Positions 1 through 62,025 of a DNA stretch of 62,025 bases are shown here, one piece after another. The position numbers were made by a program, and so were the translations under genes. This DNA is from an uncultured virus (IMG/VR IMGVR_UViG_3300028840_007129) (taxonomy: Duplodnaviria > Heunggongvirae > Uroviricota > Caudoviricetes), in IMG/VR virus record IMGVR_UViG_3300028840_007129. One strand, 5' to 3'. Numbering within the stretch: the stretch's first letter is position 1; each line of letters starts with the position of its first letter. The notes beneath the pieces were generated by a model, which was given only the letters and a program-made list of their open reading frames with translations, did not search any database and was not told the origin of the DNA.

Positions 1-386
1 TAACTCCTTTTCCATAATCGGGAAGCACCCCGATGCATGAAACCACCCGGTTTCATCCGCTCTAAATCGCGGTACGGTACGTATACGGGTGGCATACGTA
101 CCGGGCACCCCGTACGTGGGGCTTATGGCGGGCATCGTACAGCCCACGACGGCCAACGACGGGATTGTCGTTGACTGCCGGTACTATTGTTTATGGTCCC
201 GGTACCGTTCGGGACCCACCCGATATTCGGACTACGCCGTTTCCCCTCGGGCGGGGGTCGGGGAATACCTTGGTGGCTATCTAGGTATTATCTACCACCA
301 AGGGTTAGGGTTCGGTCTAGTGAACAATAGGCCCTCCAAGGTTAGGCCGGGTGGCATGCCGGGGATACGTTCCCCGGCTAAACGAC

Positions 387-770
387 TTACTGCTTCTCGC
401 CGATGAGCGAGCAGAATCGCCTGTAATGATCGGGCCCGGCGTAGGCCCACCGGGCGGAGGTCTCAACCTCCTGCACCGCCTTGCCGCCCTTGCGGGCGAG
501 GGTGCGAAGGCGGGCCTGCACCGTCTTGTCGCGCCAGAGCGCGACATGGGCGGGTATCAGGTACCGCCGCTTGTCGGAGGGTACGTCCTGAAACAGGACG
601 GCCTTCACGACACCGTGAAGGCCGTCCAGCGTTCTGCAGTAGGACGCCCACCGGGCGTCCTGGTTCGCGGCCCGGCGGTCGGCCAATTTGACGACGGTCG
701 GAGCGACGGCCTCGAAGGCCGCCCGGAGAAGCTTATCAGTATGGGGCTGGGGCTGAGACTGGCGACGCAT
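387..770 (-). CDS. hypothetical protein
   Basis: 127-aa ORF with AGGAGG RBS upstream. Confidence 0.65.
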   Translation of the reverse strand: MRRQSQPQPHTDKLLRAAFEAVAPTVVKLADRRAANQDARWASYCRTLDGLHGVVKAVLFQDVPSDKRRYLIPAHVALWRDKTVQARLRTLARKGGKAVQEVETSARWAYAGPDHYRRFCSLIGEKQ

Positions 771-859
771 GAGCTACCTCCTGGTTGAATTGAAGTGTTA
801 ACAAAGTTATAAAGGCGGGTGGGCCGTGTTGCACCTGCGCTCACGGCCTAAATTTCCGG

Positions 860-881
860 GCGTCACGGATGGACACCCGCC
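860..881 (-). repeat. 22-bp motif upstream of small ORF, copy 1
   Basis: GCGTCACGGATGGACACCCGCC, identical at 1268-1289. Confidence 0.85.
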
Positions 882-997
882 ACTTCGCGTCAAGGACCCA
901 CACACCGTATGTGGTTAGAGCATACTAGCATTTCGCTCATGATCCCTTGGATGGCTTAACGTACCATCCATGAGTGGTTATACCACAACGTTAACGC

Positions 998-1210
998 CTA
1001 TATCCTGGGGATGTGGGTGACCCACCTCCCCTCACACCACATGCCGTTGACCCGCTCCTCCGCGTAGGTGGAGGGCTGCTCCGTTTCTACCGCGTAGAAG
1101 CGCCGCGCAGTGCTGCCAGGCTTCTTGTACATCACCGCGTACACCTCCCAGTCAGGCCCCAGCGTGTCGCGAGCGGCTGCTGCAGTTTCGAACGTGTTAT
1201 ACAGTTTCAT
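998..1210 (-). CDS. hypothetical protein
   Basis: 70-aa ORF with AGGAGG RBS upstream. Confidence 0.7.
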   Translation of the reverse strand: MKLYNTFETAAAARDTLGPDWEVYAVMYKKPGSTARRFYAVETEQPSTYAEERVNGMWCEGRWVTHIPRI

Positions 1211-1267
1211 AAATCCTCCTAAGAAATGGCATACAGCAACATGCTAACGCAGGTATGCCAGCTACGA

Positions 1268-1289
1268 GCGTCACGGATGGACACCCGCC
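1268..1289 (-). repeat. 22-bp motif upstream of small ORF, copy 2
   Basis: identical to 860-881. Confidence 0.85.
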
Positions 1290-1300
1290 CGTATCACCGC

Positions 1301-1640
1301 TTGACACCCTATAGTTGACTGCAAGGTGTCACATATTCACACCTTGCAATGCCGCCTCGTTGACGGGCACCCTATAGTTGATTGCAAGGTGTCACATATT
1401 CACACCTTGCAGTCAATGCCGCCTCGTTGACGGGCACCCTATAGTTGATTGCAAGGTGTCACATATTCACACCTTGCAATCAATGGTGCCGTCCCGTTGA
1501 CGGGCACCCTATAGTTGATTGCAAGGTGTCACATATTCACACCTTGCAATCAATGGGTGTCACATATTCACACCTTGCAATCAATGGTGCCGTCCCGTTG
1601 ACGGGCACCCTATAGTTGATTGCAAGGTGTCACATATTCG
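1301..1640. repeat. tandem array of 63-70 bp hairpin-containing units (about 5.5 copies)
   Basis: unit contains inverted repeat TTGATTGCAAGGTGT-cacatattc-ACACCTTGCAATCAA plus a weaker GGTGCC/GGCACC hairpin. Confidence 0.9.
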
Positions 1641-1879
1641 CAATTCCCCTATATTATAGGAATAGGGGAAAATTGTAAAAAAGCTATCTTTGGCATGATC
1701 CTTGCAGGCGAAAAATCGCCCGTTTAAGGTACACGATGTCCGGGCCCTGAATTTTGTTTCCCATCCCGGTCCTAGCTCTGTTCTATTTCTCCCCTATTTC
1801 TCCCCTACTTTTCCTCTACCATTTCTCTCACCCCACCGTATTTCTCCGGTCCTGGTCCTGGTCCTGGTTCCGTCTTCTC

Positions 1880-1986
1880 ACCCTTACCATTACCCTTACC
1901 ATTACCCTTACCATTACCCTTACCATTACCCTTACCATTACCCTTATCCTTACCATTACCCTTATCCTTACCATTACCCCTACCCT
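1880..1986. repeat. C-rich minisatellite (G-rich on minus strand)
   Basis: 5 x CCCTTACCATTA then 2 x CCCTTATCCTTACCATTA. Confidence 0.95.
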
Positions 1987-2156
1987 GGTCTTTGGATGCG
2001 AGTGGCGAGGGGGTATACCGTACCAGTATCTGGCGATGTTCTCTTAGGTAAGTAAGTCGGGCTGGGGTTAGGCAGTGATTCGAACAGAGGGGATTTGAAC
2101 TGAGGCGGTAATGTCATTTCGCGAGGTTGTCCCACGGCATGGACTTGAACCGGTCC

Positions 2157-2251
2157 GGGACCGGGGCTGGGACTGGGGCTGGGACTGGGACTGGGGCTGG
2201 GACCGGGACCGGGCTGGGACCGGGCTGGGACCGGGCTGGGACCGGGGCTGG
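2157..2251 (+). repeat. G-rich short repeat array with G-quadruplex potential
   Basis: 16 runs of G3-4 separated by CT/ACT/ACC. Confidence 0.9.
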
Positions 2252-2553
2252 AATAAAGGGCTGTGGGGGTTTTGCAAAAAATAAGATGGGGTCGATAGTT
2301 TTGTAAAAGGGGTATAAATTTTTTTGGAGGTCAGAAAATAGAAATGGGTTTTTCAAGGTGGATATTTTATTATTTCTGGGCATGATTCATACAAGATGCT
2401 ATATCAAACTGTAAATTTTTCGGTATATCATTCTGTTAATTATTCTTTGATATTGGTTAAGGGTGGGATAGGCATCATGGGACTGGCGTTCGCCCGTCGT
2501 GACCGACAGGCGAGGCGACCATCTAACAACAACGGGTGATTGGAGTTACGAAA

Positions 2554-3591
2554 ATGAGCTCTCATAAGCACACTCCCTTTTTGATGAATTTATCGATAAT
2601 GTTATTGGATGATGAGGAGTCGATACGTGATTATTTATCGGAGTATATACGGGTACATGATGGGGTATCAGCGGGTGTGAAGACGGTATCGGAGGCGGTG
2701 CGGTTGGTAGAGGGTCATCAGTTTGATGTTGCGTTGGTGGATATTTTTTTGAATGGAGATGGGAGTGGGTTTGATGCGATAGAGGAGTTGCGGGGGATAG
2801 ACCCGTCGTTGACGTTCATATTGATGACGGGTGATTCGAACATGGAGACGTGTTTCGAGCGTATAATCAAGGAGCAGGTGTACGCGGTAGTGACGAAGCC
2901 ATTCGACCCTAAGTTAATGGGGTTATTGTTGTTACAGGCCAGTCGTAACACACGGAATTTGAGACGGAATCAGTATGTGGAGTCGAATATGATACGGAAG
3001 ATAGAGAGTATACGAGATAACATGAACAGTATATTCGTAAACACGTTATCATCGTTATCGAATGCCTTGGAGCAGAAGGATGAGTACACGCGGAACCACA
3101 GTGAGATGGTGAGTGACATAGCGGGGAAGCTGGTTTTGGAACTATCTGGTAATGTTGAATTTATACATAATGTAAAAGTAGCGGGGAAGTTACATGATAT
3201 AGGGAAGATAGGGATACGGGACGAGATATTGTTTAAGAAGGGTCCCTTGGAGGGGGATGAGTATGAGCGGATAAAGGCACACAGTGAGATGTCGTATAAG
3301 ATAGTGAAGCCTGTGGATTATGGGGGTCAGGTGTCGTCGATGGTGTTGCATCATCATGAGCGTTGGAACGGGAATGGTTATCCGCATGGTTTGGTTGGTA
3401 AGACGATACCGATAGGGTCTCGGATATTGGCGGTGGCGGACACGTTTAATGCGTTGACGTCGAATCGGCCGTATCGTAAGGCACAGGACCGGGATTTTGC
3501 GTTGGGGGTGATAACGGATGGTAGTGGGGTGGATTTTGATGGTGAGGTGGTTGAGGTCTTGAATCGGTTGATACGGACTGGTCGGATGTGA
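2554..3591 (+). CDS. response regulator receiver + HD-GYP phosphodiesterase
   Basis: REC motifs (LLDDE, LVDI, MTG, KPF); HDIGK and HHERWNGNGYP; start moved to the ATG after GGAG. Confidence 0.92.
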   Translation: MSSHKHTPFLMNLSIMLLDDEESIRDYLSEYIRVHDGVSAGVKTVSEAVRLVEGHQFDVALVDIFLNGDGSGFDAIEELRGIDPSLTFILMTGDSNMETCFERIIKEQVYAVVTKPFDPKLMGLLLLQASRNTRNLRRNQYVESNMIRKIESIRDNMNSIFVNTLSSLSNALEQKDEYTRNHSEMVSDIAGKLVLELSGNVEFIHNVKVAGKLHDIGKIGIRDEILFKKGPLEGDEYERIKAHSEMSYKIVKPVDYGGQVSSMVLHHHERWNGNGYPHGLVGKTIPIGSRILAVADTFNALTSNRPYRKAQDRDFALGVITDGSGVDFDGEVVEVLNRLIRTGRM

Positions 3592-3644
3592 TATTCTCTT
3601 AATATGGAGTAGGGTTTTATACTTTATTATAGGAGTTTGGTTAT

Positions 3645-6600
3645 ATGCAGAATATAGTTGGGTATATGCGTCGGGTGGCATGGATGCTGATAGAGGGTAC
3701 GGCGGAGGATTATTTGAGGGGATATTTGCGTAAGCATATACGCAGGGAGTTTTTGGACGGGGTGAATTTTCGTGGTATGATGGCCCCGGTGTATTCTAAG
3801 GCGAATTCAGCGTTGGGTGGTGGGATACCGAGTGAGGAGTTTTTTGGAGATTTGGTGGATTCGTTTGTAGGGGAGCCTGGGGAGTCGGACTGGCATATTA
3901 AGAAGTTAGTGGCGACATTGGAGCACTGGTTACATCGTGACAAGGATTTGAGTGAGAAGGCGGCGGAGGAGTTGGTGGACCCGTCGATACCGTTGAAGTT
4001 GGTGGAGGGTATAGACCGGGATAAGTTGGAGAAGATAGTGGCGGAGTCTCATCCGGTGATAGCTCGGTTTTTGGGGTCATTTTTCAATAACAAGTCGATG
4101 GATTGGGTGAAGTATTGGAAGTCTCGTGGTCGTGGAGACGTGAAGCAGATGAGTGAGTTGGAGCCTTCGGAGAAGCCTGATTGGATAAAATATATGGAGG
4201 ACCATGAGGTAGAGCAATTGGATTTTGGGGATGAGGGGTTGGATGTAGATGAGATAGAGGATGTTGAGGATAAGATAGAGGAGAATGATTTATACGAGCG
4301 GGTGTTGGGGTATATTGGTCGTGAGAAGGATTCGTTGAAGAAGAGGATATATGAGGCGATATTGTTGAAGCGGTGGAAGTCGGATAGTCCGAAGACGCAG
4401 GCTGAGTTGGCGAAGGAGTTGGGGGTCACGCAGCCTATTGTATCGCAGGCGGAGAGTGGGTTAGCTGGGGAGTTGCGTGATTATTTGAAGGACAAGTTTC
4501 GTTCGATGAGGGCCCCTGATTACAAGAAGGTGTTGGAGGATGATAAGGACGACCAGGAGAGTTTCAAGGATTTCATCAAGCATAAGTATGAGGGTATGAA
4601 GGTTAAGAAGCCATCGACGTTGAAGGTGGTGATGGAGTTAGCTGAGGGGAAGGACAGTAAGGAGATAGCGAAGGAGTTGGAGATTAGTGATGTTTCGATT
4701 CGTAAGATGAAGGAGCGGTATTTCAAGCCGTGGTATGAGGAGTGGTATTCGGGCATTAAATGTGCGGGGAGTCTTATGACTACTATTTATGGTGCAGAGG
4801 TACGGGTACCGTACAAGAAGGTTACCGATCCGAAGGCTCCTGACAAGGATAAGGCTCCTGATGATGAGAAGAAGGGTAAACTGAACAATTTCCGGACGAT
4901 TATAGATAGTGTTATAGAGAAGCCGTTGGATTTCACGGTGACGATTACGTTCTCCTCTGATTATAGTGCTCAGGACGTATATGATGGCACGCATTCGTTG
5001 GAGGATGATTCTCATTTCAAGTATGAGTCGTACCGGGTGGATTTGTCGAAGATACGCAAGTTTGGGAAGACCGAGTATGAGGTAGAGTACTGGTATGAGG
5101 CTGCGTTGAATGATGACGGGACGTTTAAGGGTGCTGGTCGGTCTCAGCTCAAGCTCAACGATGATATAGTTCGTGCTGGGGACCCAGGGTCGGATTTGAA
5201 GAATCAGTTGGATGAGTATGTAGACAAGAACATGGTAGATAAGGGTGTATACCCGAAGACGGTTCCTTATAGCATACGGTATTACAACACGAAGACGAAG
5301 CAGTATGTGTATGGTTTGGAGGATTTTGCTTCACGGTATCCGAGTCCGATAGGTCATGGGGGTCCGAAGGCACGGGAGTATTTTGAAAAGTTTGTGGAGC
5401 GTCAGCGGAAGAAGCGTATAGGTCCGGTGATGAAGGATGTGACGGACAAGGTGACGGCGCTTATACTGACGTTGCAGGATGATCTTCGTCGTGAGAAGTC
5501 CCTTCGTACTAAGGACACTGGTCTCATCAAGCACATAGAGGATCAGATAAAGGATTTGCGGGATGCGTTGCAGGCGCAGAAGAAGAGGCGGGATGAGGAG
5601 GCTCAGGAGCGATTGGAGCGTCAGTTGGAGATAAAGCGTAAGGAGCGTTTGAAGTATTTGCGTGAGGAGTTGGATGAGGAGCAGAAGGTTGAGAACAAGG
5701 ATGATGCGGCTGTGAAGCGTATCAATGATTTGGAGAAGCAGATAAAGGAGTTAGAGGAAAAGATGGATCGTCAGGGGTATTGGAAGAGTATATATAGTGG
5801 GGACAGGGAGTATGATTCGTTGCATTGGTATTTGAGGCGTGCGGCGGACGTAGTTGCTCAGCAGTTGCCGGATCCGATGGATGCGGGTGCGAAGGAGTTT
5901 GTGGCGTTATTGAACAAGTTGGGTTTGACGTCCCGTCCGAACCCGAAGTTATGGATGACATCTGAGGACATACGGGTATTGTCCAGGACGGTTTTGAAGT
6001 TGTTGCAGGATAGGCTCAAAAAGGATTTGGAAAAGGCGAGTAAGGAGTCTGCGTCTACGAAGGAGGAGAAGGCTCGTCGGGCGGATAAGGTGCAGGCGAT
6101 ACAGAAGGAGTATGACGAGACCATCAAGAAGCTTCCGAAGCTCATAGATGCTTTCATAGATGATTTGAAGGACCGTCGGGACAAGTTACAGTCCCAGAAC
6201 CCCAAGGAATATGAGGCGTTGAGTGGTCGGAGGGATTTGGGGTGGGTGGATGATAAGGGTAAGGTGGAGAAGCTCAAGGATGATGTTCGGATAAACTTAT
6301 CTAAGGAGCCTCCGAAGGTATTGACGAAGGACCCATCGGTGAAGCCGATGCGTCATGACCGGTATGAGTTCATTTTGAATGATGCGATGGGGATGAAGAA
6401 CTCCTTGGCTGGGATAGCTGACCGGTTTCAGGAGGCATCGGTAGAGCCTTTGGGGAGCAAGAAGGTTCGGGATGAGATCAAGGATAGTCTGGATAAGATG
6501 CGTTCAGATGTACGGGAGATGAGTAAGGAGATTAACTCTATAGTTGAGAAGAGAGAGAAGAGAGAGGAAGGACTGAAGGCTGACCCTGAATTTAAAGCTC

Positions 6601-8990
6601 TCAGTAATCAGGCGGAGGATGCTCTTAGTACTTTTACGGCTCTTCAGGATCTTAAGAATGTTGATGTTGCGGACCTGCCTGTGAAGTTGAAAAAATTCAT
6701 GGGTAAGATAGACCCTCTTATAAAGAATATGGAGCAGGAGATTTCAGAGGTAGAGCTCACGCAACAGGATAAGGATAAGATAAAGAGGCTTGAGGACGAG
6801 ATAGCTGAGATTGATAAGAAGCTTCAGAACGCGGGTCCTGAAGAGAAGAAGGAGCTTGAGAACAGGAAGAAGCGTTTGAGAAAGGTTATAGATAATATAG
6901 AGGAATCTGGAAGTGATCGTAAGAAGATTAAGTTATTGAAGCCTCTCCTAGATAGTCTTAAGAAGAAGCGTGATATTCTGAATGAAATCTTTACCCCTGG
7001 TGCTCTCTTTTCCGATCGGCATTTCAAAGATGCGCCTATAGGTGAGAGTAAGGGTCGTGACAGACAGATTCTTCAGTCTTTGATAAGGACTTTTGAGGAT
7101 AAGCATAAGGAGCTTCTCTCTGGTATTGAAAACCTGAGAAAGTCTCCTATGGATAAAGAGGAAGAGACACATCTTAGAAGTCTTTATGATTCCATTAAGG
7201 AGTTGAGGGACCCTATTTCTAAAGCGAAAGAGGATCTGGGCAAGTTGAGTTTTGTTCCGGCTTTGAAGCATGCTGAGATACTTCAGAGCTTATTCAAGTA
7301 TTTCTCTGGTCTCTACAATTTCATTTCCTCTGCTATCTGGTTCAAGGAGATGTCTGCTCCTGATTACAAGAAGGCTGATGAGGTTGTGGCTGGGGTGATA
7401 ACGGCCGACGTTGATTTGGAGCGTATGAGGGATGAGATAGCGAGCCAGATGCGTCGTATTCAGGGGTATGGTATTAAGGCGAAGGATTCTATTAAGGAGT
7501 CGGTGAAGAAGGTTCGGGACATGTTGAAGAAGTTTATAGATTCGTTTGAGGATGTATATAAAAACGTAGAGAGGAAAGCTCCTGAGTATCAGGCTCCTGG
7601 TCGGAAGGGTCCTCGTGAGATGAAGCCTTTTGAGAGGACGAAGCTGGAGCCGTATAAGCGTAAGTTTGCTGATAGGGAAGAGGACATAGCGAAGTTTGTT
7701 ATTCCTGGGGACATGCTTAAGAGGGCTGAGAAGCTCATAGATGATTTACCCAGAGAGTTTGCTGTGAAAGCCAGGGAAGAGCTCAAGGGCATCAAAGGAG
7801 CTCTTACCCAGGCTTTCAAGGAGGGGTTGTCTCAGGATTATCTTGAGAAGATGAGTAAGAAGTTCAAGATGAACATCAACAAGACCCGCAGCACCATTAA
7901 GGACATGGAAGATGGTTTGGTGCGTGAGTTGATGAATGAGTTCATCAACAACTGGATGGACATCAAGGATACCATAGGTGTGGACCTAGAGAAGCAGAAG
8001 AAGAAGGATGAGAAGCATACATTTAGTCCTTTGGGTAATAAGGACCCGAAGGTCTATAAGCGTATGCGTGATTTTGTTCGGGACCACGTAAAGGGTGATT
8101 TGAATGAAAGTGCAGCGATAGAGCCTAAGGACATTAAACCGGCACAGCTGACTCCTGATGAGATACTGGATTTCATTGAGGAGGCGTATGAAAGGGGTCC
8201 GGCTCGTATAAAAGAGTACGTTAAGAATCTATATCGTAACTATTCGGAATGGGATGATGAGGGTGGCGGTGGTGGTGGCAAGGGCCGTACCCGTGAGAAG
8301 CCCAAGAAGCTGAATCCTCCAGCTATTACATCTGAGATAAATAAGTTGGAGCTGATTCGATTATTGAAGAATGGGGATGCTCTGGATGTTATTCTGGAGC
8401 CCATGGGAGACCTTATCACGAAAATTGAGCGTGAGTACAAGGGCAGCATGAATGTTGATGACATTACTGATGGTCTGGTGAAGCTGCTCAAGGATATTTC
8501 CTCGACCATTATCAGCCTGAATGTTCGAAAGGCTGGTCAAGGTCCTGCGGACATATCTATTAAGAGTTATGAGGATGGTATAGAATTCTTTAATACCATA
8601 GTGGATGTTTATAAGGCTATGAACAAGTATCTGGACCCGGACCATGTCGGGATACCTCCCAAGAACTTATCGAAGATTAGCCCAAAGAATCCTTACACGC
8701 ATGCTATTGAGCAGATGCTTCCTAAGTTCCTTCCGAAGGGTCTTACGACTGCTCTTGAGGAGTTGGGGAAGGCTGAGGGTAAGTTCGAGCATATAGACCG
8801 GGAAAGGGCTGAGGAAGAGTCTAAGAAGATGCAGGAGGAGTCTAAGCAGCCTGGTTTGCAGACGTTCCATGACATGCCGAACTGGCAAAAACTGAGGAGC
8901 AGGAAGGCTGCATTGGATGTGGTAGGTGCTTTTGTGGAGTCTCGGGAGTATGATCCTGAGACTATAGATGATTCTATGATGCTTCAGTGA
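3645..8990 (+). CDS. very large charged coiled-coil protein with two HTH-like motifs
   Basis: 1781 aa; TQAELAKELGVTQPIVSQAE and SKEIAKELEISDVSIRKMK; K/E-rich heptads. Confidence 0.85.
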   Translation: MQNIVGYMRRVAWMLIEGTAEDYLRGYLRKHIRREFLDGVNFRGMMAPVYSKANSALGGGIPSEEFFGDLVDSFVGEPGESDWHIKKLVATLEHWLHRDKDLSEKAAEELVDPSIPLKLVEGIDRDKLEKIVAESHPVIARFLGSFFNNKSMDWVKYWKSRGRGDVKQMSELEPSEKPDWIKYMEDHEVEQLDFGDEGLDVDEIEDVEDKIEENDLYERVLGYIGREKDSLKKRIYEAILLKRWKSDSPKTQAELAKELGVTQPIVSQAESGLAGELRDYLKDKFRSMRAPDYKKVLEDDKDDQESFKDFIKHKYEGMKVKKPSTLKVVMELAEGKDSKEIAKELEISDVSIRKMKERYFKPWYEEWYSGIKCAGSLMTTIYGAEVRVPYKKVTDPKAPDKDKAPDDEKKGKLNNFRTIIDSVIEKPLDFTVTITFSSDYSAQDVYDGTHSLEDDSHFKYESYRVDLSKIRKFGKTEYEVEYWYEAALNDDGTFKGAGRSQLKLNDDIVRAGDPGSDLKNQLDEYVDKNMVDKGVYPKTVPYSIRYYNTKTKQYVYGLEDFASRYPSPIGHGGPKAREYFEKFVERQRKKRIGPVMKDVTDKVTALILTLQDDLRREKSLRTKDTGLIKHIEDQIKDLRDALQAQKKRRDEEAQERLERQLEIKRKERLKYLREELDEEQKVENKDDAAVKRINDLEKQIKELEEKMDRQGYWKSIYSGDREYDSLHWYLRRAADVVAQQLPDPMDAGAKEFVALLNKLGLTSRPNPKLWMTSEDIRVLSRTVLKLLQDRLKKDLEKASKESASTKEEKARRADKVQAIQKEYDETIKKLPKLIDAFIDDLKDRRDKLQSQNPKEYEALSGRRDLGWVDDKGKVEKLKDDVRINLSKEPPKVLTKDPSVKPMRHDRYEFILNDAMGMKNSLAGIADRFQEASVEPLGSKKVRDEIKDSLDKMRSDVREMSKEINSIVEKREKREEGLKADPEFKALSNQAEDALSTFTALQDLKNVDVADLPVKLKKFMGKIDPLIKNMEQEISEVELTQQDKDKIKRLEDEIAEIDKKLQNAGPEEKKELENRKKRLRKVIDNIEESGSDRKKIKLLKPLLDSLKKKRDILNEIFTPGALFSDRHFKDAPIGESKGRDRQILQSLIRTFEDKHKELLSGIENLRKSPMDKEEETHLRSLYDSIKELRDPISKAKEDLGKLSFVPALKHAEILQSLFKYFSGLYNFISSAIWFKEMSAPDYKKADEVVAGVITADVDLERMRDEIASQMRRIQGYGIKAKDSIKESVKKVRDMLKKFIDSFEDVYKNVERKAPEYQAPGRKGPREMKPFERTKLEPYKRKFADREEDIAKFVIPGDMLKRAEKLIDDLPREFAVKAREELKGIKGALTQAFKEGLSQDYLEKMSKKFKMNINKTRSTIKDMEDGLVRELMNEFINNWMDIKDTIGVDLEKQKKKDEKHTFSPLGNKDPKVYKRMRDFVRDHVKGDLNESAAIEPKDIKPAQLTPDEILDFIEEAYERGPARIKEYVKNLYRNYSEWDDEGGGGGGKGRTREKPKKLNPPAITSEINKLELIRLLKNGDALDVILEPMGDLITKIEREYKGSMNVDDITDGLVKLLKDISSTIISLNVRKAGQGPADISIKSYEDGIEFFNTIVDVYKAMNKYLDPDHVGIPPKNLSKISPKNPYTHAIEQMLPKFLPKGLTTALEELGKAEGKFEHIDRERAEEESKKMQEESKQPGLQTFHDMPNWQKLRSRKAALDVVGAFVESREYDPETIDDSMMLQ

Positions 8991-9003
8991 AAGGAATAGA
9001 TGT

Positions 9004-9966
9004 ATGTCTGGTCAGACTGCTCCTGGTTATAAAGTATTAGATAAAGATCCTTATCATGTTCCTGAACATCTTCAGGGTAAACATCCTGGTCGTATTTCAT
9101 GGACATTGATCAAGATACCTGTTGGATTTAAGATAGAGGATGTAGAGAAGATAGTACGTCCTTTAGACCCTAAATCTGATAACATCCTTGTTCTTAAGAA
9201 AGAAGATGCAAAAGATTACAATAAGGATGCTCAGGGGCCGTCAATAGTTGTGAGAATGGGCTATCCAGTTAGGAAGCTTTTTGACCTTTTGAAGGAGCAT
9301 GACTTTTTTATGGGATCTAAAAAGAGTTCCGTTTTTGGTATCCTGAGAAATATCAGCTCTGCATTGAAAGACGAAGTAGATGATAGATTAAAGATAGAAC
9401 CGGAGATAAAGAGAGCTCTACCATTACAACATCAGATTTCTTCAGTAAGGACGGGTGAAAAGGGTGTCATACAGGAAGTGGCTTATTTTAAGACAGATGG
9501 CTACTATGTTGAGGTAAGCAGGGAAGTTAAAGGTCTGACGACGGGTAAACCGAGTGGTTATAGAGTCCGCGTAGATGAAAAAAAGAGTTTCTCTAGGGCG
9601 GGTGAAGGTAGAGTCATGTCTAAGAAATTTGTTATGGACTTACTTGAGGCTGCTAAAAAAAGGGAGGCTGCAGAATTTCTCAAGGATAATAATTTTATAA
9701 AAGATCGTACCGCTAACAAGGTAGGTGGATCAGGTTTTTCAAACATGTTGGATAAATGTATTGAACGGATAAAGTCAGAGTTTATAGATAAAAGCGGTTT
9801 AGTGAAGATAGTTATGGATATCGCCACTGATATAAATGATCATCCCGGTCTGGATAAGCAAATTAAACAATTTTTGATTGGGTTATCTATGGATTACAAG
9901 AACAAGGGTAACCTGTCAAAAGATGATGTTCTTACTTTTATAGACTACGTTAAAAAATTTGCGTGA
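9004..9966 (+). CDS. hypothetical protein
   Basis: 320-aa ORF with RBS, contiguous with upstream gene. Confidence 0.8.
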   Translation: MSGQTAPGYKVLDKDPYHVPEHLQGKHPGRISWTLIKIPVGFKIEDVEKIVRPLDPKSDNILVLKKEDAKDYNKDAQGPSIVVRMGYPVRKLFDLLKEHDFFMGSKKSSVFGILRNISSALKDEVDDRLKIEPEIKRALPLQHQISSVRTGEKGVIQEVAYFKTDGYYVEVSREVKGLTTGKPSGYRVRVDEKKSFSRAGEGRVMSKKFVMDLLEAAKKREAAEFLKDNNFIKDRTANKVGGSGFSNMLDKCIERIKSEFIDKSGLVKIVMDIATDINDHPGLDKQIKQFLIGLSMDYKNKGNLSKDDVLTFIDYVKKFA

Positions 9967-10196
9967 TGCTACGAATGAAAAAGTTATCATTCAATAAAGA
10001 GAACGAAGTAGACCTGTTCAGTCAGCTTGTGAAGGTCCTTGAGCGTAAGGGTCTGCACGAGTTGGCTGAACGGGTCCGTAGTTTGAGTAAGGATGTGTTT
10101 TCGAAAGAGGGCTCTGTGTCCTGGGAGGAGTATCGCACGTCCTTACGTGTAGCCAGTCAGGATATCCTATCTTATTATAAGAGATACCCGCTGTAG
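9963..10196 (+). CDS. hypothetical protein
   Basis: 77-aa ORF overlapping previous stop. Confidence 0.65.
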   Translation: MMLRMKKLSFNKENEVDLFSQLVKVLERKGLHELAERVRSLSKDVFSKEGSVSWEEYRTSLRVASQDILSYYKRYPL

Positions 10197-10199
10197 GAG

Positions 10200-10457
10200 T
10201 TATTTCTCAATTTTTTGCTGAGCCCTTAACTGCTCCTGTTCGTGATCAGCCTGACTAAGAAAATCCTTGATTGCATCAAGGCACTCTCCCGTATAGACTC
10301 CCTGTACCGTTGGCTCATAGGCATAGCGCCGCCATGGGCCATACCATTTTATGATACCGAGTTCATTGCGGCTGCGTTTATTAAGGCAACGCCATACCTT
10401 GGTCTTTGGTTTTGGCGGTGCTGGAACGAAAACGATGTATTGATATTCTGTTTTCAC
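10200..10457 (-). CDS. hypothetical phage protein
   Basis: probable GTG start; LGIIKWYGPWRRY motif. Confidence 0.7.
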   Translation of the reverse strand: MKTEYQYIVFVPAPPKPKTKVWRCLNKRSRNELGIIKWYGPWRRYAYEPTVQGVYTGECLDAIKDFLSQADHEQEQLRAQQKIEK

Positions 10458-10486
10458 GGGACACTTTCTGCGATTTATCCATAAGA

Positions 10487-10813
10487 TTAAATGCAAACAT
10501 CTTTCCAGATACGCCACTGAGTTTCTACGAGGTGTTTTGAATCAGCGAGGCTCATACCGGTGTTTTGCCGGATGAGCTTGATGAGGATGATTTTGGATCG
10601 GAGGTCCAGTTCTTTGCTACCTTTTAAGATTATCTGCCTCATCGTTACTTTTTCACCATTGAAATCAGTATACCAGTTGAAATTTATCTTTGACGATGGG
10701 TCTTCCATGATGGTTGGATCGGAGATGTATACATAATCCCGAGTGATCCTATCGATTATGATGCCTTTATTCCTCAAATACTCGATAAATTCCTGGTGCC
10801 TCATTCTTCTCAT
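10487..10813 (-). CDS. protein with ribosomal L7/L12 CTD-like motif
   Basis: KIILIKLIRQNTGMSLADSKHLVE resembles the L7/L12 C-terminal motif. Confidence 0.6.
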   Translation of the reverse strand: MRRMRHQEFIEYLRNKGIIIDRITRDYVYISDPTIMEDPSSKINFNWYTDFNGEKVTMRQIILKGSKELDLRSKIILIKLIRQNTGMSLADSKHLVETQWRIWKDVCI

Positions 10814-10901
10814 GGTTTAGTCCTGGTTTAGAAAATCTGTTGAAATCGTTTTCACTCAGATTTTCAAGGGAGCCTTTCCTCTCCCTGAATATGAGCGTTT
10901 C

Positions 10902-11026
10902 GGCCAACGCCCGCGCTATCGGTGCCGTGCAATCATACATGGGGTAGCATCACATAGTCTATTACACAGCACACACCCTTTGTCAGGATTATGTTTCTCA
11001 CATGGCACCATAGGGGGCTGTTATGC
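10902..11026 (-). other. attC-like imperfect palindrome (125 bp)
   Basis: minus strand GCATAAC...GTTGGCC ends; inner arms CTATGGTGCCATG / CACGGCACCGATAG with extra bases. Confidence 0.5.
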
Positions 11027-11297
11027 TTAGTGCCCAACTCCTTAGTGTAAGCGGCGATGTCTTTGTCCATTTGATGGCATCTCAGTGCTTTGAGTGCGGC
11101 ATTGAGGCTTTTTTTTGTTACCGCAACCCACTCTCCAATAAACGAAACAGACGTTTGGGTCGAAACGCATAGAGAGCCGCCACATAATCGCTTTTGGTCG
11201 CTGTGTCGGCCCCTTCCGCTGGCTGTTGTGGTTGCAGGGCTTCGAGTGCGGCAAGGCGCTTTTCGTGGTCCTCCAGAATGGCTAGAATTTTATCCAT
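10933..11297 (-). pseudogene. probably frameshifted small gene
   Basis: MDKILAIL...YVAALYAF continues in the -1 frame as STQTSVSFIGEWV...; one extra T in GCGTTTCG would join them. Confidence 0.35.
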
Positions 11298-11327
11298 TTT
11301 GTACCTCTGAGGCAAATCGAAACTGTT

Positions 11328-11516
11328 TCAAACCCCCTCGTTTTCATCTTCTGAATTAACATAATATTTGTGGTGTTCATAATATTTGTAGTGATATATA
11401 CTATCACTGTCTATCCCAAATAACTTATCAATGATAGTGAATATAGCTCCAAGAGAAGCCATAGTAGAAATGGTCAGAAGAATACCGATTCCGAGATAAT
11501 AGAAGAAGGTATACAT
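11328..11516 (-). CDS. small membrane protein
   Basis: N-terminal hydrophobic segment. Confidence 0.55.
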   Translation of the reverse strand: MYTFFYYLGIGILLTISTMASLGAIFTIIDKLFGIDSDSIYHYKYYEHHKYYVNSEDENEGV

Positions 11517-11547
11517 ATTTTTATGCGTTTTGTTTTACATAACCGCT

Positions 11548-11955
11548 TCATGCGTTGATGAGGGCCGTTTCAAGTATAGGGGTAATCCAGTCTATCCCCA
11601 TACAGATATAGAGCTCTTGCGGGTTGGCAAAGGCCTGGATAACGCACTTGAACTCTTCAGCCTTACGGAAATCGAATTTTACATGACAGCGAGTTTCGTT
11701 TTTGGGGGTTAGATATACGAATATGAAATCGGGTCGTTTCATTTCCACGATTTTTATGCCAATGACATAGGGGCCTTTTCTGAACCAGTGATACTGGGGT
11801 ATAAGAGAGGTCACCTTAGAGAAAAAAGAACTATCATCACCCCAATTAGAGGGATAAACCGTTTCAAAGAGGGAGCCAAGATAGTTGAACCAGAATTCCT
11901 TCTGTAGATAAACGATCCTGTCTTTATATGTTGGCGACTCGTTATTCATAATCAT
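11548..11955 (-). CDS. hypothetical protein
   Basis: 135 aa, GAGGAGG RBS. Confidence 0.75.
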   Translation of the reverse strand: MIMNNESPTYKDRIVYLQKEFWFNYLGSLFETVYPSNWGDDSSFFSKVTSLIPQYHWFRKGPYVIGIKIVEMKRPDFIFVYLTPKNETRCHVKFDFRKAEEFKCVIQAFANPQELYICMGIDWITPILETALINA

Positions 11956-12032
11956 AATTGGTGCCTCCTCTGTAATTATTATACAGGAAAAACGGCAAAA
12001 AATAACATTTAAAGTGTAACTGACTGAATTTA

Positions 12033-12743
12033 CTACTGATGCAGGAACATATCGATAAGCTCAGTATTGGTCTGTATTCGAGCTTCCAGGGGGTCAGACA
12101 TGGGGGTTTCGGTGCAAAGGGTTAGGGGCACCCCAAGATGATAGAGCAGGTCTTCGAAGGTACCATCGTGTGTGTTAAGTACCAGGCCGTTATTGATGGG
12201 TATGTTCTTGTAGATTCCTTTTTCCAATATACCGTGTCTTTTGGTTCCTACGGAAATCATCTCATGAACCACGGGCGGGACCGGGTCTGGGGACATGCAA
12301 TATAGGTAGAAATTACTGTTGGTCGGGTCCTCATGTAGTGTGAGGAACCCATCTATAGATAGGATTCTGAGCAGGTCGAGATTATTCTGCAGGATTTGAG
12401 ATTCCAGGCAAAGTTCATGGATTTCGTGTATCCATCCTGAGTTCGGAGACTGCTTGAGATAATTAAACCGGGAATCAAGAAGATATCCCGTCGGATTTAC
12501 CAGGGGAAGGTAGGAAGTGTTAGGGTGGGGGTCATGAGTCTCAAGGTATTCCATGAGCCCTAAGGGGCCTGCTATTTCGTTGCCATGGAATCCCGCTGCA
12601 ATAAGATATCGAGGTTTTTTTGGAACGAATAATTTAGGTGTAAGCAAGTAGATAGGATAGTATGTCGAGTATGCGTAATCGAGGATATTCAGTTGGTAGT
12701 TAAGACATCGGACTCTCTTAAAGAAGTCCTTAAGTGAGCTCAT
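12033..12743 (-). CDS. M14-type metallopeptidase / succinylglutamate desuccinylase-like
   Basis: GFHGNE, PLVNP.GY, LTLHED, ETP motifs. Confidence 0.8.
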   Translation of the reverse strand: MSSLKDFFKRVRCLNYQLNILDYAYSTYYPIYLLTPKLFVPKKPRYLIAAGFHGNEIAGPLGLMEYLETHDPHPNTSYLPLVNPTGYLLDSRFNYLKQSPNSGWIHEIHELCLESQILQNNLDLLRILSIDGFLTLHEDPTNSNFYLYCMSPDPVPPVVHEMISVGTKRHGILEKGIYKNIPINNGLVLNTHDGTFEDLLYHLGVPLTLCTETPMSDPLEARIQTNTELIDMFLHQ

Positions 12744-13369
12744 TTAATGGGCTTAGCCTTACTCAGGTCGAATTTAGGTTCTTTTCCAGATACTATTATA
12801 CCAAGATGATGGTAGCGTTTATTATCATCACCCACATCATGCCATCTCTTCATAAGGTCTTTATTCTGGAGATAGCTGTAGCCTATTTGGGAGGGGTCCA
12901 TAAAGAATAACCCCTCAGAATCGTACCCACAAGCTACAACATAATGCCCGTCTTTCCATTCTTCTGAGTAATCCGGATTATCTTCTTCATCATTCCAGGC
13001 CTGGATGTCCAGGATTACCGGGGTCTTTTTATCGATAGATTTCCGGACACTGTCCATGGTCATATCTGTGCTGAGATGGGCATCGAAATTGAATTTCCTG
13101 GCGGCTTTCAGGAAGTCTTCGGGAGATGTTCCGCCCAGGGTGGTGTCGAGTGTCTTCATGGCGTCTTTCTCGGGGATATTATGGCCGTAGTATCCCAGGA
13201 TAGCCAGGAAGGAGGCAGACCCACAGGAGTAGGTGGTGCTCTGACGTATAAGGGGGACTTCTAGGAAGGTGTCGGCTTCTTTGATGTCTCTTACGGGCTT
13301 GGTTCTATCTACGTAGGTGTCGATGGACTTCTTGAGATAACTGGATACGACTGTTTTGGGACTGGGCAT
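12740..13369 (-). CDS. C39-like cysteine peptidase
   Basis: QSTTYSCG, GHYVV, MDP; start set at MPSPK after GAGG. Confidence 0.85.
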   Translation of the reverse strand: MPSPKTVVSSYLKKSIDTYVDRTKPVRDIKEADTFLEVPLIRQSTTYSCGSASFLAILGYYGHNIPEKDAMKTLDTTLGGTSPEDFLKAARKFNFDAHLSTDMTMDSVRKSIDKKTPVILDIQAWNDEEDNPDYSEEWKDGHYVVACGYDSEGLFFMDPSQIGYSYLQNKDLMKRWHDVGDDNKRYHHLGIIVSGKEPKFDLSKAKPIK

Positions 13370-13401
13370 GGCTATACCTCTTTTTATCCAGATTCTGGGT
13401 A

Positions 13402-13608
13402 TTAAGAGCTTATCGGAGGTTTCCATGCTTTTCCTTCTGCCAGGCCTCTCTCAGACGCTTCCTTCTGAGACCTGACGGCTATCAGACGCTTCCTTTTGTC
13501 CTGGCGGCGTTCATACAGCAAAAACAAAAGCTGAAGAAGAGGCCCACCACAAACAAAGAAAAACAAAAACACACCACACACCCACAGTTCCCACGATTCA
13601 ACGTACAT
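13402..13608 (-). CDS. small membrane protein
   Basis: GGAG RBS, MYVESWELWV followed by a hydrophobic stretch. Confidence 0.45.
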   Translation of the reverse strand: MYVESWELWVCGVFLFFFVCGGPLLQLLFLLYERRQDKRKRLIAVRSQKEASERGLAEGKAWKPPISS

Positions 13609-13627
13609 ATTTAACTCCAGTTTAGCG

Positions 13628-13683
13628 CGATAACAGTACCGCAATGTTTTTCTTTTTTCGTGGCGTTCCTTTGCGAGTTGTAT
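13628..13683 (-). other. degenerate attC-like site
   Basis: minus strand ATACAAC-TCGCAA...TTGCGG-TACT-GTTATCG. Confidence 0.3.
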
Positions 13684-13805
13684 GACGTTTGGCCGCTTCC
13701 ATTGCATTCAGGGCGGCACAGACTTCGTTGGCATACGTCAAAGATTCCTTCTCAATATCACTATCAGTTTCTTGAACGCCAGTCGGACACCTACGAAGTG
13801 CTTCT

Positions 13806-14552
13806 TCATTTCTGACCTATGAAATAGAAGCAGGTCTTATTGATATCATCCCCTATCATGGGGGTTTCCGTGATGTAGACCGTCCTGAACTGGCTCATAA
13901 ACTCCCTCAGGTAGGATTCTGAGAGCCGTATCGGGTGGCCCGCATCATAGAAGTTCGGGATGTTCTCTATTCGGGAGGAGCATTCATGAAAGACGATGTA
14001 ACCGCCCTTCCTCACCGCATTGTAAGTCACTTCCAGGGCCTTGTTAGCATCCATGCAATGCGATAAGACATTGATGATGATTACCAGGTCGTAGGGCTCC
14101 TCAACCCTAAAAGATTCGACGGGCATCTCATGTAGGGTTACCGGTTTATTAAAGAGGGCTTTATTGGCATAGGTGCAGTTTCTGTGAGACAGATATGTGT
14201 TTATGAGTGGATCGAGCAGGTCGATTTTGGTGAAGCCCAGGTCTGGAAAGACACGCAGGTTGGTAAAAGGTCCGCACCCTAGTTCTATGACTCGTGGTAG
14301 GTTCTCATTTTTTAGGCACTCATAGTCGTTGAATGCCCTCTTATGAGCCATGTTTCGGTCATCTTTGCTATTAGGGTTAAGGATCATCCATGTTTTGAAC
14401 TCGAAGTTCTGGGCCCTGTTCCATCGTTTCTCAGGTACTGCGGTGACGCCCTTATATGATAGATAGGGTGTATCATTATCAAAACTAAGGCGGCTTTCGG
14501 CCTCTTTCCCGGTGAAGATTTTGCAATCGTTATCGATATACGTCTTATCCAT
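13806..14552 (-). CDS. class I SAM-dependent methyltransferase
   Basis: VIELGCGP, YDLVIIINVLSH, GGYIVF. Confidence 0.85.
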   Translation of the reverse strand: MDKTYIDNDCKIFTGKEAESRLSFDNDTPYLSYKGVTAVPEKRWNRAQNFEFKTWMILNPNSKDDRNMAHKRAFNDYECLKNENLPRVIELGCGPFTNLRVFPDLGFTKIDLLDPLINTYLSHRNCTYANKALFNKPVTLHEMPVESFRVEEPYDLVIIINVLSHCMDANKALEVTYNAVRKGGYIVFHECSSRIENIPNFYDAGHPIRLSESYLREFMSQFRTVYITETPMIGDDINKTCFYFIGQK

Positions 14553-14970
14553 TAGAAGCCTCCGTCATAACCTTCTTTATTGTATCAGCAAGGGCTTTCA
14601 AGCCCTCAGGATTGTCTACGTGATATGAGCCGATGGCGAATCCTTTATTGTAGTTGGGGTTTATAGATCCGGCATGACCCTCAATTCTTGCGTCTTTACC
14701 ATGGGTGTTATAGAGGTCCCAGGCATAAGAGGGCGGAATGCCCGGACCCTGAGCCACCCAATAATACCAAGCTCTGGTGAACCCCCACGGCCCCACGCTG
14801 CCTATTATGCTAGTTTTCACTTCCCCTTTAAGCGTAAAGGGCATCTTATGAACTTCAATTCCGGCGTTCTCTAATTCTTTCGAGAGCAGGTCATCAACGT
14901 CATCTCTTCCGGCATAATTCGGAAAAACTTTTCCGTGTGCCATCGAGTTACTTGGGCATAGTGCCATCAA
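14545..14970 (-). CDS. hypothetical protein
   Basis: 141-aa ORF within a tight operon. Confidence 0.75.
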   Translation of the reverse strand: MMALCPSNSMAHGKVFPNYAGRDDVDDLLSKELENAGIEVHKMPFTLKGEVKTSIIGSVGPWGFTRAWYYWVAQGPGIPPSYAWDLYNTHGKDARIEGHAGSINPNYNKGFAIGSYHVDNPEGLKALADTIKKVMTEASNG

Positions 14971-14971
14971 C

Positions 14972-16792
14972 TTATTCCTTCGCTTTGAGTTTATTAGTAA
15001 TCATCCTGAAAGCGGTTGATTCTTCCTTCGTAAGGGCCCTTTTCCATTTGTTCTTGAGTTTCCACCAGGATACCGCTTTTCGGATTTTTTTCCTATTGGT
15101 CTCGTTGTAGTCCATCTTCAGAGTGCTGGCAATCATTTTGCAGAACTCTTCTTCTAAGGCTTCCTCATCTATCTTGAACTTTCTCAACCATGTAAGTGTC
15201 GGGATGAGATGCAGATAGTCTTTACGATCTAACCTGCTATGCAGATAGTAGTCGATGTCTTCGAGGGTGATTTCATCAACGTTGAGGACTTCATCACTAT
15301 AGAACAGCCAGGAGACCCGCCTTTTCCGCTTTCTACATTCCCAGGTACGTCTATCCCAGTAGTCCTCATTTTCCGGCATGTAGAGTACCTTAAACTCCGA
15401 TCCGTGGGATAAGTAGTTCCCTCTTGGATCTTCTTTGGAAGCTATGACGTTTAGGACATCTCCGAAACTGGGTGGATAGGCCGGTCTGAAGGGTTCGGCA
15501 CGCCAGCCATCATTGTCGTTACCATTAATTTTGAAAAAGCGCTTTGTGGTAGCTCTACAGATTCTAGACCCTACCGTTACGGTTTCTTGGTTCTTCTTAA
15601 GAAACTCTCTCCACCGGGGTCTACCATCCCCCAGCCAGAACTCCGGTTCATCATCACGAATGAACTTCACCAGATGATCTGGGGCACCATCTGGTTTTGT
15701 GAGGTTTACCTTACCTTTGAGGTTCGTTCCGAGTATATCGGTTCTTTCTATAATACCCTGGATGGCGATAAGGCCATATAGGTAGGATTCGTGTAGCTTT
15801 AAGAGGTCTTTTTTTCGCCAGTCATTTGGGGTATCTTTATCCAAAATGATGGATGAGTATTCAAGCTGCTTAGGGAAGAGTCTATCACTGATGTATACAT
15901 TGGACCAGATACGGTAGATATTTTCTCCATTTCTTATCAGAAAGTAGGTCTGTTTGTTCCATGTTGAGTATTGAGCGCTTGTTATCGCATCAGATCCTTC
16001 ATACGATTTTTTGCTTCTACGTACCTGCCAGGCAATGATGCTTTTCTGCTTATAGGCGAATTTATCGATGTTTTTAACTATCCAGGTATCAAACTCGTCT
16101 ATATTGGAGAAGTCTATACCATCATCATCGTAGATACCCACCTCTTCATCCATGTAGAGCTTTTGTTGGAAAAGGGTAAGGGGGGTATCAGGGTCGGAAG
16201 GTTTTCCGGATGCAATCTGGACGACTTCTTCCTGGAGTCCCAGATAGGTCTCAATTATATAGACTACTTTTTTCTTCTTATCGATCTCTTCATTCAGAGC
16301 AGCCATGGCTTTATTCATCTCACTCACCATGGCTTCTAGTTCTGCCTTTTTCTTTGCTATGGCATCATGCTTCTCTCTAAGCACGAGCTTACTATTGACC
16401 TGTACCAGAGCCTGAGCACTGGTCACTATGGGCAGTTTGGTAGTATCCTCTGTCTCTTCCTGGGTGAGTTCTTTAGGGGCTTCGAGAAGATTCGAGCTCG
16501 GAAGATAGTCCCGGAAATCTATATCGATACAGTCTTTTAATCTTACAGAGCCTACCTTTTTATCTCTTTTTTTGTCGGGACTTACTTCGAAGATGTAGAT
16601 AAGGGGGTCACCCTTGTATGTATTGATATAGCGACGCAGGTCATGGTCGTAGTCACTGGATTTGATGAATTTCTGGTCTACGTATTTCTCAGGAAAGAGT
16701 TCACTGACTTTAAATATACGAATAGCGTGGTCGAGGTTTTTAGCCTCGACCGTAACGCTATCAGAATAGCTGCTGCCGAACGAGAACTTCAT
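14972..16792 (-). CDS. hypothetical phage protein with coiled coil
   Basis: 606-aa ORF. Confidence 0.85.
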   Translation of the reverse strand: MKFSFGSSYSDSVTVEAKNLDHAIRIFKVSELFPEKYVDQKFIKSSDYDHDLRRYINTYKGDPLIYIFEVSPDKKRDKKVGSVRLKDCIDIDFRDYLPSSNLLEAPKELTQEETEDTTKLPIVTSAQALVQVNSKLVLREKHDAIAKKKAELEAMVSEMNKAMAALNEEIDKKKKVVYIIETYLGLQEEVVQIASGKPSDPDTPLTLFQQKLYMDEEVGIYDDDGIDFSNIDEFDTWIVKNIDKFAYKQKSIIAWQVRRSKKSYEGSDAITSAQYSTWNKQTYFLIRNGENIYRIWSNVYISDRLFPKQLEYSSIILDKDTPNDWRKKDLLKLHESYLYGLIAIQGIIERTDILGTNLKGKVNLTKPDGAPDHLVKFIRDDEPEFWLGDGRPRWREFLKKNQETVTVGSRICRATTKRFFKINGNDNDGWRAEPFRPAYPPSFGDVLNVIASKEDPRGNYLSHGSEFKVLYMPENEDYWDRRTWECRKRKRRVSWLFYSDEVLNVDEITLEDIDYYLHSRLDRKDYLHLIPTLTWLRKFKIDEEALEEEFCKMIASTLKMDYNETNRKKIRKAVSWWKLKNKWKRALTKEESTAFRMITNKLKAKE

Positions 16793-17208
16793 CAGGCTTC
16801 GAGCATCCGGTTCAGAGATTCTTTAATTTCAGGTATCATCTGTTTCAGGCCTGTTTTGAGAAGAAGGACTGTAGCTTCATCGAAGGTAGGGGCGAGATTG
16901 GCCTGTTGAACCAGCGCGATGCTGTTGTAGACATCCGTAGGTATGTTCACGGACAGCATCCGGTTACCGTTGGTTTTCCGGCTGGTGAGTGTAACAAGTC
17001 TTTCTCGGTCGACCTTAGTGAAAACGAGGGGGCCATCCGGTTTGGTCCGGATGAACTTTTCGATGGTCTGGGCTACGCTGTAGACGGGGTCCAGAGCTGA
17101 GGAACTTACCAGTTTCCTTTTCAGGATTTCTTTTGCCAAGTCCCTGGAGGACATGGGCTTGGTGCAGTCTCCGAGAACCTGTACGGCCGCTTCGTGGCTG
17201 GACATCAT
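16792..17208 (-). CDS. winged HTH (HARE-HTH-like) DNA-binding protein
   Basis: AAVQVL...PMSSRDLAKEILKRKL pattern; GAGG RBS. Confidence 0.65.
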   Translation of the reverse strand: MMSSHEAAVQVLGDCTKPMSSRDLAKEILKRKLVSSSALDPVYSVAQTIEKFIRTKPDGPLVFTKVDRERLVTLTSRKTNGNRMLSVNIPTDVYNSIALVQQANLAPTFDEATVLLLKTGLKQMIPEIKESLNRMLEA

Positions 17209-17252
17209 GGGTCACCTCTCTTTTTTGGATTTTATTTTCCCGTGACCCTTTA

Positions 17253-17281
17253 AATATACATCAACCAGAAAAGTAAGTCAA
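17253..17281 (-). promoter_or_regulatory. sigma70-type promoter
   Basis: TTGACT-17-TATATT upstream of 17208. Confidence 0.7.
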
Positions 17282-17297
17282 GGCTTTTTTGTATTTT

Positions 17298-17522
17298 TTA
17301 CTTTTTTGTTGGTTTTGAGCACCTAGGGCACTCATGGGGCATTCTAGAGGGTTTTTCGAAAACCATTCGATACCCGCATCTTTCACAGAAATGTACATCC
17401 AGGTCGAGGTCAGAGGGAGATATACCCAGGACATCTAAGAAGAACTTGTTCGTAGCCCTTTTTACCGGAGCAGACTGACTCAGAATTACGCCGATAGCAG
17501 ACCCCAGTATAATCTCCCACAC
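17298..17522 (-). CDS. small Zn-ribbon protein with hydrophobic N-terminus
   Basis: CERCG...CPRC. Confidence 0.65.
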   Translation of the reverse strand: MWEIILGSAIGVILSQSAPVKRATNKFFLDVLGISPSDLDLDVHFCERCGYRMVFEKPSRMPHECPRCSKPTKK

Positions 17523-17528
17523 AGTACG

Positions 17529-17714
17529 TTACTCCTCTACTACGGAGTTTTGGGGCTCTTCACCTTGTCCTGCACCATGGCCTTTTTTTACTGATCCGGT
17601 GTAATTGTATTGGAAGTAATTTCCTACTTTCCGTCGGGCTACAGCACCTTTCTTAGAAGCGCCCTTTTTGGTAGCCCCCTTCTTATTCTTCATCATTCGT
17701 TCGTACTGGTTCAT
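17529..17714 (-). CDS. small basic protein
   Basis: KKGA x3; start at MNQYE. Confidence 0.5.
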   Translation of the reverse strand: MNQYERMMKNKKGATKKGASKKGAVARRKVGNYFQYNYTGSVKKGHGAGQGEEPQNSVVEE

Positions 17715-18480
17715 CCCCACTCCTTTGGATAATTCGTGCATTGTCCTTATTCGCGTAACAGTAAGCGCATCCGTGGTTACATCGACCAAGATAGATTTGT
17801 CGTTTTTTTATCACACATTTACATCCGGGCCTCTGGAAACCCGGTTCTATAGCAACGAATTCTTCTACACTGAGTGCTCTAAGAAGATTTTCATTAACGC
17901 ACCCGTCATGTATAGCGCCTTCCACTTCATAGGGCATCCCACAGAGAGTTATGTCTAAATCCGGCCTTGTTTTCTTAACGCAATCAATCCACATCTCGGC
18001 TACTATTTTTTTAGGGAAAAGGGCCCTACCATGTTTCTCCTTATAAGTAATCATTCTCGAAATACCGAGTTTGTGGAATATCTTCTCATGGCCGGAATAA
18101 TACTGGATTATGGAGCTTATGACTCGTGGCTTTCCTACAATCCCCTTAATGACTCTGAGAGCTCTTAGAAAACCCTCTGTCGTTGGAATTACGGGGTCTA
18201 CTCTTAACAACACCCTTTCAATAGGGATTTCTTTGATGAGCTTATTGAAGTAGTCTATCATTACATTCGGGGCGAAAACATTCGGTTCTAACCATGTTCC
18301 GCCCCATCCGGATATAGTTATCCCTATGGCTACGTTACTTTTATCTTTCAGATAGTCTATAGGTAGTGTCGCTTTTGAATAGAGTATAACCGGGTGCCCC
18401 TCATTTATAACGCGGTCGACAGCGGGCCAGTTCATCACTGGGTCGCTCATCTCTGTGGCATAGACGTATTCTGTCTTCAT
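17683..18480 (-). CDS. DUF1848-like Fe-S / radical-SAM-related protein
   Basis: LRVDPVIP; C-terminal RPGCKC...CNHGCAYCYAN. Confidence 0.7.
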   Translation of the reverse strand: MKTEYVYATEMSDPVMNWPAVDRVINEGHPVILYSKATLPIDYLKDKSNVAIGITISGWGGTWLEPNVFAPNVMIDYFNKLIKEIPIERVLLRVDPVIPTTEGFLRALRVIKGIVGKPRVISSIIQYYSGHEKIFHKLGISRMITYKEKHGRALFPKKIVAEMWIDCVKKTRPDLDITLCGMPYEVEGAIHDGCVNENLLRALSVEEFVAIEPGFQRPGCKCVIKKRQIYLGRCNHGCAYCYANKDNARIIQRSGDEPVRTNDEE

Positions 18481-19265
18481 TATCTTCCGAATTCAAAGCT
18501 CACACAGACGCCATGCTTGTACATACGGTAAGGGGGAGGGTCATTCCACGGCCAATTATGATAATCGTAATCAAGAGCCCAGTAACCGGCCATTAAACCT
18601 ATAGATGCTGCTCTTATTATGAGGGGCGTGTATTTGAAACCCCTCTCTTCAAGTACCTCTGCTATCTGGTCACAAATTTCGAAGCTGGCTGCAGCTATCA
18701 ACGTGCTTACCAAATCATGCCAGAACATCCATGCGTGTTCTGCTGATATGATTCTGAATTCATAATCCAGGGACCATCTATCGATAAAAGAGGGTTTAAA
18801 GAATCTCTGTAGAGGAAGAGCTACCCCAAACAGCATATAGTTAGAGTATTTCAGCTTATTATTCTTATGCAGGAGCTCTGTCATCGTGCTGTTCCCGAAG
18901 TCTCTGTAGATATCGCTGGGAAGGTCAAAATACAGAGCCCCGAAACCCGTCCCGAACTTTAAGAAGTATACCCAACCCTCATACCCGAGGTAAGAGCTGT
19001 AAATTTTAGTTTTTTCTGCATACTGGTCTATCCCCATTCTATCCATATCAAAGGACCAGTAAATGTTCATTCCATGAAAACCCCGATACAGCTTTTCCTT
19101 TATGCCGATTCTAGCCCCGAAGCCGAAATCCCTTGTGTAGGTTTCCTTAGATACCCGAGAAGGGACAGCCAGATTACCTGTAATACCACAGAAGAAGGCT
19201 TCTGTTTTCTCTTGGGCAAACAGTGCTGTTACTGCAAGGCAGATAATAAAGACTGTTTTTGACAT
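18480..19265 (-). CDS. secreted / outer-membrane protein
   Basis: signal peptide ending ALFA-QEK; aromatic-rich strands. Confidence 0.6.
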   Translation of the reverse strand: MSKTVFIICLAVTALFAQEKTEAFFCGITGNLAVPSRVSKETYTRDFGFGARIGIKEKLYRGFHGMNIYWSFDMDRMGIDQYAEKTKIYSSYLGYEGWVYFLKFGTGFGALYFDLPSDIYRDFGNSTMTELLHKNNKLKYSNYMLFGVALPLQRFFKPSFIDRWSLDYEFRIISAEHAWMFWHDLVSTLIAAASFEICDQIAEVLEERGFKYTPLIIRAASIGLMAGYWALDYDYHNWPWNDPPPYRMYKHGVCVSFEFGR

Positions 19266-19522
19266 AGTTTCCCTCAGCTATTTACGTTACATGCCCCATT
19301 GGTACAGGTACAACAATCCCCCGCGCAAGACCATTATAAAATGATAGCGGATTATCTTATAAATTTAAAGTACCCATATATAACTAAAGACTTTTCAATC
19401 GGTTAGACAATAAGACCTTTATTTATGACTTATAATTAACTATTGTTATTTAAAGAGGTATTGAATGAAGAAGTGCATATTATTCTGTGCCATTATACGC
19501 AGCTTTGAATTAGTATGATATT

Positions 19523-19648
19523 ATGCCACTGAGGCCAACAAGACCGACTAAGACAGCGAAACCGGCTCGGGCTAAAAAACCGACGCTGAAACCGACAAAG
19601 CTCGCAAAGACGAATAAGCCTGCTAAGCCTGCAAGAACAGTTCGATAA
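19523..19648 (+). CDS. 41-aa Lys/Pro/Thr/Ala-rich basic peptide (not in ORF track)
   Basis: MPLRPTRPTKTAKPARAKKPTLKPTKLAKTNKPAKPARTVR. Confidence 0.55.
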   Translation: MPLRPTRPTKTAKPARAKKPTLKPTKLAKTNKPAKPARTVR

Positions 19649-19672
19649 AGCCCTCCCGAGAGGGAGTCCTGA

Positions 19673-20002
19673 ATGGATGAAGAACAGCTAAATCAAGTAT
19701 TACAAGTGTTAATGCAGCGGGTACGCTCTTGTATGGAGAGCTATCTGGATAGTGATGGAGAGCCACACGATGCCCTTATAGCTATCGAGGCACTCTTCGA
19801 GAGGGAAGCGAATAGTCTTTGTGATGAGGGGTATGAAGTATCTGCTGATGAGCTCATGAGACTAACGTTCGAGAAGTTCTCGGAGGCTGTATTTAGTAGT
19901 CTCCAATTTTTGAAATTCATGTCATGTACACACAAGGACATCTATCCAAAATGTTCAGAATGCCCATCGAAAAAGGCGAATCCACCTATAATCGCTATGT
20001 AA
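19673..20002 (+). CDS. hypothetical protein
   Basis: GGAG RBS, 109 aa. Confidence 0.7.
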   Translation: MDEEQLNQVLQVLMQRVRSCMESYLDSDGEPHDALIAIEALFEREANSLCDEGYEVSADELMRLTFEKFSEAVFSSLQFLKFMSCTHKDIYPKCSECPSKKANPPIIAM

Positions 20003-20174
20003 TCTTGCTGGTTCTTCTGTTGATGGTTTCATGCAGCAGGTATACCATTACGAAGAGGCAGTTTGGTCTGAATGAGGTTCACACAATCAATAAGAACGAT
20101 ATTCTTTCAATCGATACAGTATATTTTGAAGGAGGTGGCTCACTCAAAGTAATCGAGTACAGGGAGCGTGTACC

Positions 20175-20807
20175 ATGGAAGCACAGATAGACACCTTTGT
20201 TGAGTACTCAAGGCTCGCTGCTCAAAAGGGTCTGGTTCAGTGCAGCAGCGGTAACCTATCTAGCCGTCTTGATTCTGAAATCCTTTACCCATACATCTTC
20301 ATAAAAAGATCCGGTGCCTGGATGGAAAGGATGACCAAGAAGGATGTCAGTGTCTTTAACCTTAATACTATGGAGGACTTAAATGATGTGAAGCCTTCAT
20401 CTGAGGTTAAACTCCATCAACAGATTTATGCATGCCGACCGGATGTTAATGTCATTTTGCATTCACAGCCGCCTTTCGCCACAGCTCTATCATGTATGGG
20501 TATCCCAGATAACTTCGACTTTGGGCTTATTCCTGAGATCCCCTATTATTGTGGGGAGATATGCACAGTTCCGTATCTGGACCCCGGTTCCCAAGAGCTT
20601 GCAGACGCTGTCTCTAATGCAGTGGCCCAGTTGTTCAATGTCGTGATTATGTGCAACCACGGAATTGTGGTTATCGGTGCCAGTTATGACGAGGTGATTC
20701 AAAGGACCGTCTTTTTCGAGCTGGCTTCATCCATAATGCTCAGAGCAATCACCATCCCCTCACTCAGCCTCATACCAAAAACTTCTAAAATATATAATTC
20801 CAAATAA
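20175..20807 (+). CDS. class II aldolase/adducin family protein
   Basis: SGNLS, PSSE, ILHSQ, NHG. Confidence 0.88.
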   Translation: MEAQIDTFVEYSRLAAQKGLVQCSSGNLSSRLDSEILYPYIFIKRSGAWMERMTKKDVSVFNLNTMEDLNDVKPSSEVKLHQQIYACRPDVNVILHSQPPFATALSCMGIPDNFDFGLIPEIPYYCGEICTVPYLDPGSQELADAVSNAVAQLFNVVIMCNHGIVVIGASYDEVIQRTVFFELASSIMLRAITIPSLSLIPKTSKIYNSK

Positions 20808-21087
20808 ATCAGTTAGTTATATCACATAGTCCTGGCCGCAGCAGCTCTCTGAGCACGGCGGCCTTTATATTTTTATTCAGTTTTCCTGTATAATGTTCTT
20901 AGGGGCTCCCCTAAGACAAACACTAGGTGGGTTATCCCTATGACCGATGAATGGGCAAAACAACAGGTAGATGAGTATTTGGCCTGGATAAGGTCACTAT
21001 CCGAGAAGGAGCTCAGGGAGATATGCGGAGACCTCTCTGAGCAGAAACACCCTCAGGAAGGCCTCCAGGGGCCTAAGAAAAGGGGTT

Positions 21088-21447
21088 ATGTTGGTAGAAG
21101 GACACGCCGCACACGTTCTGGTTTTGGACGACGAAGAGGTCCGATTAAAGGCGTTTAGAAGAAAGCTTATCGGAAATATCGTTCTAACGGTAAAAACGGC
21201 AGATGAGTGCATCAAGGCCCTTGAGAATTCTACCTGGGATTATGTGTTTCTGGACCACGACCTGGGTGGAAATATTCTTGTGGAATCTGGTAGGGGTACA
21301 GGTTATGAGGTTGCTGAGTGGCTCAGTAACCATCCGGAGAAAAAGCCCAAGGATATTATAATACACTCGTTCAATGCGGCTGGGGCTAAAAACATGCTGA
21401 GTCTTCTTCCCGAAGCTAAGTATATTCCTGGGATCTGGACCCTATGA
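21088..21447 (+). CDS. cyclic-phosphate-processing receiver-like domain protein
   Basis: VLDD, FLDHDLGG, TGYEVAEWL, IIIHSFN. Confidence 0.75.
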   Translation: MLVEGHAAHVLVLDDEEVRLKAFRRKLIGNIVLTVKTADECIKALENSTWDYVFLDHDLGGNILVESGRGTGYEVAEWLSNHPEKKPKDIIIHSFNAAGAKNMLSLLPEAKYIPGIWTL

Positions 21448-22280
21448 ACTACCGTAACCTCCAGAATAATAACCTGACGGACGTGTCTACCTACAACACG
21501 CGGATGCGTCGGGCGTTTCTTGATAAGGTTTTCTTTCTGGATAAAATACCGGGCGCTACCTGTATAGCCGACTTTGGCTGTGCTGATGGGGCTATCATCG
21601 AGTTCGCTCACACAGTATGCCCCGATTTAGGATTCCTCGGTTATGATAAGAGTCCTGAAATGGTTAAACTGGCTATAAATAATTGCCCCTTTGCTGCTTT
21701 TACAGAAACTCTGGATGAGTTTGAGAAAGCTGTAAAATTCAAAAAAACTCACGGTTCTTCTATCTGCCTGTCTCTTCTCAGCATTATTCACGAGGTTTAT
21801 CACTATGGCCCTTCTTCCGTGAATGATTTCTGGAAATTTGTTTTTAAGGAGGACCTTTTTGACTACATTGCCATCAGAGACATGATGGTCTCAAGGAGCA
21901 CCAGTCGGCCCAGTGACCCCATTAGTGTGGCGAAGATTAAGCTCAGCTATGATAAGGAGCGGGTGTCCCAGTGGGAGTCCCGGTGGGGGTCTCTACATGA
22001 GAACTGGTCTCTCGTACACTTTCTTCTTACCTACCAATACGTGAATAGTTGGGAAAGGGAGTGTTACGAGAATTATCTTCCACTAAGCCTTGAAGATTTT
22101 CTGAATATTATTCCTGAAGGCTGGGAGCCCTTTTATATTGATCACTACACGTTACCCTACCTGAGGCAATGCGTTCAGAATGATTTCAGGATAGACCTTC
22201 AAGACAGGACCCATCTTAAGCTGATTCTAAAACGAGTTCCCAGCACAAATATTTCTAAAGAGCCCAGAAATGCTCATTAA
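21444..22280 (+). CDS. SAM-dependent methyltransferase-like protein
   Basis: ADFGCADG, GYD. Confidence 0.7.
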   Translation: MNYRNLQNNNLTDVSTYNTRMRRAFLDKVFFLDKIPGATCIADFGCADGAIIEFAHTVCPDLGFLGYDKSPEMVKLAINNCPFAAFTETLDEFEKAVKFKKTHGSSICLSLLSIIHEVYHYGPSSVNDFWKFVFKEDLFDYIAIRDMMVSRSTSRPSDPISVAKIKLSYDKERVSQWESRWGSLHENWSLVHFLLTYQYVNSWERECYENYLPLSLEDFLNIIPEGWEPFYIDHYTLPYLRQCVQNDFRIDLQDRTHLKLILKRVPSTNISKEPRNAH

Positions 22281-23019
22281 GCTTACCACACACTGTACCA
22301 TGGGATGTTTGCATTGTATGGAAGACGCCACTCCTGATGGCGTCCACATGAGGGACCAGACCTTTGAGCAAGTTTTGGATTTCCTCGGTCGAGTATCTTC
22401 TCCGTTCGTCATGCTCTCCGGTGGTGAACCCACTGACCACCCGCACATTCTTTCGTATATAAAAGAGCTCCAAGACAGAAACATCAAGATACTTTTGATG
22501 TCTAATGGCCTCTTCATGTATGATGAGGCCCTCTGTAGGACCCTCTTAAACAGTGACATCCTTATCCAGATAATAAATGATCTCCGATACTATCCCCGGA
22601 GGGTGCCAAAGCCCCCGGATCATGTTGTTTTTGATACCAAAATCAACGCTCCTTTAGCGCCCTTTGGCAGGGCTTTGGTAAATAACATACCCGTCGAGAG
22701 ACTGAGCCCCACCTGCTTCAACTTCCGATCGCTCATGCGTTCAGGAAGGGATTTTCGAGCGTGCCTGAACTACTTGTGGATGATGGGCCGGTTCTGCACC
22801 CCATCTATCACCCATGAGGGGTATATAGTTGCAGGAGAATCGCGCTTCTGCAGTTCTATAGGGCATGTTACCAGCACTGATGAAGAACTTACAGAAGCGG
22901 CCTGTAGTCTTACCTGTTCTAACTGTGGTCTTGTTAATAATCTCAATTCTGACCAGAAGAGAGCCATAGGGGAATCAGAAGATTTGAAAGAGGAAGAAGT
23001 CCTTAAGAGAGCAATATGA
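22270..23019 (+). CDS. radical SAM protein
   Basis: CTMGCLHC, SGGEPT, SNG. Confidence 0.88.
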   Translation: MLIKLTTHCTMGCLHCMEDATPDGVHMRDQTFEQVLDFLGRVSSPFVMLSGGEPTDHPHILSYIKELQDRNIKILLMSNGLFMYDEALCRTLLNSDILIQIINDLRYYPRRVPKPPDHVVFDTKINAPLAPFGRALVNNIPVERLSPTCFNFRSLMRSGRDFRACLNYLWMMGRFCTPSITHEGYIVAGESRFCSSIGHVTSTDEELTEAACSLTCSNCGLVNNLNSDQKRAIGESEDLKEEEVLKRAI

Positions 23020-24959
23020 AGCTTGCTACCGCTCCCAGTGAAATAAGTGCCATAAGCGCTTCCAATGAATTCCGTGAGATGGAATTCGGAATACGATCCA
23101 TCGATATGGGCCTTATTCTGGATATCTTAAGGTCCAAGATGTATTCGGACCCAATAAAGATAATATGCCAGGAAATAGCTGCGAACGCCCGTGATGCGAA
23201 TCGAGAGGTTGGTAGTAAAAAGAAGCCCATACGTATTTCGTTTCAGGAGAACCTTAATAATCGAAACCAGATAGATTTTGTCATATCTGATGACGGTCCA
23301 GGTATTTCTCCCGAGAACATGGAGAACATTTTTATAAATTATGGGGCCTCAACCAAAAGGAATACCAATGCACTCACGGGTGGTTTTGGTTTAGGGTGCA
23401 AAACACCCTTTGCTTATACGGACAGCTTCAGTATAAGAACGATTTTTGATCATGTCGAATATCTTTATCAGGCCGTTATTGAAAAGGGGAGAAGCGGTAA
23501 GCTCCTCTTAATTGCTAAGAGTGAAACGAACCAGCGCAACGGCACGGATATAATAATACCCATTAATCGTACGGACAGGGACCGATTCGCTGAAGAGAGC
23601 CATCGAGCGACCTATTTGTGGGATGTAAGGCCTGAATTCATAAACATGCCTGAGGTACAAGAGGGGACGAAAATAGAGACCCCTTTCTGGGTCAGAGTGA
23701 GGTCGCCCCTTTTTAGCGAGAACTATTATGCTCTGGTAGATGGTATTGCATACCCTCTTGATAGTGAGTTGCTGTCTCTTGAGGACCTCAAATTTGAGTC
23801 CCTCATGATAAAATTCAAAAATGGGTCTATTCCCATAGCGGCAAATCGGGAATCTATCCATTACGATAACAATACCATCCCTTTTATTAAAAAGAACATT
23901 AAAGAGTGTTTTATCCGGGCTCATGAAAGTATTCAGAACAGGATCTCTGGTTTTGATACAAAAGTAGAGGCGCTTATATATTATGGATCAATGCTGAAGG
24001 GGCTCAGTAAAATTTTTGACAGCTATATCCTAAAATTCAAGTATGGCGATGATGTCATTAAAAATGCTGTCTTTGACCATTTGAGTATCCAAAAAATAGG
24101 CGCTTTTAAGATAGCTGGTTTAAACCAACACATCCCGGAAGATATCACTATTAGAGACGTTTATTACATGGATATGCAGAGAAGGAGCAAGTCCAGAAAC
24201 ACCAAAATCTTCAGTAAAAATGAATTCTTTTATCTCATTCATTGTGACTTAGATAATCCTAAGCACAAAGAAGAGTATGATGCCCTCTGCAAATACATAA
24301 CGGTTAGTCCCTATTCGAAGGTACCCTTTGAAAGATCTCCACGAGGAAGCAGGAAACAGCAGAAAAAGGTCCTCGGGTTAAAAGTCTTGAATACTAAAGA
24401 GAGGGATCTCGTTATAGAGGACACTAGGACTTTATATCCAGATAAAGTCTTCTATTTTCCCTATAACTACGTTTCCGATTATAGAAGAAAAATACAGGAC
24501 TTAATCAGTCTTGAGTTGACCCTCAAAATTCAAATTATCCTGGTCAAGACTAAAGACCTACACCTCATTAATCATATTAAACACGTGAATGAAATCTACA
24601 AAATCTTTTTCTCAAGACTATCAAGAGAGGCTGCGAGAGTTCATTTGCTGCAGTACAAACATAAGGCTCTGTATTATGAGCGACTAACGTCTCTCCCAGA
24701 ACGGTATAAAAAGGCTATGAAAATAGTGACGAAGTTTGGATCAAACCTTAATGGCCTCACCCGGATGTTGAATAATACGATACCTGTACCAAAACGAGTG
24801 AGAGCAGTTACAGCTATAATTGATGAGATAGAGATAAAGTTCCCCCTGGTAGATATTATAGGTAATCGATTTACTGATACTGATACTGTGAATGAACTCA
24901 ATAAATACATAAGATTGGTTATTGATGAGGAGGTAAGGAATGGACATCGGGTGGGTTAA
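23016..24959 (+). CDS. rIIA: rIIA-like protein (GHKL ATPase N-terminus)
   Basis: EIAANARDA, DDGPGI, GGFGLGCKTPFAY; adjacent to rIIB. Confidence 0.85.
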   Translation: MKLATAPSEISAISASNEFREMEFGIRSIDMGLILDILRSKMYSDPIKIICQEIAANARDANREVGSKKKPIRISFQENLNNRNQIDFVISDDGPGISPENMENIFINYGASTKRNTNALTGGFGLGCKTPFAYTDSFSIRTIFDHVEYLYQAVIEKGRSGKLLLIAKSETNQRNGTDIIIPINRTDRDRFAEESHRATYLWDVRPEFINMPEVQEGTKIETPFWVRVRSPLFSENYYALVDGIAYPLDSELLSLEDLKFESLMIKFKNGSIPIAANRESIHYDNNTIPFIKKNIKECFIRAHESIQNRISGFDTKVEALIYYGSMLKGLSKIFDSYILKFKYGDDVIKNAVFDHLSIQKIGAFKIAGLNQHIPEDITIRDVYYMDMQRRSKSRNTKIFSKNEFFYLIHCDLDNPKHKEEYDALCKYITVSPYSKVPFERSPRGSRKQQKKVLGLKVLNTKERDLVIEDTRTLYPDKVFYFPYNYVSDYRRKIQDLISLELTLKIQIILVKTKDLHLINHIKHVNEIYKIFFSRLSREAARVHLLQYKHKALYYERLTSLPERYKKAMKIVTKFGSNLNGLTRMLNNTIPVPKRVRAVTAIIDEIEIKFPLVDIIGNRFTDTDTVNELNKYIRLVIDEEVRNGHRVG

Positions 24960-25998
24960 GACAGAGAAGCATCTGACTGTCGTCTACAATGGAGTTCCGA
25001 CTGCCTTATCCATCGGGACTGGAAAATATGCTGCGGCCATGCGTCTTATAAAGAAGGGCGATAAGGAGGGGCTTATTCGTCTTGTCACGGAAAATCCAAT
25101 TAAAAGTAATAAGATAAAGGTCGTAAAGGGAAAGGTGGTCGATAAAAAGGGTCAGGAAGTACCCCCCGTATTGATTGGCAAACTTCTGACTTTCATCGAT
25201 AAGAAACTCCCGGTCGGTCCGTATGTGAAGTTCCTTGAGAACATAAAACTCAATCCCGACCAGAGGTCCAGAGAACAGCTGTTCGATTATCTGAAGACGA
25301 ACAACTACCCCATAACGAAAGACGGCTGTTTCATTGCCTATAAATACGTGAAGAAGGACGAGAACGGGAAACTCGTAGATAACTATTCTGGGACCTATGA
25401 TAACAGTGTTGGTAAAGTCGTTGCGATGGATAGAAGTAATTGTAATCCTGACCCATATCAGACGTGCAGCCGTGGACTCCATGTGGCAGCTTTTGAATAT
25501 GCCAGTGGGGGTGGTGATGTACTTCTTGAGGTGAAGGTTAATCCAAAGGATGTCGTATCGGTTCCCATCGACTACAACCGGCAAAAGATCCGGGTTTGTA
25601 GGTACGAGGTTCTCAGGGCGGGGGCCTCGGAAATTAAGGAACACTACATGAAGATTAAGGATAGCAGCCCTGAGATAAAGGTATCAGAAGATATCAATTT
25701 TGAGACTATGTCCGGTAAGGAAATCATTGACCACGTTTTGGAAAAGACTGGTATCAGAATTCTTGTATCCCCGAAGAGTAAGAAATCGGTTATCCGGCAT
25801 GCGATGAAAGCTCTTGAAGCTAATCAAAAGGTAGTCACCATGGATGATGTGGACCTGTCAGTCATGAGCGGAGCACAGATTATTGAATACGTTCGCAGTC
25901 AGACGGGCGTTCAAATAGAGTTCTCGCCTAAGAGTAAGAAATCAGTTATCAAGAAGGCCTGGGAAATACTCACAAGTCATGGGATCAAAGTAAAATGA
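24940..25998 (+). CDS. rIIB: rIIB-like protein with duplicated C-terminal domain
   Basis: DGCFIAYK, TCSRGLHV, VKVNPKDVVSVPIDY...RVCRYEV. Confidence 0.88.
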   Translation: MDIGWVKTEKHLTVVYNGVPTALSIGTGKYAAAMRLIKKGDKEGLIRLVTENPIKSNKIKVVKGKVVDKKGQEVPPVLIGKLLTFIDKKLPVGPYVKFLENIKLNPDQRSREQLFDYLKTNNYPITKDGCFIAYKYVKKDENGKLVDNYSGTYDNSVGKVVAMDRSNCNPDPYQTCSRGLHVAAFEYASGGGDVLLEVKVNPKDVVSVPIDYNRQKIRVCRYEVLRAGASEIKEHYMKIKDSSPEIKVSEDINFETMSGKEIIDHVLEKTGIRILVSPKSKKSVIRHAMKALEANQKVVTMDDVDLSVMSGAQIIEYVRSQTGVQIEFSPKSKKSVIKKAWEILTSHGIKVK

Positions 25999-26789
25999 AC
26001 TCAGACCTTGAGAGACAGATGCGTCCAGGTGCCCTCTCTGAAGCGGGCTTTTTGGGCTTAAACGAACGTCTTAATGACGTTATATCTGTTGATCTGAGGA
26101 CCCTTCAGAGACTGGGGCTTACTTTTCAACAGTTTGCGGACCGGCTAGAGACTCTAAGTCAGAAAGCCCACGGGCTCATGCATGGTCATCGTGGCGATAA
26201 TTATTGGAAAATAGTCGAAAAGGGCCTTTTGGTTGAGAAGAAGTATCGGATATCTTGGAATACATACATGGGTTATCAAAAATGTCCCTTTGGATGTGCC
26301 GAGAACGCTGATACCGATTATACAATAGTGAACGTAGAGACTGGAGAATCCGTTTTCTTCTCCGGACTTCATATTCACCTTATCAGAGAGCATCAGTTTT
26401 TCGAGGGCCATACTAAGTATAGGTTAGACCCTGAAACCTGTGCCAGAGTCTTGGACATCAAAGCGGGGGTGGAATATACCCCAGTGTACACTCATAAAGA
26501 ATACTGGGTTGGTAACGGTGGCTGTTGCATAAGTTCTTACAGGACTGTAGATGATTACTTGAGCAGCCATTGGGTTGGTCAAGACGAGAAGATGATGAAG
26601 ACCATACAGACCGGGGTGCCCGTAGATGTCGGTGACGGTCTGTACGCGCTATCTAATGGCGAGGAGTTGCTTATCATTTCTTTAACTTCCCATAAGCGGG
26701 GGGTTGTTATAGACGGTGTCCCCATATGGGACCTGTCGGAGGGCATGTACATGTATAAAAAGCATACTTTCAAATGGGTGGAATCTTGA
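25995..26789 (+). CDS. hypothetical protein
   Basis: 264 aa, coupled to rIIB stop. Confidence 0.75.
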   Translation: MNSDLERQMRPGALSEAGFLGLNERLNDVISVDLRTLQRLGLTFQQFADRLETLSQKAHGLMHGHRGDNYWKIVEKGLLVEKKYRISWNTYMGYQKCPFGCAENADTDYTIVNVETGESVFFSGLHIHLIREHQFFEGHTKYRLDPETCARVLDIKAGVEYTPVYTHKEYWVGNGGCCISSYRTVDDYLSSHWVGQDEKMMKTIQTGVPVDVGDGLYALSNGEELLIISLTSHKRGVVIDGVPIWDLSEGMYMYKKHTFKWVES

Positions 26790-26886
26790 TCGGTTACGGT
26801 TTTTAAAAGTCCTTTCCCTATCCGGTGATTTTATAATATTAGCAATGTGGGATCATCGGACGGAAATGATATAATTTAAAGGATTT

Positions 26887-27141
26887 ATGCAATACTTCTA
26901 CCTAGATAAAAGCGGGAAACGTAAGCGGTACCATTATTGTTCGGACTGCCGAATCCGCTTTACTGAGGACCAGTTGAAATCCCAGGAAGGTGTTCAGAAC
27001 TACGGAACTATTCGTAATCCTATTATTTTGTGCGATGCCTGCAGTATCATAAAACTGGGGCCTAAAAAGGCAAAATCAGCCCTCGATGAAGAACCTGATG
27101 AAGACCGGGTTGATGACCCTATGGAAGGGTCCCCGGATTAG
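26887..27141 (+). CDS. small Zn-finger protein
   Basis: CSDC...CDAC. Confidence 0.65.
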   Translation: MQYFYLDKSGKRKRYHYCSDCRIRFTEDQLKSQEGVQNYGTIRNPIILCDACSIIKLGPKKAKSALDEEPDEDRVDDPMEGSPD

Positions 27142-28254
27142 GTGCATCTTTCGATAGATACTGAATATTCAAAAAGTATTCTGTGCCACATCAAAAAGAG
27201 CACAGGGGACAGTATGAAAAAAGAAGAGCTGGCTAAGTCACATTATGAGTATTTCTCAGAGTATCTTAAGAATACAAAAGTAACTGAGATTCTTCAGAAG
27301 AGCGGTTTGGATTCTGACCCAACGTATGAGGAATTTTTCAGAACTCTATATCCTACGGGTCTTCCTGATGAGGTTCGAGCCCCGGCGGTATATGAGGCTA
27401 ACATACTGTTTCATGCATATCATATGCGTTCAAGTGGCGAACGCCTCTACTATATAACAGAGAATCTCGCTTCTAGGTTAGCTAATACGAGTATTAATGT
27501 TGATACCTACTTTCTCAAAAGCCCCTTTCGAGAAATATTTGTTCAGATTGACCCTGGTCTTTTCAGTGTAATTGACCTGGATGGTACTAAAAACCCAGTT
27601 GTCGGTTTTTATGTGTATCTCCGTGAAATTTCAGGAGTTAAACAACTTAGGATCATAGCGTGCGCCATATTAAAACCAACCCCTGATATACCCTTCAATG
27701 ACTCAGTGTTTTATTATCGCCTTAATTTAGGGCCTGGAAAGATACATGATGAGGTCGATAACTATTTCAAGAACCAGATACAGTTCAATAGGGATGATCT
27801 TGAAAGATATAAGGGTAAGATGAATGTTGATTATCTTCAGGACTTCACATCTTTTGTCATAAATGTCCTTCTTTACCTTACTAGTAAAAATCCTGATATA
27901 ATCAAACAATTACCTGTATATTATAATAGGATGCTTGAGAATATCAAGAATCCGGTTAAAAGGCGTAAATTGGTTAAAAGGATGGATAAGGCCCCAAAAC
28001 TGCCAATTTTCGTAGCTGGGTCTAGTATTAAGGACGACAGGAATACTCAGGCTATAAGCAGATATGGGAGTGTCGGTAAATGGAAACTTTCACATCAACA
28101 AAAAGTCTCTGGTCATTGGAGAGAACAGTGGTACGGTAGTGCAAAGGACAGTACCAGGCATCAGGAGGTTATCTGGATAGAGGATTATATTAGGGGGCCT
28201 GATGCTGGCGATGTCATTTCAAAAACAATACAGGTAGGTAAAAACTCCCTTTGA
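27142..28254 (+). CDS. hypothetical phage protein
   Basis: 370 aa; C-terminal VSGHWREQWYG...WIEDYIRG; true start may be MKKEE. Confidence 0.8.
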   Translation: MHLSIDTEYSKSILCHIKKSTGDSMKKEELAKSHYEYFSEYLKNTKVTEILQKSGLDSDPTYEEFFRTLYPTGLPDEVRAPAVYEANILFHAYHMRSSGERLYYITENLASRLANTSINVDTYFLKSPFREIFVQIDPGLFSVIDLDGTKNPVVGFYVYLREISGVKQLRIIACAILKPTPDIPFNDSVFYYRLNLGPGKIHDEVDNYFKNQIQFNRDDLERYKGKMNVDYLQDFTSFVINVLLYLTSKNPDIIKQLPVYYNRMLENIKNPVKRRKLVKRMDKAPKLPIFVAGSSIKDDRNTQAISRYGSVGKWKLSHQQKVSGHWREQWYGSAKDSTRHQEVIWIEDYIRGPDAGDVISKTIQVGKNSL

Positions 28255-28946
28255 AGGAGTATAGTATGAAATCCCAGTTCAAAAGAATATCAAATATGTT
28301 TGAGCGTGCCCAAGAGTCCTATAGAGAGCAATTGTACCCGGATACAATAGAATCGATAGACTTGATGCTTAAAGCCGTTGATGATCATCTCGATATAATT
28401 TCTATGATTCTTCCTGAAAATCTTCGAAATAGAAGAGAAATGTTTTTTTCATTCCTAGACACGGTCTCTCTGTACGGCGGATGTTGGTCTGAGACAATAT
28501 GTGAGAATAAAGAGGATGTAGATTTTTCTATGGATAGTATCAAGGAGATTATGGCTTATGTAAGTAAAAGTTCTCCACGTAGATATGGGACTGTAAATGT
28601 CCTTGAAAGCACCGGTGCTTTTAAGGTTAAAGATATTATTCCTATAATCGGAACTATCGTTGAAATCGATGGTACACCTATAGACTTGACAAAAGACCGT
28701 TTTATCTGTTTCAGGGAGAGTGGAATCACTTGTAAGAAATGCGGTACAGCGGGCTCTTATTTCCGTTTTGAGAAGGTTATGAGTAAGAATTTTTCAGGTT
28801 GGACTTTGAATTTGTATGATAAGAACCTTATGTATTTCACAAAGGACCACGTAATACCCAAATCTCTAGGTGGCCCTGACCTTCTCAGTAATTACCAAAC
28901 GTACTGTTGGAAGTGCAATCTTGAAAAAGGATCTACCTCAATTTAG
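28251..28946 (+). CDS. HNH endonuclease domain protein
   Basis: CKKCG; TKDHVIPKSLGG...NYQTYCWKCN. Confidence 0.8.
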   Translation: MKEYSMKSQFKRISNMFERAQESYREQLYPDTIESIDLMLKAVDDHLDIISMILPENLRNRREMFFSFLDTVSLYGGCWSETICENKEDVDFSMDSIKEIMAYVSKSSPRRYGTVNVLESTGAFKVKDIIPIIGTIVEIDGTPIDLTKDRFICFRESGITCKKCGTAGSYFRFEKVMSKNFSGWTLNLYDKNLMYFTKDHVIPKSLGGPDLLSNYQTYCWKCNLEKGSTSI

Positions 28947-30579
28947 CAATAAGATACGGACCAAAGTTAGTATCGCCCTTCCTGACTTTATAGCCATGGG
29001 ATTCAAGGTATTTTCTTCTTAATTCATTTATTTCATCAACTGCTTTCTTTGCTTCCTCGGGGTGGTTTTTATCCTGAGACTTTTTTGTTAGACTCTTATA
29101 TTCCTCAAAGGTCATATGAGGCGCAATAATCTTGTGGCTTATTCCTACATATCTATGGGCGCAACAACTCGCGATAAAGATGTAGGGTATCTTTTTCTCT
29201 ATCGCTTTTTTCATTATACCATCAGTCATGCCGCCACATGCATGTTTTAGATATATAGCTTCCGGCATCTCACCGTGTTTATTGCCGATCAAGTCATCAT
29301 TAAGCTTCTCTTCCCAGCCAGGGCCCATTTCAGTCATGGTTTCTTCTATATTTTTCAAATCTTTTAGAAAATTCCATTCATAATTTTTAGCTCTTAATCC
29401 GAGGAGCTCTTTTTGTTTATTAGCTAGGTCCACTCTATTAGGGTCGAATTCAAGACCGGTCCACACATATTCTGGCGCTAAAATCTGTTCATGACCTAGT
29501 CCTGCACCAGGAGCAACGATTCTTGTACCCGGTTTTATCTCTTTTCTCATCTCCTCTAGAAAACCCTTATGACCCATAGCGGCTTTTGTGGCCTGTTTAA
29601 CGGCCTCTGCAAGGGCTTTTGAACCATCAGGGTCCTTGGTGTTTTTATCTCTATATTTCTTTTTTATATCCCTAAGATATAGTGGAATCATCTGCTTGAG
29701 ATATTCCTCGGGATTTCCAATAACTCTTTCGTCCATATCCCCCTTATTTATAGTAGTGGTTCGTACGGGATTTGTTACAATGACCTTATTTATAGTCTTT
29801 TTTTCTTCTTCTGCCGTTCTTATTATTTCCAAGGGAGTTATATGGGAATCCCAATAGGCATCAAACTCTTCCTGCTGGGGCTCTAGAATGATAGTTATAG
29901 GTATGATTTCCCTAAGATGATTTTGAGCTACTCGTAGTGCCCTTTTTCTCGAAGACATACGAATCCTTCCCATGAGGGCCTCTAATTCATTCTCGTTTTC
30001 GGCATTATTGATCAAGGCGCTGATTTCTTTCTTATCATTCAATGATAGAGCCTTAGATTTAAAAAGGGTCTTATTTAGCTCTGATTTTTTCTCTTCAAGA
30101 GGGCTTTTAACTTTTTTTTCCATTGGTTCAACGTTCTTCTTTTTACCCTTTGGTCCCTCAATTTTTCCTGACAGAGACAGCTTTAAATCGTGGATCTCTG
30201 TGGGTTTTTCAGTGCCGTTTATTAAGTTTTTTGACCGCATTGGCTTGGCACCCGGAGCAAGCGCAACTGTTATGTGGGGTATACCACTTACGACTTTCAA
30301 AGAGGGATCAATCTTACGGATGCTTAGAACTGCGTAATTTTCACTTATATATAGTTTTTCAGTCTCTATTTTTATTGTTTTATCTCTCAATGAATCCAGG
30401 TCTGGGTTTATCTCCACAGCGCCTAAATACCCCGGTCCAATAGTCATGTGAAATTCATTTTTGACTTCAAGGCCATCCTTAATGTAGGGCTCGATTTCCT
30501 TTTTGATATTCGTATTTATTACGACCGTCGTCATTCCGTATTCATCGGCTATCTTGTAGCGGGCATTGTGTATTTTCAT
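28933..30579 (-). CDS. 2H-phosphoesterase-like domain fused to methyltransferase-like domain
   Basis: FHMTI and PHITV; PGAGLGH, GLEFD, KHACGGMTD, IASCCAH. Confidence 0.65.
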   Translation of the reverse strand: MKIHNARYKIADEYGMTTVVINTNIKKEIEPYIKDGLEVKNEFHMTIGPGYLGAVEINPDLDSLRDKTIKIETEKLYISENYAVLSIRKIDPSLKVVSGIPHITVALAPGAKPMRSKNLINGTEKPTEIHDLKLSLSGKIEGPKGKKKNVEPMEKKVKSPLEEKKSELNKTLFKSKALSLNDKKEISALINNAENENELEALMGRIRMSSRKRALRVAQNHLREIIPITIILEPQQEEFDAYWDSHITPLEIIRTAEEEKKTINKVIVTNPVRTTTINKGDMDERVIGNPEEYLKQMIPLYLRDIKKKYRDKNTKDPDGSKALAEAVKQATKAAMGHKGFLEEMRKEIKPGTRIVAPGAGLGHEQILAPEYVWTGLEFDPNRVDLANKQKELLGLRAKNYEWNFLKDLKNIEETMTEMGPGWEEKLNDDLIGNKHGEMPEAIYLKHACGGMTDGIMKKAIEKKIPYIFIASCCAHRYVGISHKIIAPHMTFEEYKSLTKKSQDKNHPEEAKKAVDEINELRRKYLESHGYKVRKGDTNFGPYLIAKLR

Positions 30580-30628
30580 TTTTAACCTCCAAAAAAATAT
30601 ATCAATATTAGAAGAATATTAGGTATTT

Positions 30629-31060
30629 ATGGGTGTAACCTGTTTAGTCTCATGGTGTAAGAACGAGGCAGTCCCTAGAGGAAAGTACTGCCCCATACAT
30701 GGATATGGAAAGCAATGTCAGATTAATGGGTGTACAAAGAAAGCCTCAAGGAACTATTCTCTATGTTACTATCATTATGAAACTTTGAAAAAATATTTCT
30801 ATACAAAGCTCTCTAAAGATGATAGGTTCTGGAGTCATGTTAAAAAAGGGACTCCTCATGAATGCTGGGAGTGGGTTTCAGGCCTCAATTCCGGCGGGTA
30901 TGGTTTCTTTTGGGATGGGGATAGTGCCATTCTGGCCCATAAATACGTTTATGAATCCATCCACGGCCTTACCAATTCTAGGATATACCACACATGTACA
31001 AACAGGAAATGTTGCAATCCGAATCATTTAACTCTTGAAAATCCCCGTAAAAAGAAATAG
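30629..31060 (+). CDS. HNH endonuclease
   Basis: CWEW, GYG, AHK, HTCTNRKCCNPNHL. Confidence 0.85.
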   Translation: MGVTCLVSWCKNEAVPRGKYCPIHGYGKQCQINGCTKKASRNYSLCYYHYETLKKYFYTKLSKDDRFWSHVKKGTPHECWEWVSGLNSGGYGFFWDGDSAILAHKYVYESIHGLTNSRIYHTCTNRKCCNPNHLTLENPRKKK

Positions 31061-31095
31061 ATTTGTATTTGATAATCTTTTAAGAGGAGGTTCAT

Positions 31096-31659
31096 GTGAA
31101 GAAAAAACTGTCTGCGAATTTCTGGCTTGAAGAGTTTACGAGTCTGGACTGGTCTGAGCTGGATTTACAGGCTCAGTACATGTTGAGTAATCTCGCATCC
31201 AATATCCTGCAACCAATACGAGACGTATTAGGACCTATAAAAGTGACTTCCGGTGTCCGTACGGTTAAGGACTATCATAATCTTGTTGCAAAGGGTTACA
31301 ACCCCTCTGAGACCTCTGACCATTTCTTTGGGGCCCCTGTAATTCTGAGATCCCCGAAGAAGATCAAAAAGTACGGAAAACGATACACTTATAGCGTCGG
31401 GGCCTCAGATATAGTCCCCGTTGAAGTAGCGACTTATGACGCTTTCAAGAAGGTGCTGAGTTCGTGGAAGACAAAAAAACTCAAGATATCCTATGGACAG
31501 ATTATTTATGAAAAACAGGGGTCGAAGGAGTGGATTCATATCTCGAATCCTACATCCCTTATTTATTCAACGGAATTTATTGATAAATTCTTGAAGAAGA
31601 CCCCAATATTACAAAGTCTTGATGGAGGTAAAACCTACACTATCCCAAAAGATATTTAA
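31096..31659 (+). CDS. peptidase M15 family (endolysin-like)
   Basis: LSANFWLEEF, VTSGVR, SDH...ASDI, WIHIS. Confidence 0.8.
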   Translation: MKKKLSANFWLEEFTSLDWSELDLQAQYMLSNLASNILQPIRDVLGPIKVTSGVRTVKDYHNLVAKGYNPSETSDHFFGAPVILRSPKKIKKYGKRYTYSVGASDIVPVEVATYDAFKKVLSSWKTKKLKISYGQIIYEKQGSKEWIHISNPTSLIYSTEFIDKFLKKTPILQSLDGGKTYTIPKDI

Positions 31660-32380
31660 TAGCTTCAGCCTTTAAATTGAAGACAGGGAATAGATTAGTT
31701 AAGTTACACAGTTTTAATTGCTTTTCAATGTTATCCTTACCTGTGTAGTTCCAAAAAGTTATCTTTCCCTTACGCCTATTGAAGAATTTATAGAAGTAAA
31801 TAAGAAGGTTTAAATACATGCTCGGTATGCAATCAGCATTAGGAAAGTAAAATGCTGCTTTCTTGAATCCTCTCTCTTCTAATTCTTTCTCTAAAGCGGA
31901 CCTTCTTGCATCAGAAAGAAGGTCCGTAATTTTTATCAGAGCAATATCGTTTCCAGCATCCTCAATTTTGAAGCCGTTTGGAGGAATAATCTCCTTGAAT
32001 TTGTTACTTTCTTCTTCAATAATCCTGTTGATTCTAAGTTTCACGTCGATATATTTGAGATGGTCTATAATATTGTTTGGGTCATCTTTATCGATTAGAC
32101 CCTTTATACGGTCATTGTCGACGTCCTCTTCAAGAAACGATTCGTGGCTACTCATAAGGAGTAGCTGAGCCTCAGTTTTGGGAGCTATGCTCTTTATTAG
32201 ATCTCTCCCGTTTATGGTCGGAAGAGAATAGTCTGATATGATGACATCAAAATCATCTAAGTCGGCTTTACCAAGCTCGGATGGACTGGTGAAGTGCTCG
32301 ACTTCCCACCCCAGTTCTGACCCCCGTTTTTTCACATATTCATGCTGATTGCTCTGATTCTCTATAATCGCGATCTTCAT
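31640..32380 (-). CDS. receiver domain + STAS-like domain protein
   Basis: IISDYSLPTINGRDL; C-terminal IPSMYLNLL...LKLCNLTNLFPVF. Confidence 0.7.
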   Translation of the reverse strand: MKIAIIENQSNQHEYVKKRGSELGWEVEHFTSPSELGKADLDDFDVIISDYSLPTINGRDLIKSIAPKTEAQLLLMSSHESFLEEDVDNDRIKGLIDKDDPNNIIDHLKYIDVKLRINRIIEEESNKFKEIIPPNGFKIEDAGNDIALIKITDLLSDARRSALEKELEERGFKKAAFYFPNADCIPSMYLNLLIYFYKFFNRRKGKITFWNYTGKDNIEKQLKLCNLTNLFPVFNLKAEAIKYLLG

Positions 32381-32384
32381 TAGG

Positions 32385-32837
32385 TCAGGCTCCTTTGAGA
32401 ACCTGAATAAAAGCGGCATATCCTGCTAGGATTGTCGCTAGACCTGTGAGTATACCAAAAAACCATTTGGCAGTTCGAACAGTAGCCAGGATGTTCTGCT
32501 CAAAGCGTTGTCTTTCTAAGCGTTCCATGCTTATAAGTTCAACGCGGGACTCCTTCTCTTTATTTAAATCCCTGGTGGTGGTTTCATTGAATATTTCTAT
32601 ATCGTGTATTCTGACCTCTATATTATCTAATTTTTTTCCCAGTTCAGACCATCTAAAACTTGAATTATCTACATGACCCTTCAAATCACTTAAAACGGTG
32701 GTCGTTATTTTCGACTCTTTTTCAATCCTCTGGAAGATTTCTTTCAGGTCATGATGTATAAGTGCCTGATTTTGAACGGAATCCTTAAGCTGCTGCTCCA
32801 TTCGTATCAGGGTGTCACGGTCGTTGGTATCCGGCAT
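32385..32837 (-). CDS. coiled-coil protein with C-terminal TM helix (holin-like candidate)
   Basis: WFFGILTGLATILAGYAAFI; close to M15 peptidase. Confidence 0.6.
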   Translation of the reverse strand: MPDTNDRDTLIRMEQQLKDSVQNQALIHHDLKEIFQRIEKESKITTTVLSDLKGHVDNSSFRWSELGKKLDNIEVRIHDIEIFNETTTRDLNKEKESRVELISMERLERQRFEQNILATVRTAKWFFGILTGLATILAGYAAFIQVLKGA

Positions 32838-33054
32838 CTATAAACCCTGGTGTTGAGTGTACCGTGGCATTATGGAATAAATTTACACAGCTTATTAAAA
32901 GAATATTTTAGAATATAACAGAGGGTCAGACCATATGATAGTCTGACCCTCCTGTAAGGTGAATTTAATTTACGGAGATCCTTATATAGTATGTAACCCG
33001 TTTCAGTTGTTCGACTTGATAACAGAGTTACTTCTTTATAGGGTCCTGACCTAA

Positions 33055-33510
33055 TCATTCACTGCAATAGAAATACCGGCCTTCTACGTTATAATCCTCT
33101 TCTGCTTTGATGCACTTTCTCTCTTCGTACCAATTTCCGTAGGAATTCATCTTGTAGAAATAGAGTCTGTGAACTCTCGATTTTATTACATTATCTTTTT
33201 CTATATAACTTTTCACAGCTACTAGGGCTCTACTTCTATCGCCCTTAGGATGACGTATTATGACGCCATAACTTTCGACATATATATCGACATCCTCTTC
33301 TGTATTTTCTAGGTCATAATTTGAGCAATGATAGGGAAATTCATCTATAGGAACAATTTCCCACCTGTATCTGTTGGCCTTAGCCATACTATCATAGTCT
33401 TGCTGTAGTTTGATATAATGCCTCTCAACTGTGGTTAAAAGCCTCGTATACGCGTCGGATGAGTCTACATAAACGATGCTAATAACAAGAGCAGCTAGTA
33501 GTGAAAGCAT
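33055..33510 (-). CDS. secreted hypothetical protein
   Basis: hydrophobic N-terminus, GGAGG RBS. Confidence 0.7.
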   Translation of the reverse strand: MLSLLAALVISIVYVDSSDAYTRLLTTVERHYIKLQQDYDSMAKANRYRWEIVPIDEFPYHCSNYDLENTEEDVDIYVESYGVIIRHPKGDRSRALVAVKSYIEKDNVIKSRVHRLYFYKMNSYGNWYEERKCIKAEEDYNVEGRYFYCSE

Positions 33511-33602
33511 GATGCCCTCCTCTTGTTAATAAGACCACAAGTATGTAGATCTGGATTTAATAGGCAGGATATTTATCTACTTAGATTATATCTATTAAAT
33601 CA

Positions 33603-34229
33603 TTAATTTTCAAGGGATTTAACTGCTTCAACGTAAACACTTGGTGTCCTGAAACCGTCGTACTGCTTCATATCCTTTATCTCGAACTTAAGTACAGGCA
33701 TGAGAACTGAGAAGTATCTCATGCTGAAGCCACATGTGTGAAATTGTCCCAAATCCACCGGGGCGCTTTCTGATAACATATCTGTACCAGGCTGAATTTG
33801 ATAACCGTAGAGAGTCCTAAGATACCAATGATATCCAAAGTCTTTTGGATCTGTCTCAAGTAGCATGTGAGCTATGAGGTCCACGTCGGGACATAATAAA
33901 AGAAGAGTTCCACCGGGCACCAAAACCCTGTGCCACTCCTTTAGAGCGGCTAGAGCTTTCTGGAAACTTAGGTGCTCTATCGAATGGGCGGAATAAATGG
34001 CTCTTACAGAAGAGTCCAGATAAGAGGAAAGATTGCAGATATCAGCTTTTATTACACGAGGACTAGTTGAGTAGAGGTCTAGATTATCCCAGGAATCAAA
34101 TGTTTTCTGACCACATCCAAGATTCAGATATAGACCGGGTTCTTTCTTTGCCAGTTCAATGAGCTCATTCTCTTTAGCAATCAGTATATCCCTGTTTAAT
34201 ATGAGCTCTCCATCTGATATCCGATTCAT
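33603..34229 (-). CDS. SAM-dependent methyltransferase (type 11-like)
   Basis: LNLGCG, HSIEH, EWHRVLVPGG. Confidence 0.85.
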   Translation of the reverse strand: MNRISDGELILNRDILIAKENELIELAKKEPGLYLNLGCGQKTFDSWDNLDLYSTSPRVIKADICNLSSYLDSSVRAIYSAHSIEHLSFQKALAALKEWHRVLVPGGTLLLLCPDVDLIAHMLLETDPKDFGYHWYLRTLYGYQIQPGTDMLSESAPVDLGQFHTCGFSMRYFSVLMPVLKFEIKDMKQYDGFRTPSVYVEAVKSLEN

Positions 34230-34253
34230 ATAGACCTCCTGCGATAGCCTTGC

Positions 34254-34297
34254 TTCCGAAAAAGGAGCCCCTCTCATAAATGAGGGATTCCTCAGAT
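34254..34297 (+). mobile_element. orphan copy of tnpB-associated right-end-like sequence
   Basis: near-identical to minus-strand 49847-49892 downstream of the tnpB remnant. Confidence 0.55.
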
Positions 34298-34323
34298 TTG
34301 GATCATTTTATCTTTCTTTTAAA

Positions 34324-34398
34324 TGGGCCCTACAGGATTCGAACCTGTGACCCCCTGCTTGTAAGGCAGGTGCTCTGTACCAGCTGAGCTAAGAGCCC
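34324..34398 (-). tRNA. trnV: tRNA-Val(TAC)
   Basis: CCTGC-CT TAC AA-GCAGG; no encoded CCA. Confidence 0.95.
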
Positions 34399-34406
34399 GA
34401 CGAACT

Positions 34407-34483
34407 TGGTGGGTCGTGAGGGACTTGAACCCCCGACTAACGGATTATGAGTCCGACACTCTAACCAACTGAGTTAACGACCC
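34407..34483 (-). tRNA. trnI: tRNA-Ile2(CAT) (elongator Met not excluded)
   Basis: TCGGA-CT CAT AA-TCCGT; other CAT tRNAs are in cluster 2 and the cluster-1 leader uses ATA twice. Confidence 0.85.
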
Positions 34484-34502
34484 GCATACTATCAAAAGTG
34501 AA

Positions 34503-34574
34503 CAGGCGGGGAGAGACTCGAACTCTCGGGATCGGTTTTGGAGACCGACCGTTTAGCCGCTAACGAACCCGCCT
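34503..34574 (-). tRNA. trnW: tRNA-Trp(CCA)
   Basis: TCGGT-CT CCA AA-ACCGA. Confidence 0.9.
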
Positions 34575-34580
34575 AAAAAT

Positions 34581-34657
34581 TGGCGGACCGGACGAGACTT
34601 GAACTCGCGACCTCTGGCTTGACAGGCCAGCGTTCTAACCAACTGAACTACCGGTCC
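34581..34657 (-). tRNA. trnD: tRNA-Asp(GTC)
   Basis: CTGGC-CT GTC AA-GCCAG; CCA encoded. Confidence 0.95.
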
Positions 34658-34827
34658 CCGTTTGCTATCAATTTTACTATATCCAGCACCCTGGATTCAA
34701 TCTCTTCCATTTCTATCTTCACTTCTTCCTGAACCATTTCCTCGGTCCAGCAAGTGTGAATTTTTTTGAAAGACTCCCTGACTCTTTCAGTCAGTAACTG
34801 TTCTAGATAATCTCTCAAGGATTCCAT
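34648..34827 (-). CDS. 59-aa hypothetical protein (not in ORF track)
   Basis: GAGGAGG RBS; MESLRDYLEQLL... Confidence 0.55.
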   Translation of the reverse strand: MESLRDYLEQLLTERVRESFKKIHTCWTEEMVQEEVKIEMEEIESRVLDIVKLIANGDR

Positions 34828-34880
34828 GGAACCTCCTCTAGGGGCTGAATGGAATCCTTATATCAGTAGATTATCTAAAG

Positions 34881-34954
34881 TGTCCCTGGATGGGCTCGAA
34901 CCATCAACCTTCGGCTCCGGAGGCCGACGTTCTATCCAATTGAACTACAGGGAC
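34881..34954 (-). tRNA. trnR: tRNA-Arg(CCG)
   Basis: TCGGC-CT CCG GA-GCCGA. Confidence 0.95.
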
Positions 34955-35015
34955 GCAAGTGACGCCCTTTAAAGACGGCACTCATACTCTTTCTACACGT
35001 GGCAGATGAGCTATA

Positions 35016-35089
35016 TGGGACCGGCCTGATTCGAACAGGCGACCCCTACCATGTCAAGGTAGTGCTCTAACCATCTGAGCTACGATCCC
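35016..35089 (-). tRNA. trnV: tRNA-Val(GAC)
   Basis: CTACC-TT GAC AT-GGTAG. Confidence 0.95.
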
Positions 35090-35303
35090 GGTCATTTTCT
35101 CTTTTTTCCTGAACGGTAATCTCCTTCAATTTCTTTCTGGGATTCCCACACATGGTACAGGAGCACATTTTGGTCGTATTCCTGTGCAGCCTAATCCATC
35201 GAGGAATCTCCTCCTTTGATAAAAGGGGATCACCAAAAGCACGCTTTCTCCCCTTGTACTCGCTTTTGAGAAAACGATCCCTTTTGTCCTTCGGATGAGA
35301 CAT
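35067..35303 (-). CDS. small basic Cys-motif protein
   Basis: CSCTMCGNPRKK; start MSHPK. Confidence 0.7.
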   Translation of the reverse strand: MSHPKDKRDRFLKSEYKGRKRAFGDPLLSKEEIPRWIRLHRNTTKMCSCTMCGNPRKKLKEITVQEKRENDRDRSSDG

Positions 35304-35319
35304 GAGTAACACCCCCTGT

Positions 35320-35337
35320 TTAGAGTATTGTACTCAT
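35320..35337 (-). promoter_or_regulatory. uORF MSTIL* within a start-occluding hairpin
   Basis: AAAGGAGGGAGG RBS; GACATGAGTA/TACTCATGTC 10-bp stem. Confidence 0.6.
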
Positions 35338-35360
35338 GTCCTCCCTCCTTTCGGATTTGG

Positions 35361-35437
35361 TGGCACCCCTGCCAGGACTTGAACCCGGACTCTCCTGGTC
35401 CGTAGCCAGACGCTTTATCCAGTTAAGCTACAGGGGC
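35361..35437 (-). tRNA. trnR: tRNA-Arg(ACG)
   Basis: TCTGG-CT ACG GA-CCAGG. Confidence 0.95.
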
Positions 35438-35473
35438 GTATAACTCATAGGAGGCCATCAAGCCCCTCAAAAA

Positions 35474-35548
35474 TGGTACACCCAGAAGGACTCGAACCTT
35501 CAACCCATCGGTTAAGAGCCGATTGCTCTACCATTGAGCCATGGGTGC
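35474..35548 (-). tRNA. trnK: tRNA-Lys(CTT)
   Basis: ATCGG-CT CTT AA-CCGAT. Confidence 0.95.
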
Positions 35549-35553
35549 ATATC

Positions 35554-35628
35554 TGGTACCCCCGCCAGGATTTGAACCTGGGACCCACGGTTTAAAAGAC
35601 CGCTGCGCTACCACTGCGCTACGAGGGC
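35554..35628 (-). tRNA. trnK: tRNA-Lys(TTT)
   Basis: GCGGT-CT TTT AA-ACCGT. Confidence 0.95.
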
Positions 35629-35630
35629 AT

Positions 35631-35667
35631 AAATAAAAAGACCCGCCTGATTTCTCGGGCGGGTCTT
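35631..35667 (-). terminator. attenuator 1 intrinsic terminator
   Basis: AGACCCGCC-C-GA-GAAA-TC-A-GGCGGGTCT followed by TTTTATTT. Confidence 0.9.
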
Positions 35668-35691
35668 CTGTTTCAGAATTTAAACTCTAAT

Positions 35692-35778
35692 TCAGACAGA
35701 CCCCGCCCGGTCACGCTTAACCCAGCGATCTATACGGTCACGTTTGACCCGGCGTACTATCTGAATTACAGTGCTCAT
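35692..35778 (-). CDS. leader peptide 1 (28 aa, leaderless mRNA)
   Basis: MSTVIQIVRRVKRDRIDRWVKRDRAGSV; ATG 7 nt after the -10 box; codons match cluster-1 tRNAs. Confidence 0.85.
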   Translation of the reverse strand: MSTVIQIVRRVKRDRIDRWVKRDRAGSV

Positions 35779-35785
35779 ACTGACA

Positions 35786-35814
35786 ATAATACCTTATTCT
35801 GGGCTTAAAGTCAA
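35786..35814 (-). promoter_or_regulatory. sigma70 promoter of tRNA cluster 1
   Basis: TTGACT-17-TATTAT. Confidence 0.85.
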
Positions 35815-35849
35815 TACCTAAAATGAAAAATTTTTCTGAAACTTTAAAG

Positions 35850-37043
35850 TCAGGTAATCGATATGATATTCGGGTTTGACCCGGATATGCTTAGTGTTTT
35901 CGTGGACTCAGATGAAGCTAATGGAGTTTCTCTTGGACAACTGTAGAATCCACATACATACGTAATAGGATGTTTGCTGGCAGAAACATAGGAAACTGCG
36001 TCCGGTACCTCGTCAGAGAAGGCCAATATAGTATCCGAGTTCCAATCAGCCTGACTGAAGATATCCTTGCTCCATGACGTTCTCAGATTCGCAATGACAA
36101 CGGAAGTAATGATACCAGCATCCACAAGATCCTTATAAGATTGTGCCTGCTGGACATCTCCTACCATCATCATCACATCAACTCCTGTGCCACACTTCTC
36201 CCGATACTTTTTTATAAGCTCCCTCATAAAGGTTGTCTTGCCGATGTTTCTGAGATTACCGCAGTCAATGTTCAAAATACCGTTTGACCGGCTATTATCC
36301 CATTGGGACTTTAATAGCTCAAGACCCATGGCGTTTTTGAAACTCTTGAAATCTAGGTCACTCGGCTTGATGCACGTGATATCGAAAGCACTAATACAAG
36401 GACCCATGACACCCTCTCCCATTCTTCTGGGTTTGAAGGCATCTCTTTCGAATGCGGCAATGTCGTTAAGAAATGTGCGACAGGTGAAAGAGATGCTGTC
36501 ATCGTTATTAGCTGGGTCCTTTGAGACAAGGGGCTCTAATTTATTGAAAGCTGAATGTTCCCTTATAAGGCCATCACCAGTTTGAAAGGTCCAAAATTTG
36601 TAGAGCATTGCATATGGGGCCACTTTCTTATCAGGATTGCGATAGAAGTAATTAGTCTCTTTGTCATAGAGACAGTCAGCTAGTAACTTGAAGGCCACCT
36701 GAATATGGGTTATTGCCGGTGATAGACATATCTCGCGTATCATGGTATCGAAACGAAGTTCTGCGTTCCATTCGAAGACAGCCTGCCTTACAGAATAACG
36801 TATCTGGTCCAGATACATTGTAGGGATGGCGAAAAGGAAGTCCTTTACCCATTCATTGTACGTTTTTGGAAGCGTACCGGGGAATTCTCCAAAAGTGTAG
36901 GATTTCATTTTCCTATCATCTACAGAGCTCCAGTCGAGCTTGTAGATAGATGTAGACCCAGACTCTTCAGATCCAGGCTTGAAGCTAACGTCTTCGAGAT
37001 GAATGAGTTGGGGGAAGAATAGGGGACGAGAGAAGCGTAACAT
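35850..37043 (-). CDS. hypothetical protein with degenerate P-loop
   Basis: GNLRNIGKTT ... FSDE; AGGAGG RBS. Confidence 0.7.
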   Translation of the reverse strand: MLRFSRPLFFPQLIHLEDVSFKPGSEESGSTSIYKLDWSSVDDRKMKSYTFGEFPGTLPKTYNEWVKDFLFAIPTMYLDQIRYSVRQAVFEWNAELRFDTMIREICLSPAITHIQVAFKLLADCLYDKETNYFYRNPDKKVAPYAMLYKFWTFQTGDGLIREHSAFNKLEPLVSKDPANNDDSISFTCRTFLNDIAAFERDAFKPRRMGEGVMGPCISAFDITCIKPSDLDFKSFKNAMGLELLKSQWDNSRSNGILNIDCGNLRNIGKTTFMRELIKKYREKCGTGVDVMMMVGDVQQAQSYKDLVDAGIITSVVIANLRTSWSKDIFSQADWNSDTILAFSDEVPDAVSYVSASKHPITYVCGFYSCPRETPLASSESTKTLSISGSNPNIISIT

Positions 37044-37165
37044 GGCACACCTCCTGTGCTTGTACCGGGTAAGACAAAATACCGCAGACCTTCTGCGGTT
37101 ACCACAAGCGCAGGAATTATTAATAAATTATTGATATTTTCGTAAGAGTAACAAAGGAGGCCGCC

Positions 37166-37315
37166 ATGGCTGCAACAACAACCGATGCTCAGATGGGTCA
37201 GACTAAGGGTTCTATATCTCCTACGATAGGAGTATATAAGGAGACGTATACGTGGGTTCTTGATACGAAAACGAATGTCCCCGTGGCCGTGAGGAAGTCG
37301 GTCACTATAGGGTAA
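37166..37315 (+). CDS. 49-aa hypothetical protein (not in ORF track)
   Basis: AAGGAGG RBS; MAATTTDAQMGQ... Confidence 0.6.
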   Translation: MAATTTDAQMGQTKGSISPTIGVYKETYTWVLDTKTNVPVAVRKSVTIG

Positions 37316-37466
37316 CACCGTTTTCTAGGGCTCTTCTATACGTGTTTATGGCCCTTCTGTAGTCTTCTGAAGAGACCCTTCTCTTCTTAGAATCCTTTAA
37401 TCTGTCTCTGAACCGTTCTGCGTCTTTTCCACGTAGTATAGGCGTGTCTTTTATTGGAAGGGCCAT
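37305..37466 (-). CDS. 53-aa basic protein (not in ORF track)
   Basis: GGAG RBS; MALPIKDTPILRGKDAERFR... Confidence 0.6.
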   Translation of the reverse strand: MALPIKDTPILRGKDAERFRDRLKDSKKRRVSSEDYRRAINTYRRALENGVTL

Positions 37467-37495
37467 AGGTCATCTCCAAATAAAAAAGGGGCCAA

Positions 37496-38074
37496 TCAGG
37501 CCCCTGCTACGTATGGCTTCAGGATTTTATCGACGTAGAAACGGTGAGATATCTTATTCGGGTTGTAGGCGAACCTGAATACAGCGTAATCACCCTTCCT
37601 TACGGTCGGTACTGCTGGCTTCCGAATGAGTTCAAGACCAACCTCCTCCGGTAGCTTGTTACGCTTGACCACGACATTGTGATGCCTGCAACAGCATACG
37701 CAGTTCTCATAAGATGTTGCACCACCCTTCTCTCTGGGGGTGACGTGGTCAATCGTCCTTTCGTTCTCCGTACAAGTATAGGCGAACCTTTTACCGTCTT
37801 TGGTATAGTGCCAGTACTGACACTGGTTCTTGTCCCTGTTGTAGACCCCGTGGTCACTGTAAGGGACCCTGTCAGACTTGATACGATATGAAACGAAGTG
37901 GACAAGCCTTACGACGAGAGGAATCTTGAATCTTACTTCGAAGCTGCGGACCTCTTCGTCGTCCTTGGATACGAGTACCTCAATCTTATCCTTCACAAGC
38001 CACTTGATGGCTTTCTTGAGGTCTACTTCGGTCCAGTACTCGTAATTGCGGTTAAGAACGACTACAGAATACAT
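37496..38074 (-). CDS. HNH endonuclease (McrA-like)
   Basis: VVVLN, RDKNQCQY, TIDHVTPREKGG, NCVCCC. Confidence 0.88.
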   Translation of the reverse strand: MYSVVVLNRNYEYWTEVDLKKAIKWLVKDKIEVLVSKDDEEVRSFEVRFKIPLVVRLVHFVSYRIKSDRVPYSDHGVYNRDKNQCQYWHYTKDGKRFAYTCTENERTIDHVTPREKGGATSYENCVCCCRHHNVVVKRNKLPEEVGLELIRKPAVPTVRKGDYAVFRFAYNPNKISHRFYVDKILKPYVAGA

Positions 38075-38105
38075 AGCGGGGACTAATCCTTTCTGCGAAT
38101 AAGTG

Positions 38106-38147
38106 TTAACAGAGCGTATCGTATTCTTCGTAATATTTTATTGTCAT
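38106..38147 (-). promoter_or_regulatory. uORF MTIKYYEEYDTLC* pairing with the HNH start region
   Basis: AAAGGAG RBS; ATTAC..AGAATAC complementary to GTATTCT-GTAGT at the HNH start. Confidence 0.55.
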
Positions 38148-38178
38148 TACGACTCCTTTCTTCTGCTGATAGTTCATA

Positions 38179-38251
38179 TGCCCCTAGCACGATTCGAACG
38201 TGCGACACCCGGTTTAGGAAACCAGTACTCTATCCCCTGAGCTATAGGGGC
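38179..38251 (-). tRNA. trnR: tRNA-Arg(CCT)
   Basis: CTGGT-TT CCT AA-ACCGG. Confidence 0.93.
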
Positions 38252-38258
38252 AAAAATA

Positions 38259-38335
38259 TGGCACGCCCGGCAGGATTCGAACCTGCGACCTACTGCTTAG
38301 AAGGCAGTTGCTCTATCCAGCTGAGCTACGGGCGC
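38259..38335 (-). tRNA. trnR: tRNA-Arg(TCT)
   Basis: ACTGC-CT TCT AA-GCAGT. Confidence 0.95.
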
Positions 38336-38344
38336 ACATCTCTA

Positions 38345-38431
38345 TGGCGGAGAGACCGAGATTCGAACTCGGGGTGCTTTTGGCACACACGCTCTCCAGG
38401 CGTGCTCCTTAGACCACTCGGACACCTCTCC
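38345..38431 (-). tRNA. trnS: tRNA-Ser(GGA)
   Basis: CACGC-CT GGA GA-GCGTG; long variable arm. Confidence 0.95.
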
Positions 38432-38833
38432 TTAGTCTCTCTCGTCGACACCAAGGTTGTACAAGACGTTCAAAAGTCTCCTCTTGATAATTTCTTCCGG
38501 AGTAATTGAGTTCCTCCGATAGAACAACATTATGATCGTATTATCGTTCAGAACGACTTTCCAATCGACGGTAATGGGAGAGCAAAGCTGCTTTCCGTTC
38601 CAGACGAAATCGAACTTGTAGTTCTTTTCAACATATTTGATTTTACCGGATCTGGCGTCGTCCACAAGCTCCCGGAAGATCTCGATCTTCCTGTTGATGT
38701 AATCATCCCGACGGTTGTAATCGTCTTCTCTGTGATTGAAATCCTCGTCACCCCTTCTTTCTTCATCATAGTCTTCAGGGTGGTTGATTCTCTGATTTAG
38801 TTCTCTGAGCGAAGGGTCTCCATTACCGTTCAT
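38432..38833 (-). CDS. hypothetical protein
   Basis: 133 aa, coupled to upstream ORF. Confidence 0.7.
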   Translation of the reverse strand: MNGNGDPSLRELNQRINHPEDYDEERRGDEDFNHREDDYNRRDDYINRKIEIFRELVDDARSGKIKYVEKNYKFDFVWNGKQLCSPITVDWKVVLNDNTIIMLFYRRNSITPEEIIKRRLLNVLYNLGVDERD

Positions 38834-39021
38834 ACACCTACCTGCTTGGATGTTAATGTTAACGCAATACCTATGGGCTGACTTTTAGGTTCAAGCCGCT
38901 GGAGTTTGACTGTTTTGTTCTCTAGGAATTTCAATTCCCCTACAATCTCCTGAGCCTTTTCCCTCGCAGCGATATCGTCCATAGCCTTCATTGGTATCCG
39001 AACGATAAGCTGATAGTCCAT
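38830..39021 (-). CDS. hypothetical protein
   Basis: AGGAG RBS, 63 aa. Confidence 0.65.
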   Translation of the reverse strand: MDYQLIVRIPMKAMDDIAAREKAQEIVGELKFLENKTVKLQRLEPKSQPIGIALTLTSKQVGV

Positions 39022-39063
39022 AGGGTAACTCCTGACCTAGAATATAATGTTTTATGCTGTAAG

Positions 39064-39146
39064 CGGAGAAGAGAGGACTCGAACCTCTGAGGCCTAGGGC
39101 CCTGCCGAATTTCGAATTCGGTTCCTCGACCTTCCGGACCTTCTCC
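39064..39146 (-). tRNA. trnS: tRNA-Ser(CGA)
   Basis: CCGAA-TT CGA AA-TTCGG; long variable arm. Confidence 0.88.
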
Positions 39147-39155
39147 TCTAGAAAA

Positions 39156-39233
39156 TGGTGGGCGTACCTGGACTTGAACCAGGGAACCTCCTCCTTATCA
39201 GAGAGGCGTTCTAACCAGCTGAACTATACGCCC
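39156..39233 (-). tRNA. trnI: tRNA-Ile(GAT)
   Basis: CCTCT-CT GAT AA-GGAGG. Confidence 0.93.
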
Positions 39234-39240
39234 AGAATAA

Positions 39241-39324
39241 TGGGAGTGTAAGGATTCGAACCTTCCTAGTCGTAAGACAACGGATTTACAGTCCGCCCCA
39301 GCTCACCGCCTCTGGCGCACTCCC
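39241..39324 (-). tRNA. trnY: tRNA-Tyr(GTA)
   Basis: GCGGA-CT GTA AA-TCCGT; long variable arm (bacterial type). Confidence 0.92.
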
Positions 39325-39332
39325 TTAATGAC

Positions 39333-39410
39333 TGGTACCGGAGGGCGGCCTTGAACCGCCGACTGACATACCTTATGAGGGTACCGCACTACCAACTGTG
39401 CTACTCCGGT
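39333..39410 (-). tRNA. trnM: tRNA-Met(CAT), probably elongator
   Basis: GTACC-CT CAT AA-GGTAT. Confidence 0.85.
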
Positions 39411-39415
39411 AGAAA

Positions 39416-39490
39416 TGGTTGCGGGGGCCGGACTCGAACCGGCGACCTTCGGGTTATGAGCCCGAAAAGCTACCACTGCTACACCCCGCT
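39416..39490 (-). tRNA. trnfM: initiator tRNA-fMet(CAT)
   Basis: three consecutive G-C pairs in anticodon stem; 1:72 mismatch. Confidence 0.9.
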
Positions 39491-39505
39491 ATAACTTCTG
39501 ATTAA

Positions 39506-39589
39506 TGCTCAGGACTGGATTTGAACCAGCATGGAGTTGCCCCCACGAGCTCCTGAAACTCGCGTGTCTACCACTTCCACCACCTGAGC
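39506..39589 (-). tRNA. trnL: tRNA-Leu(CAG)
   Basis: CGAGT-TT CAG GA-GCTCG. Confidence 0.92.
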
Positions 39590-39596
39590 GAAATCT

Positions 39597-39674
39597 TGGG
39601 GTGATCGAGGGGTTTCGAACCCCCAACCTCTGGAGCCACAGTCCAGTGCTCTAACCTATTGAGCTACAATCACC
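39597..39674 (-). tRNA. trnH: tRNA-His(GTG)
   Basis: CTGGA-CT GTG GC-TCCAG; G-1:C73. Confidence 0.95.
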
Positions 39675-39698
39675 ATGTATGTTCTTGTACAACCCAGA

Positions 39699-39710
39699 AT
39701 GTCAAAGAAC
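39699..39710 (-). promoter_or_regulatory. boxA-like antitermination site
   Basis: GTTCTTTGACAT. Confidence 0.55.
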
Positions 39711-39711
39711 T

Positions 39712-39796
39712 TGGCGGAGAGACGGGGACTCGAACCCCGAAGGCCAATGGCCGGTAGTTTTCAAGACTACTGGATTACCGATTATCCTATCTCTCC
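39712..39796 (-). tRNA. trnS: tRNA-Ser(TGA)
   Basis: GTAGT-CT TGA AA-ACTAC. Confidence 0.92.
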
Positions 39797-39803
39797 ATAA
39801 AAG

Positions 39804-39888
39804 AGACGTGGACTGGATTTGAACCAGCGCGTGACTCCCGTCAAATGGTTTTGCAGACCACTGCCTTCGACCACTCGGCCACCACGTC
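39804..39888 (-). tRNA. trnC: tRNA-Cys(GCA) with atypical long variable arm
   Basis: GTGGT-CT GCA AA-ACCAT; U73; variable stem TGAC-GGGA-GTCA. Confidence 0.88.
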
Positions 39889-39893
39889 ATAAC

Positions 39894-39980
39894 TGGCAGA
39901 GGAGACAGGATTCGAACCTGTGGTGGTTTTGCCACATCGGTTTAGCAAACCGACGCCTTAAGCCTCTCGGCCACTCCTCC
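39894..39980 (-). tRNA. trnS: tRNA-Ser(GCT)
   Basis: TCGGT-TT GCT AA-ACCGA. Confidence 0.95.
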
Positions 39981-39989
39981 ATACTTTCA

Positions 39990-40072
39990 TGGCTGGGACA
40001 GGCATCGAACCTGCACGAGTTTTCCTCACCAGATCCTAGGTCTGGCGCGTATACCAATTCCGCCACCCAGCC
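39990..40072 (-). tRNA. trnL: tRNA-Leu(TAG)
   Basis: CCAGA-CC TAG GA-TCTGG (C33). Confidence 0.88.
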
Positions 40073-40077
40073 TTACT

Positions 40078-40162
40078 TGGTGCCCAGGGCCCGACTTGAA
40101 CGGGCACGAGTATTCTCAGCAGGGTTTGAGGCTGCCGCGTATACCAATTCCGCCACCTGGGC
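40078..40162 (-). tRNA. trnL: tRNA-Leu(CAA)
   Basis: GCAGC-CT CAA AC-CCTGC (C31:C39 mismatch). Confidence 0.85.
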
Positions 40163-40420
40163 TTATTTTCTTCTCGCTCGCCACTCTGGCATAGGCTCGT
40201 TTACAATTTGTTCTCCGCCATAGTACCATATAAGTGGTTTAGAGTCCCAATGATACTTCCAGTCCCTTATATTCCAAGGGTCATAGTATTTACGATAAGA
40301 CTTTCCATTTGGTACATTGTCAGAATTTCTGACCCTACGATTAGCCTCACGCTTCTTAAACTTGGTAGACTTTTTTCCGTAACCGTCTAAGAACCAGGGC
40401 TCTCTGTAAGACCTTGACAT
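40163..40420 (-). CDS. small basic protein
   Basis: MSRSYR...KREANRRVR...NGKSYRKYYDPWNIRDW; AAGGAG RBS. Confidence 0.75.
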   Translation of the reverse strand: MSRSYREPWFLDGYGKKSTKFKKREANRRVRNSDNVPNGKSYRKYYDPWNIRDWKYHWDSKPLIWYYGGEQIVNEPMPEWRARRK

Positions 40421-40441
40421 GCTGTAGCTCCTTATTGAGTG

Positions 40442-40450
40442 TTACAACAT
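40442..40450 (-). promoter_or_regulatory. uORF ML* within a start-occluding hairpin
   Basis: AAAGGAGG RBS; CATGTTGTA/TACAGCATG stem covers the next ATG. Confidence 0.6.
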
Positions 40451-40474
40451 GCGGTCCTCCTTTCTTATGTAAAA

Positions 40475-40821
40475 TGGTAGCCGGGACGGGACTCGAACCC
40501 GTACGGACACAAGGTCCATTGGATTTTCTTACCACTACAGTTTTCACTGCCAGAAAACTTCTGTTTGTGGTCTGGACTGTCTCTTTACCATGTCTTACGA
40601 TTTAGGTAGGGGGTGTACAGTCTCTACACTCGGTTTTTTAACCTAGCACGGGATTGCCATCAACATTACTTGGAAGGTTTCCCCGTTTTAGCCCCCTGCA
40701 TTAATACCGTTTCCGGCATTAAGCTCAATACGGTGTTTTTAGACCTATATCTTGCAACCGGAATAGGTCAGAAAAAACTCCTTTCAAAGTCCAAAGTGTC
40801 TACCAGTTCCACCACCCGGCC
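40475..40821 (-). tRNA. trnL: tRNA-Leu(TAA) interrupted by a group I intron (exons 40787-40821 and 40475-40527)
   Basis: TTGGA-CT T^AA AA-TCCAA after removing the intron. Confidence 0.9.
40528..40786 (-). ncRNA. group I intron (259 nt, no ORF)
   Basis: 5' exon ends in U with P1 GGACUU/GAGUUU; intron ends in G; P7-type GAGACUG...AAGAGACAGUCC. Confidence 0.88.
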
Positions 40822-40829
40822 ATCAAAAA

Positions 40830-40916
40830 TGGTGCGGTCGACTGGACTTGAACCAGCATGGAGTAGCCTCCACTAGGCCCTCAACCTAGCGCGTATACCA
40901 ATTCCACCACGACCGC
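40830..40916 (-). tRNA. trnL: tRNA-Leu(GAG)
   Basis: CTAGG-TT GAG GG-CCTAG. Confidence 0.95.
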
Positions 40917-40926
40917 AAAGTTAAAA

Positions 40927-41074
40927 GAGTCACACTCTAGTCATCGAGCACAATTTTTCACAGTTCTTGAGACTGTTGCCTGTACCAATTCGGCTATCCC
41001 CCCATAAAAATGGTGGGGGGAGAAGGAATTGAACCTTCATGAATGTACGCCCGCATAGTTAGGGAGTGTGACCC
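40927..41074 (-). ncRNA. circularly permuted tRNA-Leu(CAA)-like RNA
   Basis: T arm + TCCCCCC-A-CCA (41038-41011) precedes GGGGGGA + D arm + anticodon arm (41003-40960); flanks pair over 11 bp. Confidence 0.8.
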
Positions 41075-41079
41075 TAATA

Positions 41080-41090
41080 TTTCAAAGAAC
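41080..41090 (-). promoter_or_regulatory. boxA-like antitermination site
   Basis: GTTCTTTGAAA. Confidence 0.55.
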
Positions 41091-41092
41091 GA

Positions 41093-41168
<76 letters not shown>

Positions 41169-41210
41169 ACTAAAATCATCCTCCATGTATTACCCCAGTA
41201 CAACTCCTTA

Positions 41211-41247
41211 AAAACAAAAACCCCCGCCTGATTTCTCTGGCGGGGGT
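41211..41247 (-). terminator. attenuator 2 intrinsic terminator
   Basis: ACCCCCGCC-A-GA-GAAA-TC-A-GGCGGGGGT followed by TTTTGTTTT. Confidence 0.9.
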
Positions 41248-41274
41248 CCTCTGATTCCTTATTTTTGGTATCAG

Positions 41275-41385
41275 TTAGCTTGGATCCCCCGCCGTGCTTA
41301 GCATAATAAAATAGGAGCACAACGACAGACTAAGGTCCGCGTGTGAACTCCTTAAATGCATGCTTCTGGGGGTAACTGAACGCAT
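41275..41385 (-). CDS. leader peptide 2 (36 aa)
   Basis: AGGAG RBS; MRSVTPRSMHLRSSHADLSLSLCSYFIMLSTAGDPS; codons match cluster-2 tRNAs. Confidence 0.85.
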   Translation of the reverse strand: MRSVTPRSMHLRSSHADLSLSLCSYFIMLSTAGDPS

Positions 41386-41413
41386 AACTCCTACTTTGTT
41401 CAAATTCTCTGTA

Positions 41414-41442
41414 AGTATACATCAAATTCCGGGCCATGTCAA
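41414..41442 (-). promoter_or_regulatory. sigma70 promoter of tRNA cluster 2
   Basis: TTGACA-17-TATACT. Confidence 0.9.
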
Positions 41443-41583
41443 TAGAAAAAATGTTCTGACTAAAAAAAGGGGTCTTTGGCATCTACAGCCCTGATTGTCT
41501 TTCCATCTATTCTCAAGAATCTAAGTGGCTTGATAGCTGGATTAGGATTCTTCGGTTGTTCCTTCTGGCCCTCTCCGCCCCCT

Positions 41584-41988
41584 TTAGAAAGGTTTATATC
41601 GATATTTCCTCAGCACATATTTGAAGATGATGCTATTCAGTTCTCTAGTTGTCTTTGAACTTTGGACCCAGTCTTTGATATCGTCAGGATGGTCAGGCGG
41701 GTATATTCCGAGCTCTCTAATAATATCAAGGCCTTCTTCAGAATTGTAGTATTCAACGAGTTTCCAGAGTACCCGTTCGGTTCTCTTATTTAATGATATA
41801 ACCTCTCCGTTTCGATGTCTATTGCAAATGCCCAGTATATATTTCCATTGCTGGACACCACCAGATTTTCTCGTTATCTCACTAAATAAGTAGGAACGTA
41901 CACCAGTATAGAATGAGAGACGTTTGAGGCGAACTTCCTGTTCCATCTCTTCGTAATACTCTTCAAGAGTTTCCAAGGTCTTTTCCAT
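41584..41988 (-). CDS. hypothetical protein
   Basis: 134-aa ORF. Confidence 0.6.
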   Translation of the reverse strand: MEKTLETLEEYYEEMEQEVRLKRLSFYTGVRSYLFSEITRKSGGVQQWKYILGICNRHRNGEVISLNKRTERVLWKLVEYYNSEEGLDIIRELGIYPPDHPDDIKDWVQSSKTTRELNSIIFKYVLRKYRYKPF

Positions 41989-42037
41989 ATGTTCAGTTTT
42001 ACCTGAATAATGGTAGTAAAAGATTATTGAAAAATAA

Positions 42038-42109
42038 AGCCGGTATCCGGATTTGAACCGAAAACCTGCTGTTTACGAAACAGCTGCTCTACCTTTGAGC
42101 TATACCGGC
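42038..42109 (-). tRNA. trnT: tRNA-Thr(CGT)
   Basis: GCTGT-TT CGT AA-ACAGC. Confidence 0.92.
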
Positions 42110-42115
42110 AGAATA

Positions 42116-42193
42116 TGGAGCCGACAGCAGGAGTCGAACCCGCAACAACTTGAGTACAAATCAAGTGCTCTGAGCCATTTGAGCTATGTCGGC
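42116..42193 (-). tRNA. trnT: tRNA-Thr(TGT)
   Basis: CTTGA-TT TGT AC-TCAAG. Confidence 0.92.
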
Positions 42194-42210
42194 ACTGATA
42201 ATCTATTTAT

Positions 42211-42543
42211 ATGAACGACTTAGGTATGAAAACCGCTACAAAAGCCCCCGGAGAAAAGCTCATCAGCGGTGATGGCTACTATATGATAAAGCCCCCTAAG
42301 GGCTATAAGGGCAAGACTTACATAGATGGCCGGTACATTTATGAGCACCGGTATATTATGGAGAAAAAGCTTGGAAGGCCCCTAAAATATAATGAGAACA
42401 TAGATCACATAAATGGTAATAAATTGGACAACAGACCCTCGAATCTAAGGCTCCTCTCAAGGGCCAAGCACACTCAACATACAAAGCCCGCCAAAAAGGC
42501 CAGAAGTATCGTAGAGGCCTACCTCAAACTACAAGCCTCTTAG
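42211..42543 (+). CDS. HNH endonuclease
   Basis: YEHRYIME...HINGNKLDNRPSNL. Confidence 0.88.
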   Translation: MNDLGMKTATKAPGEKLISGDGYYMIKPPKGYKGKTYIDGRYIYEHRYIMEKKLGRPLKYNENIDHINGNKLDNRPSNLRLLSRAKHTQHTKPAKKARSIVEAYLKLQAS

Positions 42544-43844
42544 CCTCTACCCTTTTACCGATTTTTATATCTACAAAGACCGTCCCAGGGTTATCCTGGC
42601 CTGGCTGAATAATAGTGGTATTACCGAGTTTGGCCTTCCATGTATTACTCACCCACGGAGACTCGTGTATATGGCCGCAGAGGACGAGTAGCGGCTGTTC
42701 TCTTTCTATCCATTTTCTGACGGAATCTGACCCGACTCTCCTATAACCCAGACACACATCAAGGTTCAGGCCTGATGGGGGGCAATGAATCGCAGCTATT
42801 ACTTTCGGCCCTCCAGGAAATGTCTTGAGATCATCTTCAATGGTGCCCTTGTTCTTGAAATATTCATGGGGGTCTTCAACCACAACGAAGCCCCCATCGG
42901 TGACATCGACGGGCTTACCGGTATAGGGTTCCTCAAGAAACCATCCCTGATGGTCTATTTTGCATGCTGTTTTTAACCCGAAGCGATAATCAGGGACATA
43001 CCCATAAGCAGTAAAAAAGTAGCCGCCGAACCCCATTTACCGTCGTGCTTTCCGGCGCACAATCTCATCCATCACCGTCTGCGCATCCATCGAGGTATCC
43101 AGGCCAAGCCACTCCCCGAATTTGCGGACCGAGCACTCCGGCACCTGCGTTTCAAGCAGCCACATGAAATTGGGCGACAGACGTGCCAGGTGAATGGACG
43201 GTTATTCACCCCCTCCCCAGCAGGAACCCGTCATCCGCAAGCGCACCAATTACCCCTATGAGGAGGCAGTTGCCGGGGATCAACATTTAACATTGAGCAC
43301 CGAGACAATTTCTGCATTCATTCGTAAGCCATTATTATTTAATGAGTTGTCTTGGTTGTTGCCGGGAAATTATTTGCTGCTTGCCGATGCAACATTTAAC
43401 ATGCGGGTCTACGGGATTTAACACCATTGGCCTTCCTGAAGGCAAAAAACCTGCCGCCGATCGGGTTTGCTACCGGGAAACTCGGCGGGTACTTCCGGCG
43501 GGTTTTTGGGCTCGCGAACGTGCCCACAAGTGGCGGATTTTGAAGGACCCTACCGGGGTTTCATCGAGAAGAGACGCATATTCGAGGAGGTATCTCTTTC
43601 GGGTATAGATATCATCATTTCCGAAGAAAGCCAGGACCTTTATACCCGATTCGGAGCATTTTAGATAGAATTCCTTGAGGTAATTTCTTATGAATGCTTT
43701 TTGTTCTTTTAATATCTCAGGACCTTTTGGTAGAATATCTGCCCCAATATGAATAAGGTCTATACCGTTATCATAAGCATACTGATAGACATCATCGTAT
43801 TTTCTTTGATTGCCGTGAAGATCCGTAGCGTATAGAAATCTCAT
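42524..43844 (-). pseudogene. calcineurin-like metallophosphoesterase split by a 517-bp insertion
   Basis: N-half TDLHG, GAD, GNDD; C-half HCPP, LCGHIHE; removing the insert restores the frame (ETPVGFGGYFF). Confidence 0.85.
43030..43550 (-). mobile_element. foreign insertion flanked by GGGT direct repeat, with cos- or att-arm-like motifs
   Basis: GC-richer; GGGTCCT-17 bp-dyad TGGGC..GCCCA; ATGTTAAATGTTG x2; IHF-like AT-rich site. Confidence 0.6.
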
Positions 43845-43859
43845 GTAAAATCCTTTGAG

Positions 43860-43931
43860 AGCGACAGGCCGGGATTGAACCGGCGACATCTACCTTGGCA
43901 AGGTAGCATTCTACCACTGAATTACTGTCGC
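43860..43931 (-). tRNA. trnG: tRNA-Gly(GCC)
   Basis: CTACC-TT GCC AA-GGTAG. Confidence 0.95.
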
Positions 43932-43941
43932 AAAGGGTTAA

Positions 43942-44016
43942 TGGAGCGGGATGTCGGGTTCGAACCGACGGCGTCAACCTTGGAAGGGTTGCATTCTACC
44001 ACTGAATTAATCCCGC
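43942..44016 (-). tRNA. trnG: tRNA-Gly(TCC)
   Basis: CAACC-CT TCC AA-GGTTG. Confidence 0.95.
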
Positions 44017-44026
44017 TAGATTACAA

Positions 44027-44102
44027 TGGAGCGGAAGACGGGGTTCGAACCCGCGACAACCTGCTTGGGAAGCAGGAACTCTACCACCTGAGCTACTTCC
44101 GC
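44027..44102 (-). tRNA. trnG: tRNA-Gly(CCC)
   Basis: CCTGC-TT CCC AA-GCAGG. Confidence 0.95.
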
Positions 44103-44103
44103 A

Positions 44104-44256
44104 TCAGTCCCAAATATCATCCTCCTCATTATCCTCTAATGAAAACGTATCCATCTCAATACTCTGGTCTTCGTCGTCTTCGTCTACCTCATCATCAAAT
44201 CCGCTGAAGCAGCTCATCATTTCAAGATGGTGGCTCTCATAATCATCGTCATACAT
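44104..44256 (-). CDS. 50-aa extremely acidic peptide (not in ORF track)
   Basis: MYDDDYESHHLEMMSCFSGFDDEVDEDDEDQSIEMDTFSLEDNEEDDIWD. Confidence 0.55.
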   Translation of the reverse strand: MYDDDYESHHLEMMSCFSGFDDEVDEDDEDQSIEMDTFSLEDNEEDDIWD

Positions 44257-44421
44257 TTTATCTTTTCCCGGATGAAGGTTGCAGCTTACTTTTCAGCTGG
44301 ATCATACAATCGGGAAAAACCCTACGGCAAGATGAATTTTTCGCTTACAAGCAACTCTAATGTTCCCAACGGGTTACATTCATAATAATCTATCGATAAT
44401 GGGTATTATTTACAAAAAGTA

Positions 44422-44494
44422 TGGAACCAGTCGGGATCGAACCGACGACCTCCTGCTTGCAAAGCAGGCGCTCTCCCAATTGAGCTATGGCCCC
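44422..44494 (-). tRNA. trnA: tRNA-Ala(TGC)
   Basis: CCTGC-TT TGC AA-GCAGG; G3.U70. Confidence 0.95.
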
Positions 44495-44503
44495 ATAGAA
44501 AAA

Positions 44504-44560
44504 TGGAATCGGCCGGGATCGAACCGGCGACCTCAACGCTGCCAGCGTTGCTACGACCCC
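44504..44560 (-). tRNA. trnA: D-armless tRNA-Ala(GGC) (possibly pseudo)
   Basis: GGGGTCG-TAG-CAACG CT GGC AG CGTTG-AGGTC-T arm-CGATTCC-A; 57 nt. Confidence 0.75.
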
Positions 44561-44604
44561 AGGCGCTATTGATATGAGATCCTTCCATACTTTATTTTTC
44601 CGGT

Positions 44605-45015
44605 ATGGCAGACACACTTCTTCTTATCTCAGAATCTGGCGGCGGAGTCTTCAGGATTTCTACTGGCACTCTCAAAAATCCCGGTGATTTTCAGAGAGAT
44701 AAAACTATAGAAATCTCTGACCAGAATCCTTTTATGCTTTGGAATCTCCTCTATGAGATGGCATCCCTACCTATTCCTCGTCATCCCATCGAAACTAAGC
44801 CTGAAAAGGCTACAAGGGACGATGGCGAGTTCATGGGAATGACAGGAAAACAGGTCATAGATGAGGTGTACAAGCGCACGGGCATTCTCATAACTATAAG
44901 CCCTAAGAGCAAAGAACGAATTGTAAAAAAGGCTAAAGAGCTCATCGATCTTTCTCAGCTCCCCAAAAATGAGAATATAGCCTCGCCCGGAATTGAACCG
45001 GGGTGTACGGCTTGA
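44605..45015 (+). CDS. hypothetical protein sharing the rIIB C-terminal repeat domain
   Basis: MTGKQVIDEVYKRTGILITISPKSKERIVKKA. Confidence 0.7.
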   Translation: MADTLLLISESGGGVFRISTGTLKNPGDFQRDKTIEISDQNPFMLWNLLYEMASLPIPRHPIETKPEKATRDDGEFMGMTGKQVIDEVYKRTGILITISPKSKERIVKKAKELIDLSQLPKNENIASPGIEPGCTA

Positions 45016-45050
45016 AGGGCCGTTGGACTAGACCACTATCCTACGAGGCC
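44978..45050 (-). tRNA. trnE: tRNA-Glu(TTC)
   Basis: ACGGC-CC TTC AA-GCCGT (C33). Confidence 0.88.
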
Positions 45051-45376
45051 TTTTTTTCCACTGATGCCTTAAGAAGAGGGACAGCAATAGTCTTTATGAT
45101 TATTTCGAGGGCTTTTATGAAATAGGCCCTCTTGAATCTTCTTATTTTTAGGCCCCTCGTCGCTATAACACCATTTACCATAGCTGCAAGGTGCATCAAA
45201 TTAATCTGATGCTTTTCGGGATGGTCAGAGGTAATGGATAAAACCTTTTCTCTGGCTACATCAAGAGATAGTTGTTTTAGAAACTCCTGGTCTTCTTCAA
45301 ACCACAGGTCACTCACGCTTTCACGCATGAGCCCAAAAATCTCTTGCTGCAACTTCTCAATAGTTTCATTATTCAC
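45041..45376 (-). CDS. hypothetical protein
   Basis: 111 aa. Confidence 0.7.
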   Translation of the reverse strand: MNNETIEKLQQEIFGLMRESVSDLWFEEDQEFLKQLSLDVAREKVLSITSDHPEKHQINLMHLAAMVNGVIATRGLKIRRFKRAYFIKALEIIIKTIAVPLLKASVEKKAS

Positions 45377-45379
45377 TTT

Positions 45380-45610
45380 TCAGTCTCCTGCTGCCGTGGA
45401 ATCTGCTTGATTCACGAGTTTTTGGAACTGTTCAGCAGTCTGGATTCTTATTCTTTTTGAATCGCTATCCAGATTTTGGTCATTTTTAACATAGTTCCTG
45501 TACTCGGGCAGGATAACTCGTGTATAACTGTCTACAGCTTTGATGAAGGACCTATTCGAGGAGCAGCTAACAAGGGATAGAATCGAAACAACAACGATTA
45601 TACGCTTCAT
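45380..45610 (-). CDS. lipoprotein
   Basis: signal peptide with lipobox LVS-C. Confidence 0.75.
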   Translation of the reverse strand: MKRIIVVVSILSLVSCSSNRSFIKAVDSYTRVILPEYRNYVKNDQNLDSDSKRIRIQTAEQFQKLVNQADSTAAGD

Positions 45611-45628
45611 GTTTACCCCTTATTGTAA

Positions 45629-45705
45629 TGGAGCCCACGATCGGGCTTGAACCGATGAACCTCATCCTTACCAAGGATGTGCTCTACCAACTGAGCTACA
45701 TGGGC
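45629..45705 (-). tRNA. trnT: tRNA-Thr(GGT)
   Basis: CATCC-TT GGT AA-GGATG. Confidence 0.95.
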
Positions 45706-45726
45706 TTTATCGAGTATCGATACAAT

Positions 45727-46500
45727 CTAAAATTCGAACTTCTGACCTTTACTAACAAAGCCAGAAAAACCGTCAGCTCTTGCATCGGGAAGGTCTTTGA
45801 GGGTGTTGTAATGATAGAGCCATATTTTCTTTTTCAACTCTGGTGCCAGGGTCTTTAAGTCCTCATAATGCGCGTGGACCCCGCTCTGATGTTGTGATGT
45901 CTCACAGTCATGGAAAACGACATCAGCCCCTTTTATGAAGTCTTTCAGCTGAGTCGGGGCAAATTGGGTATCTGAAGTTATAAAGATTGATGTCCCACTG
46001 ATAGGATCCTTAAATTTCAATCCGAAAGATTTCACAAAAGTAGCATCAGCAATAACGTGTATAGTTTGAACAGGTTTGAATACGCACCCATCAAATTCGA
46101 ATGAAGCATTGTTGGGAACCCCGACCGTATCAAAGAAGGTCTCCAGAGTGGCATCCTTAAGCTGAATGGAATCCAAGCCACCCCGCAAGGATTGATTCCA
46201 AAGGTCTTTGATTAACATGGAATTTGCAAACAACTTTGGCCTGAATCCCGTGTTTACGGTCTTGCAGAAGTAATTCAGAAAGGCCATGTATTCCAGGCCG
46301 CCGATGTGGTCCGCATGAAGATGAGAGACATAGATAGCATCTATGTCTAAAGCTGAAAGGCCCTGCTCTTTCAAGGACCATCTAATATCTCCCCCACAAT
46401 CAAAGAGCATTTTCTTTCCGGAAGGGGTCTGAATAAGAGCGTTCGATTGGAAATTGTCCATACAGAATGCGGATCCGCTACCAAGAAAAGTTAAAATCAT
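45727..46500 (-). CDS. metallo-beta-lactamase-fold hydrolase (RNase Z/BN-like)
   Basis: FLGSGSAF, DCG, SHLHADHIGG, TSDT, HDCE, LYHY. Confidence 0.85.
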   Translation of the reverse strand: MILTFLGSGSAFCMDNFQSNALIQTPSGKKMLFDCGGDIRWSLKEQGLSALDIDAIYVSHLHADHIGGLEYMAFLNYFCKTVNTGFRPKLFANSMLIKDLWNQSLRGGLDSIQLKDATLETFFDTVGVPNNASFEFDGCVFKPVQTIHVIADATFVKSFGLKFKDPISGTSIFITSDTQFAPTQLKDFIKGADVVFHDCETSQHQSGVHAHYEDLKTLAPELKKKIWLYHYNTLKDLPDARADGFSGFVSKGQKFEF

Positions 46501-47009
46501 TCTTCTTCTCCTATCAATAGGTCGATAGCTTTTTTAACGTCTTCCTTACGTATACCCTTCCTGCTATCCGTTTTAACAAGTCTATCCATATGCGGGGGTA
46601 TATCGTAAGAGTCATCATCGAGAACAATATAGCTATCGATCTCGAATCCATTCTTCTTGGCGTTATCTAACCAGAAGTCTATCTCTGAGCCTCGACCGAA
46701 AGGCTTACCATCTTTTTTATCCTCTTCCTTCTCATTTATTGAAAAAGATGGCGTTTTGCCTATGATGCTGGATCCATCAAATGGTTCCGGATTAGCCACA
46801 TAACAACCCCAACGGTCGCCCCCACTGCAGAAAAGCTCTTTGAGATTGTTAACCGTCAGGCCCTTCCTCCAGGTGCTCGTTACTACGATTTTAGCACCTG
46901 TACGTTCCAGGATGGTGTTAAGACGTCTCATACAGATAGGGTCAAAATAGCAGAATCTTGTCCTGTCCGTACAGACGACACCATCGATATCAAGGAAGAT
47001 AATTTTCAT
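46497..47009 (-). CDS. HAD-family phosphatase (RNA-repair-associated type)
   Basis: IFLDIDGV, VTSTWR, RGSEI, YIVLDD. Confidence 0.82.
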   Translation of the reverse strand: MKIIFLDIDGVVCTDRTRFCYFDPICMRRLNTILERTGAKIVVTSTWRKGLTVNNLKELFCSGGDRWGCYVANPEPFDGSSIIGKTPSFSINEKEEDKKDGKPFGRGSEIDFWLDNAKKNGFEIDSYIVLDDDSYDIPPHMDRLVKTDSRKGIRKEDVKKAIDLLIGEEE

Positions 47010-47209
47010 GGTACCAGTTCTGTTGATATTCTTAATCTTGCACTTATAGGTAGCGCTTCGTTAAGGTGCTTTATTATTAATGAGCACCCCATTGGGGCAT
47101 GTGATGATATCGTAGCTGTCCCTGAGAAGTTTTTCTGTCATAAGATACTTCTCTATGTCGATTAGGGATACGATACCCAACACGTTATCCAAAAAGAGCT
47201 CCTTATTTT

Positions 47210-47282
47210 TAGCCCCGACGGGAATTGAACCCATGTCTGATGGTTGAGAACCATCTATCCTAGACCACTAGACGACGAGGCC
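47210..47282 (-). tRNA. trnE: tRNA-Glu(CTC)
   Basis: GATGG-TT CTC AA-CCATC. Confidence 0.93.
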
Positions 47283-47296
47283 TAATTTCAAAAATT

Positions 47297-47373
47297 TGGC
47301 TGGGAGGGTGGGGGTCGAACCCACGACCGCGTGATTAACAGTCACGAGCTACTGCCAACTGAGCTACCTCCCA
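47297..47373 (-). tRNA. trnN: tRNA-Asn(GTT)
   Basis: CGTGA-CT GTT AA-TCACG. Confidence 0.93.
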
Positions 47374-47410
47374 GTATCAAATGATAGGTACTTTATCAGC
47401 AGAAATAAAG

Positions 47411-47423
47411 ATGTCAAAGAACA
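47411..47423 (-). promoter_or_regulatory. boxA-like site directly after attenuator 3
   Basis: TGTTCTTTGACAT. Confidence 0.6.
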
Positions 47424-47457
47424 AAATAAAAAAGGCTCCCCGGTTCAGGGAGCCTTT
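47423..47457 (-). terminator. attenuator 3 intrinsic terminator
   Basis: AAAGGCTCCC-TGAACCG-GGGAGCCTTT followed by TTTATTTT. Confidence 0.9.
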
Positions 47458-47484
47458 GGATCTTCGGATGGAAACAAAGACTCC

Positions 47485-47565
47485 CTATAGGTACAGTCCT
47501 TCCGTACCATTGGCCTCGGTGGCCGCGTTATTAAGGACTGATGTCAGGGAGTTCTTTGTCTTCAT
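47485..47565 (-). CDS. leader peptide 3 (26 aa)
   Basis: GAGG RBS; MKTKNSLTSVLNNAATEANGTEGLYL; codons match cluster-3 tRNAs. Confidence 0.85.
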   Translation of the reverse strand: MKTKNSLTSVLNNAATEANGTEGLYL

Positions 47566-47588
47566 AATGACCTCTATGGTTCGCTATT

Positions 47589-47617
47589 AGTATACACCTT
47601 TTCAGAACTAAAATCAA
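47589..47617 (-). promoter_or_regulatory. sigma70 promoter of tRNA cluster 3
   Basis: TTGATT-17-TATACT. Confidence 0.8.
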
Positions 47618-49209
47618 GGGGTATTATCAATTAAGTTATAAGCTATTATCCTCAAATTAGATGCAAGAGTCTTTTTACCGCCAAATTGCTTGAGTAATTC
47701 TTTCTTTGCCCTTGATTTCGTTAATCTTTTACCTTTCTCAGCATAGTCGTCTGCAATATCAGTCAGAAGTTTTTTTGCTTTCCCTACATCCGGTCCTGAC
47801 TTCAGGCCTAAAAGTTTCATTATTTCTTTTCCATCGAGTACGGGCTCAGCTTTGATTGGTAATTTTCTGGCTTCCTCTATTTTTTTTCGGAGATCCGGGA
47901 TATTTTCTGAACTAGGTATCCTACCTAATTCATCTGCACGGGAGAGGTCTAAGACGGCATCTATTGTCTCCTCGCCGACATCCCGGACGAACTTTCTTAG
48001 AGTTTTCACTGAAGGCTTATCCCCAATACGGTGAGCCCTCATATGATATTTAACCATCTTTTTTACTTTATCGATGGTTTTGTTATCGAATTTGAGCCTC
48101 TTCAGAATAGCTGCAGCAATTTCAGAACCAACGTCGTCATGCCCATAGAAAGTAATCTTATCCTCTAAGAGATCTTGAGTTTTAGGTTTTCCAATATCAT
48201 GGAGTAGCGCGGCTAACTGAGACTCTATGCCCGGTTTCGTGTTATCGAGGACCATCAGGGTGTGCCTATAAACATCCCCCTCTGAATGGTGTTTCTCTGG
48301 TTGTTTTACCCCCTTGAGGGCTTCAACCTCAGGAAGCACATGTTTGAGGAGACCCGTAGCGCTCATGATTTTGACAGCTTTTTTCAGCTTACCCAATTTC
48401 ATTATTTTTTCGAGTTCTTCTTTTATTCTCTCAGAAGATATGATCTCTATTCGGTCAGCGTTCCTTTTAACCGTTTTGAGAACAGAGCGTGGTATATCCC
48501 AGCCATACTTGGCCTGAAACCTGATGAGGCGCAGCATCCGAAGGGGGTCATCATTAAATATTTTATCCAGGGATACGCCAGGATGACCCCTGAGAATACC
48601 TTTAGCGATGTCTTCCTTACTTACACCGGTAGCATCTTCGATTTCTCCCGTGGTCATATCCTTCAAAAGCATATTTACTGTGAAGTCCCTACGTTCTATA
48701 TCCTCCTTGAGGTCCGCTGGTAAGGTCTGTCTCTGTCTTGAAGATGGGTCAGGAAATACCTCTTTCATTGTATCAGCAAACTCGATGACAGCGCCACGCG
48801 TATGGTACTTTTCACTCTTGTAGGTAATGTCCTTTTTGAAGGTTATCTGCCAAATGGGGTATCCTTTTCCAAGCTGTCTGGGCTTAGATACCGGGTTATT
48901 CGAGGTTCCAGAGAAGAGCTCTTTTACCTTATCCCATAGAGTTTTTTTATTAAAAGTATCATAGATAAAATTAGTGACCTTCTCGGCCCCGTCTCTCATA
49001 TTCACTACTATGTCCAAATCTTTGGACTCAATAGATGGATCATTCTTAATAAGGCTGAGGTACTCATCTCTTACATACCCGCCTACAGCCTTTAGTTTAC
49101 CGGCAAACTCTGTTCCTGGCAGGAAAGATTTTAGGAATCTCTCTACTTCTTTTTCAGCACTTGTAGATATCAGATGCAAGTATGCCTCTACTATTCTTTG
49201 GGCTCTCAT
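47614..49209 (-). CDS. cca: CCA-adding tRNA nucleotidyltransferase with HD domain
   Basis: VGGYVRD, KDLDI, RRDFTVN, DDPLRMLR, ERIKEEL, LLHDIGK; adjacent to tRNA array. Confidence 0.9.
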   Translation of the reverse strand: MRAQRIVEAYLHLISTSAEKEVERFLKSFLPGTEFAGKLKAVGGYVRDEYLSLIKNDPSIESKDLDIVVNMRDGAEKVTNFIYDTFNKKTLWDKVKELFSGTSNNPVSKPRQLGKGYPIWQITFKKDITYKSEKYHTRGAVIEFADTMKEVFPDPSSRQRQTLPADLKEDIERRDFTVNMLLKDMTTGEIEDATGVSKEDIAKGILRGHPGVSLDKIFNDDPLRMLRLIRFQAKYGWDIPRSVLKTVKRNADRIEIISSERIKEELEKIMKLGKLKKAVKIMSATGLLKHVLPEVEALKGVKQPEKHHSEGDVYRHTLMVLDNTKPGIESQLAALLHDIGKPKTQDLLEDKITFYGHDDVGSEIAAAILKRLKFDNKTIDKVKKMVKYHMRAHRIGDKPSVKTLRKFVRDVGEETIDAVLDLSRADELGRIPSSENIPDLRKKIEEARKLPIKAEPVLDGKEIMKLLGLKSGPDVGKAKKLLTDIADDYAEKGKRLTKSRAKKELLKQFGGKKTLASNLRIIAYNLIDNTP

Positions 49210-49324
49210 GATAATCTCCTTTGCAGAGCCGCAATTATAAAAAGATAATTTCTTTATTAACTCATTGGCAATATTAGAGTTATTATCTATTAATCTCCCC
49301 TATATATAAAAAGGGGGGATAATA

Positions 49325-49852
49325 ATGCTTGATAATCTATGGTCGGCTATAAAAAAGATAGCTACTCTTTCAACTTATTCAGTAGAGGACCTGGTTGAGG
49401 TTCTCAGTAAATTGGAGGACTTTTTAAAAGAGGAACCCGCTGAAAGTTTCATAAAGGAGTCTTCACAATGCCTCTCTTTTAAATTTGAGAATATACCCCT
49501 TTATATAAACCCTCAGTCTATTTTAAGGCTTAAGGATACCCTCTCTGAATATCCCGGTGTCTTCAGGTCGGGGGTTGATGTTGTTCCTAATATTAAACCC
49601 AGTTTTCTTCATTTACTTGGCCAATTTCTTGTAGTAATAGATTCAAAGCTCAGTTGTATGGGTTTTAATAAGAACAGTAACGACCCTATCAATAAAGCTC
49701 TAAAAGAATTACATAAAATATGGGGTTCGGGAAAAAGTATGAGAGCTGATTCTTTAATATTTAGATTTAAGGGTAAGAGTAATTCAGAGGCTAGAACCGA
49801 CCTTTTAAAAAGAATAAATGAGTCAAAAAAAGTTCTTTTGAACATCATCTGA
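49325..49852 (+). CDS. hypothetical protein
   Basis: 175 aa with G-rich RBS. Confidence 0.7.
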   Translation: MLDNLWSAIKKIATLSTYSVEDLVEVLSKLEDFLKEEPAESFIKESSQCLSFKFENIPLYINPQSILRLKDTLSEYPGVFRSGVDVVPNIKPSFLHLLGQFLVVIDSKLSCMGFNKNSNDPINKALKELHKIWGSGKSMRADSLIFRFKGKSNSEARTDLLKRINESKKVLLNII

Positions 49853-50052
49853 GGAATCCTCTCGTTTATGAGAGGAGCATCTTTTTTCGGAAAGAGGGCA
49901 GATAGCAGTCATGACTATGAACCATGACCTCTCCTCTTCGCAGTACGTTAATCGCGCCTACTACGTCAGCGTGATTCCCGTAACCGCAGTCCAGGCACCG
50001 GAAAATCTCCCCGTGGCGGTTCTCCTTATGTCTGGCTCCGCAAGCAGGTTCT
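49847..50052 (-). pseudogene. tnpB: tnpB C-terminal remnant with right-end-like sequence
   Basis: CGARHKENRHGEIFRCLDCGYGNHADVVGAINVLRRG (Zn ribbon + RuvC-III), then hairpin and TTCCTCAG. Confidence 0.75.
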
Positions 50053-50063
50053 CCATAAGAGCT

Positions 50064-50136
50064 CCCTTTTAATTATACGGTTCTGGTCACCTAGGTCTGC
50101 CCATAAGCACGCCCTTTTAATTATACGGTTCTGGTC
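50064..50136 (-). repeat. 25-bp direct repeat (48-bp period) containing TATAAT on the minus strand
   Basis: CCCTTTTAATTATACGGTTCTGGTC at 50064 and 50112. Confidence 0.85.
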
Positions 50137-50241
50137 CTATAGATTTTCCTAGTTTCTTATCATTTTTAGTATATTACAAGACAGGCCTTTAAATTTAAAG
50201 GAGTTACTTTATATTTTCCTTGAAATTAGTTATAATTATAT

Positions 50242-50499
50242 ATGAATGGTATCAATGACCTAAGATTATCCCCTGAGAGACAAGATCTTAAGGTAAACAG
50301 ACGGAGCGCGTTTCAGAAAGAGTATCTTGGCGAATGGGTTGAATCTACTGTCTTAAAAACAGGAAGTGTTAATCGATTAGGAGATATGTACTCTGAAGAG
50401 GCTATTAACCGCATGTATAGTGAATGGAGGGATAAAGTCAGCAAACGCATCTTTTCTAAAGGCACGAATATCAGTGCGTGTCTGATGGGGGACTTATGA
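50242..50499 (+). CDS. hypothetical protein
   Basis: 85 aa; TATAAT just upstream. Confidence 0.55.
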   Translation: MNGINDLRLSPERQDLKVNRRSAFQKEYLGEWVESTVLKTGSVNRLGDMYSEEAINRMYSEWRDKVSKRIFSKGTNISACLMGDL

Positions 50500-51155
50500 G
50501 AGACGTTACCAGAATCATAGACAGGATAATCAAAGCGGACCCGTCTTCCGAGACCGATCTCGTCTCTCTGCGTAGGAAGTTCAGAAGATACCCTCATAAG
50601 AAAGAGGCCTATTGGAAAGAGCTCGTTGACTACCTCGGTTCCAAGTATGCACAGGGTCATCCGAAAAGGGATGAGATCAGAAAGATTCTTATAGGAACTC
50701 CAAAAAAGGTAATCAAGAAAAACTATACCTTTGAAGAAGTGTCCCCGAAAGACTGCATAGTCGGGCTTATTCCTGAGAATATTTCCGATAAAATAAAGGC
50801 ATATGACCGAAAGAGTATCGAACTAGCTAAGAAGCAGGTAGAAGCTAACCTCACTCGGAATACTGAGTTAATAATAGAGGTATCCAGAAAAGGATATCTC
50901 CTTGAGATATATCTTAAAAAAATATGGGTAGAGGTTAAGGATCACTTTGGTCTCTGGGATAAACCGGAGGGCTTTGTAATAAAAAAGAAGGATTCATTAT
51001 TATACCTGGCAGTGCTCCCTCAGGAAGTTGTTCAGAGAAAACCTATGAGCTTCATAGGTGGGGACCCCAGGGCTATAATGGATTTCCTGAAGAAATTAGG
51101 CTTTTCTGGAGGAAATGATGAAGAAGATGCTCAGGAAGGTGATAGCGACCTTTAG
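50496..51155 (+). CDS. hypothetical protein
   Basis: start MRDVTR overlapping the upstream stop. Confidence 0.75.
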   Translation: MRDVTRIIDRIIKADPSSETDLVSLRRKFRRYPHKKEAYWKELVDYLGSKYAQGHPKRDEIRKILIGTPKKVIKKNYTFEEVSPKDCIVGLIPENISDKIKAYDRKSIELAKKQVEANLTRNTELIIEVSRKGYLLEIYLKKIWVEVKDHFGLWDKPEGFVIKKKDSLLYLAVLPQEVVQRKPMSFIGGDPRAIMDFLKKLGFSGGNDEEDAQEGDSDL

Positions 51156-51705
51156 AGAAAAAACAGCTCACGACTTCAGTTGCTTGATGTGTGACCTTCC
51201 TCTAGACATCGCGTTTGAGGTCATCAGCTGGGGTAAGCACATCATCCCAGAAAAAGATCTGGCTTCAAACGGCCGGGAGACCCAAATACACGTTACTGTG
51301 AAATATGGGATACACATCTCAGACTTTACGGAAATTCGGAATTACTTCTATAACTGCAAGCCATTTTATATTATCCTAGGAAGTACACAATTCTTTTCAA
51401 ATGACGAGCATGATGTTATTTATCTGCCCGTCTCTTCTCCTGAACTCCATCAGTTGAATGGTATAGTTTCATCATCCTTCAAGAATACTGATACCCACCC
51501 GGAATATATTCCCCATATTACTATAGCCTATGTTAAAGCTGGTCTTGGGCCTCGGTATAATAATCTCTCAAGATTTGATGGAAAAAAGGTCCTGATCAGT
51601 TCTGCAATATTTTCAGGAAGGGATAACCGAGAGACAACCTTCAACTTTTTCGATTATGATACTCTTCATAAAGCCTTCGAGATAGGCAATAAGGTGTCAC
51701 AATGA
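51115..51705 (+). CDS. 2H phosphoesterase (2'-5' RNA ligase superfamily; Acb1-like candidate)
   Basis: HVTVKYG and YIPHITIAY. Confidence 0.8.
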   Translation: MMKKMLRKVIATFREKTAHDFSCLMCDLPLDIAFEVISWGKHIIPEKDLASNGRETQIHVTVKYGIHISDFTEIRNYFYNCKPFYIILGSTQFFSNDEHDVIYLPVSSPELHQLNGIVSSSFKNTDTHPEYIPHITIAYVKAGLGPRYNNLSRFDGKKVLISSAIFSGRDNRETTFNFFDYDTLHKAFEIGNKVSQ

Positions 51706-52007
51706 TAGAAGCTAAGAACGTTGATGCTTTCCTTGAGTGCGTGAGTGAGTTTAATAGTGAGGCTCTATATCCGACAGATCTTAAAGAAGCTATTATTGGA
51801 ATAGTAGAACGTTTCGGTATGGAGCCCATTGTGCTCTTAGATAAGGACAAGTGCCTTGAAATCTATATGAAGCGCGATGGAATGACCTATGATGAGGCAT
51901 TGGAGTTCTTCGATTTTAACGTAATCGGATCCTGGATGGGTGAGGGCACTCCTGCCTTTGCTACTCTGATTAAAACTGACGAATCCCATCAAACTTCAGA
52001 AGAATAG
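51702..52007 (+). CDS. hypothetical phage protein
   Basis: MTYDEALEFFDFNVIGSWMGEGTP. Confidence 0.75.
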   Translation: MIEAKNVDAFLECVSEFNSEALYPTDLKEAIIGIVERFGMEPIVLLDKDKCLEIYMKRDGMTYDEALEFFDFNVIGSWMGEGTPAFATLIKTDESHQTSEE

Positions 52008-52683
52008 GCGGTCTTCCCAGTCTCGTTTTTCTTTCCTTTTTTGGCCCCTTTGTTATCTGCCTGATTTTATATGATGCCATTATTTTTCTCCTGAAGTTTG
52101 CCGTTATCATCTTCTTTCCGAGTACCGACTCGTATACTGATTGTAACCGACTCCAGGTGAACCTTTCCGGAACAAGGGCAAAGGCGATCGGGGAATATAA
52201 AATTTTTCCTCTTAATCTTGATAACAGGTCGGATAGGATCTCCTTATGGTCGAATGCAAGCTCAGGGAGTTCCCTGAATGAGAACCATTGAGCTTCTTTT
52301 GCATCACTATCGGCTGTGATCTTCTGTTCCTGGAAGGCTTCCCAAGGTATTAAAGCAAAATAGGCTACCGTTATTACTCTCGTTCTTGGATCTCTTTCGG
52401 GGTCACCATATGTTTTCAGTTGTTCTAAATAGATATCATGTAGATTAGTCTCTTCTCTTAGCTCCCTCATGGCTGTCTCTTCAAGAGTTTCCTTCTTATC
52501 TACTTCCAAGAAGCCCCCCGGAATAGCCCAGCAATCCCTGTAGGGAGGGTACTTTCTTTTTATAAGAAGGACCTTAAGGATGCCACCAATTATAGTACAG
52601 ATAGCTATATCAACTGTAACTGAAGGCTTCTTATATCTGTTCTCGTCATAATTAGAGAGGTCATCTTTGAGGTCTTCAGGCAT
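51970..52683 (-). CDS. nrtR: Nudix + wHTH regulator (NrtR-like)
   Basis: WAIPGGF...AMRELREET, RDPR, LAFDH, NFRRK, GRPP. Confidence 0.85.
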   Translation of the reverse strand: MPEDLKDDLSNYDENRYKKPSVTVDIAICTIIGGILKVLLIKRKYPPYRDCWAIPGGFLEVDKKETLEETAMRELREETNLHDIYLEQLKTYGDPERDPRTRVITVAYFALIPWEAFQEQKITADSDAKEAQWFSFRELPELAFDHKEILSDLLSRLRGKILYSPIAFALVPERFTWSRLQSVYESVLGKKMITANFRRKIMASYKIRQITKGPKKERKTRLGRPPILLKFDGIRQF

Positions 52684-53584
52684 TTTTCTCTCCGAGTGCG
52701 TCATATATGATTTCTTCGAGATGGTCTACTCGATGTATTGCTGCGTGTCCGTTATGAACGGTTCTCAAACCTCTAATAGCTATTCTTTCTCTTTCTCGGT
52801 CATTCTTAAGATAATACCTAATTTTGTCTACAGCCTCTTCTAAGCTATCATAATAGACTATATCTTTATCCTCGGTGAAAATAGACCCAATACCAGTGTC
52901 TATCTGAAGTCTATCTGTAATTACCAATTTTCCACATGCCGCTCCCTCGAATATTCTCCTGGTTATCTCTTTGTATTGAGAACATTGAAAAACCATCTTA
53001 CTGCTGCACATAAAGTCTACGTATTCTTTTCCCCTGAGATATCGTGTATTAGTAAAAGAAAGACCCAGTCTATTCTTAATTCCCTCTGTCAGACCATTCC
53101 CTCTCGGACCACAGGTGGTAACACAATCGTAAACAATAGGGCATTCCCTATTAACCCTGAAAAGGCCCGTATCTGCATGTTGGGGCCACCAGAAAGATGG
53201 TTTCCCATATTCTTTATAACGAAGACTGCACTGATAATCGGGGGTAAGAACAATATCGAACTTATCTATTTTATTTGCATTAGCGACGAACCTCTGTGGG
53301 TCATCACCGGCTTCAAGTACAAAAAGGGATGAAGGACTGAGTTCTCTAGTGAATAGGGGACTATCGAACTGACCAAAGTCCATCTGAAAGACTACGTCAT
53401 ATTTGATAGATCCACTTTTTATTAGGAAATCTACTACGCATTCTGTTGAATAATTAACTGAGTTTCTCTGGAAAAGATTATAATGATGAACTAAATGACC
53501 CCTGTTTTCAAGCTCCCTATGAATCCCAATAGGGGTAGACCATATATCCTCTGGTCCCTTAGCATAGAACATCGCAATGTTCAT
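52676..53584 (-). CDS. glycosyltransferase (GT-B, CgeB-like)
   Basis: RRIFEGAACG...YYLKNDRERERIA. Confidence 0.82.
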   Translation of the reverse strand: MNIAMFYAKGPEDIWSTPIGIHRELENRGHLVHHYNLFQRNSVNYSTECVVDFLIKSGSIKYDVVFQMDFGQFDSPLFTRELSPSSLFVLEAGDDPQRFVANANKIDKFDIVLTPDYQCSLRYKEYGKPSFWWPQHADTGLFRVNRECPIVYDCVTTCGPRGNGLTEGIKNRLGLSFTNTRYLRGKEYVDFMCSSKMVFQCSQYKEITRRIFEGAACGKLVITDRLQIDTGIGSIFTEDKDIVYYDSLEEAVDKIRYYLKNDRERERIAIRGLRTVHNGHAAIHRVDHLEEIIYDALGEKNA

Positions 53585-53585
53585 G

Positions 53586-53939
53586 TTAGTCTCTTTTAGT
53601 GGAAAATATAATAAGCTTGAGTAAGTCCCGGAATTTATTTCTTTTCTTTTTCTCCTCTTCCTCTCGGATTTTCCACGCTAACATATCGAAATCTATTTTA
53701 TATTCACCACCTTCCCAGAGAAGATTTCTATCTATAAGGTTAGTAAAACGGGCCTTATGTCCGTTGAACTGTATTGTAGGTCTAAAATTACCGTCACCGT
53801 CTGCATAGAATGCGGTCCATCGGCTGCTGCCCATATTACCGAGGTTCACCCAGGTCGCAAGCATATCCTCAATTGCGATAAGTTGAGGCTTTGTAAGGCC
53901 CCCTATTTTTATTCTTGCCGTGAATAACCTTTTTCTCAT
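53586..53939 (-). CDS. hypothetical protein
   Basis: GSSRWTAFYADGDGNFRP. Confidence 0.7.
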   Translation of the reverse strand: MRKRLFTARIKIGGLTKPQLIAIEDMLATWVNLGNMGSSRWTAFYADGDGNFRPTIQFNGHKARFTNLIDRNLLWEGGEYKIDFDMLAWKIREEEEKKKRNKFRDLLKLIIFSTKRD

Positions 53940-55627
53940 TTTTTCCCCTTTAGGGAAACAGAATGAATTTTAGTCCTGTTTATAAACATGACATTGGGCC
54001 CCTCGTGGTAAAGTCTCATGCTGGAGTCAAAAGGTGGGTCTTGAATGACCTTAATTTTATTGAAGTCAGAAAAGACCTCTACTCTTATATCTTCAATGAC
54101 AGATACACAGATACCGTTAGGTAGAAGGGTAAAGTTAATTTTATCGAGTGATGAATCATCAATTTTTAGGGAATAGATACCCGGATTATTGAGATCTAAT
54201 CTTATGAAGAATCTCTTGTATGAACCTCTAAGCTCACCAATGAATGAGCAGTAACCTATAGCATGATTAGCATCAAATTTTGCATCTATAATTCTGAATC
54301 CATCAGCCTCTTTTATATGAAGATTGAGACAATATCCCTCTTTATATGGTATGGCCAGCCAGCACGTTCCCAGAATGTTTTGTACCACTACCCCATCAAA
54401 GACATCATAGGCAGTGAAGACGTTACCTACGATTTTAGTATGATGGACCAGCTTTTGAAACATTGAACATGAGTGCTCAACTAAATTACCATAGCTTATT
54501 GAGTATACTCGATTATCAAAGCTAAAGAGCGCCTCAGCATTCGTGGAAGCTATTTCACCTCCATTAATGTCACAGAAGCGTGCTTTATTACCATTGAAAA
54601 ATACCAGAAAAGGAGTGCTTCCGATAACACGGCCTATAGCGGCTTTTTGAGTCACGGGAAATTTGTGCAGGGGCTTGCTATCTGCATATATTTCCCCTGC
54701 ACCTATAGCATATCTAATACCCTCAAGATAATGAGCGGATCTAATGTTGCTGGCGTAGGATTGAGCTAGACTGATTTCAAAATCTTCATTACTGGGTATG
54801 AGTACCGGTTGAGGAGCACCTACAGGTCCTGGAGCGTCTGCAAAAGGCGGTATAGACCTTTCTCTATCTTCGAAGACTCTTTTAAACCAGTCGTTATGCC
54901 TCCTAGGGATTACAGCCCAGTCCTGGCATCCTGCGGGGAGCCGTACGCCCTGATGATAGACACTGACATTGTCGTCCATCATCTTGGTCCACTCTTTGGG
55001 CTTATAATCAGGATGCCTGCCCTTATAGGGATGTATGCCCATGTAGAGTTGGAAGGCGATTACGGCAAACGAGAACCAGTCTGAGGTCTCTGTGAACTTC
55101 CCATTGGAAACAAGCCGGTCACGGACAGATTCCATCAAGGCATTAGGTGGATAAGATGGAGTCTTATAGGAATCAACATCGATGTAATAGGGGGTCTTAT
55201 AATCGAACCCGACGAGGAAGTTGAGCTCGTTGTAATCCACAACAAGACACTTACGCCGGTGTATCTCTATAAGGGTCTCCTGCATGTTTTTCACAAGCTC
55301 AGCGATCTTCTGAGGAGATATGCCGTTATCATCCCTATAAGTCTTAGTAAACAATCGACATAGGTATTCAACACCATCTACATAGGGCATTGTGAACCCT
55401 ACAGGTGTGCTGCCATCGAGCAGAAGGTCCATGGGGGCTAATACGTTTGGTATTTTGGATAGCTCTCTCAGCTCATCAATTTTTCCCGGTGGAATCATTT
55501 TAGAGGGGTCATGATAGACCTTATACCCAGTCTTTCCCTTACGATAAACGGTACCCTGCCCCCCTGAGCCTTTAAAATCGTTCTTGCTAAGGGTAATGCT
55601 GCCTTTACCTTTTATTGTGAGATTCAT
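53936..55627 (-). CDS. Ser/Thr kinase-like protein (YegI-like)
   Basis: GSGGQGTVY, YK, VVDYNELNFL, IDVDS, DWFSFA, HPYKG. Confidence 0.85.
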   Translation of the reverse strand: MNLTIKGKGSITLSKNDFKGSGGQGTVYRKGKTGYKVYHDPSKMIPPGKIDELRELSKIPNVLAPMDLLLDGSTPVGFTMPYVDGVEYLCRLFTKTYRDDNGISPQKIAELVKNMQETLIEIHRRKCLVVDYNELNFLVGFDYKTPYYIDVDSYKTPSYPPNALMESVRDRLVSNGKFTETSDWFSFAVIAFQLYMGIHPYKGRHPDYKPKEWTKMMDDNVSVYHQGVRLPAGCQDWAVIPRRHNDWFKRVFEDRERSIPPFADAPGPVGAPQPVLIPSNEDFEISLAQSYASNIRSAHYLEGIRYAIGAGEIYADSKPLHKFPVTQKAAIGRVIGSTPFLVFFNGNKARFCDINGGEIASTNAEALFSFDNRVYSISYGNLVEHSCSMFQKLVHHTKIVGNVFTAYDVFDGVVVQNILGTCWLAIPYKEGYCLNLHIKEADGFRIIDAKFDANHAIGYCSFIGELRGSYKRFFIRLDLNNPGIYSLKIDDSSLDKINFTLLPNGICVSVIEDIRVEVFSDFNKIKVIQDPPFDSSMRLYHEGPNVMFINRTKIHSVSLKGKK

Positions 55628-56451
55628 AGGTCACCAAAATAGATGGAGGCACAGAACAGGTCATCGAAATGTACGATATCTTCTTTTATGCTGTCCTTGA
55701 GAAAACGTTGCATGCGCCTTTTCACGAATTCACCAGTGAAACTCTTATAGGTGGTCAGCTGTCGTAAAATGGTAACCTCTGATATTTTGGTGTTGGAAAA
55801 GGACCTCTTGAAGGTGTCAGCACCATCAGAAAACAGAGAGACCCATTCAACTTTTTCTCTTTTTACGAAGAATACACGGGGGCTCTTGAGCACACCCTCC
55901 TGTTCAGTTGCAGGATTATCAGATATCCACATTCTTTCTATTTTCTGACCCTGAAACTCAAGGTTGTACCTCTGATCCCTTATGCGGTCAAGGCCGTAGG
56001 AGATATAATAGGGAGCTCCGGACGTATAGGATACTTTCTCGAAATGCGGAGAGTCATCGTTTCGGTATTTGATAACTATGTAGCCGTCGCCCCATCCAAA
56101 AACATAGAGACCCTTTTCGTTAGCAACGGCTGCCCACAAGGTGGCATCGAAGACATCTTTTTTCAGATGAAGCATCGACGATAGCGAAAGGAGTTTTCCT
56201 AGAACACACTTTTCCATGTGATAGGCGAATAGCTCGTAATCTCCATTCAGGGGTGTCGCAGTAATAAGCGTTTTAATAGCGTGAACCAGGAGCCGTGCTC
56301 CTATATCCGTGTCCTTCGATGAGGAACAGCCATCGGCTCCAATGATGATAGACATGCCTGGGCTATTCAAAGCTATGGCATAATCCTGACAGACCTCTTT
56401 ACCGTCCCCTTTGACGTAAAAGCAGTCAGCATTCATGGAATTGGGCTCCAA
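55624..56451 (-). CDS. PP2C-family phosphatase (YegK-like)
   Basis: CQD, ADGCSS, GDG, FSDG, FDD. Confidence 0.85.
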   Translation of the reverse strand: MEPNSMNADCFYVKGDGKEVCQDYAIALNSPGMSIIIGADGCSSSKDTDIGARLLVHAIKTLITATPLNGDYELFAYHMEKCVLGKLLSLSSMLHLKKDVFDATLWAAVANEKGLYVFGWGDGYIVIKYRNDDSPHFEKVSYTSGAPYYISYGLDRIRDQRYNLEFQGQKIERMWISDNPATEQEGVLKSPRVFFVKREKVEWVSLFSDGADTFKRSFSNTKISEVTILRQLTTYKSFTGEFVKRRMQRFLKDSIKEDIVHFDDLFCASIYFGDL

Positions 56452-56493
56452 GTATGTGCGGAGGGATCAGGAAGAGAATCCCCCCGCACAGAT

Positions 56494-57237
56494 TTAGAAT
56501 GTCAGGTCTTGAGAGGTCCCCCCGGTACCAAGGGCCTGCGAAGTGGAAGAAATGCTCTGGCTTACAAAGGAGGCCAGTTTTGCCAGCTTACCGGAAGTGG
56601 CTTCTCCGACCCAGACGAACTGATCGAGTCCGGCGTCATTCTTGAAGTTTTCGAGATAGGACCTGACCTCATCTTCTTCACCGACACCGATGAGGACAAC
56701 CTTCAGAGACTCTAACTTCTCCTCCTTCAGGATATCCTTCTGGATCTTTGCAATCTTTATGGGGGATCCCACCCTGGAACTGATATCCATTCCGTCCGTG
56801 ATGACGAACACGATAGCGTTGCAGAGATAGTCCATATTGAACAAGGACTCCCCATACTTCTTGCAGGCTTCAATGGCCTCCAGAGTGGCATCATACAGGT
56901 TTGTGCAGGACCCAATGTTGATGTACTGGTCATAGTCATTGGTCTTGATGTCCTTCAGGGGAACAAACCCGTGAACCTCCTGAATGCTCTCACAGAAAGT
57001 ACTGGCCCTTACGAGCATGTTTTCGGACCGGGGGCTCTTTTCACAGGCCTGAACAGCGTTTTTCAACGATTTTATAAGGTCTGTTTTGAAAGGAGAGACC
57101 GATGGCGATACATCGACAGCGATACAGGCTACCGTATACTCAGAAGCCCCGAGTTTGTTCAGAACCTTCCCGCTGAACTCGAAGTTACTCAGGGTCTTTT
57201 GAGCATCGACATCTGTTACACCCATAAGATTTGGCAT
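56494..57237 (-). CDS. vWA domain protein (TerY/YegL-like)
   Basis: MIDAS DVSPS, TNLYDA, ITDG. Confidence 0.85.
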   Translation of the reverse strand: MPNLMGVTDVDAQKTLSNFEFSGKVLNKLGASEYTVACIAVDVSPSVSPFKTDLIKSLKNAVQACEKSPRSENMLVRASTFCESIQEVHGFVPLKDIKTNDYDQYINIGSCTNLYDATLEAIEACKKYGESLFNMDYLCNAIVFVITDGMDISSRVGSPIKIAKIQKDILKEEKLESLKVVLIGVGEEDEVRSYLENFKNDAGLDQFVWVGEATSGKLAKLASFVSQSISSTSQALGTGGTSQDLTF

Positions 57238-57250
57238 GGTTTTACCCCTA

Positions 57251-58042
57251 TTACAGGTCAGTTGTTTTGCATACGTTCATACCACGGCCATTCATCTCCT
57301 TGATGAAGTCCTCCGCGAGGTTCTCGAAGCCACTTACCGGACTACAGGTGTCTTCAAGAAGGGTGAATTTCCTGACCTGGTCAGGACCAAACTCATCGGC
57401 GACGTCCCTGACGGTGTTGGCCACGCAGTGACTCAAGGCTTCTCCGCTAATGTAGATGACATCAGCAGCCTGAAGCCTCTGAATGAGCGGTGTATTGATC
57501 TGGGTGGTCATGTCCGATGGGTCCATGACGTCTGCCTTTACGGCCGAGTAGTGCTCCGTGAACATGTTTGAGCCTTTGGTCACGTAATCAATCGTTGCGA
57601 ACTGGGCCTCCCAGGCGGTCAGGGCTTTGAAGAGCTCAGGATAAATGGAATGACCCTGACTCCCAATCAGGCAGTGAGGGGGCCAGATGACCAGGGCATA
57701 CCGTTTGTTGTCCTGAAGGTTCTTCACGTAATCAATGGACCGCTGCCTGAAACCAGGGTTCCTTGCGGTCCATTTGGGATTCTGGCCGATGACATCATCA
57801 TAGTTGATGAGCGTGAACGGGGCAGGGCTATCGCCCTTGCTGTTCGTCCACCAAATGGGATGGGCGATGTGAAGGTATCTGTGAGAATCCAGGGTGACCC
57901 TGATGTCACTGATCTTCTTCAACGAGCGCATCAAGAATCTGGCTAGACGTTCCATGTCCTTTTCGGCCCCACCAACGTAGAGGGCCCCCTTAGGATCACA
58001 GAAGTCTACTTGAGGATCAATAACCAGGAGCTGTGCATTCAT
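57251..58042 (-). CDS. pncA: nicotinamidase (isochorismatase family)
   Basis: VIDPQVDF, DSH, WPPHC, KG, GEALSHCV. Confidence 0.82.
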   Translation of the reverse strand: MNAQLLVIDPQVDFCDPKGALYVGGAEKDMERLARFLMRSLKKISDIRVTLDSHRYLHIAHPIWWTNSKGDSPAPFTLINYDDVIGQNPKWTARNPGFRQRSIDYVKNLQDNKRYALVIWPPHCLIGSQGHSIYPELFKALTAWEAQFATIDYVTKGSNMFTEHYSAVKADVMDPSDMTTQINTPLIQRLQAADVIYISGEALSHCVANTVRDVADEFGPDQVRKFTLLEDTCSPVSGFENLAEDFIKEMNGRGMNVCKTTDL

Positions 58043-58126
58043 TGGTTTTCTCCTTTGGGGTTTTATTTTATTCGAGGATTTCCAAGTAATCTTTCTCATT
58101 AATTGATAACGACTCATAGAAAATCC

Positions 58127-58930
58127 TCACAAGATGTCTTCTGGAATGTCACATATCGGAATAGGCTCCATCTTGTGCAATGATAAGTTGTGAAGCATGG
58201 TATATTTAGAAAGAGTAGACCTTTTTCTTTCTGTGAGTCCTGTATATATGGGGCATTGCTCGTCTATTTCGGTTATATCATACTTCTCGCACAGTTTCAT
58301 TGCCCACTCGAATTCTTCGTATGAGTCTCCAAGCTGGCTCTCGTCAGTGCGGTTATCATCCCATAGCCCATCGCTGGGAGAAGCCTTAAGTATTTCCTCG
58401 TTTATATCGAGATAAGAGCTCAATTCTCTGACCTGAGTTTTCGTGAGTTTTCCTATAGGAGAGATATCTACACCGCCGTCGCCGTATTTCGTGAAGAAGC
58501 CTAAGCCAAAATCTTCAACTTTATTGCCCGTACCTATTACAAGGCCCTTTATGTGCGTTGCGTAATAGTAAAGAGTATTCATTCTCATGCGAGATCTCAA
58601 ATTAGCACGAGCTAGGTCATTATTGGGGAAGCCCTCACAGAAAACGTCAAATTTATGGGTTAGATCCAATTCATGCAGGATAATTTTGAAAGATTTCTTT
58701 TCCATGAGCCAGTCTATATGGTTTTTGGCCCTGGTTACATGGTCGGGGGATTGATGAATACTCATGATAAAAAGGTCTGTTTTTACTCCCGCTATACAGC
58801 AGAGTGTCGAGACGAGAGCGGAATCTATTCCACCGGATACTCCGACAACAGCACAATCACGATTTCTTTTCAGAATCTCTTTTTTTATCCAAGAAGCGAT
58901 GTGGTCAACAACGGCAAGGCAGTCCATCAA
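58127..58930 (-). CDS. nadE: NH3-dependent NAD+ synthetase
   Basis: GVSGGIDSA, NLRSRMR, GTGN, TKYGDGG. Confidence 0.93.
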   Translation of the reverse strand: MMDCLAVVDHIASWIKKEILKRNRDCAVVGVSGGIDSALVSTLCCIAGVKTDLFIMSIHQSPDHVTRAKNHIDWLMEKKSFKIILHELDLTHKFDVFCEGFPNNDLARANLRSRMRMNTLYYYATHIKGLVIGTGNKVEDFGLGFFTKYGDGGVDISPIGKLTKTQVRELSSYLDINEEILKASPSDGLWDDNRTDESQLGDSYEEFEWAMKLCEKYDITEIDEQCPIYTGLTERKRSTLSKYTMLHNLSLHKMEPIPICDIPEDIL

Positions 58931-58939
58931 AATCTCCTT

Positions 58940-60103
58940 TTAAGCGGGTATATGAAGGATTTTTTTACAAAGGCTTATTGTTTCGGGACATCCCGTATGT
59001 TTTCCTGGATTATCGGAGTACTTCACGACGGGAACCCAACCGGATCCATTCCACCAGCCCGTCATTTTTATGACGATGTTCAGCGGTTTCAATCCGACAT
59101 CATTGGTCAGAAAAGTTCCTATTCCGTATGACCGACTTATCTCATCTCTTCGATAGTTCTGAATGGCCTCAACCATATTGAGGTCTAGACCGTCGGAATA
59201 GATGATGGTTTTGTGTTGAGGATTTATTCTTAGCTTTTTGTAGTGCTCTATAACCTTATCTGTGAACACATAGGGGTCACCACTATCCTGCCGTACCCCA
59301 TCAAAAAGCTTGGCATAAAGACTGTTGAAGGACCTTAAAAAGACCTCGGTGGTATAGGTATCAGGTAGAGCTATCCCGAGGTCCCCCTGATAAACTTCCA
59401 CCCATTTTTTCAGAGCCATCTCGTTAGCCATTGGGAAACCATAACGTGCTGCATGAAACTGGGTCCACTCATGGGCTTGAGTGCCCTTAGGAGCCATATC
59501 AAGAAGCATGGAGATGTAGACGTTACTGCTTCCTACAAAATAGGGCTTACCATGGGTAGCTAAAGTTTCAGCAACTCGGAGATGATTCTTAAAAGAATAT
59601 CTACGACGTGTTCCGAAATCGGCATAATTGGCCTTGAGTTCCAGGAGACGGGCAGCTTTTTTCATAGCCACATCGACGGAATTCGTTATCTGAGTCTGTC
59701 CCGTCAGCTTGAAATAGAGCTCAGACACCAGAGCCATTATAGGCACTTCCCAGTAGATCACTCTATGCCAGAACCCAGAGATAATAATCGAAAGGTCACC
59801 CCCATTCTGGGTAATGGTTATCTCGTTCTCAGGCTCGTATCGATATCCTTTAAGAAAGTTGATGTAGACAGGAGTGAGATAGGGACATTTTTTTTCAAGA
59901 AACTCTGCCTCTTCATCTTTTAGGGATAGAAGTTTCATCATCCTGAGTTCAGTTCTCAGAGCCTGTTCGAATCCTTGAGGGAATTGAGTCTTACCCCTGT
60001 TGAAGAACTCGAATCGGACGACTTCTCCGGGATAGAGAACGTTCACGGCCTGACCCATGCTGAATTTATAGAGGTCGTTGTCCAGTATGCTTGTGATGTA
60101 CAT
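58940..60103 (-). CDS. pncB: nicotinate phosphoribosyltransferase
   Basis: DNDLYKFSM, DFGTRRR, GTQAHE, RQDSGD, YSDGL, GIGT. Confidence 0.93.
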   Translation of the reverse strand: MYITSILDNDLYKFSMGQAVNVLYPGEVVRFEFFNRGKTQFPQGFEQALRTELRMMKLLSLKDEEAEFLEKKCPYLTPVYINFLKGYRYEPENEITITQNGGDLSIIISGFWHRVIYWEVPIMALVSELYFKLTGQTQITNSVDVAMKKAARLLELKANYADFGTRRRYSFKNHLRVAETLATHGKPYFVGSSNVYISMLLDMAPKGTQAHEWTQFHAARYGFPMANEMALKKWVEVYQGDLGIALPDTYTTEVFLRSFNSLYAKLFDGVRQDSGDPYVFTDKVIEHYKKLRINPQHKTIIYSDGLDLNMVEAIQNYRRDEISRSYGIGTFLTNDVGLKPLNIVIKMTGWWNGSGWVPVVKYSDNPGKHTGCPETISLCKKILHIPA

Positions 60104-60141
60104 AGGGCCCCCGCTACTTTTTATTTTTATCATTTTAATAA

Positions 60142-60170
60142 ATAATACATCTCTCCAGAATTCTTGTCAA
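60142..60170 (-). promoter_or_regulatory. sigma70 promoter of the NAD operon
   Basis: TTGACA-17-TATTAT. Confidence 0.8.
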
Positions 60171-60303
60171 TACCCCAATACTGTATGATACCTGATAAAA
60201 AGTCCTACATAAAGTCTTCATACCATAACTAATTGTAATTCAAAGGGTTAATGTTTCTAGAATACTCTACTAATACCGATGCCTTTTTATGCAGTTACCT
60301 TAT

Positions 60304-60591
60304 ATGAAGATTGCCAGCATCACCGAGTCCCTCGATATTATTGCTGAGGAGCTTCAAAGAGAGGACCCCGTTCTGGCCCTACGGGTAGACCAGATAAGCG
60401 ACAGGATAGAGAAGAAAGCTTTTCATCCTGGGGGATGGTTACCGGGTAGAAAGTATAGAAAAGAATACTACGGTAATAGTTATTGTTCCCAAAATAGGGA
60501 CAGCTTTTATTCTTGCCCTAATTGTGGTTTCAATGATCGACACGCTAAAAAATGTCCCCACTGCGGATCAACAATGTTGAGAAAAGGATAA
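60304..60591 (+). CDS. small Zn-ribbon protein
   Basis: CPNCG...CPHCG. Confidence 0.65.
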   Translation: MKIASITESLDIIAEELQREDPVLALRVDQISDRIEKKAFHPGGWLPGRKYRKEYYGNSYCSQNRDSFYSCPNCGFNDRHAKKCPHCGSTMLRKG

Positions 60592-60594
60592 GAT

Positions 60595-62025
60595 GTGGCT
60601 CAGAGTATAATAGGAAAAGCAAACCTTACTAATCTCATCTTCGGGGCATTACCTGAGTGCTTGAAGAACGGGACCAATCCACCTCAGTTTACTAATGATG
60701 TTTTTCCTATATTTGAAGGAAATGGGTATTCTAATTATGGAGGAACAAGGGTTTTTGTACCAACATTGGCTAATGGTGGTACTTACAATAATGGTAAGAT
60801 AGAACTGACAGAAGCCAACTGTTTAAATTGTGGTTGGGGTTTCAATATTAACATTCCTGAAACCACTATTATCATCTGGGTTAAACTTAATGAATCCTTA
60901 ACGTCCAACAAAGGCCTTATGTGGTGTGCCCCGCTGTGGGATCTTACTACCCCTAATAATCCTGGTAACTTTGCTTCTTTCAAATTAAGTGTAAATAGAT
61001 ATTCTAGTCCCCCACTCCCTTATCTCTTTGTTAATGTTCATACCGATGGGGCCTTTAGCAACCCAAAAGTATCCTCTAGCCAATATGAAGATGACTATGC
61101 TGGCGTTGAAAAAATGTATGTATGGAGGTTTAATAGAAGTGCCTTTGATTTCTACAGTGGTCAGGGGAGTACCCTTCTTCATCTTCCCCAGATAGCTTCC
61201 AATGTGTCACAGCAATACCTGTACGGTGCTAGTCAGCCCATACTTATAGGTAGTAATATCTTAGCTAATTTAGATGGAGAGCTGCTGTATTCTGAAAATG
61301 GGTATGACATGACAATTTCTAATGTCATGATGTTTGACAAGGAACTAAACGAGAATGAAATTACTGATTTATTTTCTTTAGGGCCAGATCTTGGCGGACT
61401 AGCCGGATATGATAATGGTGACGGAACTCTGGACCTGGTGGACGTCACGGCACCGGCTTGGGCTACTGGATATCCTTTTATCAATACATCTACTGGTTCA
61501 ACAGCAAATTTCAAAGTAAAGACAGATGAAGATGCGACAGCTTATTTTGTCGTGCTTCAGGACGGTGCAATCGCTCCTTCATCTCTGCAGGTTTCTCAAG
61601 GAAAAGATTCAGAGGGTAACACGGTCCCGACGGGACTTTACGGCTCCACTGTTTTATCAGCGAATGTCGAAGGTGACCTCACATCGACAAATCTTACGCA
61701 CAGTCTCTTTTACGATGCTTATTTTACGGCTCAAGATGACTCAACAAATCTTCAGGCCACTCCCGTTAAAGTAGACTTCACAACACAGGACTTATCGGCC
61801 CCCGGATGGTTTCCGGGGTCTCCCTTTCTATACGGATCTACTTCTTCAAGTGCTCAATTTAAGGCGGCTATTAATGAGGCTGGTACTGTTTATTTTGAGG
61901 CGGTACTAGTTTCGGCACCTAATCCAGACTCAACGCAGGTCAAACTAGGCTTAGACGGAGCTGATAGCTCGGCTCTAGTCTCCGCGTCATCCTCAGTGAT
62001 TTCAGGACAGTTGGCTACTTTTAGT
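60595..62025 (+). CDS. LamG-like + Ig/FN3-like repeat protein, truncated by window end (not in ORF track)
   Basis: frame from GTG 60595 reads on to the window end; ISNVMMFDKELNENEI (LamG-like), DVTAPAW/DLSAPGW repeats. Confidence 0.75.
   Translation, partial: MAQSIIGKANLTNLIFGALPECLKNGTNPPQFTNDVFPIFEGNGYSNYGGTRVFVPTLANGGTYNNGKIELTEANCLNCGWGFNINIPETTIIIWVKLNESLTSNKGLMWCAPLWDLTTPNNPGNFASFKLSVNRYSSPPLPYLFVNVHTDGAFSNPKVSSSQYEDDYAGVEKMYVWRFNRSAFDFYSGQGSTLLHLPQIASNVSQQYLYGASQPILIGSNILANLDGELLYSENGYDMTISNVMMFDKELNENEITDLFSLGPDLGGLAGYDNGDGTLDLVDVTAPAWATGYPFINTSTGSTANFKVKTDEDATAYFVVLQDGAIAPSSLQVSQGKDSEGNTVPTGLYGSTVLSANVEGDLTSTNLTHSLFYDAYFTAQDDSTNLQATPVKVDFTTQDLSAPGWFPGSPFLYGSTSSSAQFKAAINEAGTVYFEAVLVSAPNPDSTQVKLGLDGADSSALVSASSSVISGQLATFS

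Follow-up and report, generated by a model that had tools for sequence, protein, structure and literature searches.

Organization of the tRNA clusters and their leaders

Why would a phage place a promoter, a short reading frame and a terminator-like hairpin in front of each of its tRNA clusters? We addressed this question in the window, the whole 62,025-nucleotide stretch of uncultured virus IMGVR_UViG_3300028840_007129, where ARAGORN located 36 tRNA genes, distributed over three clusters in the interval 34324 to 47373 and encoded without exception on the minus strand. The same order was observed at 3/3 clusters, with a sigma-70-like promoter followed by a short ORF, a strong hairpin trailed by a T tract and then the first tRNA. 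Three such units, each with a 17-nt promoter spacer, had been described in the initial annotation, and we located all of them as placed. The leader ORFs encode 28 (L1), 36 (L2) and 26 (L3) amino acids, and minimum free energy folds of the leaders gave z-scores of -7.1, -3.9 and -7.2, respectively, with 0/200 shuffles equally stable. Promoter-like sites as a class were not enriched (29 compared with 22.8, sd 5.2, in shuffles). Small ORFs are plentiful, with 238 of 20 aa or longer overlapping the region, and the phage carrying the three units is a giant phage. All features given coordinates below lie on the minus strand.

The L1 promoter-like site (TTGACT, 17 nt, TATTAT; 35786..35814) has 10 of 12 matches, and the leader ORF lies at 35692..35778 (MSTVIQIVRRVKRDRIDRWVKRDRAGSV). 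Because the ATG is 7 nt past the -10 box and inspection of the sequence upstream of it found no Shine-Dalgarno sequence, the L1 mRNA is probably leaderless. Codons 7-24 (35707..35760) form a putative sensing block in which 18 codons in a row are cognate to cluster 1, comprising ATA, GTA, CGC/CGT, CGG, GTC/GTT, AAA, AAG, GAC/GAT and TGG. The ORF 3' end (35698..35710) is the candidate antiterminator strand, complementary to the terminator 5' arm (duplex -22.4 kcal/mol; 0/500 shuffles as good). The predicted intrinsic terminator and T tract occupy 35629..35667 (stem-loop ~35667-35638, ~-20 kcal/mol), the T tract stopping 9 nt before tRNA-Lys, which starts at 35628. Cluster 1 (34324..35628) contains nine ARAGORN tRNAs (Lys-TTT, Lys-CTT, Arg-ACG, Val-GAC, Arg-CCG, Asp-GTC, Trp-CCA, a CAT tRNA and Val-TAC) with two small ORFs between them. 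The CAT tRNA is probably Ile2. Ortholog grouping separates it from CAT tRNAs of the initiator-like and elongator-like kinds, and the ATA codons of leader 1 fit it.

L2 begins with a promoter-like site of 11/12 matches (TTGACA, 17 nt, TATACT; 41414..41442). Its leader ORF (41275..41385; MRSVTPRSMHLRSSHADLSLSLCSYFIMLSTAGDPS) has AGGAG right before the ATG, a Shine-Dalgarno spacing of merely 2 nt; for L2 and for leader G1_d an internal ATG was taken and not the longest ORF. Codon-anticodon comparison placed the putative sensing block at codons 7-30 (41296..41367), in which GCG and GAC (codons 16-17) are the sole codons lacking a cluster 2 tRNA, provided that an intron-bearing tRNA reads TTA. The candidate antiterminator strand is again the ORF 3' end (41282..41293; duplex -25.3 kcal/mol; 0/500 shuffles as good), and the predicted terminator with its T tract follows at 41205..41251 (hairpin ~41251-41216, ~-25 kcal/mol). 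By default ARAGORN settings, cluster 2 (38178..41168) contains 17 tRNAs with small ORFs in between: Phe, Leu (four), Ser (four), Cys, His, Met (two), Tyr, Ile-GAT, Arg-TCT and Arg-CCT, of which tRNA-Phe at 41168 is the first behind L2. The intron-containing tRNA (40475..40821) consists of exons totalling 90 nt and ~257 nt of intervening sequence in the anticodon loop. Its exons most resemble the Leu tRNAs of the window, and we read its anticodon as Leu(UAA), which would be cognate to the TTA of L2.

In L3, the promoter-like site (TTGATT, 17 nt, TATACT; 47589..47617) has 9/12 matches, and the leader ORF (47485..47565; MKTKNSLTSVLNNAATEANGTEGLYL) is preceded by GAGG 6 nt before the ATG. The putative sensing block, codons 12-23 (47497..47532), reads AAT AAC GCG GCC ACC GAG GCC AAT GGT ACG GAA GGA. 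The candidate antiterminator strand starts inside the stop codon (47475..47486; duplex -14.1 kcal/mol; 23/500 shuffles as good), and the predicted terminator and T tract lie at 47421..47457, with a hairpin at 47457-47431 (12-bp stem, -19 kcal/mol). Between this terminator and the first tRNA, tRNA-Asn at 47373, is a second promoter-like site (47417-47390) that could bypass the terminator. ARAGORN assigned Asn, Glu (two), Thr (three), Ala-TGC and Gly (three) to cluster 3 (42038..47373). Protein annotation placed a HAD_SAK_2 gene (46497-47009) and an Apyc1-like MBL gene (45727-46500) among these tRNAs, and a split metallophosphoesterase gene also lies between them on the same strand. A 59-nt tRNA-Ala(GGC) candidate (44503..44561), which has no D arm and carries G3.U70, would read both GCC codons of L3. 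The leaders carry codons for two tRNAs missed by default ARAGORN, namely TTA for the Leu-like, intron-bearing tRNA and GCC for the Ala(GGC) candidate. Both loci had been flagged earlier from ORF translations, and the codon match thus shows some predictive power.

Leader codons and downstream anticodons

The central codons of each leader had been proposed to be those read by its own cluster, and our counts bear this out. Internal codons cognate to the own cluster numbered 20/27 in L1, 23/35 in L2 and 13/25 in L3, and only 3-7 were cognate to the other two clusters. Cognate leader codons were found for 9/9, 16/16 and 9/10 cluster anticodons, respectively, GGG being the one without a codon in L3. 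No other of the window's 542 small ORFs reached the run of 18 and 9/9 coverage of L1, or the run of 13 and 16/16 coverage of L2. L3 is weaker when Ala-GGC is left out, its run of 5 being reached by 3 and its coverage of 9 by 13 of the 542 ORFs; once the candidate is counted the run is 12 and is unique among them.

The match extends to isoacceptors. Every one of the seven Arg codons in L1 is of the CGN type and ATA occurs twice there, while the L2 block contains AGA, AGG and ATT. The isoacceptor specificity originally claimed therefore stands for the blocks, with the exception outside them of a stray ATT (L1 codon 5) and a stray CGT (L2 codon 2). Where one genome divides the isoacceptors of an amino acid among its clusters, 29/32 of the codons concerned were those of the own cluster, compared with an expected 15.6 (sd 2.7).

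We gathered 18 leaders in total from seven genomes, including the window. Across these leaders 268/490 codons (0.55) were cognate in frame vs 104/472 (0.22) in each other frame. After synonymous recoding, 0/5000 sets attained the observed coverage of 122/130 anticodons (null mean 105.9, maximum 119); eight of the 130 had no codon in their own leader, and Gly-CCC was absent from two leaders. The permutation test suggested at the outset was also run, and the true leader-to-cluster assignment was the only one of 1440 within-genome permutations to attain the observed score. In an unbiased scan of 609 small ORFs from the window and seven loci of three relatives, G001, G005 and G006, the leaders ranked 1, 2, 3, 5, 6, 8, 13 and 19. 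One high score by the run statistic, for an ORF in the AT-rich G006, is likely a false positive, with composition the probable cause.

Recurrence in other phages

The same design was observed in four other huge-phage contigs (G001, G005, G007 and LR756501.1), where leader codons follow tRNA content, the co-variation that the initial annotation had named as a check. G001 (466,729 bp) contains five units, each matching its own, differently composed cluster. Here Arg-TCT and Arg-CCT tRNAs are grouped with Glu and Gly, and the leader has AGA and AGG; the Lys/Val/Arg cluster has no Asp, Trp or CAT tRNAs, and its leader likewise has none of those codons. Four leaders with a looser codon match were found in LR756501.1 (735,411 bp). 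Among cultured phages, Agrobacterium phage Atu_ph07 also carries the design, and Xanthomonas phage XacN1 has two less clear candidates. No leader was detected at tRNA clusters G005 L010 and LR756501.1 L021 or at those of G006, T5 and KVP40. The peptide sequences differ among the seven genomes and their composition matches the tRNAs; judged from these sequences, it is the correspondence to the tRNAs that is conserved and not the leader peptide.

Predicted terminators, antiterminators and folding

Terminators were analyzed at 15 leaders, with pairing tests on 14. A hairpin with a T tract was present at 14/15 (-16.5 to -27.8 kcal/mol), starting 21-27 nt past the stop codon in 10/14, and no intrinsic terminator was found for G7_a. 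By eye, none was visible downstream of the two XacN1 ORFs. In 14/14 leaders, a block segment of the same length paired less well with the terminator 5' arm than did the ORF 3' end, whose pairing was equalled by at most 25/500 shuffles in 11/14. Because of this complementarity, the ORF 3' end can serve as a predicted antiterminator.

We also computed folds with the ribosome at different positions. In transcripts truncated ahead of the 3' arm, the 5' arm paired upstream when the ribosome was in the block and was freed as it neared the stop codon. Its pairing probability fell from 0.81 to 0.09-0.35 in L2 and from 0.97 to 0.17 in L3, and modestly, from 0.9 to 0.35-0.69, in L1. Ribosome-free truncated transcripts already preferred the antiterminator (P 0.54-0.89), so an untranslated leader here might read through, unlike the trp attenuator. 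With the 3' arm present, the equilibrium fold of the full leader showed no switch in L1, L3 and G1_a (terminator P never below 0.78, wherever the ribosome was placed); of the four leaders computed, L2 alone lost the terminator (to 0.07-0.40). The attenuation model therefore requires kinetic competition.

Proposed model and alternatives

We consider it very likely that the units function, as predicted, as ribosome-mediated (leader-peptide) transcription attenuators, each regulating the tRNAs that decode its leader, and that the clusters are probably transcribed only during shortage of those tRNAs. RNA polymerase would start at the sigma-70-type promoter, with a ribosome translating the 26-36-codon leader as polymerase advances. 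The middle of the leader would act as a checklist with one to a few codons per downstream tRNA, and its final codons, non-cognate and G-rich, as the upstream strand of an antiterminator whose partner is the 5' arm of the intrinsic terminator ~20-27 nt past the stop codon. When host or phage supplies enough of every listed tRNA, the ribosome would reach the ORF end and cover or unwind the antiterminator strand; the terminator would then fold and transcription would end ahead of the first tRNA. If any listed tRNA were scarce, the ribosome would stall in the checklist, the antiterminator would stay and the entire cluster would be transcribed. Read-through would also express the embedded RNA-repair-like and counter-defence-like genes, and the fresh tRNAs would relieve the stall. 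If true, this would be an OR gate with negative feedback, a multi-input and self-regulating tRNA homeostat. Every computational test run agrees with the initial reading of three codon-matched, multi-input attenuators, from which we infer leader translation, stalling, actual termination and read-through, and the physiological trigger, which may be tRNA cleavage by host defences. In agreement with that annotation, the literature searched contained no description of leader-peptide attenuation of tRNA genes.

The circuit could not distinguish nuclease damage from a failure of the host to make its tRNAs, from high demand or from poor charging, and it is possible, though less probable, that the same hardware answers general translational stress, lack of aminoacylation or infection-cycle timing and not specifically tRNA cleavage. 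Amino-acid starvation, synthetase loss and ribosome-targeting toxins would then be triggers, and phage tRNA synthesis would follow overall decoding capacity. In classical attenuators a stalled ribosome cannot distinguish missing from uncharged tRNA, and with as many as 20 anticodons and 12 amino acids represented in a block nearly any elongation problem would trigger. PMC10272220 reports a stress-inducible tRNA array in Anabaena, a further point for this reading. The isoacceptor match (29/32; 0/5000 recodings) is, however, finer than an amino-acid or general stress sensor requires, a precision which suggests that individual tRNA species are the sensed quantity, and the RNA-repair-like and counter-defence-like neighbour genes fit tRNA damage.

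A different output, in which the leaders sense tRNAs but act through Rho-dependent termination or polarity, or through precursor processing or stability, at least in some phages, appears improbable. It would accommodate G7_a and the two XacN1 ORFs, as well as the 3/4 leaders whose equilibrium folds fail to switch, yet it leaves aside the strong hairpins and T tracts at 14/15 leaders, their spacing from the stop codon in 10/14 and the specific complementarity of ORF end and terminator arm in 11/14. Direct RNA-RNA sensing, by a multi-specifier T-box-like element or a tRNA sponge whose anticodons pair with leader RNA, is more improbable still: codon-anticodon complementarity would exist independently of translation, but the complementary triplets are contiguous in a single frame from ATG to stop (0.55 vs 0.22), Shine-Dalgarno sequences precede L2 and L3, and searches of the region matched no T-box or other riboswitch family, whether at the gathering score or with E allowed to rise to 1. 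That chance or composition produced the match, or that the small ORFs yield functional peptides that have nothing to do with regulation, has almost no probability left; small ORFs are abundant and the AT-rich G006 ORF scored well, but this reading is contradicted by the uniqueness of L1 and L2 among 542 ORFs, the permutation and recoding statistics, and recurrence in seven genomes with differing peptides and matching composition.

Each tRNA cluster is preceded by a leader unit

ARAGORN placed 36 tRNA genes in the window, all on the minus strand between 34324 and 47373, and Rfam at the gathering score returned 34 tRNA matches and no further family. The genes fall into three groups (35628-34324, 41168-38178 and 47373-42038, minus strand). 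Read on the minus strand, each group opens with the same series of elements, namely a promoter-like site, a leader ORF, a terminator and the first tRNA, and all three units were found where the initial annotation had put them. In the first unit, a promoter-like site at 35814-35786 (TTGACT/17/TATTAT) is followed by a 28-aa ORF (L1, 35778-35692), a terminator at about 35667-35638 and tRNA-Lys at 35628. The second has its promoter-like site at 41442-41414 (TTGACA/17/TATACT), a 36-aa ORF (L2, 41385-41275), a terminator at about 41251-41216 and tRNA-Phe at 41168, while the third comprises 47617-47589 (TTGATT/17/TATACT), a 26-aa ORF (L3, 47565-47485), a terminator at 47457-47431 and tRNA-Asn at 47373. 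Promoter sites in the window and in G001, another phage contig described below, are consensus matches only. Shine-Dalgarno sequences were observed ahead of L2 (AGGAG) and L3 (GAGG), and none was observed in the sequence upstream of L1, where the ATG lies only 7 nt past the -10 box, so that the L1 mRNA would be leaderless. The leader regions folded more stably than their shuffles, with z-scores of -7.1, -3.9 and -7.2 for L1, L2 and L3, respectively, and none of 200 shuffles was equally stable.

Leader codons match the tRNAs of their own cluster

Codons were scored as cognate under conservative wobble rules, with the CAT tRNA of cluster 1 taken as an ATA decoder. The internal codons cognate to the own cluster numbered 20 of 27 in L1, 23 of 35 in L2 and 13 of 25 in L3, against 3-7 for the other two clusters, and the three leaders covered 9 of 9, 16 of 16 and 9 of 10 of their anticodons. 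Contiguous cognate runs extended over 18, 13 and 5 codons. Among 542 small ORFs (20-45 codons) from all six frames of the whole window, the run and coverage of L1 were matched by L1 alone and those of L2 by L2 alone, while L3 was weaker, with its run equalled by 3 ORFs and its coverage by 13. The match was confined to the reading frame: across 18 leaders from the window and other phages, 268 of 490 codons were cognate in frame, compared with 104 of 472 in each other frame.

The initial annotation had also claimed that the match is isoacceptor-specific, and this was upheld when the peptides of 15 leaders were kept and their synonymous codons redrawn 5000 times according to codon usage in the long ORFs of their own genomes. 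The observed leaders covered 122 of 130 anticodons, while the redrawn leaders covered a mean of 105.9 and a maximum of 119; no draw reached the observed coverage, and none reached the observed 214 cognate codons. For amino acids whose isoacceptors are split between clusters (Arg CGN vs AGR, Ser AGY vs TCN, Ile ATA vs ATY), 29 of 32 codons belonged to the own cluster (15.6 expected, sd 2.7). The three exceptions (L1 codon 5, L2 codon 2 and codon 32 of the G001 leader G1_e) all lie outside the block, the central stretch of cognate codons. We also permuted leaders against clusters in three multi-leader genomes, a check proposed with the annotation, and the true assignment alone of 1440 reached the observed score. 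These statistics rule out chance as the cause of the codon match.

Terminators, antiterminators and ribosome position

Each window terminator combines a hairpin (-19 to -25 kcal/mol) with a T tract, and the gap from terminator to first tRNA is 9, 47 and 57 nt for L1, L2 and L3, respectively. A hairpin with a T tract (-16.5 to -27.8 kcal/mol) was observed for 14 of 15 leaders, starting 21-27 nt past the stop codon in 10 of the 14. The final codons of each leader, which we call the tail, have no cognate tRNA in the cluster. The tail is rich in G and shows complementarity to the 5' arm of the terminator, so that it could serve as the antiterminator strand. In all 14 leaders the tail paired better with this arm than did a block segment of equal length, and in 11 of them no more than 25 of the 500 mononucleotide shuffles equalled the pairing.

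Ribosome position was modeled by cutting transcripts just 5' of the 3' arm and stepping a 30-nt ribosome mask along the ORF. In these cut transcripts the 5' arm was paired upstream with the ribosome in the block and released with the ribosome near the stop codon. Upstream pairing fell from 0.81 to 0.09-0.35 in L2, from 0.97 to 0.17 in L3, and in two G001 leaders from 0.9 to 0.12 (G1_a) and from 0.65 to 0.10 (G1_d), with a smaller fall in L1 (0.9 to 0.35-0.69). Equilibrium folds of the complete leader under the same mask, computed for four leaders, kept the terminator at all positions in L1, L3 and G1_a and switched in L2 only. The proposed ribosome-dependent switch was therefore reproduced in cut transcripts but not in three of the four full leaders at equilibrium, and for this reason the model needs kinetic competition during transcription. 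Since cut transcripts already favored the antiterminator (0.54-0.89) with no ribosome present, an untranslated leader may read through, unlike that of trp.

Several further elements were noted near the terminators. The L1 and L2 terminators have a 15-nt motif in common, with 58 matches in viral_contigs; we consider these matches to be chance because none of the 58 had a tRNA nearby. A second motif, TTCTTTGACA, lies directly past leader terminators in distant phages, namely past those of window L3, of the G001 leader G1_c and of LR_d, a leader of phage contig LR756501.1. It was recorded on the minus strand at 47412-47421 and 39700-39709 in the window, at 6787-6796 and 4457-4466 in locus L008, and at 8342-8351 in locus L024. 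The motif is not enriched in the window (8 matches with up to 1 mismatch, 6.1 expected), and at G1_c it could hardly be a -35 box for the following tRNA because it is only 9 nt ahead. In cluster a of G001, a promoter-like TTTACA/17/TATATT with TG (L008 16250-16278, minus strand) stands directly before the CAT tRNA, and since it has no leader this tRNA may also arise independently of the attenuator.

Leaders in other phages follow the local tRNA content

No close relative of the window was found: when 34000-48000 was compared by megablast with 50,697 phage records, all matches were of tRNA size. A homologue (67% identical) of the metallo-beta-lactamase (MBL)-fold protein encoded at 45727-46500 led to G001, an IMG/VR contig of 466,729 bp with 47 tRNAs. 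It carries five units, each made up of a TTGACA/17/TATATT promoter, a small ORF and a terminator. The G001 clusters differ in make-up from those of the window, and each leader tracks its own cluster. The leader MINATVRIAEEGREGRIPT precedes tRNAs for Glu (two), CAT, Arg-TCT, Gly (three) and Arg-CCT; MFSLKAKRVVSKRRVTPSGVV precedes Lys (two), Val (two), Arg-CCG and Arg-ACG; MFLFVQNPNPNQQPRNKSPLGFGRTL precedes Asn, Pro (three) and Gln (two); and MRTTIGISIIFSAIDFDSMDIAM precedes Phe, Asp, Met (two), Ile-GAT and Ser-GCT. The fifth leader, of 40 aa, covers all 20 anticodons of a 20-anticodon cluster. The AGR-reading Arg tRNAs of G001 are found in the Glu/Gly cluster, with the AGA and AGG codons relocated likewise, and Asp, Trp and CAT are missing from both the Lys/Val/Arg cluster and the codons of its leader.

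In an unbiased scan, 609 small ORFs from the window and from seven loci of G001 and two further phage contigs (G005, G006) were scored against the tRNAs within 5 kb downstream, and the leaders ranked 1, 2, 3, 5, 6, 8, 13 and 19. The rank-4 ORF, from the AT-rich G006 and with its nearest tRNA 1.9 kb off, was rejected as a leader and is probably a compositional artefact. The G005 leader begins with MNKLYSYFSCSSLWSLS and precedes a Ser/Leu/Trp/Phe/Cys/Tyr cluster. Two leaders were observed in phage contig G007, one containing IYIPFYPIYIPY ahead of Pro, Tyr and Ile and one containing LSNLHLNLSQQLN ahead of Gln (two), Asn, His, Ser-GCT and Leu. Contig LR756501.1 (735,411 bp), whose CCA-adding enzyme is 37% identical to that of the window, has four leaders, including one with all six Leu codons ahead of five Leu tRNAs. 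Its leaders are looser at the isoacceptor level, covering 5 of 6, 4 of 4, 5 of 6 and 12 of 15 anticodons.

Two cultured phages were also found to carry matching ORFs. Agrobacterium phage Atu_ph07 has a 42-aa leader on the minus strand of MF403008.1, at about 339246-339118, and its block covers 12 of 14 downstream anticodons. About 28 nt past the stop codon of this leader comes a hairpin with a T tract, the 5' arm of which is the exact complement of nine ORF bases. In Xanthomonas phage XacN1, MNKPYYKRYYAKA lies ahead of Lys, Lys and Tyr, and a second matching ORF of 41 aa lies ahead of Phe/Asp/Ile/Ala/Val/His/Ser-GCT; no intrinsic terminator was seen past either ORF. Rho-dependent or processing output could account for cases of this kind, without a terminator, but we regard it as quite improbable. 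Leader codons thus follow tRNA content in G001, G005, G007, LR756501.1, Atu_ph07 and, less clearly, XacN1, the co-variation that the initial annotation had suggested looking for. The device was observed in seven phage genomes, cultured Atu_ph07 included.

The device is not universal among the phages scanned. No leader was found for the G005 clusters in locus L010, for the LR756501.1 cluster in locus L021 or for any cluster of G006, which has 27 tRNAs and no terminator-linked leader. The scan of T5 and KVP40 gave no convincing leader, and in KVP40 it was powerless because the tRNAs downstream already read 74% of codons. Four relatives of the window CCA-adding enzyme (L001-L004, 55-57% identity) had no tRNA within 10 kb, and whole-record searches found tRNAs in G005 and G006. 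The 397-aa protein encoded at 35850-37043 had no relative in viral_contigs. A metagenome scan with the MBL protein returned 19 loci, of which only two contigs contained tRNAs together with L3; these two are not independent, since they are 100% identical.

A proposed mechanism of on-demand tRNA transcription

These leaders very probably act by ribosome-mediated attenuation in response to how well the downstream tRNAs are supplied, with negative feedback through those tRNAs, and the attenuator reading of the initial annotation is supported within the reach of sequence analysis. As in classical attenuators, a ribosome stalling in the regulatory codons would leave the antiterminator in place, while one that completes the ORF would remove it. 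The quantity sensed would be the decoding rate at every listed codon, and because of this the gate could open on any of several causes, namely the cutting of host tRNAs by defence nucleases, host tRNA decay following host shut-off, late gene expression outrunning supply and failed charging. The isoacceptor precision of the codon choice argues that individual tRNA species matter, and not amino acids. Direct pairing of tRNA to the leader RNA without a ribosome is unlikely, since the match is confined to one frame with start and stop codons and no T-box was matched, either at the gathering score in the whole window or at E up to 1 in 34000-48000.

It is likely that huge-phage tRNA operons are self-regulating circuits, in which a translated codon checklist opens the operon on shortage of any listed isoacceptor, whatever its cause, and the new tRNAs close it. 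The leaders would then form a widespread class of attenuators, the first in which the sensed tRNAs are themselves the regulated products. They would also annotate their clusters, marking a D-arm-less Ala(GGC) and an intron-bearing Leu(UAA) tRNA (described below) as working and the CAT tRNA of cluster 1 as a decoder of ATA.

Why phages carry tRNAs is an old question; the candidate answers are a match to codon usage, the decay of host tRNAs and evasion of anticodon nucleases. An on-demand circuit would mean that the phage treats its own tRNAs as a reserve, transcribed only when their codons decode slowly, and would make the question testable one isoacceptor and one operon at a time. For attenuation itself, this would be a case where the molecule being sensed is also the product under control, and where one leader takes up to 20 inputs. 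The leaders could serve as ready-made isoacceptor-specific sensors of tRNA supply, and as independent evidence on decoding by odd tRNAs, i.e. CAT as Ile2, the D-arm-less tRNA and the intron-bearing tRNA. Because cultured Atu_ph07 carries the device, as XacN1 probably does, experiments need no uncultured phage, and Atu_ph07 offers a system open to direct test of the attenuator reading.

Comparison with known regulators

Leader-peptide attenuators of enterobacteria include those of ilvGMEDA, ilvBN, thr, trp, his, leu and pheA. Codons of two or three amino acids are already found together in the ilv and thr leaders, a precedent for multi-input sensing. The phage units resemble these amino-acid-operon attenuators in their predicted layout, in which a promoter is followed by a short translated ORF that holds the regulatory codons, by alternative hairpins and by an intrinsic terminator ahead of the first regulated gene. 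They differ in being phage-borne and in regulating tRNAs instead of biosynthetic enzymes, and as a result the product would feed back directly on the sensor. A phage block lists 5-20 different anticodons, most of them named just once or a few times and selected by isoacceptor, whereas amino-acid attenuators have runs of 1-3 amino acids. The hardware is that known from trp, his, ilv, thr and pheA, and what appears new is that tRNAs are regulated, that the inputs are far more numerous and that codons are chosen at the isoacceptor level. To our knowledge, all described leader-peptide attenuators regulate amino-acid biosynthesis or aminoacyl-tRNA synthetase genes.

In the pheST attenuator, the pheM leader controls phenylalanyl-tRNA synthetase. 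It shares with the phage leaders the attenuation of a translation-apparatus gene by a leader peptide, but it senses a single amino acid as its one input, and its target is a protein. Rfam Phe_leader gave a sub-threshold match (28.8 bits vs a gathering score of 55, E 0.24) covering the 3' end of the L3 ORF together with its terminator. A Phe-rich leader at the E. coli tRNA-Phe genes pheV and pheU was considered and rejected, as in the sequence the promoter abuts the tRNA with no leader ORF. T-boxes bind uncharged tRNA directly through one specifier and regulate synthetase and amino-acid genes. The phage leaders would be similar in their tRNA-specific sensing by codon-anticodon recognition tied to a choice between terminator and antiterminator, and differ in having many codons within an ORF.

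The nearest functional analogue, judged from the portion of its text available, is the trn operon of Anabaena PCC 7120, a large array of accessory tRNAs kept silent unless translational stress switches it on (PMC10272220). Its control is by a protein, the ribbon-helix-helix repressor TrcR at the -10 box, while attenuation is proposed here, and the available text makes no mention of a leader, attenuation, stalling or a terminator (PMC10272220). The setting is the same as that of the tRNA complements of huge phages, whose genomes of 200-735 kb are described as carrying up to 67 tRNAs together with tRNA repair and translation genes (Al-Shayeb et al. 2020, PMC7162821); as far as the main text of that paper was available, it never mentions a leader, attenuation or a terminator (PMC7162821). 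Leader-peptide attenuation of tRNA genes was not found in the full-text literature, in agreement with the initial annotation, which knew of no described case; subscription journals are thinly covered in this search and an older description is possible.

Unusual tRNAs indicated by the leaders

Two tRNA-like stretches, both missed by default ARAGORN, were marked from the ORF list ahead of the leader analysis. With introns allowed, ARAGORN found a type-II tRNA of 90 nt at 40821-40475 (minus strand), its anticodon loop interrupted by an intervening sequence of 257 nt, and named it Ser(tga). The exons are closest to the four Leu tRNAs of the window, these being the top four of ten comparisons, and we favor a splice placed one step earlier, after U34, which would make the tRNA Leu(UAA). 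TTA is present inside the L2 block, and with Leu(UAA) counted the coverage of L2 becomes 17 of 17. Rfam did not match the intervening sequence to a group I intron, even with E values up to 1 admitted.

The second stretch, at 44561-44503 (minus strand), is a 59-nt candidate tRNA-Ala without a D arm, found by ARAGORN in mitochondrial mode, with the anticodon ggc being ARAGORN's call. The candidate has G3.U70 and G4.U69, as in the adjacent tRNA-Ala(TGC), and a normal T arm; CCA is not encoded. GCC occurs twice in the L3 block, and with Ala(GGC) counted the run of L3 becomes 12, the sole such run among the 542 ORFs. These GCC codons suggest that the D-arm-less candidate is used. We know of D-arm-less tRNAs from some mitochondria and not from phages. 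Separately, tRNAs with anticodon CTA, labeled Pyl by ARAGORN and expected to read TAG, were observed in G001, G005 and, with two, XacN1 (L008 2862-2938, minus; L009 5701-5775, plus; L030 6648-6806, plus), and are possible suppressor tRNAs.

Operon contents and gene neighborhood

The operon behind L3 spans 5.3 kb, and L3 lists Thr-TGT and Thr-CGT, the tRNAs at the far end of the operon (42193-42038). Protein genes within it, by Pfam match, include a HAD domain of RNA-repair proteins (HAD_SAK_2, 46497-47009) and the MBL-fold protein at 45727-46500, which is Apyc1-like. A metallophosphoesterase in the same operon is apparently split (43889-43470 and 43036-42524, with about 430 nt between), which may reflect an intron or the insertion of a homing endonuclease. 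An HNH_3 endonuclease ORF (42211-42543) was observed on the opposite strand, overlapping the 3' end of the split gene.

The CCA-adding enzyme (47614-49209) is just upstream of the L3 operon. Pfam matches near the tRNA region and beyond include a 2H/Acb1-like phosphoesterase (51115-51705), a NUDIX protein with an NrtR domain (51970-52704), a kinase-like and PP2C pair (53936-56451) and the NAD-salvage genes for NAD synthase (58127-58930) and NAPRTase (58940-60133). The neighborhood from 45727 to 60133 thus appears to hold RNA-repair-like and counter-defence-like genes. Such surroundings are consistent with a phage module for tRNA maintenance and counter-defence and do not identify the trigger. 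Elsewhere in the window, a 1781-aa ORF without a Pfam match was observed at 3645-8990 (plus strand), where the GC skew is very strong (0.33-0.45 over 2-8 kb).

Follow-up and report, generated by a model that had tools for sequence, protein, structure and literature searches.

Leader-peptide attenuators respond to the abundance of tRNAs as well as to that of amino acids, as illustrated by the tRNA-His mutants in hisR, which derepress the his operon. The locus that we describe here, leader A, shares its arrangement with the multivalent attenuators of enterobacteria (ilvGMEDA, Ile/Leu/Val; thrL, Thr/Ile; trpL, hisL, leuL and pheL): a promoter, an ORF that carries the regulatory codons, RNA segments that pair as 1:2, 2:3 or 3:4, and an intrinsic terminator. 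As in these systems, a single leader would sense several different codons, and the stop codon is placed such that a ribosome finishing the peptide would mask segment 2. Leader A differs from them in that it controls tRNA genes and not biosynthetic enzymes, and in being phage-borne and apparently leaderless. A further difference, common to the phage leaders described below, is that their codons appear to be chosen per isoacceptor, with up to 16 tRNA species per leader, each of them represented. Leader A falls below the Rfam gathering thresholds of the corresponding families (Leu_leader, 23.2 bits against a threshold of 50; Phe_leader, 21 against 55; Thr_leader, 16.1 against 55; Trp_leader, 13.8 against 41).

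Two other systems invite comparison. The pheM leader attenuator of pheST in E. coli, which controls phenylalanyl-tRNA synthetase, senses one amino acid and responds to the state of one tRNA. Like leader A, it subjects a translation-machinery gene to leader-peptide attenuation, but the gene that it controls encodes a synthetase, whereas the product of the genes behind leader A would be the sensed tRNA itself, which makes for a direct feedback loop. T-box riboswitches are likewise transcription attenuators that read the state of specific tRNAs and control translation-related genes. They work in the absence of translation, as their specifier loop and T-box sequence bind uncharged tRNA directly, whereas leader A contains an ORF predicted to be translated, and no T-box occurs among the 32 Rfam matches listed for leader A at E-values up to 10. 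A full-text literature search returned no published account of tRNA genes controlled by leader-peptide attenuation.

Leader A and the tRNA block behind it

Leader A is situated in a 62,025-nucleotide stretch of DNA from an uncultured Caudoviricetes virus (IMG/VR IMGVR_UViG_3300028840_007129), referred to below as the window; all features discussed lie on its minus strand. The succession of a promoter, a codon-matched ORF, a terminator and tRNA genes is confirmed. The promoter (35786-35814) is of the sigma-70 type, with TTGACT at 35814-35809, a 17-nt spacer and TATTAT at 35791-35786; it obtained 10/12 matches in promoter scoring and can be aligned with that of a second leader in the window, leader B. 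The ORF (35692-35778) comprises 28 codons and a TGA stop codon and would encode the peptide MSTVIQIVRRVKRDRIDRWVKRDRAGSV. Its ATG at 35778 lies 7 nt beyond the -10 box and is not preceded by a Shine-Dalgarno sequence, both as stated in the initial annotation. It is from this 7-nt spacing that we infer a leaderless start, and similarly short distances between -10 box and ATG, 6 and 9 nt, are seen for two leaders in related phages (those of G011 and G005-1). With no Shine-Dalgarno sequence and an ATG only 7 nt past the -10 box, translation of leader A would thus require leaderless initiation in its host. The first six nucleotides of the RNA are unpaired in the minimum-free-energy fold.

The genes that leader A would control, block A (34324-35628), lie downstream in the same orientation, the first of them, tRNA-Lys, starting at 35628, 3 nt past the U-tract of the terminator. 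ARAGORN finds nine tRNAs in this block, in the order Lys-ttt, Lys-ctt, Arg-acg, Val-gac, Arg-ccg, Asp-gtc, Trp-cca, ‘Met’-cat and Val-tac, with two small ORFs between them (35312-35067 and 34827-34648), and Rfam tRNA matches cover 9/9 of them. The tRNA with the CAT anticodon (34407-34483) is a putative Ile2 species, the CAU anticodon of which would be lysidine-modified. Of the two other CAT tRNAs, one resembles an initiator (A1xA72, GGG/CCC stem) and the other an elongator. The D-loop of this third one, GGTTAGA, is the same as in the phage Ile-GAT tRNA, and a counterpart is seen in a lone CAT tRNA of the related phage G005, for which the leader contains three ATA codons. The body of the molecule resembles tRNA-Lys, and its best BLAST matches are annotated as such; a BLAST comparison with E. 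coli genomes and phages returned both tRNA-Lys and tRNA-Met annotations and is not decisive for Ile2.

Codons 7-24 of leader A (35707-35760), which agree exactly with those listed in the initial annotation, form a regulatory run in which 18/18 codons are decoded by the nine downstream tRNAs. The accompanying claim that every one of these tRNAs is represented also stands (9/9); both counts follow standard wobble rules and take the CAT tRNA as Ile2. The tRNAs of block A define a set of 14 codons, set A, which accounts for 28.9% of the codons in 43 long ORFs of the window and includes 18/18 codons of the leader core. The only run of at least eight set-A codons in the six frames of the window is the one in leader A, and in an unbiased scan of 6163 ten-codon windows leader A was the sole site scoring 9 or 10 of 10. 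When the whole ORF is considered, 20/28 codons fit its own block, compared to 4/28 and 3/28 for the other two tRNA blocks. The choice among synonymous codons points in the same direction: Arg is encoded by CGN in 7/7 cases and Ile by ATA in 2/2, giving a resampling P of 0.00075 for the given peptide, while 54% of all Arg codons here are AGR, for which the tRNAs are located in block B.

The 18 matched codons are not independent, because the core is a duplicated 9-codon (27-nt) unit (35708-35760), with copies at 35735-35760 and 35708-35733 that are 81% identical over 26 nt; for this reason the raw value of 0.289^18 overstates the significance. The probability of finding a matched run of nine codons by chance at precisely this position is ~1.4e-3. 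Between the two copies, Val is replaced by Asp, Arg-CGG by Trp, AAA by AAG and CGT by CGG.

Alternative structures and the position of the ribosome

The minimum-free-energy fold of leader A is considerably more stable than expected (z = -7.03), with 0/200 shuffled sequences equally stable, and it contains both the 1:2 stems and the terminator that had been proposed. Hairpin 1:2 (35684-35772; RNA nt 7-95) has a predicted energy of -43.0 kcal/mol. The intrinsic terminator, 3:4 (35631-35669), consists of a stem at 35669-35636 (-22.8 kcal/mol) and the run TTTTTATTT at 35639-35631. For the alternative 2:3 pairing, of 35702-35709 with 35656-35663, the 8-nt arms originally put forward, CGGGCGGG and CCCGCCCG, turn out to be 100% complementary and can be extended to an antiterminator (35656-35709; RNA nt 70-123) of -30.8 kcal/mol, which places it between 1:2 and 3:4 in stability. 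The 5' arm of this antiterminator, CGGGCGGGGUCUGUCUG, overlaps codons 24-29 of the leader, stop codon included. The order of promoter, short ORF, 1:2, 2:3 and 3:4 with U-tract, and tRNA genes is that of a leader-peptide attenuator, and the initial interpretation of the locus as such is supported, in that all its features testable at the level of sequence are present, the ORF with a putative leaderless start.

To relate these structures to translation, we folded the nascent RNA codon by codon, assuming a ribosome footprint of 13 nt from the first base of the A site. For a ribosome whose A site lies anywhere on codons 1-20, the 5' arm of the terminator is already paired upstream with a probability of 0.84-0.99; on codons 21 and 22 this probability is 0.73 and 0.62, and on codons 23-26 and 28-29 (the last sense codon and the stop) it is 0.17-0.26, with 0.45 at codon 27. 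These model folds support a switch in which the antiterminator would be free while the ribosome is on codons 1 to approximately 20-22, and covered when it is near the stop codon. Under the assumed footprint, a stall on approximately the last two to four matched codons (21/22-24) would itself cover the antiterminator, and these codons are therefore probably structural and not involved in sensing.

Equilibrium folds in which the ribosome footprint was masked were rejected as uninformative, since they always retain the terminator (P 0.85-0.97 in leader A) and allow base pairs that enclose the ribosome. As the terminator always wins in such folds, the switch in leader A would have to be kinetic, as it is in known attenuators. 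When the truncated transcript is folded with no ribosome on it, the 2:3 conformer (-45.5 kcal/mol) has a slight advantage in stability over 1:2 (-43.0 kcal/mol), from which it follows that basal termination would need either hairpin 1:2 to have formed first or a ribosome at the stop codon.

Leaders elsewhere in the window and in related phages

The window contains two further leaders of this kind. Attenuator B (41207-41442), which is paralogous to A, has a promoter at 41442-41414, an ORF at 41385-41275 (MRSVTPRSMHLRSSHADLSLSLCSYFIMLSTAGDPS) and a terminator at 41250-41217; it precedes 17 tRNAs (41168-38178), and its codons cover 16/16 of their anticodon species. In attenuator C (47421-47617), a promoter at 47617-47589 is followed by the Shine-Dalgarno sequence GAGG, an ORF at 47565-47485 (MKTKNSLTSVLNNAATEANGTEGLYL) and a terminator at 47457-47431, and the leader codons cover 9/10 species of the 10 tRNAs downstream (47373-42038). 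Folds of the nascent transcripts show the same logic in leaders B and C as in leader A. Pooled over the three leaders, 34/35 tRNA species are covered in a leader's own block and 25/70 in the other blocks (Fisher 1.9e-10, for cells that are not independent). The synonymous-codon signal is weak in leader B (coverage, P = 0.03), and leader C shows none: the match of leader C to its block exists at the amino-acid level only, and that of leader B largely so.

We also searched for leaders in tRNA-rich genomes. The scan, which considered ORFs of 12-60 codons with ATG starts and the next 10 tRNAs, identified matched runs of at least eight codons in 8/17 small ATG ORFs preceding a terminator and a tRNA, compared to 6/780 other small ORFs (16 loci; Fisher 1.8e-11). 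Seven further leaders of the terminator type were found in three distant relatives, in which the CCA-adding enzyme or an MBL-fold protein (metallo-beta-lactamase-fold protein) is 55-67% identical, and in each case the codon content follows the phage's own tRNA blocks. The single leader of G001 contains Trp and precedes a block with a Trp-tRNA; G011 also has one terminator-type leader; and G005 has five, with codons for Glu/Gly/Arg-AGR/ATA, Lys/Val/Arg-CGN, Asn/Pro/Gln, Phe/Asp/Met/Ile/Ser and Cys/Leu/Tyr/His. In nascent folds of all ten terminator-type leaders, including the three in the window, the antiterminator is lost only near the stop codon (10/10), the terminator arms of the G011 and G005-5 leaders having been set by hand. 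Reading the sequences by eye, we find that 7/10 of them have a 5' UTR of ~18-52 nt, in which a purine-rich stretch resembles a Shine-Dalgarno sequence. In the same scan of nine tRNA-rich genomes, no convincing leader was seen in G006, G007, G008 and G009, with L102:18152 as a borderline case, and G010 has codon-matched ORFs with no visible terminator. A candidate at L072:6024 was discarded as the start of a long ORF.

Among four DNA sequencing runs examined, X2 contains an identical strain (0 differences in the segment 35044-38223), and X4 and X6 contain relatives at roughly 85-90% identity. A pattern search of IMG/VR for the loop common to terminators A and B gave 58 matches, none of which is a terminator before a tRNA, and all are thus considered chance matches. 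The 397-aa ORF adjoining leader A has no relatives among viral contigs, and a metagenome scan recovered it at only two loci, with an ORF match that is 100% identical and uninformative for covariation. The 81-aa ORF that lies within block A gave no relatives, and a comparison of the CCA-adding enzyme with genome contigs gave one irrelevant match of 31% identity.

Attenuation and competing explanations

We consider it likely that leader A is a ribosome-mediated leader-peptide transcription attenuator of a nine-gene phage tRNA operon, which senses the supply of the tRNAs that it controls. This reading is based on the anatomy of the locus, the codon match, the alternative structures and where they lie with respect to the stop codon, and the fact that the arrangement recurs in the window and in relatives; from these we infer where transcription starts, that the leader is translated and that it responds to tRNA limitation. 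The transcript would start at or beside the ATG at 35778, and a ribosome would translate the 28-codon leader while RNA polymerase adds another 60 nt. With a plentiful supply of all nine tRNA species (two Lys, two Arg-CGN, two Val, Asp, Trp and Ile-AUA), the ribosome would reach the UGA and cover segment 2, allowing the 3:4 terminator to form, and transcription would stop 3 nt before tRNA-Lys. Should any one of the nine be scarce, the ribosome would stall within approximately codons 7-20 and hold hairpin 1:2 open; the free segment 2 could then pair with segment 3 (-30.8 kcal/mol, compared to -22.8 kcal/mol in the terminator), whereupon the polymerase would enter the tRNA genes. The new tRNAs would relieve the stall, amounting to negative feedback on tRNA supply. 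A leader written in the codons of the nine tRNAs that follow it, joined to a switchable stop, implies that the phage probably makes these tRNAs only when ribosomes are slow at those codons.

One could also envisage that leader A is a true leader-peptide attenuator which reports general translation capacity or amino-acid starvation instead of these particular tRNAs, and which couples the transcription of tRNAs to the workload or starvation of the ribosomes. The same anatomy would fit; leader C, and largely leader B, are matched at the level of amino acids only, and stalls caused by amino-acid shortage would give read-through as well. Extra tRNA would, however, be of no help against amino-acid starvation, and the preference in leader A for CGN over AGR (7/7) and for ATA over ATT/ATC (2/2) separates isoacceptors and not amino acids. 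In addition, each leader in the window fits its own block and not the others, and across genomes the content of the leaders tracks that of the blocks. On balance, we find this version unlikely.

We give even less weight to the idea that ORF A is untranslated, with the hairpins and terminator acting in front of the tRNAs as a leaky terminator, as a signal for processing or as an element under the control of a factor, and the codon match arising as a by-product of a duplicated GC-rich stem. This idea fails to explain why ten leaders of unrelated sequence in four genomes each contain the codons of their own tRNAs, or why the stop codon always falls at the 5' arm of the antiterminator, and the Shine-Dalgarno-like stretches and 5' UTRs in 7/10 leaders also argue against it. 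What speaks for it is that the ATG of leader A has no Shine-Dalgarno sequence, that its core is a tandem duplication which also forms the stems, and that the terminator is always favoured at equilibrium; we nevertheless judge it very improbable. Finally, an Arg/Lys-rich peptide of 28 residues could bind nucleic acid, and there are further small ORFs among the tRNAs, but a small basic peptide that has its own function and lies before the tRNAs incidentally is hardly credible when the ten leader peptides share neither sequence nor composition, only the match to the local tRNAs and the terminator switch.

If leader A acts as the tRNA-sensing attenuator that we favour, the logic of the trp operon would have been re-used to let tRNA supply feed back directly on tRNA genes, which are not known to be controlled by leader-peptide attenuation, and a single leader would read as many as 16 isoacceptors. 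Such leaders would also be compact natural sensors of the availability of individual tRNAs, with possible use as reporters. The question of why and when phages express sets of tRNAs is now framed by ideas on codon usage, decay of host tRNAs and anti-defence, for example in PMC11464382 and PMC11555353, and the mechanism would, if true, provide a testable answer to it. The recurrence of leaders across phage genomes of 150-470 kb suggests a family-wide strategy and not a curiosity. As a more tentative generalization, which we hold to be conceivable and somewhat short of probable, large phages may possess a modular sensor of tRNA supply, in which each block is preceded by a ‘test gene’ with approximately one codon per isoacceptor and is transcribed only under slow decoding; this would also be the first example of leader-peptide attenuation acting on tRNA genes. 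Slow decoding might result from a natural lack of those tRNAs in the host, from decay of its tRNA pool in the course of infection, or from their cleavage by a defence nuclease. If this is true, one phage could tune its tRNA output to the host, or to the tRNA-targeting defence, that it meets.

Layout and codon content of leader A

The minus-strand unit that we call leader A opens with a promoter (TTGACT at 35814-35809, a 17-nt spacer and TATTAT at 35791-35786), continues into an ORF of 28 codons, MSTVIQIVRRVKRDRIDRWVKRDRAGSV (ATG at 35778, TGA at 35694-35692), and closes with a terminator, in which TTTTTATTT follows a GC-rich hairpin (35669-35636). The first of the nine tRNAs of block A, tRNA-Lys(ttt), starts on the same strand at 35628, 3 nt past the T-run. 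The initial annotation had listed codons 7-24 as a run read by these tRNAs, and the list matches the sequence exactly. Using wobble rules in which G34 reads C/U, C34 reads G, U34 reads A/G and A34 (inosine) reads U/C/A, and taking the lone CAT tRNA of block A as Ile2, 18/18 core codons fall within the 14-codon set of the nine tRNAs, and 9/9 tRNAs are represented, as had been claimed. Across 43 long ORFs of the window, 28.9% of codons belong to this set (set A), and in the six frames of the window the core is the sole run of at least eight set-A codons. When 10-codon windows within the 1.5 kb preceding any tRNA were scored against the next eight tRNAs, scores of 9 or 10 occurred only in the leader A ORF (6163 windows scanned).

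The core consists of two tandem copies of a 27-nt, nine-codon unit (35735-35760 and 35708-35733, 81% identical), a duplication that had escaped the initial annotation. Since the unit is duplicated, the 18 codons are not independent; for a nine-codon run to fall at just this position by chance, a fair estimate is about 1.4e-3. The copies differ in five places, four of which alter the tRNA that is read (GTA to GAT, CGG to TGG, AAA to AAG, CGT to CGG), and every changed codon remains within set A. All seven Arg codons are CGN, though AGR accounts for 54% of Arg codons in the window, and both Ile codons are ATA. Synonymous resampling with the peptide held fixed gave P = 0.00075 for the match and P = 0.00038 for the match with full coverage; the synonymous codon choice of leader A is thus non-random, given the peptide.

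These counts take the CAT tRNA at 34407-34483 (minus strand), the third of the phage, to be Ile2, an identity that we infer from several features. The CAT tRNA at 39416 carries initiator marks (A1xA72 and a GGG/CCC anticodon stem), and the one at 39333 is elongator-like. The GGTTAGA D-loop of the block A tRNA is that of the phage Ile-gat tRNA, its D-arm and anticodon arm are shared with a lone CAT tRNA in a relative (G005, block 1) whose leader holds three ATA codons, and ATA provides 44% of the Ile codons in the window. Against Ile2, the acceptor stem and overall body are tRNA-Lys-like, and the best BLAST matches (E. coli and many phages) are annotated as tRNA-Lys. Were it a Met tRNA, coverage would be 8/9 plus the start codon, and the run would be broken at the two ATA codons.

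Further leaders in the window and in relatives

Two further units of this kind lie on the minus strand. Leader B (41207-41442) comprises a promoter at 41442-41414 followed by an AGGAG motif, the ORF MRSVTPRSMHLRSSHADLSLSLCSYFIMLSTAGDPS at 41385-41275 and a terminator at 41250-41217 whose loop is nearly the same as that of leader A; it precedes the 17 tRNAs of block B (Phe, four Leu, four Ser, Cys, His, two Met, Tyr, Ile-gat, Arg-tct, Arg-cct), and its ORF holds a cognate codon for 16/16 of their anticodon species. Leader C (47421-47617) has a promoter at 47617-47589 followed by a GAGG motif, the ORF MKTKNSLTSVLNNAATEANGTEGLYL at 47565-47485 and a terminator at 47457-47431; it precedes the ten tRNAs of block C (Asn, two Glu, three Thr, Ala, three Gly) and covers 9/10 of the species, Gly-ccc being absent. 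Matches to a leader's own set and to the other two sets were 20/28 versus 4 and 3 for A, 24/36 versus 4 and 5 for B, and 13/26 versus 3 and 8 for C. Pooled species coverage was 34/35 for own blocks versus 25/70 for other blocks (Fisher 1.9e-10, the cells not being independent), and the matching of leaders to their own blocks is specific. Leaders A and B share 73% column identity, with promoter and terminator in common and the coding core replaced. Synonymous resampling gave P = 0.03 for coverage by leader B and no signal for leader C; the codon-match signal lies at the amino-acid level mostly for B and entirely for C.

A TTGACA/16/TAAAGT element with an upstream TG stands at 47390-47417 (minus), its TTGACA about 10 nt past the leader C terminator, and TTGACA also occurs just past the terminators of G005 leaders 1 and 3 (L076). 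Such elements may represent a second, unattenuated promoter for basal tRNA expression which, if true, would weaken the control exerted by leader C.

Relatives were sought in IMG/VR with the CCA-adding enzyme and an MBL-fold protein of the window, yielding contigs with 51-67% protein identity in these, plus G006 at 37% (MBL-fold protein); tRNAs were located in ten records and the tRNA regions examined for eight. Three relatives carry terminator-type leaders. The single G001 leader, MNKLYSYFSCSSLWSLSGEHREGFIAL (L071:9425-9508), lies before Ser, Leu, Trp, Phe, Cys and Tyr tRNAs, covers 10/11 species and contains Trp because a Trp-tRNA is in its block. G005 has five: MINATVRIAEEGREGRIPT (leader 1) before two Glu, the lone CAT, Arg-tct, three Gly and Arg-cct (7/8); MFSLKAKRVVSKRRVTPSGVV before two Lys, two Val, Arg-ccg and Arg-acg (6/6); MFLFVQNPNPNQQPRNKSPLGFGRTL before Asn, three Pro and two Gln (6/6); MRTTIGISIIFSAIDFDSMDIAM before Phe, Asp, two Met, Ile and Ser (5/5); and a fifth, with core CRLSYLHL, before Cys, His, Leu and Tyr. 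The G011 leader, MKTSLSYLYLVSCLFNSNFRRGMS (L108:1834-1908), precedes Phe, Leu, Ser, Val, Asn, Cys and Tyr tRNAs. These seven leaders have no sequence in common with A, B or C, sharing with them the match to local tRNAs and the architecture; as read from these sequences, leader content follows the tRNA content of its block across the relatives.

Among ATG ORFs of 12-60 codons upstream of tRNAs (16 loci, one mismatch allowed), a matched run of at least eight codons was found in 8/17 of those with a terminator and a tRNA next, versus 6/780 of the others (Fisher 1.8e-11). Three of the six others belong to G010 (L107:3556-3615, L106:15033-15116 and L107:803-922), for example MYQQRQQREQERERRQQRR, which stands ahead of Glu, Gln and Arg tRNAs. 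These three ORFs almost abut the first tRNA; no terminator hairpin or U-tract can be seen in between, and they may be read out in another way, for instance by processing or a Rho-type mechanism. The scan found no convincing leader in G006, G007, G008 or G009; codon-matched leaders thus occur in 5/9 tRNA-rich genomes examined.

Predicted RNA switch and putative leaderless start

The 149-nt leader A folds at -65.8 kcal/mol (z = -7.03; 0/200 shuffles as stable) into a long anti-antiterminator hairpin (1:2, nt 7-95) and the terminator (3:4), leaving nt 1-6, with the AUG, unpaired. The stems named in the initial annotation are present in this fold. The 8-nt arms CGGGCGGG/CCCGCCCG of the antiterminator (2:3) are perfectly complementary and extend to 15 bp enclosing a small hairpin. 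Taken separately, 1:2, 2:3 and 3:4 have energies of -43.0, -30.8 and -22.8 kcal/mol. In equilibrium folds of the full leader, the terminator persists at every ribosome position; a switch would therefore have to work kinetically, as it does in known attenuators.

We therefore consider nascent folds, in which the transcript reaches the terminator loop and only RNA downstream of the ribosome may pair (assumed footprint 13 nt from the first A-site base). With the A site on codons 1-20, the 5' arm of the terminator is paired with segment 2 with a probability of 0.84-0.99, which falls to 0.73 and 0.62 at codons 21 and 22 and to 0.17-0.26 at codons 23-26 and again at the final sense codon (28) and the stop (29); at codon 27 it is 0.45. 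According to these folds, a stall on most of the matched run would favour read-through, and a ribosome at the stop codon would favour termination. The last two to four or so matched codons (AAG/CGT GAC CGG) overlap segment 2; AAG at codon 21 is the only AAG in the run, and CGT, GAC and CGG, already present earlier, were probably kept for structure. In a ribosome-free truncated transcript, the stability of the 2:3 conformer (-45.5) slightly exceeds that of the 1:2 conformer (-43.0), so low basal read-through would need 1:2 to form first, or translation to the stop. Fold logic is the same in leaders B and C, where the antiterminator stays available up to codons 27-28 of 37 and 23-24 of 27, and in 10/10 terminator-type leaders (three in the window, seven in relatives) it is lost only as the ribosome nears the stop codon.

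The ATG of leader A stands 7 nt past TATTAT with no Shine-Dalgarno sequence, as initially described. By ordinary sigma-70 spacing, transcription likely starts at the A of this ATG, and we infer a leaderless start. Close spacing recurs in G011 (6 nt past TATAGT) and in G005 leader 1 (9 nt past TATATT); in the remaining seven leaders, by inspection, the 5' UTR runs to about 18-52 nt and includes a purine-rich stretch resembling a Shine-Dalgarno sequence.

Genomic setting and proposed control

ARAGORN finds 36 tRNA genes in the window, all on the minus strand (34324-47373), and blocks A, B and C together partition them. Rfam at gathering score confirms 34/36, including all nine of block A, and misses Ser-cga at 39063 and Tyr-gta at 39241. 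ARAGORN found neither a CTA-anticodon (amber suppressor-type) tRNA nor a tmRNA in the window; the former occurs in G001 (L071:5701-5775) and G005 (L076:3562-3638), and G001 also has a tmRNA (L072:8869-9272). To judge from the surrounding genes, which include NAPRTase, an HNH endonuclease and the three described next, the source is a very large uncultured phage. IMG/VR contigs of 150-470 kb are the closest relatives that the searches found, and none of 50,697 deposited phage records is a close relative. In or beside block C, on the minus strand, lie genes for tRNA maintenance: a CCA-adding enzyme (47614-49209), a HAD 'Swiss-army-knife' RNA-repair domain (HAD_SAK_2, 46497-47009) and an Apyc1-like metallo-beta-lactamase (MBL)-fold protein (45727-46500); the last two would share a transcript with the tRNAs downstream of leader C. 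A metallophosphoesterase is apparently split into minus-strand ORFs at 43889-43470 and 43036-42524, some 430 nt apart, the second matching only the C-terminal half of the Pfam profile; a 110-aa ORF of opposite orientation (42211-42543) lies nearby, and Rfam reports no intron family. Small, very basic minus-strand ORFs sit between tRNAs in block A (81 aa, 35067-35312; no relatives in IMG/VR) and block B (85 aa, 40163-40420).

The finding of leader A is real, and the sequence analysis supports the initial interpretation of it as an attenuator; we consider it probable that it acts as a ribosome-mediated transcription attenuator. It would work like the multivalent leaders of amino-acid operons (ilvGMEDA, thr), with which it agrees in promoter, run of regulatory codons, alternative structures and placement of the stop codon, as far as these can be judged from sequence. 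It falls in none of the Rfam leader families, all scores lying far below gathering, and is not a T-box, with no match among those listed. Full-text searches of openly accessible papers brought up no account of tRNA genes, or of tRNA clusters in phages, being controlled by a leader peptide or an attenuator. Leader-peptide attenuators respond to the amount of tRNA and not to the amino acid alone, as hisR mutants demonstrate for the his operon. Leader A would report the decoding speed of codons that tRNAs of its own operon read. On a slow codon the ribosome would stall, the stall would leave the antiterminator free, and the tRNA block would be transcribed, relieving the shortage.

Phage tRNAs are reported to counter tRNA-cutting defence systems (PMC11464382, PMC11555353). 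A wider physiology, in which such leaders would serve the phage as sensors of tRNA supply, is a tentative proposal to which we give slightly less than even weight; the trigger could be a host with few of the tRNAs concerned, a host tRNA pool that decays as infection proceeds, or those defence systems.

What the first reader, a model, noticed from the sequence alone, without database searches (positions are those of the whole stretch)
40927..41074. Circularly permuted (two-piece) tRNA-Leu(CAA)-like gene
On the minus strand the 3' half (GAAGG-TTCAATT-CCTTC-TCCCCCC-A-CCA) comes first, then a 7-nt linker TTTTTAT, then the 5' half (GGGGGGA-TA-GCCGAATTGGTACAGGC-A-ACAGT-CTCAAGA-ACTGT). The acceptor strands pair perfectly over 7 bp, and the outer flanks GGGTCACACTC/GAGTGTGACTC pair over 11 bp, closing a long irregular helix where the variable arm would be. 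Permuted tRNAs are known from some algae and an archaeon, and two-piece tmRNAs from bacteria; I know of no phage example. Inference: RNase P plus 3' trimming gives a two-piece tRNA, either functional or a decoy for anticodon nucleases.
Basis: partly seen in the sequence, partly recalled or inferred. Interest (0 to 1): 0.85.

Follow-up and report, generated by a model that had tools for sequence, protein, structure and literature searches.

The report
Back-to-front tRNA look-alike in phage
A huge phage carries, inside its row of tRNA genes, a complete leucine-type tRNA whose two halves are encoded in swapped order; it is a new variant of the known tRNA-mimicking "Y RNA-like" small RNAs, and it may still work as a two-piece tRNA.

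Summary
On the minus strand, 41074..40927 reads in this order: stem strand, T arm, 3' acceptor strand, A-CCA, a 7-nt U-rich linker, 5' acceptor strand, D arm, anticodon arm (CAA), stem strand. The acceptor pairs 7/7. The flanks pair far better than shuffles do. The same DNA stands in two metagenome contigs and in contigs of two sequencing runs.

It is not unique. Pattern and covariance-model searches found the same swapped design in many phage contigs, often inside tRNA arrays, twice inside GOLLD RNAs, and in Myxococcota genomes. There the whole architecture, including a two-part closing stem plus an anticodon arm, is backed by compensatory changes. The closest known kind is YrlA, the tRNA-like Y RNA. 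M. smegmatis YrlA is cut by RNase P and receives CCA.

The window element fails the YrlA membership tests: no Rfam hit, no GNCGAA handle, no Ro60 gene found in 62 kb. It is open at the variable arm, not at the anticodon.

Best reading (0.5): a tRNA mimic cut by RNase P into two pieces. Main rival (0.25): a working two-piece tRNA-Leu. Expression is untested.

This scan has found orphan YrlA-like mimics in other phages before. I rate this a new variant of a known kind.

The parts
41064..41074 (-). 5' strand of the outer closing helix (11 bp, one G-U)
   Evidence: Sequence; fold; only two copies of this 11-mer in the window, this one and its partner
41048..41057 (-). 5' strand of the inner closing helix (3 bp, a bulged G, 6 bp)
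   Evidence: MFE and centroid folds; the same 3 + 5 bp layout appears in the Myxococcota group with compensatory changes
41039..41047 (-). Unpaired 9 nt; the last one (41039) is U48, the Levitt partner of A15
   Evidence: Fold; 15:48 is A:U in 28 and G:C in 8 of 36 permuted units, never mismatched
41022..41038 (-). T arm (5 bp stem, loop TTCAATT)
41011..41021 (-). 3' acceptor strand TCCCCCC, discriminator A73, encoded CCA (41013-41011)
41004..41010 (-). Linker TTTTTAT that closes the acceptor stem. Inferred RNase P site lies between 41004 (U-1) and 41003 (G+1)
   Evidence: Sequence; U at -1 in 18 of 36 tRNAs of the array; RNase P cleavage itself is inferred from M. smegmatis YrlA (PMC4201824)
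40997..41003 (-). 5' acceptor strand GGGGGGA
   Evidence: 7/7 Watson-Crick pairs with 41015-41021
40978..40996 (-). U8, A9 and the D arm (3-bp stem, loop GAATTGGTACA with G18 G19), of the same type as the array's ordinary Leu tRNAs
40960..40976 (-). Anticodon arm: 5-bp stem, loop CTCAAGA, anticodon CAA at 40969-40967
40942..40950 (-). 3' strand of the inner closing helix
40927..40937 (-). 3' strand of the outer closing helix
41093..41168 (-). Upstream neighbour tRNA-Phe(GAA), 18 nt before the element (context, probably the same transcript)
40830..40916 (-). Downstream neighbour tRNA-Leu(GAG), 10 nt after the element (context)

Best explanation
The 148-nt stretch is a real gene for a circularly permuted but complete tRNA-shaped RNA. 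SHOWN: its 5' and 3' ends can pair in a two-part stem (11 bp, an internal loop, then 3+6 bp with a bulged G). That stem stands where the long variable arm of a leucine tRNA would be. Inside it lie the T arm, a 7-bp acceptor stem closed by A-CCA plus UUUUUAU, a Leu-type D arm and an anticodon arm (CAA). INFERRED: it is transcribed on the minus strand with the tRNA array. RNase P cuts before G at 41003 and exonucleases trim the linker back to CCA (41011). The CCA end can be repaired by the phage CCA-adding enzyme encoded 6.5 kb away. The product is a two-piece L-shaped RNA held together by the acceptor stem and about 20 bp of closing stem. It belongs to the broad class of permuted tRNA mimics whose described members are the YrlA Y RNAs. 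I think it most likely acts as a tRNA mimic: a bait or platform for proteins that read the acceptor end, elbow and anticodon loop of tRNA, within the phage's contest with the host over tRNA damage and repair. I think it less likely to be a needed decoder.
For: Anatomy and statistics are. The DNA is reproduced in other assemblies.

The design recurs. Of 28 hits to a pattern that left acceptor pairs 6:67 and 7:66 free, 24 form both pairs and 26 have a 5/5 T stem. ARAGORN calls no tRNA over them, except for 3 ordinary tRNA-Tyr hits. Further units occur in a 618-kb phage record.

Tertiary signature across the two halves, in 36 distinct units: U8 in 36/36, A14 in 36/36, and 15:48 as A:U in 28 and G:C in 8, never mismatched.

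Four Myxococcota elements found with the window's own covariance model share the full architecture: outer helix, inner 3+5 bp helix, T arm, closed acceptor, D arm and anticodon arm. In that group 16 of 36 pairs keep pairing through changes on both sides, including 6 of 9 outer-helix pairs.

The triplet in the anticodon position differs among close orthologs: UGA, CGG, UUG and UCG in one group, GAA and GUU in another. Many phage members have no anticodon arm at all. Together these point to mimicry rather than decoding for the class.

The window already has an ordinary tRNA-Leu(CAA) at 40078-40162.

There is precedent for cleavage: M. smegmatis YrlA has a 7-bp acceptor stem, is cut by RNase P in vitro, and is found in vivo as two halves with CCA added (PMC4201824, passages read).

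The surrounding genes fit tRNA repair and counter-defence: a CCA-adding enzyme, a HAD_SAK_2 RNA-repair domain, a 2H phosphoesterase, a cREC domain, and NAD salvage genes.
Against: There is no expression or processing data. No RNA run holds the stretch, so transcription, RNase P cleavage and the two-piece state are all inferred.

All copies of this particular element are identical, so it has no covariation of its own.

A broad flank-duplex test did not separate family members from ordinary tandem tRNA junctions: 3 of 21 against 1 of 40 at z <= -2.5. In the second Myxococcota group the outer parts showed no covariation support.

The element lacks what defines YrlA. There is no Rfam YrlA hit at E <= 10. 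The only GNCGAA lies inside the D arm. No TROVE or DUF2828 protein turned up among 64 of the 80 candidate ORFs scanned.

Unlike most mimics, it keeps every feature of a working leucine tRNA: A73, A15:U48, G18G19, U33, G37, a 5-bp anticodon stem and an encoded CCA. This fits the decoding rival just as well.
Confidence: 0.5

Rival explanations
1. It is a working two-piece elongator tRNA-Leu(CAA). After RNase P cleavage and trimming, LeuRS charges the CCA end; LeuRS does not read the anticodon or the variable arm (recalled knowledge of E. coli LeuRS identity). The RNA then reads UUG on the ribosome, with the split closing stem serving as an over-long variable arm.
For: All canonical tRNA positions are intact: a 7-bp acceptor stem, A73, CCA, U8, A14, A15:U48, G18G19, T loop TTCAATT, a 5-bp anticodon stem, and U33 and G37. 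The D arm is of the same type as in the array's ordinary Leu tRNAs. Spacing, the U-rich leader and the encoded CCA match the neighbouring tRNAs. ARAGORN calls the swapped sequence tRNA-Leu(caa) when introns are allowed. A canonical anticodon arm follows the D arm in 6 of 21 distinct units of the first set, far more than chance. One unit inside a GOLLD RNA has the triplet CUA, which no decoy of a normal host tRNA would need.
Against: It duplicates an ordinary tRNA-Leu(CAA) in the same array. In related bacterial elements the triplet is not conserved between close orthologs. The core and the closing stem are separated by 9 + 9 unpaired bases, and the arm is over 20 bp long, which is unlike any known variable arm. 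ARAGORN in default mode and the Rfam tRNA model do not accept it (18.4 bits against a threshold of 29).
Confidence: 0.25
2. It is an uncut Y RNA. The acceptor stem stays closed, the bulged closing stem docks a Ro60-like or other partner encoded outside the 62-kb window, and the RNA tethers that protein as bacterial Y RNAs do.
For: The architecture matches Myxococcota elements that sit beside YrlA-like units and a vWA-domain protein. The closest phage core (53 bits to the window's model) lies downstream of a DUF2828/DUF7788/Ro60-vWA-like gene. Most YrlA RNAs are thought not to be cut by RNase P (10.1101/312249, passages read).
Against: No TROVE, DUF2828, Band-7 or vWA partner was found in the window. 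TROVE and DUF2828 are absent from 5 of 5 records that hold other members, though 4 of those are fragments. The 7-bp stem, A73-CCA and U at -1 are what RNase P prefers, and they are the features that made M. smegmatis YrlA cleavable (PMC4201824).
Confidence: 0.1
3. It is a dead remnant: two tandem copies of one tRNA-Leu gene that lost the outer halves, or another rearrangement, without function.
For: It is redundant with the ordinary Leu(CAA). The array holds at least one other decayed-looking tRNA-like piece at 44507-44585. A relative's array has an ordinary Ser-TTTTAT-Leu(CAA) junction with a similar spacer. No diverged copy shows selection on this element.
Against: The flanks pair far better than chance. 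No base of the tRNA core is degraded. The same swapped design recurs in many unrelated phages and bacteria with compensatory and tertiary covariation. The 53 nt upstream and 43 nt downstream show no trace of the supposedly lost halves.
Confidence: 0.08
4. It is a permuted precursor that is re-joined. The closing stem is cut, for example by RNase III or a phage nuclease. A phage RNA ligase then joins the ends, and the acceptor is opened, giving an ordinary one-piece tRNA by way of a circle, as in algae.
For: The gene order is the same as in algal and archaeal permuted tRNA genes (PMC3978253 abstract; PMC3218864 abstract). The window encodes RNA-end-healing domains, a 2H phosphoesterase and HAD_SAK_2.
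Against: The stem has no bulge-helix-bulge motif. No splicing endonuclease or RNA ligase (RtcB, Rnl) was seen in the window. Bacteria are not known to have the endonuclease (10.1101/312249, passage read).
Confidence: 0.05

Closest known systems
YrlA (Y RNA-like A; Rfam RF02553), above all M. smegmatis YrlA (Chen et al. 2014, PMC4201824; structure paper 10.1101/312249)
   Same: A tRNA-like domain encoded in swapped order (T arm, acceptor stem closed by a loop, D arm) with the RNA's two ends paired in a stem. The tRNA tertiary pairs are kept, including a covarying 15:48. The M. smegmatis member has a 7-bp acceptor stem, is cut by RNase P, and ends in CCA, so it exists as two pieces. YrlA RNAs are reported in 22 bacteriophages.
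   Different: The window element is open at the variable arm and keeps a full anticodon arm with a canonical 7-nt loop, whereas YrlA is open at the anticodon stem. CCA is encoded rather than added. The GNCGAAN0-1G handle is missing, no Ro60 gene was found in 62 kb, and the Rfam model gives no hit at E <= 10. It sits inside a 36-tRNA array.
Circularly permuted tRNA genes of red and green algae, a nucleomorph, Thermofilum pendens and prasinovirus BpV1 (PMC3978253 and PMC3218864, abstracts; PMC3673656, passages)
   Same: The 3' half is encoded upstream of the 5' half, a short linker joins CCA to position 1, and the termini pair.
   Different: Those precursors carry a bulge-helix-bulge motif. The splicing endonuclease cuts them and they are ligated into a circle, giving a one-piece tRNA. 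Here there is no such motif, and no such enzyme is known in bacteria or seen in the window.
Two-piece (permuted) tmRNA of alpha-proteobacteria, some beta-proteobacteria and cyanobacteria (Rfam RF04321; the biology is recalled, not read here)
   Same: A permuted gene whose transcript is processed at the acceptor end into two base-paired pieces.
   Different: The window element has no tag reading frame or pseudoknots. It has G3:C70 instead of G3:U70, plus a real D arm and anticodon arm. There is no ARAGORN tmRNA call and no Rfam tmRNA hit.
Orphan YrlA-like tRNA mimics in phage tRNA arrays noted earlier by this scan (e1-5975302, e1-5651088, e1-6093666, e1-5958789, e1-5999151)
   Same: A swapped tRNA look-alike inside a phage tRNA array with no Ro60 gene.
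   Different: As those notes describe them, the earlier cases are open at the anticodon or lack an anticodon. This one is a complete cloverleaf open at the variable arm, with CCA encoded.

Membership tests
YrlA / bacterial Y RNA (RF02553) | tRNA-like domain with a T arm, an acceptor stem closed by a loop, and a D arm, in that order | tested here: met
YrlA / bacterial Y RNA (RF02553) | GNCGAAN0-1G motif near the 5' end (the presumed Ro60 contact; PMC4201824) | tested here: not met
   The only G-N-C-G-A-A in the 148 nt is at element positions 81-86, inside the D arm
YrlA / bacterial Y RNA (RF02553) | Encoded within about 4 kb of a Ro60 (TROVE) gene on the same strand | tested here: not met
   Pfam and PHROGs scans of 64 of the 80 candidate ORFs found no TROVE, DUF2828 or Ro60-vWA protein. 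tblastn with partners from related loci found nothing. The rest of the phage genome is not held.
YrlA / bacterial Y RNA (RF02553) | Scores against the Rfam covariance model (gathering score 69 bits) | tested here: not met
   No YrlA match at E <= 10 in 40450-41200. Other family members reach 30-40 bits.
YrlA / bacterial Y RNA (RF02553) | RNA termini emerge from the anticodon stem | tested here: not met
   The termini emerge at the variable-arm position, and a complete anticodon arm is present
Permuted tRNA genes of algae and archaea | 3' half upstream of the 5' half, joined through the acceptor ends | tested here: met
Permuted tRNA genes of algae and archaea | Bulge-helix-bulge motif at the paired termini for the splicing endonuclease | tested here: not met
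   The fold shows 11 bp, a 6x4 internal loop, 3 bp, a 1-nt bulge and 6 bp. There is no 3-nt bulge, 4-bp helix, 3-nt bulge.
Permuted tRNA genes of algae and archaea | Circular intermediate and a one-piece mature tRNA | not testable with these tools
   No RNA run holds the stretch
Two-piece tmRNA | G3:U70 alanine identity, a tag reading frame, and pseudoknots | tested here: not met
   G3:C70; no tmRNA call by ARAGORN or Rfam
Canonical bacterial-type tRNA-Leu (type II) | All cloverleaf helices and invariant bases: U8, A14, G18G19, U33, T loop, A73, CCA | tested here: met
Canonical bacterial-type tRNA-Leu (type II) | Contiguous 5'-to-3' order that tRNA models recognise | tested here: not met
   ARAGORN and Rfam call nothing here. 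The Rfam tRNA model gives 18.4 bits against a threshold of 29. On the swapped sequence ARAGORN in default mode finds 0 genes.
Canonical bacterial-type tRNA-Leu (type II) | Aminoacylation and use on the ribosome | not testable with these tools
   Needs bench work

The most novel reading that the evidence does not exclude
A bacteriophage makes a naturally two-piece elongator tRNA. The swapped Leu(CAA) gene is opened by RNase P, the two halves stay paired through the acceptor stem and a split, over-long variable arm, LeuRS charges it, and it reads UUG on the ribosome. Related complete, variable-arm-open units in other phages and inside GOLLD RNAs carry the triplets CUU, UGA, CCA and even CUA. They would then be a hidden set of decoding tRNAs, suppressors included, that every tRNA finder misses.
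Probability: 0.25. Interest if true: 0.85.

Novelty: new variant of a known kind. Interest (0 to 1): 0.55.

Why it matters
Standard tRNA finders and Rfam miss this element. The same swapped design turns up in many phage tRNA arrays, in huge phages, inside GOLLD RNAs and in bacterial chromosomes. This copy is the most tRNA-like version: a full cloverleaf with an anticodon and an encoded CCA, opened at the variable arm.

If such RNAs are mimics, they are an under-counted part of the phage-host contest over tRNA cleavage, repair and CCA ends, and here they work without Ro60. If some of them decode, phage tRNA repertoires and stop-codon suppression are being under-called.

Either way the element gives a clean, testable substrate: one RNase P cut predicted to the nucleotide, and a two-piece product.

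Tried and rejected
**Searches for relatives**
- Own genome: none is held.
- blastn of 601 nt against phage records: 105 records matched. In the 40 rows listed, the hits cover only the flanking Phe and Leu(GAG) genes.
- Exact acceptor pattern in IMG/VR: 6 loci, all terminator-like hairpins and no tRNA parts.
- Junction pattern with a free acceptor: 1 IMG/VR locus, an ordinary Phe-Leu tandem, and 2 metagenome loci that are the same phage.
- Relatives by CCA-adding enzyme (55-57% identity, L007-L010): no tRNA within 10 kb. The one long record has only ordinary tandem junctions.

**Expression**
- No RNA holder is listed for the stretch.
- Run X3 covers only 40659-40857, and X4 covers only parts of the flanking Leu(GAG) and Phe tRNA genes. 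Neither covers the element.
- Two "joints" (40553>41092 and 40817>40977) have sides of 20-21 letters at 80% likeness, and I take them as other organisms' tRNAs.

**Alternative identities considered**
- Mobile-element idea (terminal inverted repeats): the 11-mer has no further copy in the window, and I see no clean target duplication.
- tmRNA: rejected.

**Tests that did not help**
- Broad flank-duplex test over the family: not discriminating, 3 of 21 against 1 of 40.
- The second Myxococcota group gave no covariation for the outer parts.
- The model hit in LR756501 (L189, 33 bits) was not confirmed by my structural scan.
- blastn of the AT-rich phage's array against phage records matched only a tRNA-Ile.

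**Papers**
- PMC5062991 (Burroughs and Aravind 2016) is not held, so what it says about Ro/Band-7 systems is not used.
- Supplements of PMC4201824, which list the 22 phages and the YrlA alignments, were not opened.

Full report
**What is there.**
The window is part of a large phage. It encodes rIIA/rIIB-like proteins, a tape-measure-like protein, HNH endonucleases, NAD-salvage genes and RNA-repair genes. The best protein relative is a 735-kb uncultured phage at 37% identity. It carries an array of 36 ARAGORN tRNAs on the minus strand.

Between tRNA-Phe (41093-41168) and tRNA-Leu(GAG) (40830-40916) neither ARAGORN nor Rfam calls anything. In order it holds:
- an 11-nt stem strand, a 10-nt second stem strand and 9 unpaired bases ending in U;
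- the T arm, the 3' acceptor strand, A73 and CCA;
- a 7-nt linker TTTTTAT;
- the 5' acceptor strand, U8 and A9, a 3-bp D stem with an 11-nt loop holding GG, and A26;
- a 5-bp anticodon stem with loop CTCAAGA;
- 9 unpaired bases and the two partner stem strands.

**Is it more than chance?**
- The acceptor strands pair 7/7 with Watson-Crick pairs.
- A scan for a T arm followed by a complementary acceptor pair finds only this unit in the window.
- The free fold of the 148 nt returns the full expected architecture at -51.5 kcal/mol, with z = -3.55 and 0 of 200 shuffles as good.
- The flanks alone form a duplex of -27.3 kcal/mol against -14.2 +/- 3.2 for shuffles (0 of 2000). A contiguous helix of 12 or more occurs in 231 of 20000 shuffles.
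- When a script swapped the halves, ARAGORN in default mode found no gene. With introns allowed it called tRNA-Leu(caa) of 88 bases, treating the closing stem as the intron. The two pieces cofold into the cloverleaf at -53.3 kcal/mol.

**Is the DNA real?**
Two metagenome contigs hold the identical 176 bases between Phe and Leu(GAG). Contigs of 2831 and 2836 nt from runs of two studies cover 40450-41140 without a difference. Some of these may be the window's own source, so they exclude a one-off assembly slip rather than give independent biology. No RNA run holds the stretch, so expression could not be examined.

**Relatives.**
Nothing close exists in the phage records (40 of 105 rows seen). 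Nothing close was found in IMG/VR by exact-acceptor or junction patterns either.

It gave 3 loci with 7/7 acceptor pairing. One was an ordinary Leu-Leu tandem. The other two were copies of one truly swapped unit, with an acceptor, linker and D arm much like the window's.

A pattern that fixed only the T loop, five G:C acceptor pairs, A-CCA and U8-R9-G10 gave 20 IMG/VR loci and 8 genome loci. Results for these 28:
- The two unconstrained acceptor pairs both form in 24.
- The T stem is 5/5 in 26.
- Three are ordinary tRNA-Tyr genes.
- ARAGORN calls no tRNA over the rest.
- About half lie within 400 nt of ordinary tRNA genes.
- Two lie inside GOLLD RNAs, at 198.8 and 155.6 bits, in the variable linker of that model.
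- Seven of the 20 sources scanned give sub-threshold YrlA matches of 30-38 bits against a gathering score of 69.

In one 41-kb AT-rich phage, an array of such units follows a gene with DUF2828, DUF7788 and weak Ro60-vWA matches. A 618-kb phage record holds three further units with other acceptor sequences.

**Architecture with covariation.**
A covariance model built from the window element alone found matches in 12 of 73 genomes of one Myxococcota family.

Four of these elements align into the same design as the window: a 9-bp outer helix, 4 unpaired bases, a 3+5 bp inner helix, the T arm, a closed acceptor stem, the D arm, a 5-bp anticodon arm, and the return strands. Of 36 predicted pairs, 16 are kept through changes on both sides, including 6 of 9 in the outer helix and 3 of 5 in the anticodon stem. 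These four sit next to sub-threshold YrlA-like units. Two of the four (L181, L186) have a vWA-domain protein next to them at E <= 1e-5. A third (L179) has one at 4.7e-5, below the family's cut-off. None was found by L183, whose only neighbour with a match is an alpha/beta hydrolase.

A second group of five orthologs lies beside Band-7 proteins. It has an invariant core but shows no covariation support for its outer parts.

Across 36 distinct swapped units in all fetched loci, U8 and A14 are invariant. The 15:48 tertiary pair joins a base of the downstream half to a base of the upstream half. It is A:U in 28 units and G:C in 8, and never mismatched. This is what an L-shaped tRNA fold predicts. 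The window element has A15 and U48.

**What argues for mimic and what for decoder.**
A canonical anticodon arm (5 bp, a 7-nt loop, U33 and R37) follows the D arm in 6 of 21 distinct units of the first set, with triplets CAA, CUU (twice), UGA, GUU and CUA. It also occurs in most Myxococcota units and in one unit of the 618-kb phage. So the variable-arm-open, complete form is a recurrent type and not a freak.

But the triplet differs between close orthologs: UGA, CGG, UUG and UCG in one group, GAA and GUU in another. Many phage members are open at the anticodon or have no such arm. The window already has a normal tRNA-Leu(CAA). That points to mimicry of tRNA shape as the selected property of the class.

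Against this, the window copy keeps every position a leucine tRNA needs. It also matches its neighbours in leader style and encoded CCA: CCA is encoded in at least 25 of 36 tRNAs, and U stands at -1 in 18 of 36. The CUA unit is hard to explain as a decoy.

**Mechanism.**
Shown:
- the sequence, the fold and the recurrence of the design;
- covariation in equivalents from other genomes.

Inferred:
- co-transcription with the array, since a terminator-like hairpin lies upstream of Phe at 41244-41212 and nothing lies between Phe and the element;
- RNase P cleavage before G 41003;
- 3' trimming to CCA at 41011;
- persistence as two paired pieces.

The inference rests on M. smegmatis YrlA. Its 7-bp closed acceptor stem is cut by M1 RNA in vitro, and in vivo it is found as 65- and 82-nt halves with CCA added (PMC4201824, passages read).

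**Comparison with known kinds.**
The element works like YrlA, but it fails each YrlA membership test that could be run: the handle motif, the Ro60 neighbour, the Rfam model and the position of the opening.

It has the gene order of the algal and archaeal permuted tRNA genes, but it has no bulge-helix-bulge motif and no plausible splicing machinery (10.1101/312249, passage read).

It is not a tmRNA.

Five literature searches found no report of a swapped complete tRNA in a bacteriophage tRNA array. They did find YrlA in mycobacteriophages (PMC4201824), one permuted tRNA in the algal virus BpV1 (PMC3673656), and tRNAs embedded in GOLLD (PMC12990946, passage). The huge-phage survey does not mention such elements (PMC7162821, term search).

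Notes from this scan describe orphan YrlA-like mimics in other phage tRNA arrays. They agree with my reading and were seen after I had formed it.

**Verdict.**
This is a real, recurrent kind of RNA gene. This copy is a new variant: a complete cloverleaf, open at the variable arm, with CCA encoded and no partner gene found nearby. Its function is unresolved between tRNA mimic (my preference) and two-piece decoding tRNA.

Noticed in passing
window 40475-40820 (minus strand): A tRNA-Leu(UAA) that ARAGORN misses. Its exons flank a roughly 259-nt group I intron (about 40786..40528) placed between U34 and A35, the classic cyanobacterial and plastid position. Rfam Intron_gpI scores 37.6 bits, E = 6e-8, below the gathering score of 50. 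The exon borders were read by eye.
   Followed up: partly
window 44507-44585 (minus strand): A tRNA-like piece just upstream of tRNA-Ala. It has a good T arm, a 3' strand ending in CCA, and a 5-bp stem with loop CTGGCAG (triplet GGC), but no matching 5' acceptor strand or normal D arm. It is either a decayed tRNA or another odd form.
   Followed up: no
window 42524-43036 and 43470-43889 (minus strand); 42211-42543 (plus strand): A metallophosphoesterase appears split into an N-terminal ORF and a C-terminal ORF about 430 nt apart. This could be an intron or a broken gene. An HNH_3 endonuclease gene lies next to it on the other strand.
   Followed up: no
window 34324-47373: The 36 ARAGORN tRNAs plus the intron-bearing Leu(UAA) include no tRNA-Pro and no tRNA-Gln.
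   Followed up: no
window 35631-35663 and 41212-41244: A 33-nt terminator-like hairpin occurs twice at 88% identity, each time just upstream of a block of tRNA genes on the minus strand. The pair may mark transcription-unit borders within the array.
   Followed up: no
L152:324-810 and L171:12-525: Two GOLLD RNAs (Rfam 198.8 and 155.6 bits) carry a swapped tRNA look-alike in the variable linker of the model. Each look-alike has an anticodon-like arm, with triplet CUU in one and CUA in the other.
   Followed up: partly
L175, L176, L178, L180, L182, L187 (Myxococcota genomes): Swapped tRNA look-alikes lie directly upstream of Band-7/SPFH-domain genes on the same strand. The loop that closes the acceptor stem reads CCA in some orthologs and CUC or UGU in others.
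   Followed up: partly
window 45727-47009, 47614-49209, 51115-51705, 21088-21447, 56494-60133: The window holds a toolkit for tRNA repair and counter-defence. It includes an Apyc1-like MBL hydrolase, a HAD_SAK_2 protein, a CCA-adding enzyme with an HD domain, a 2H phosphoesterase and a cREC receiver. It also has the NAD genes NAPRTase and NAD synthase, and a Nudix-NrtR protein.
   Followed up: partly
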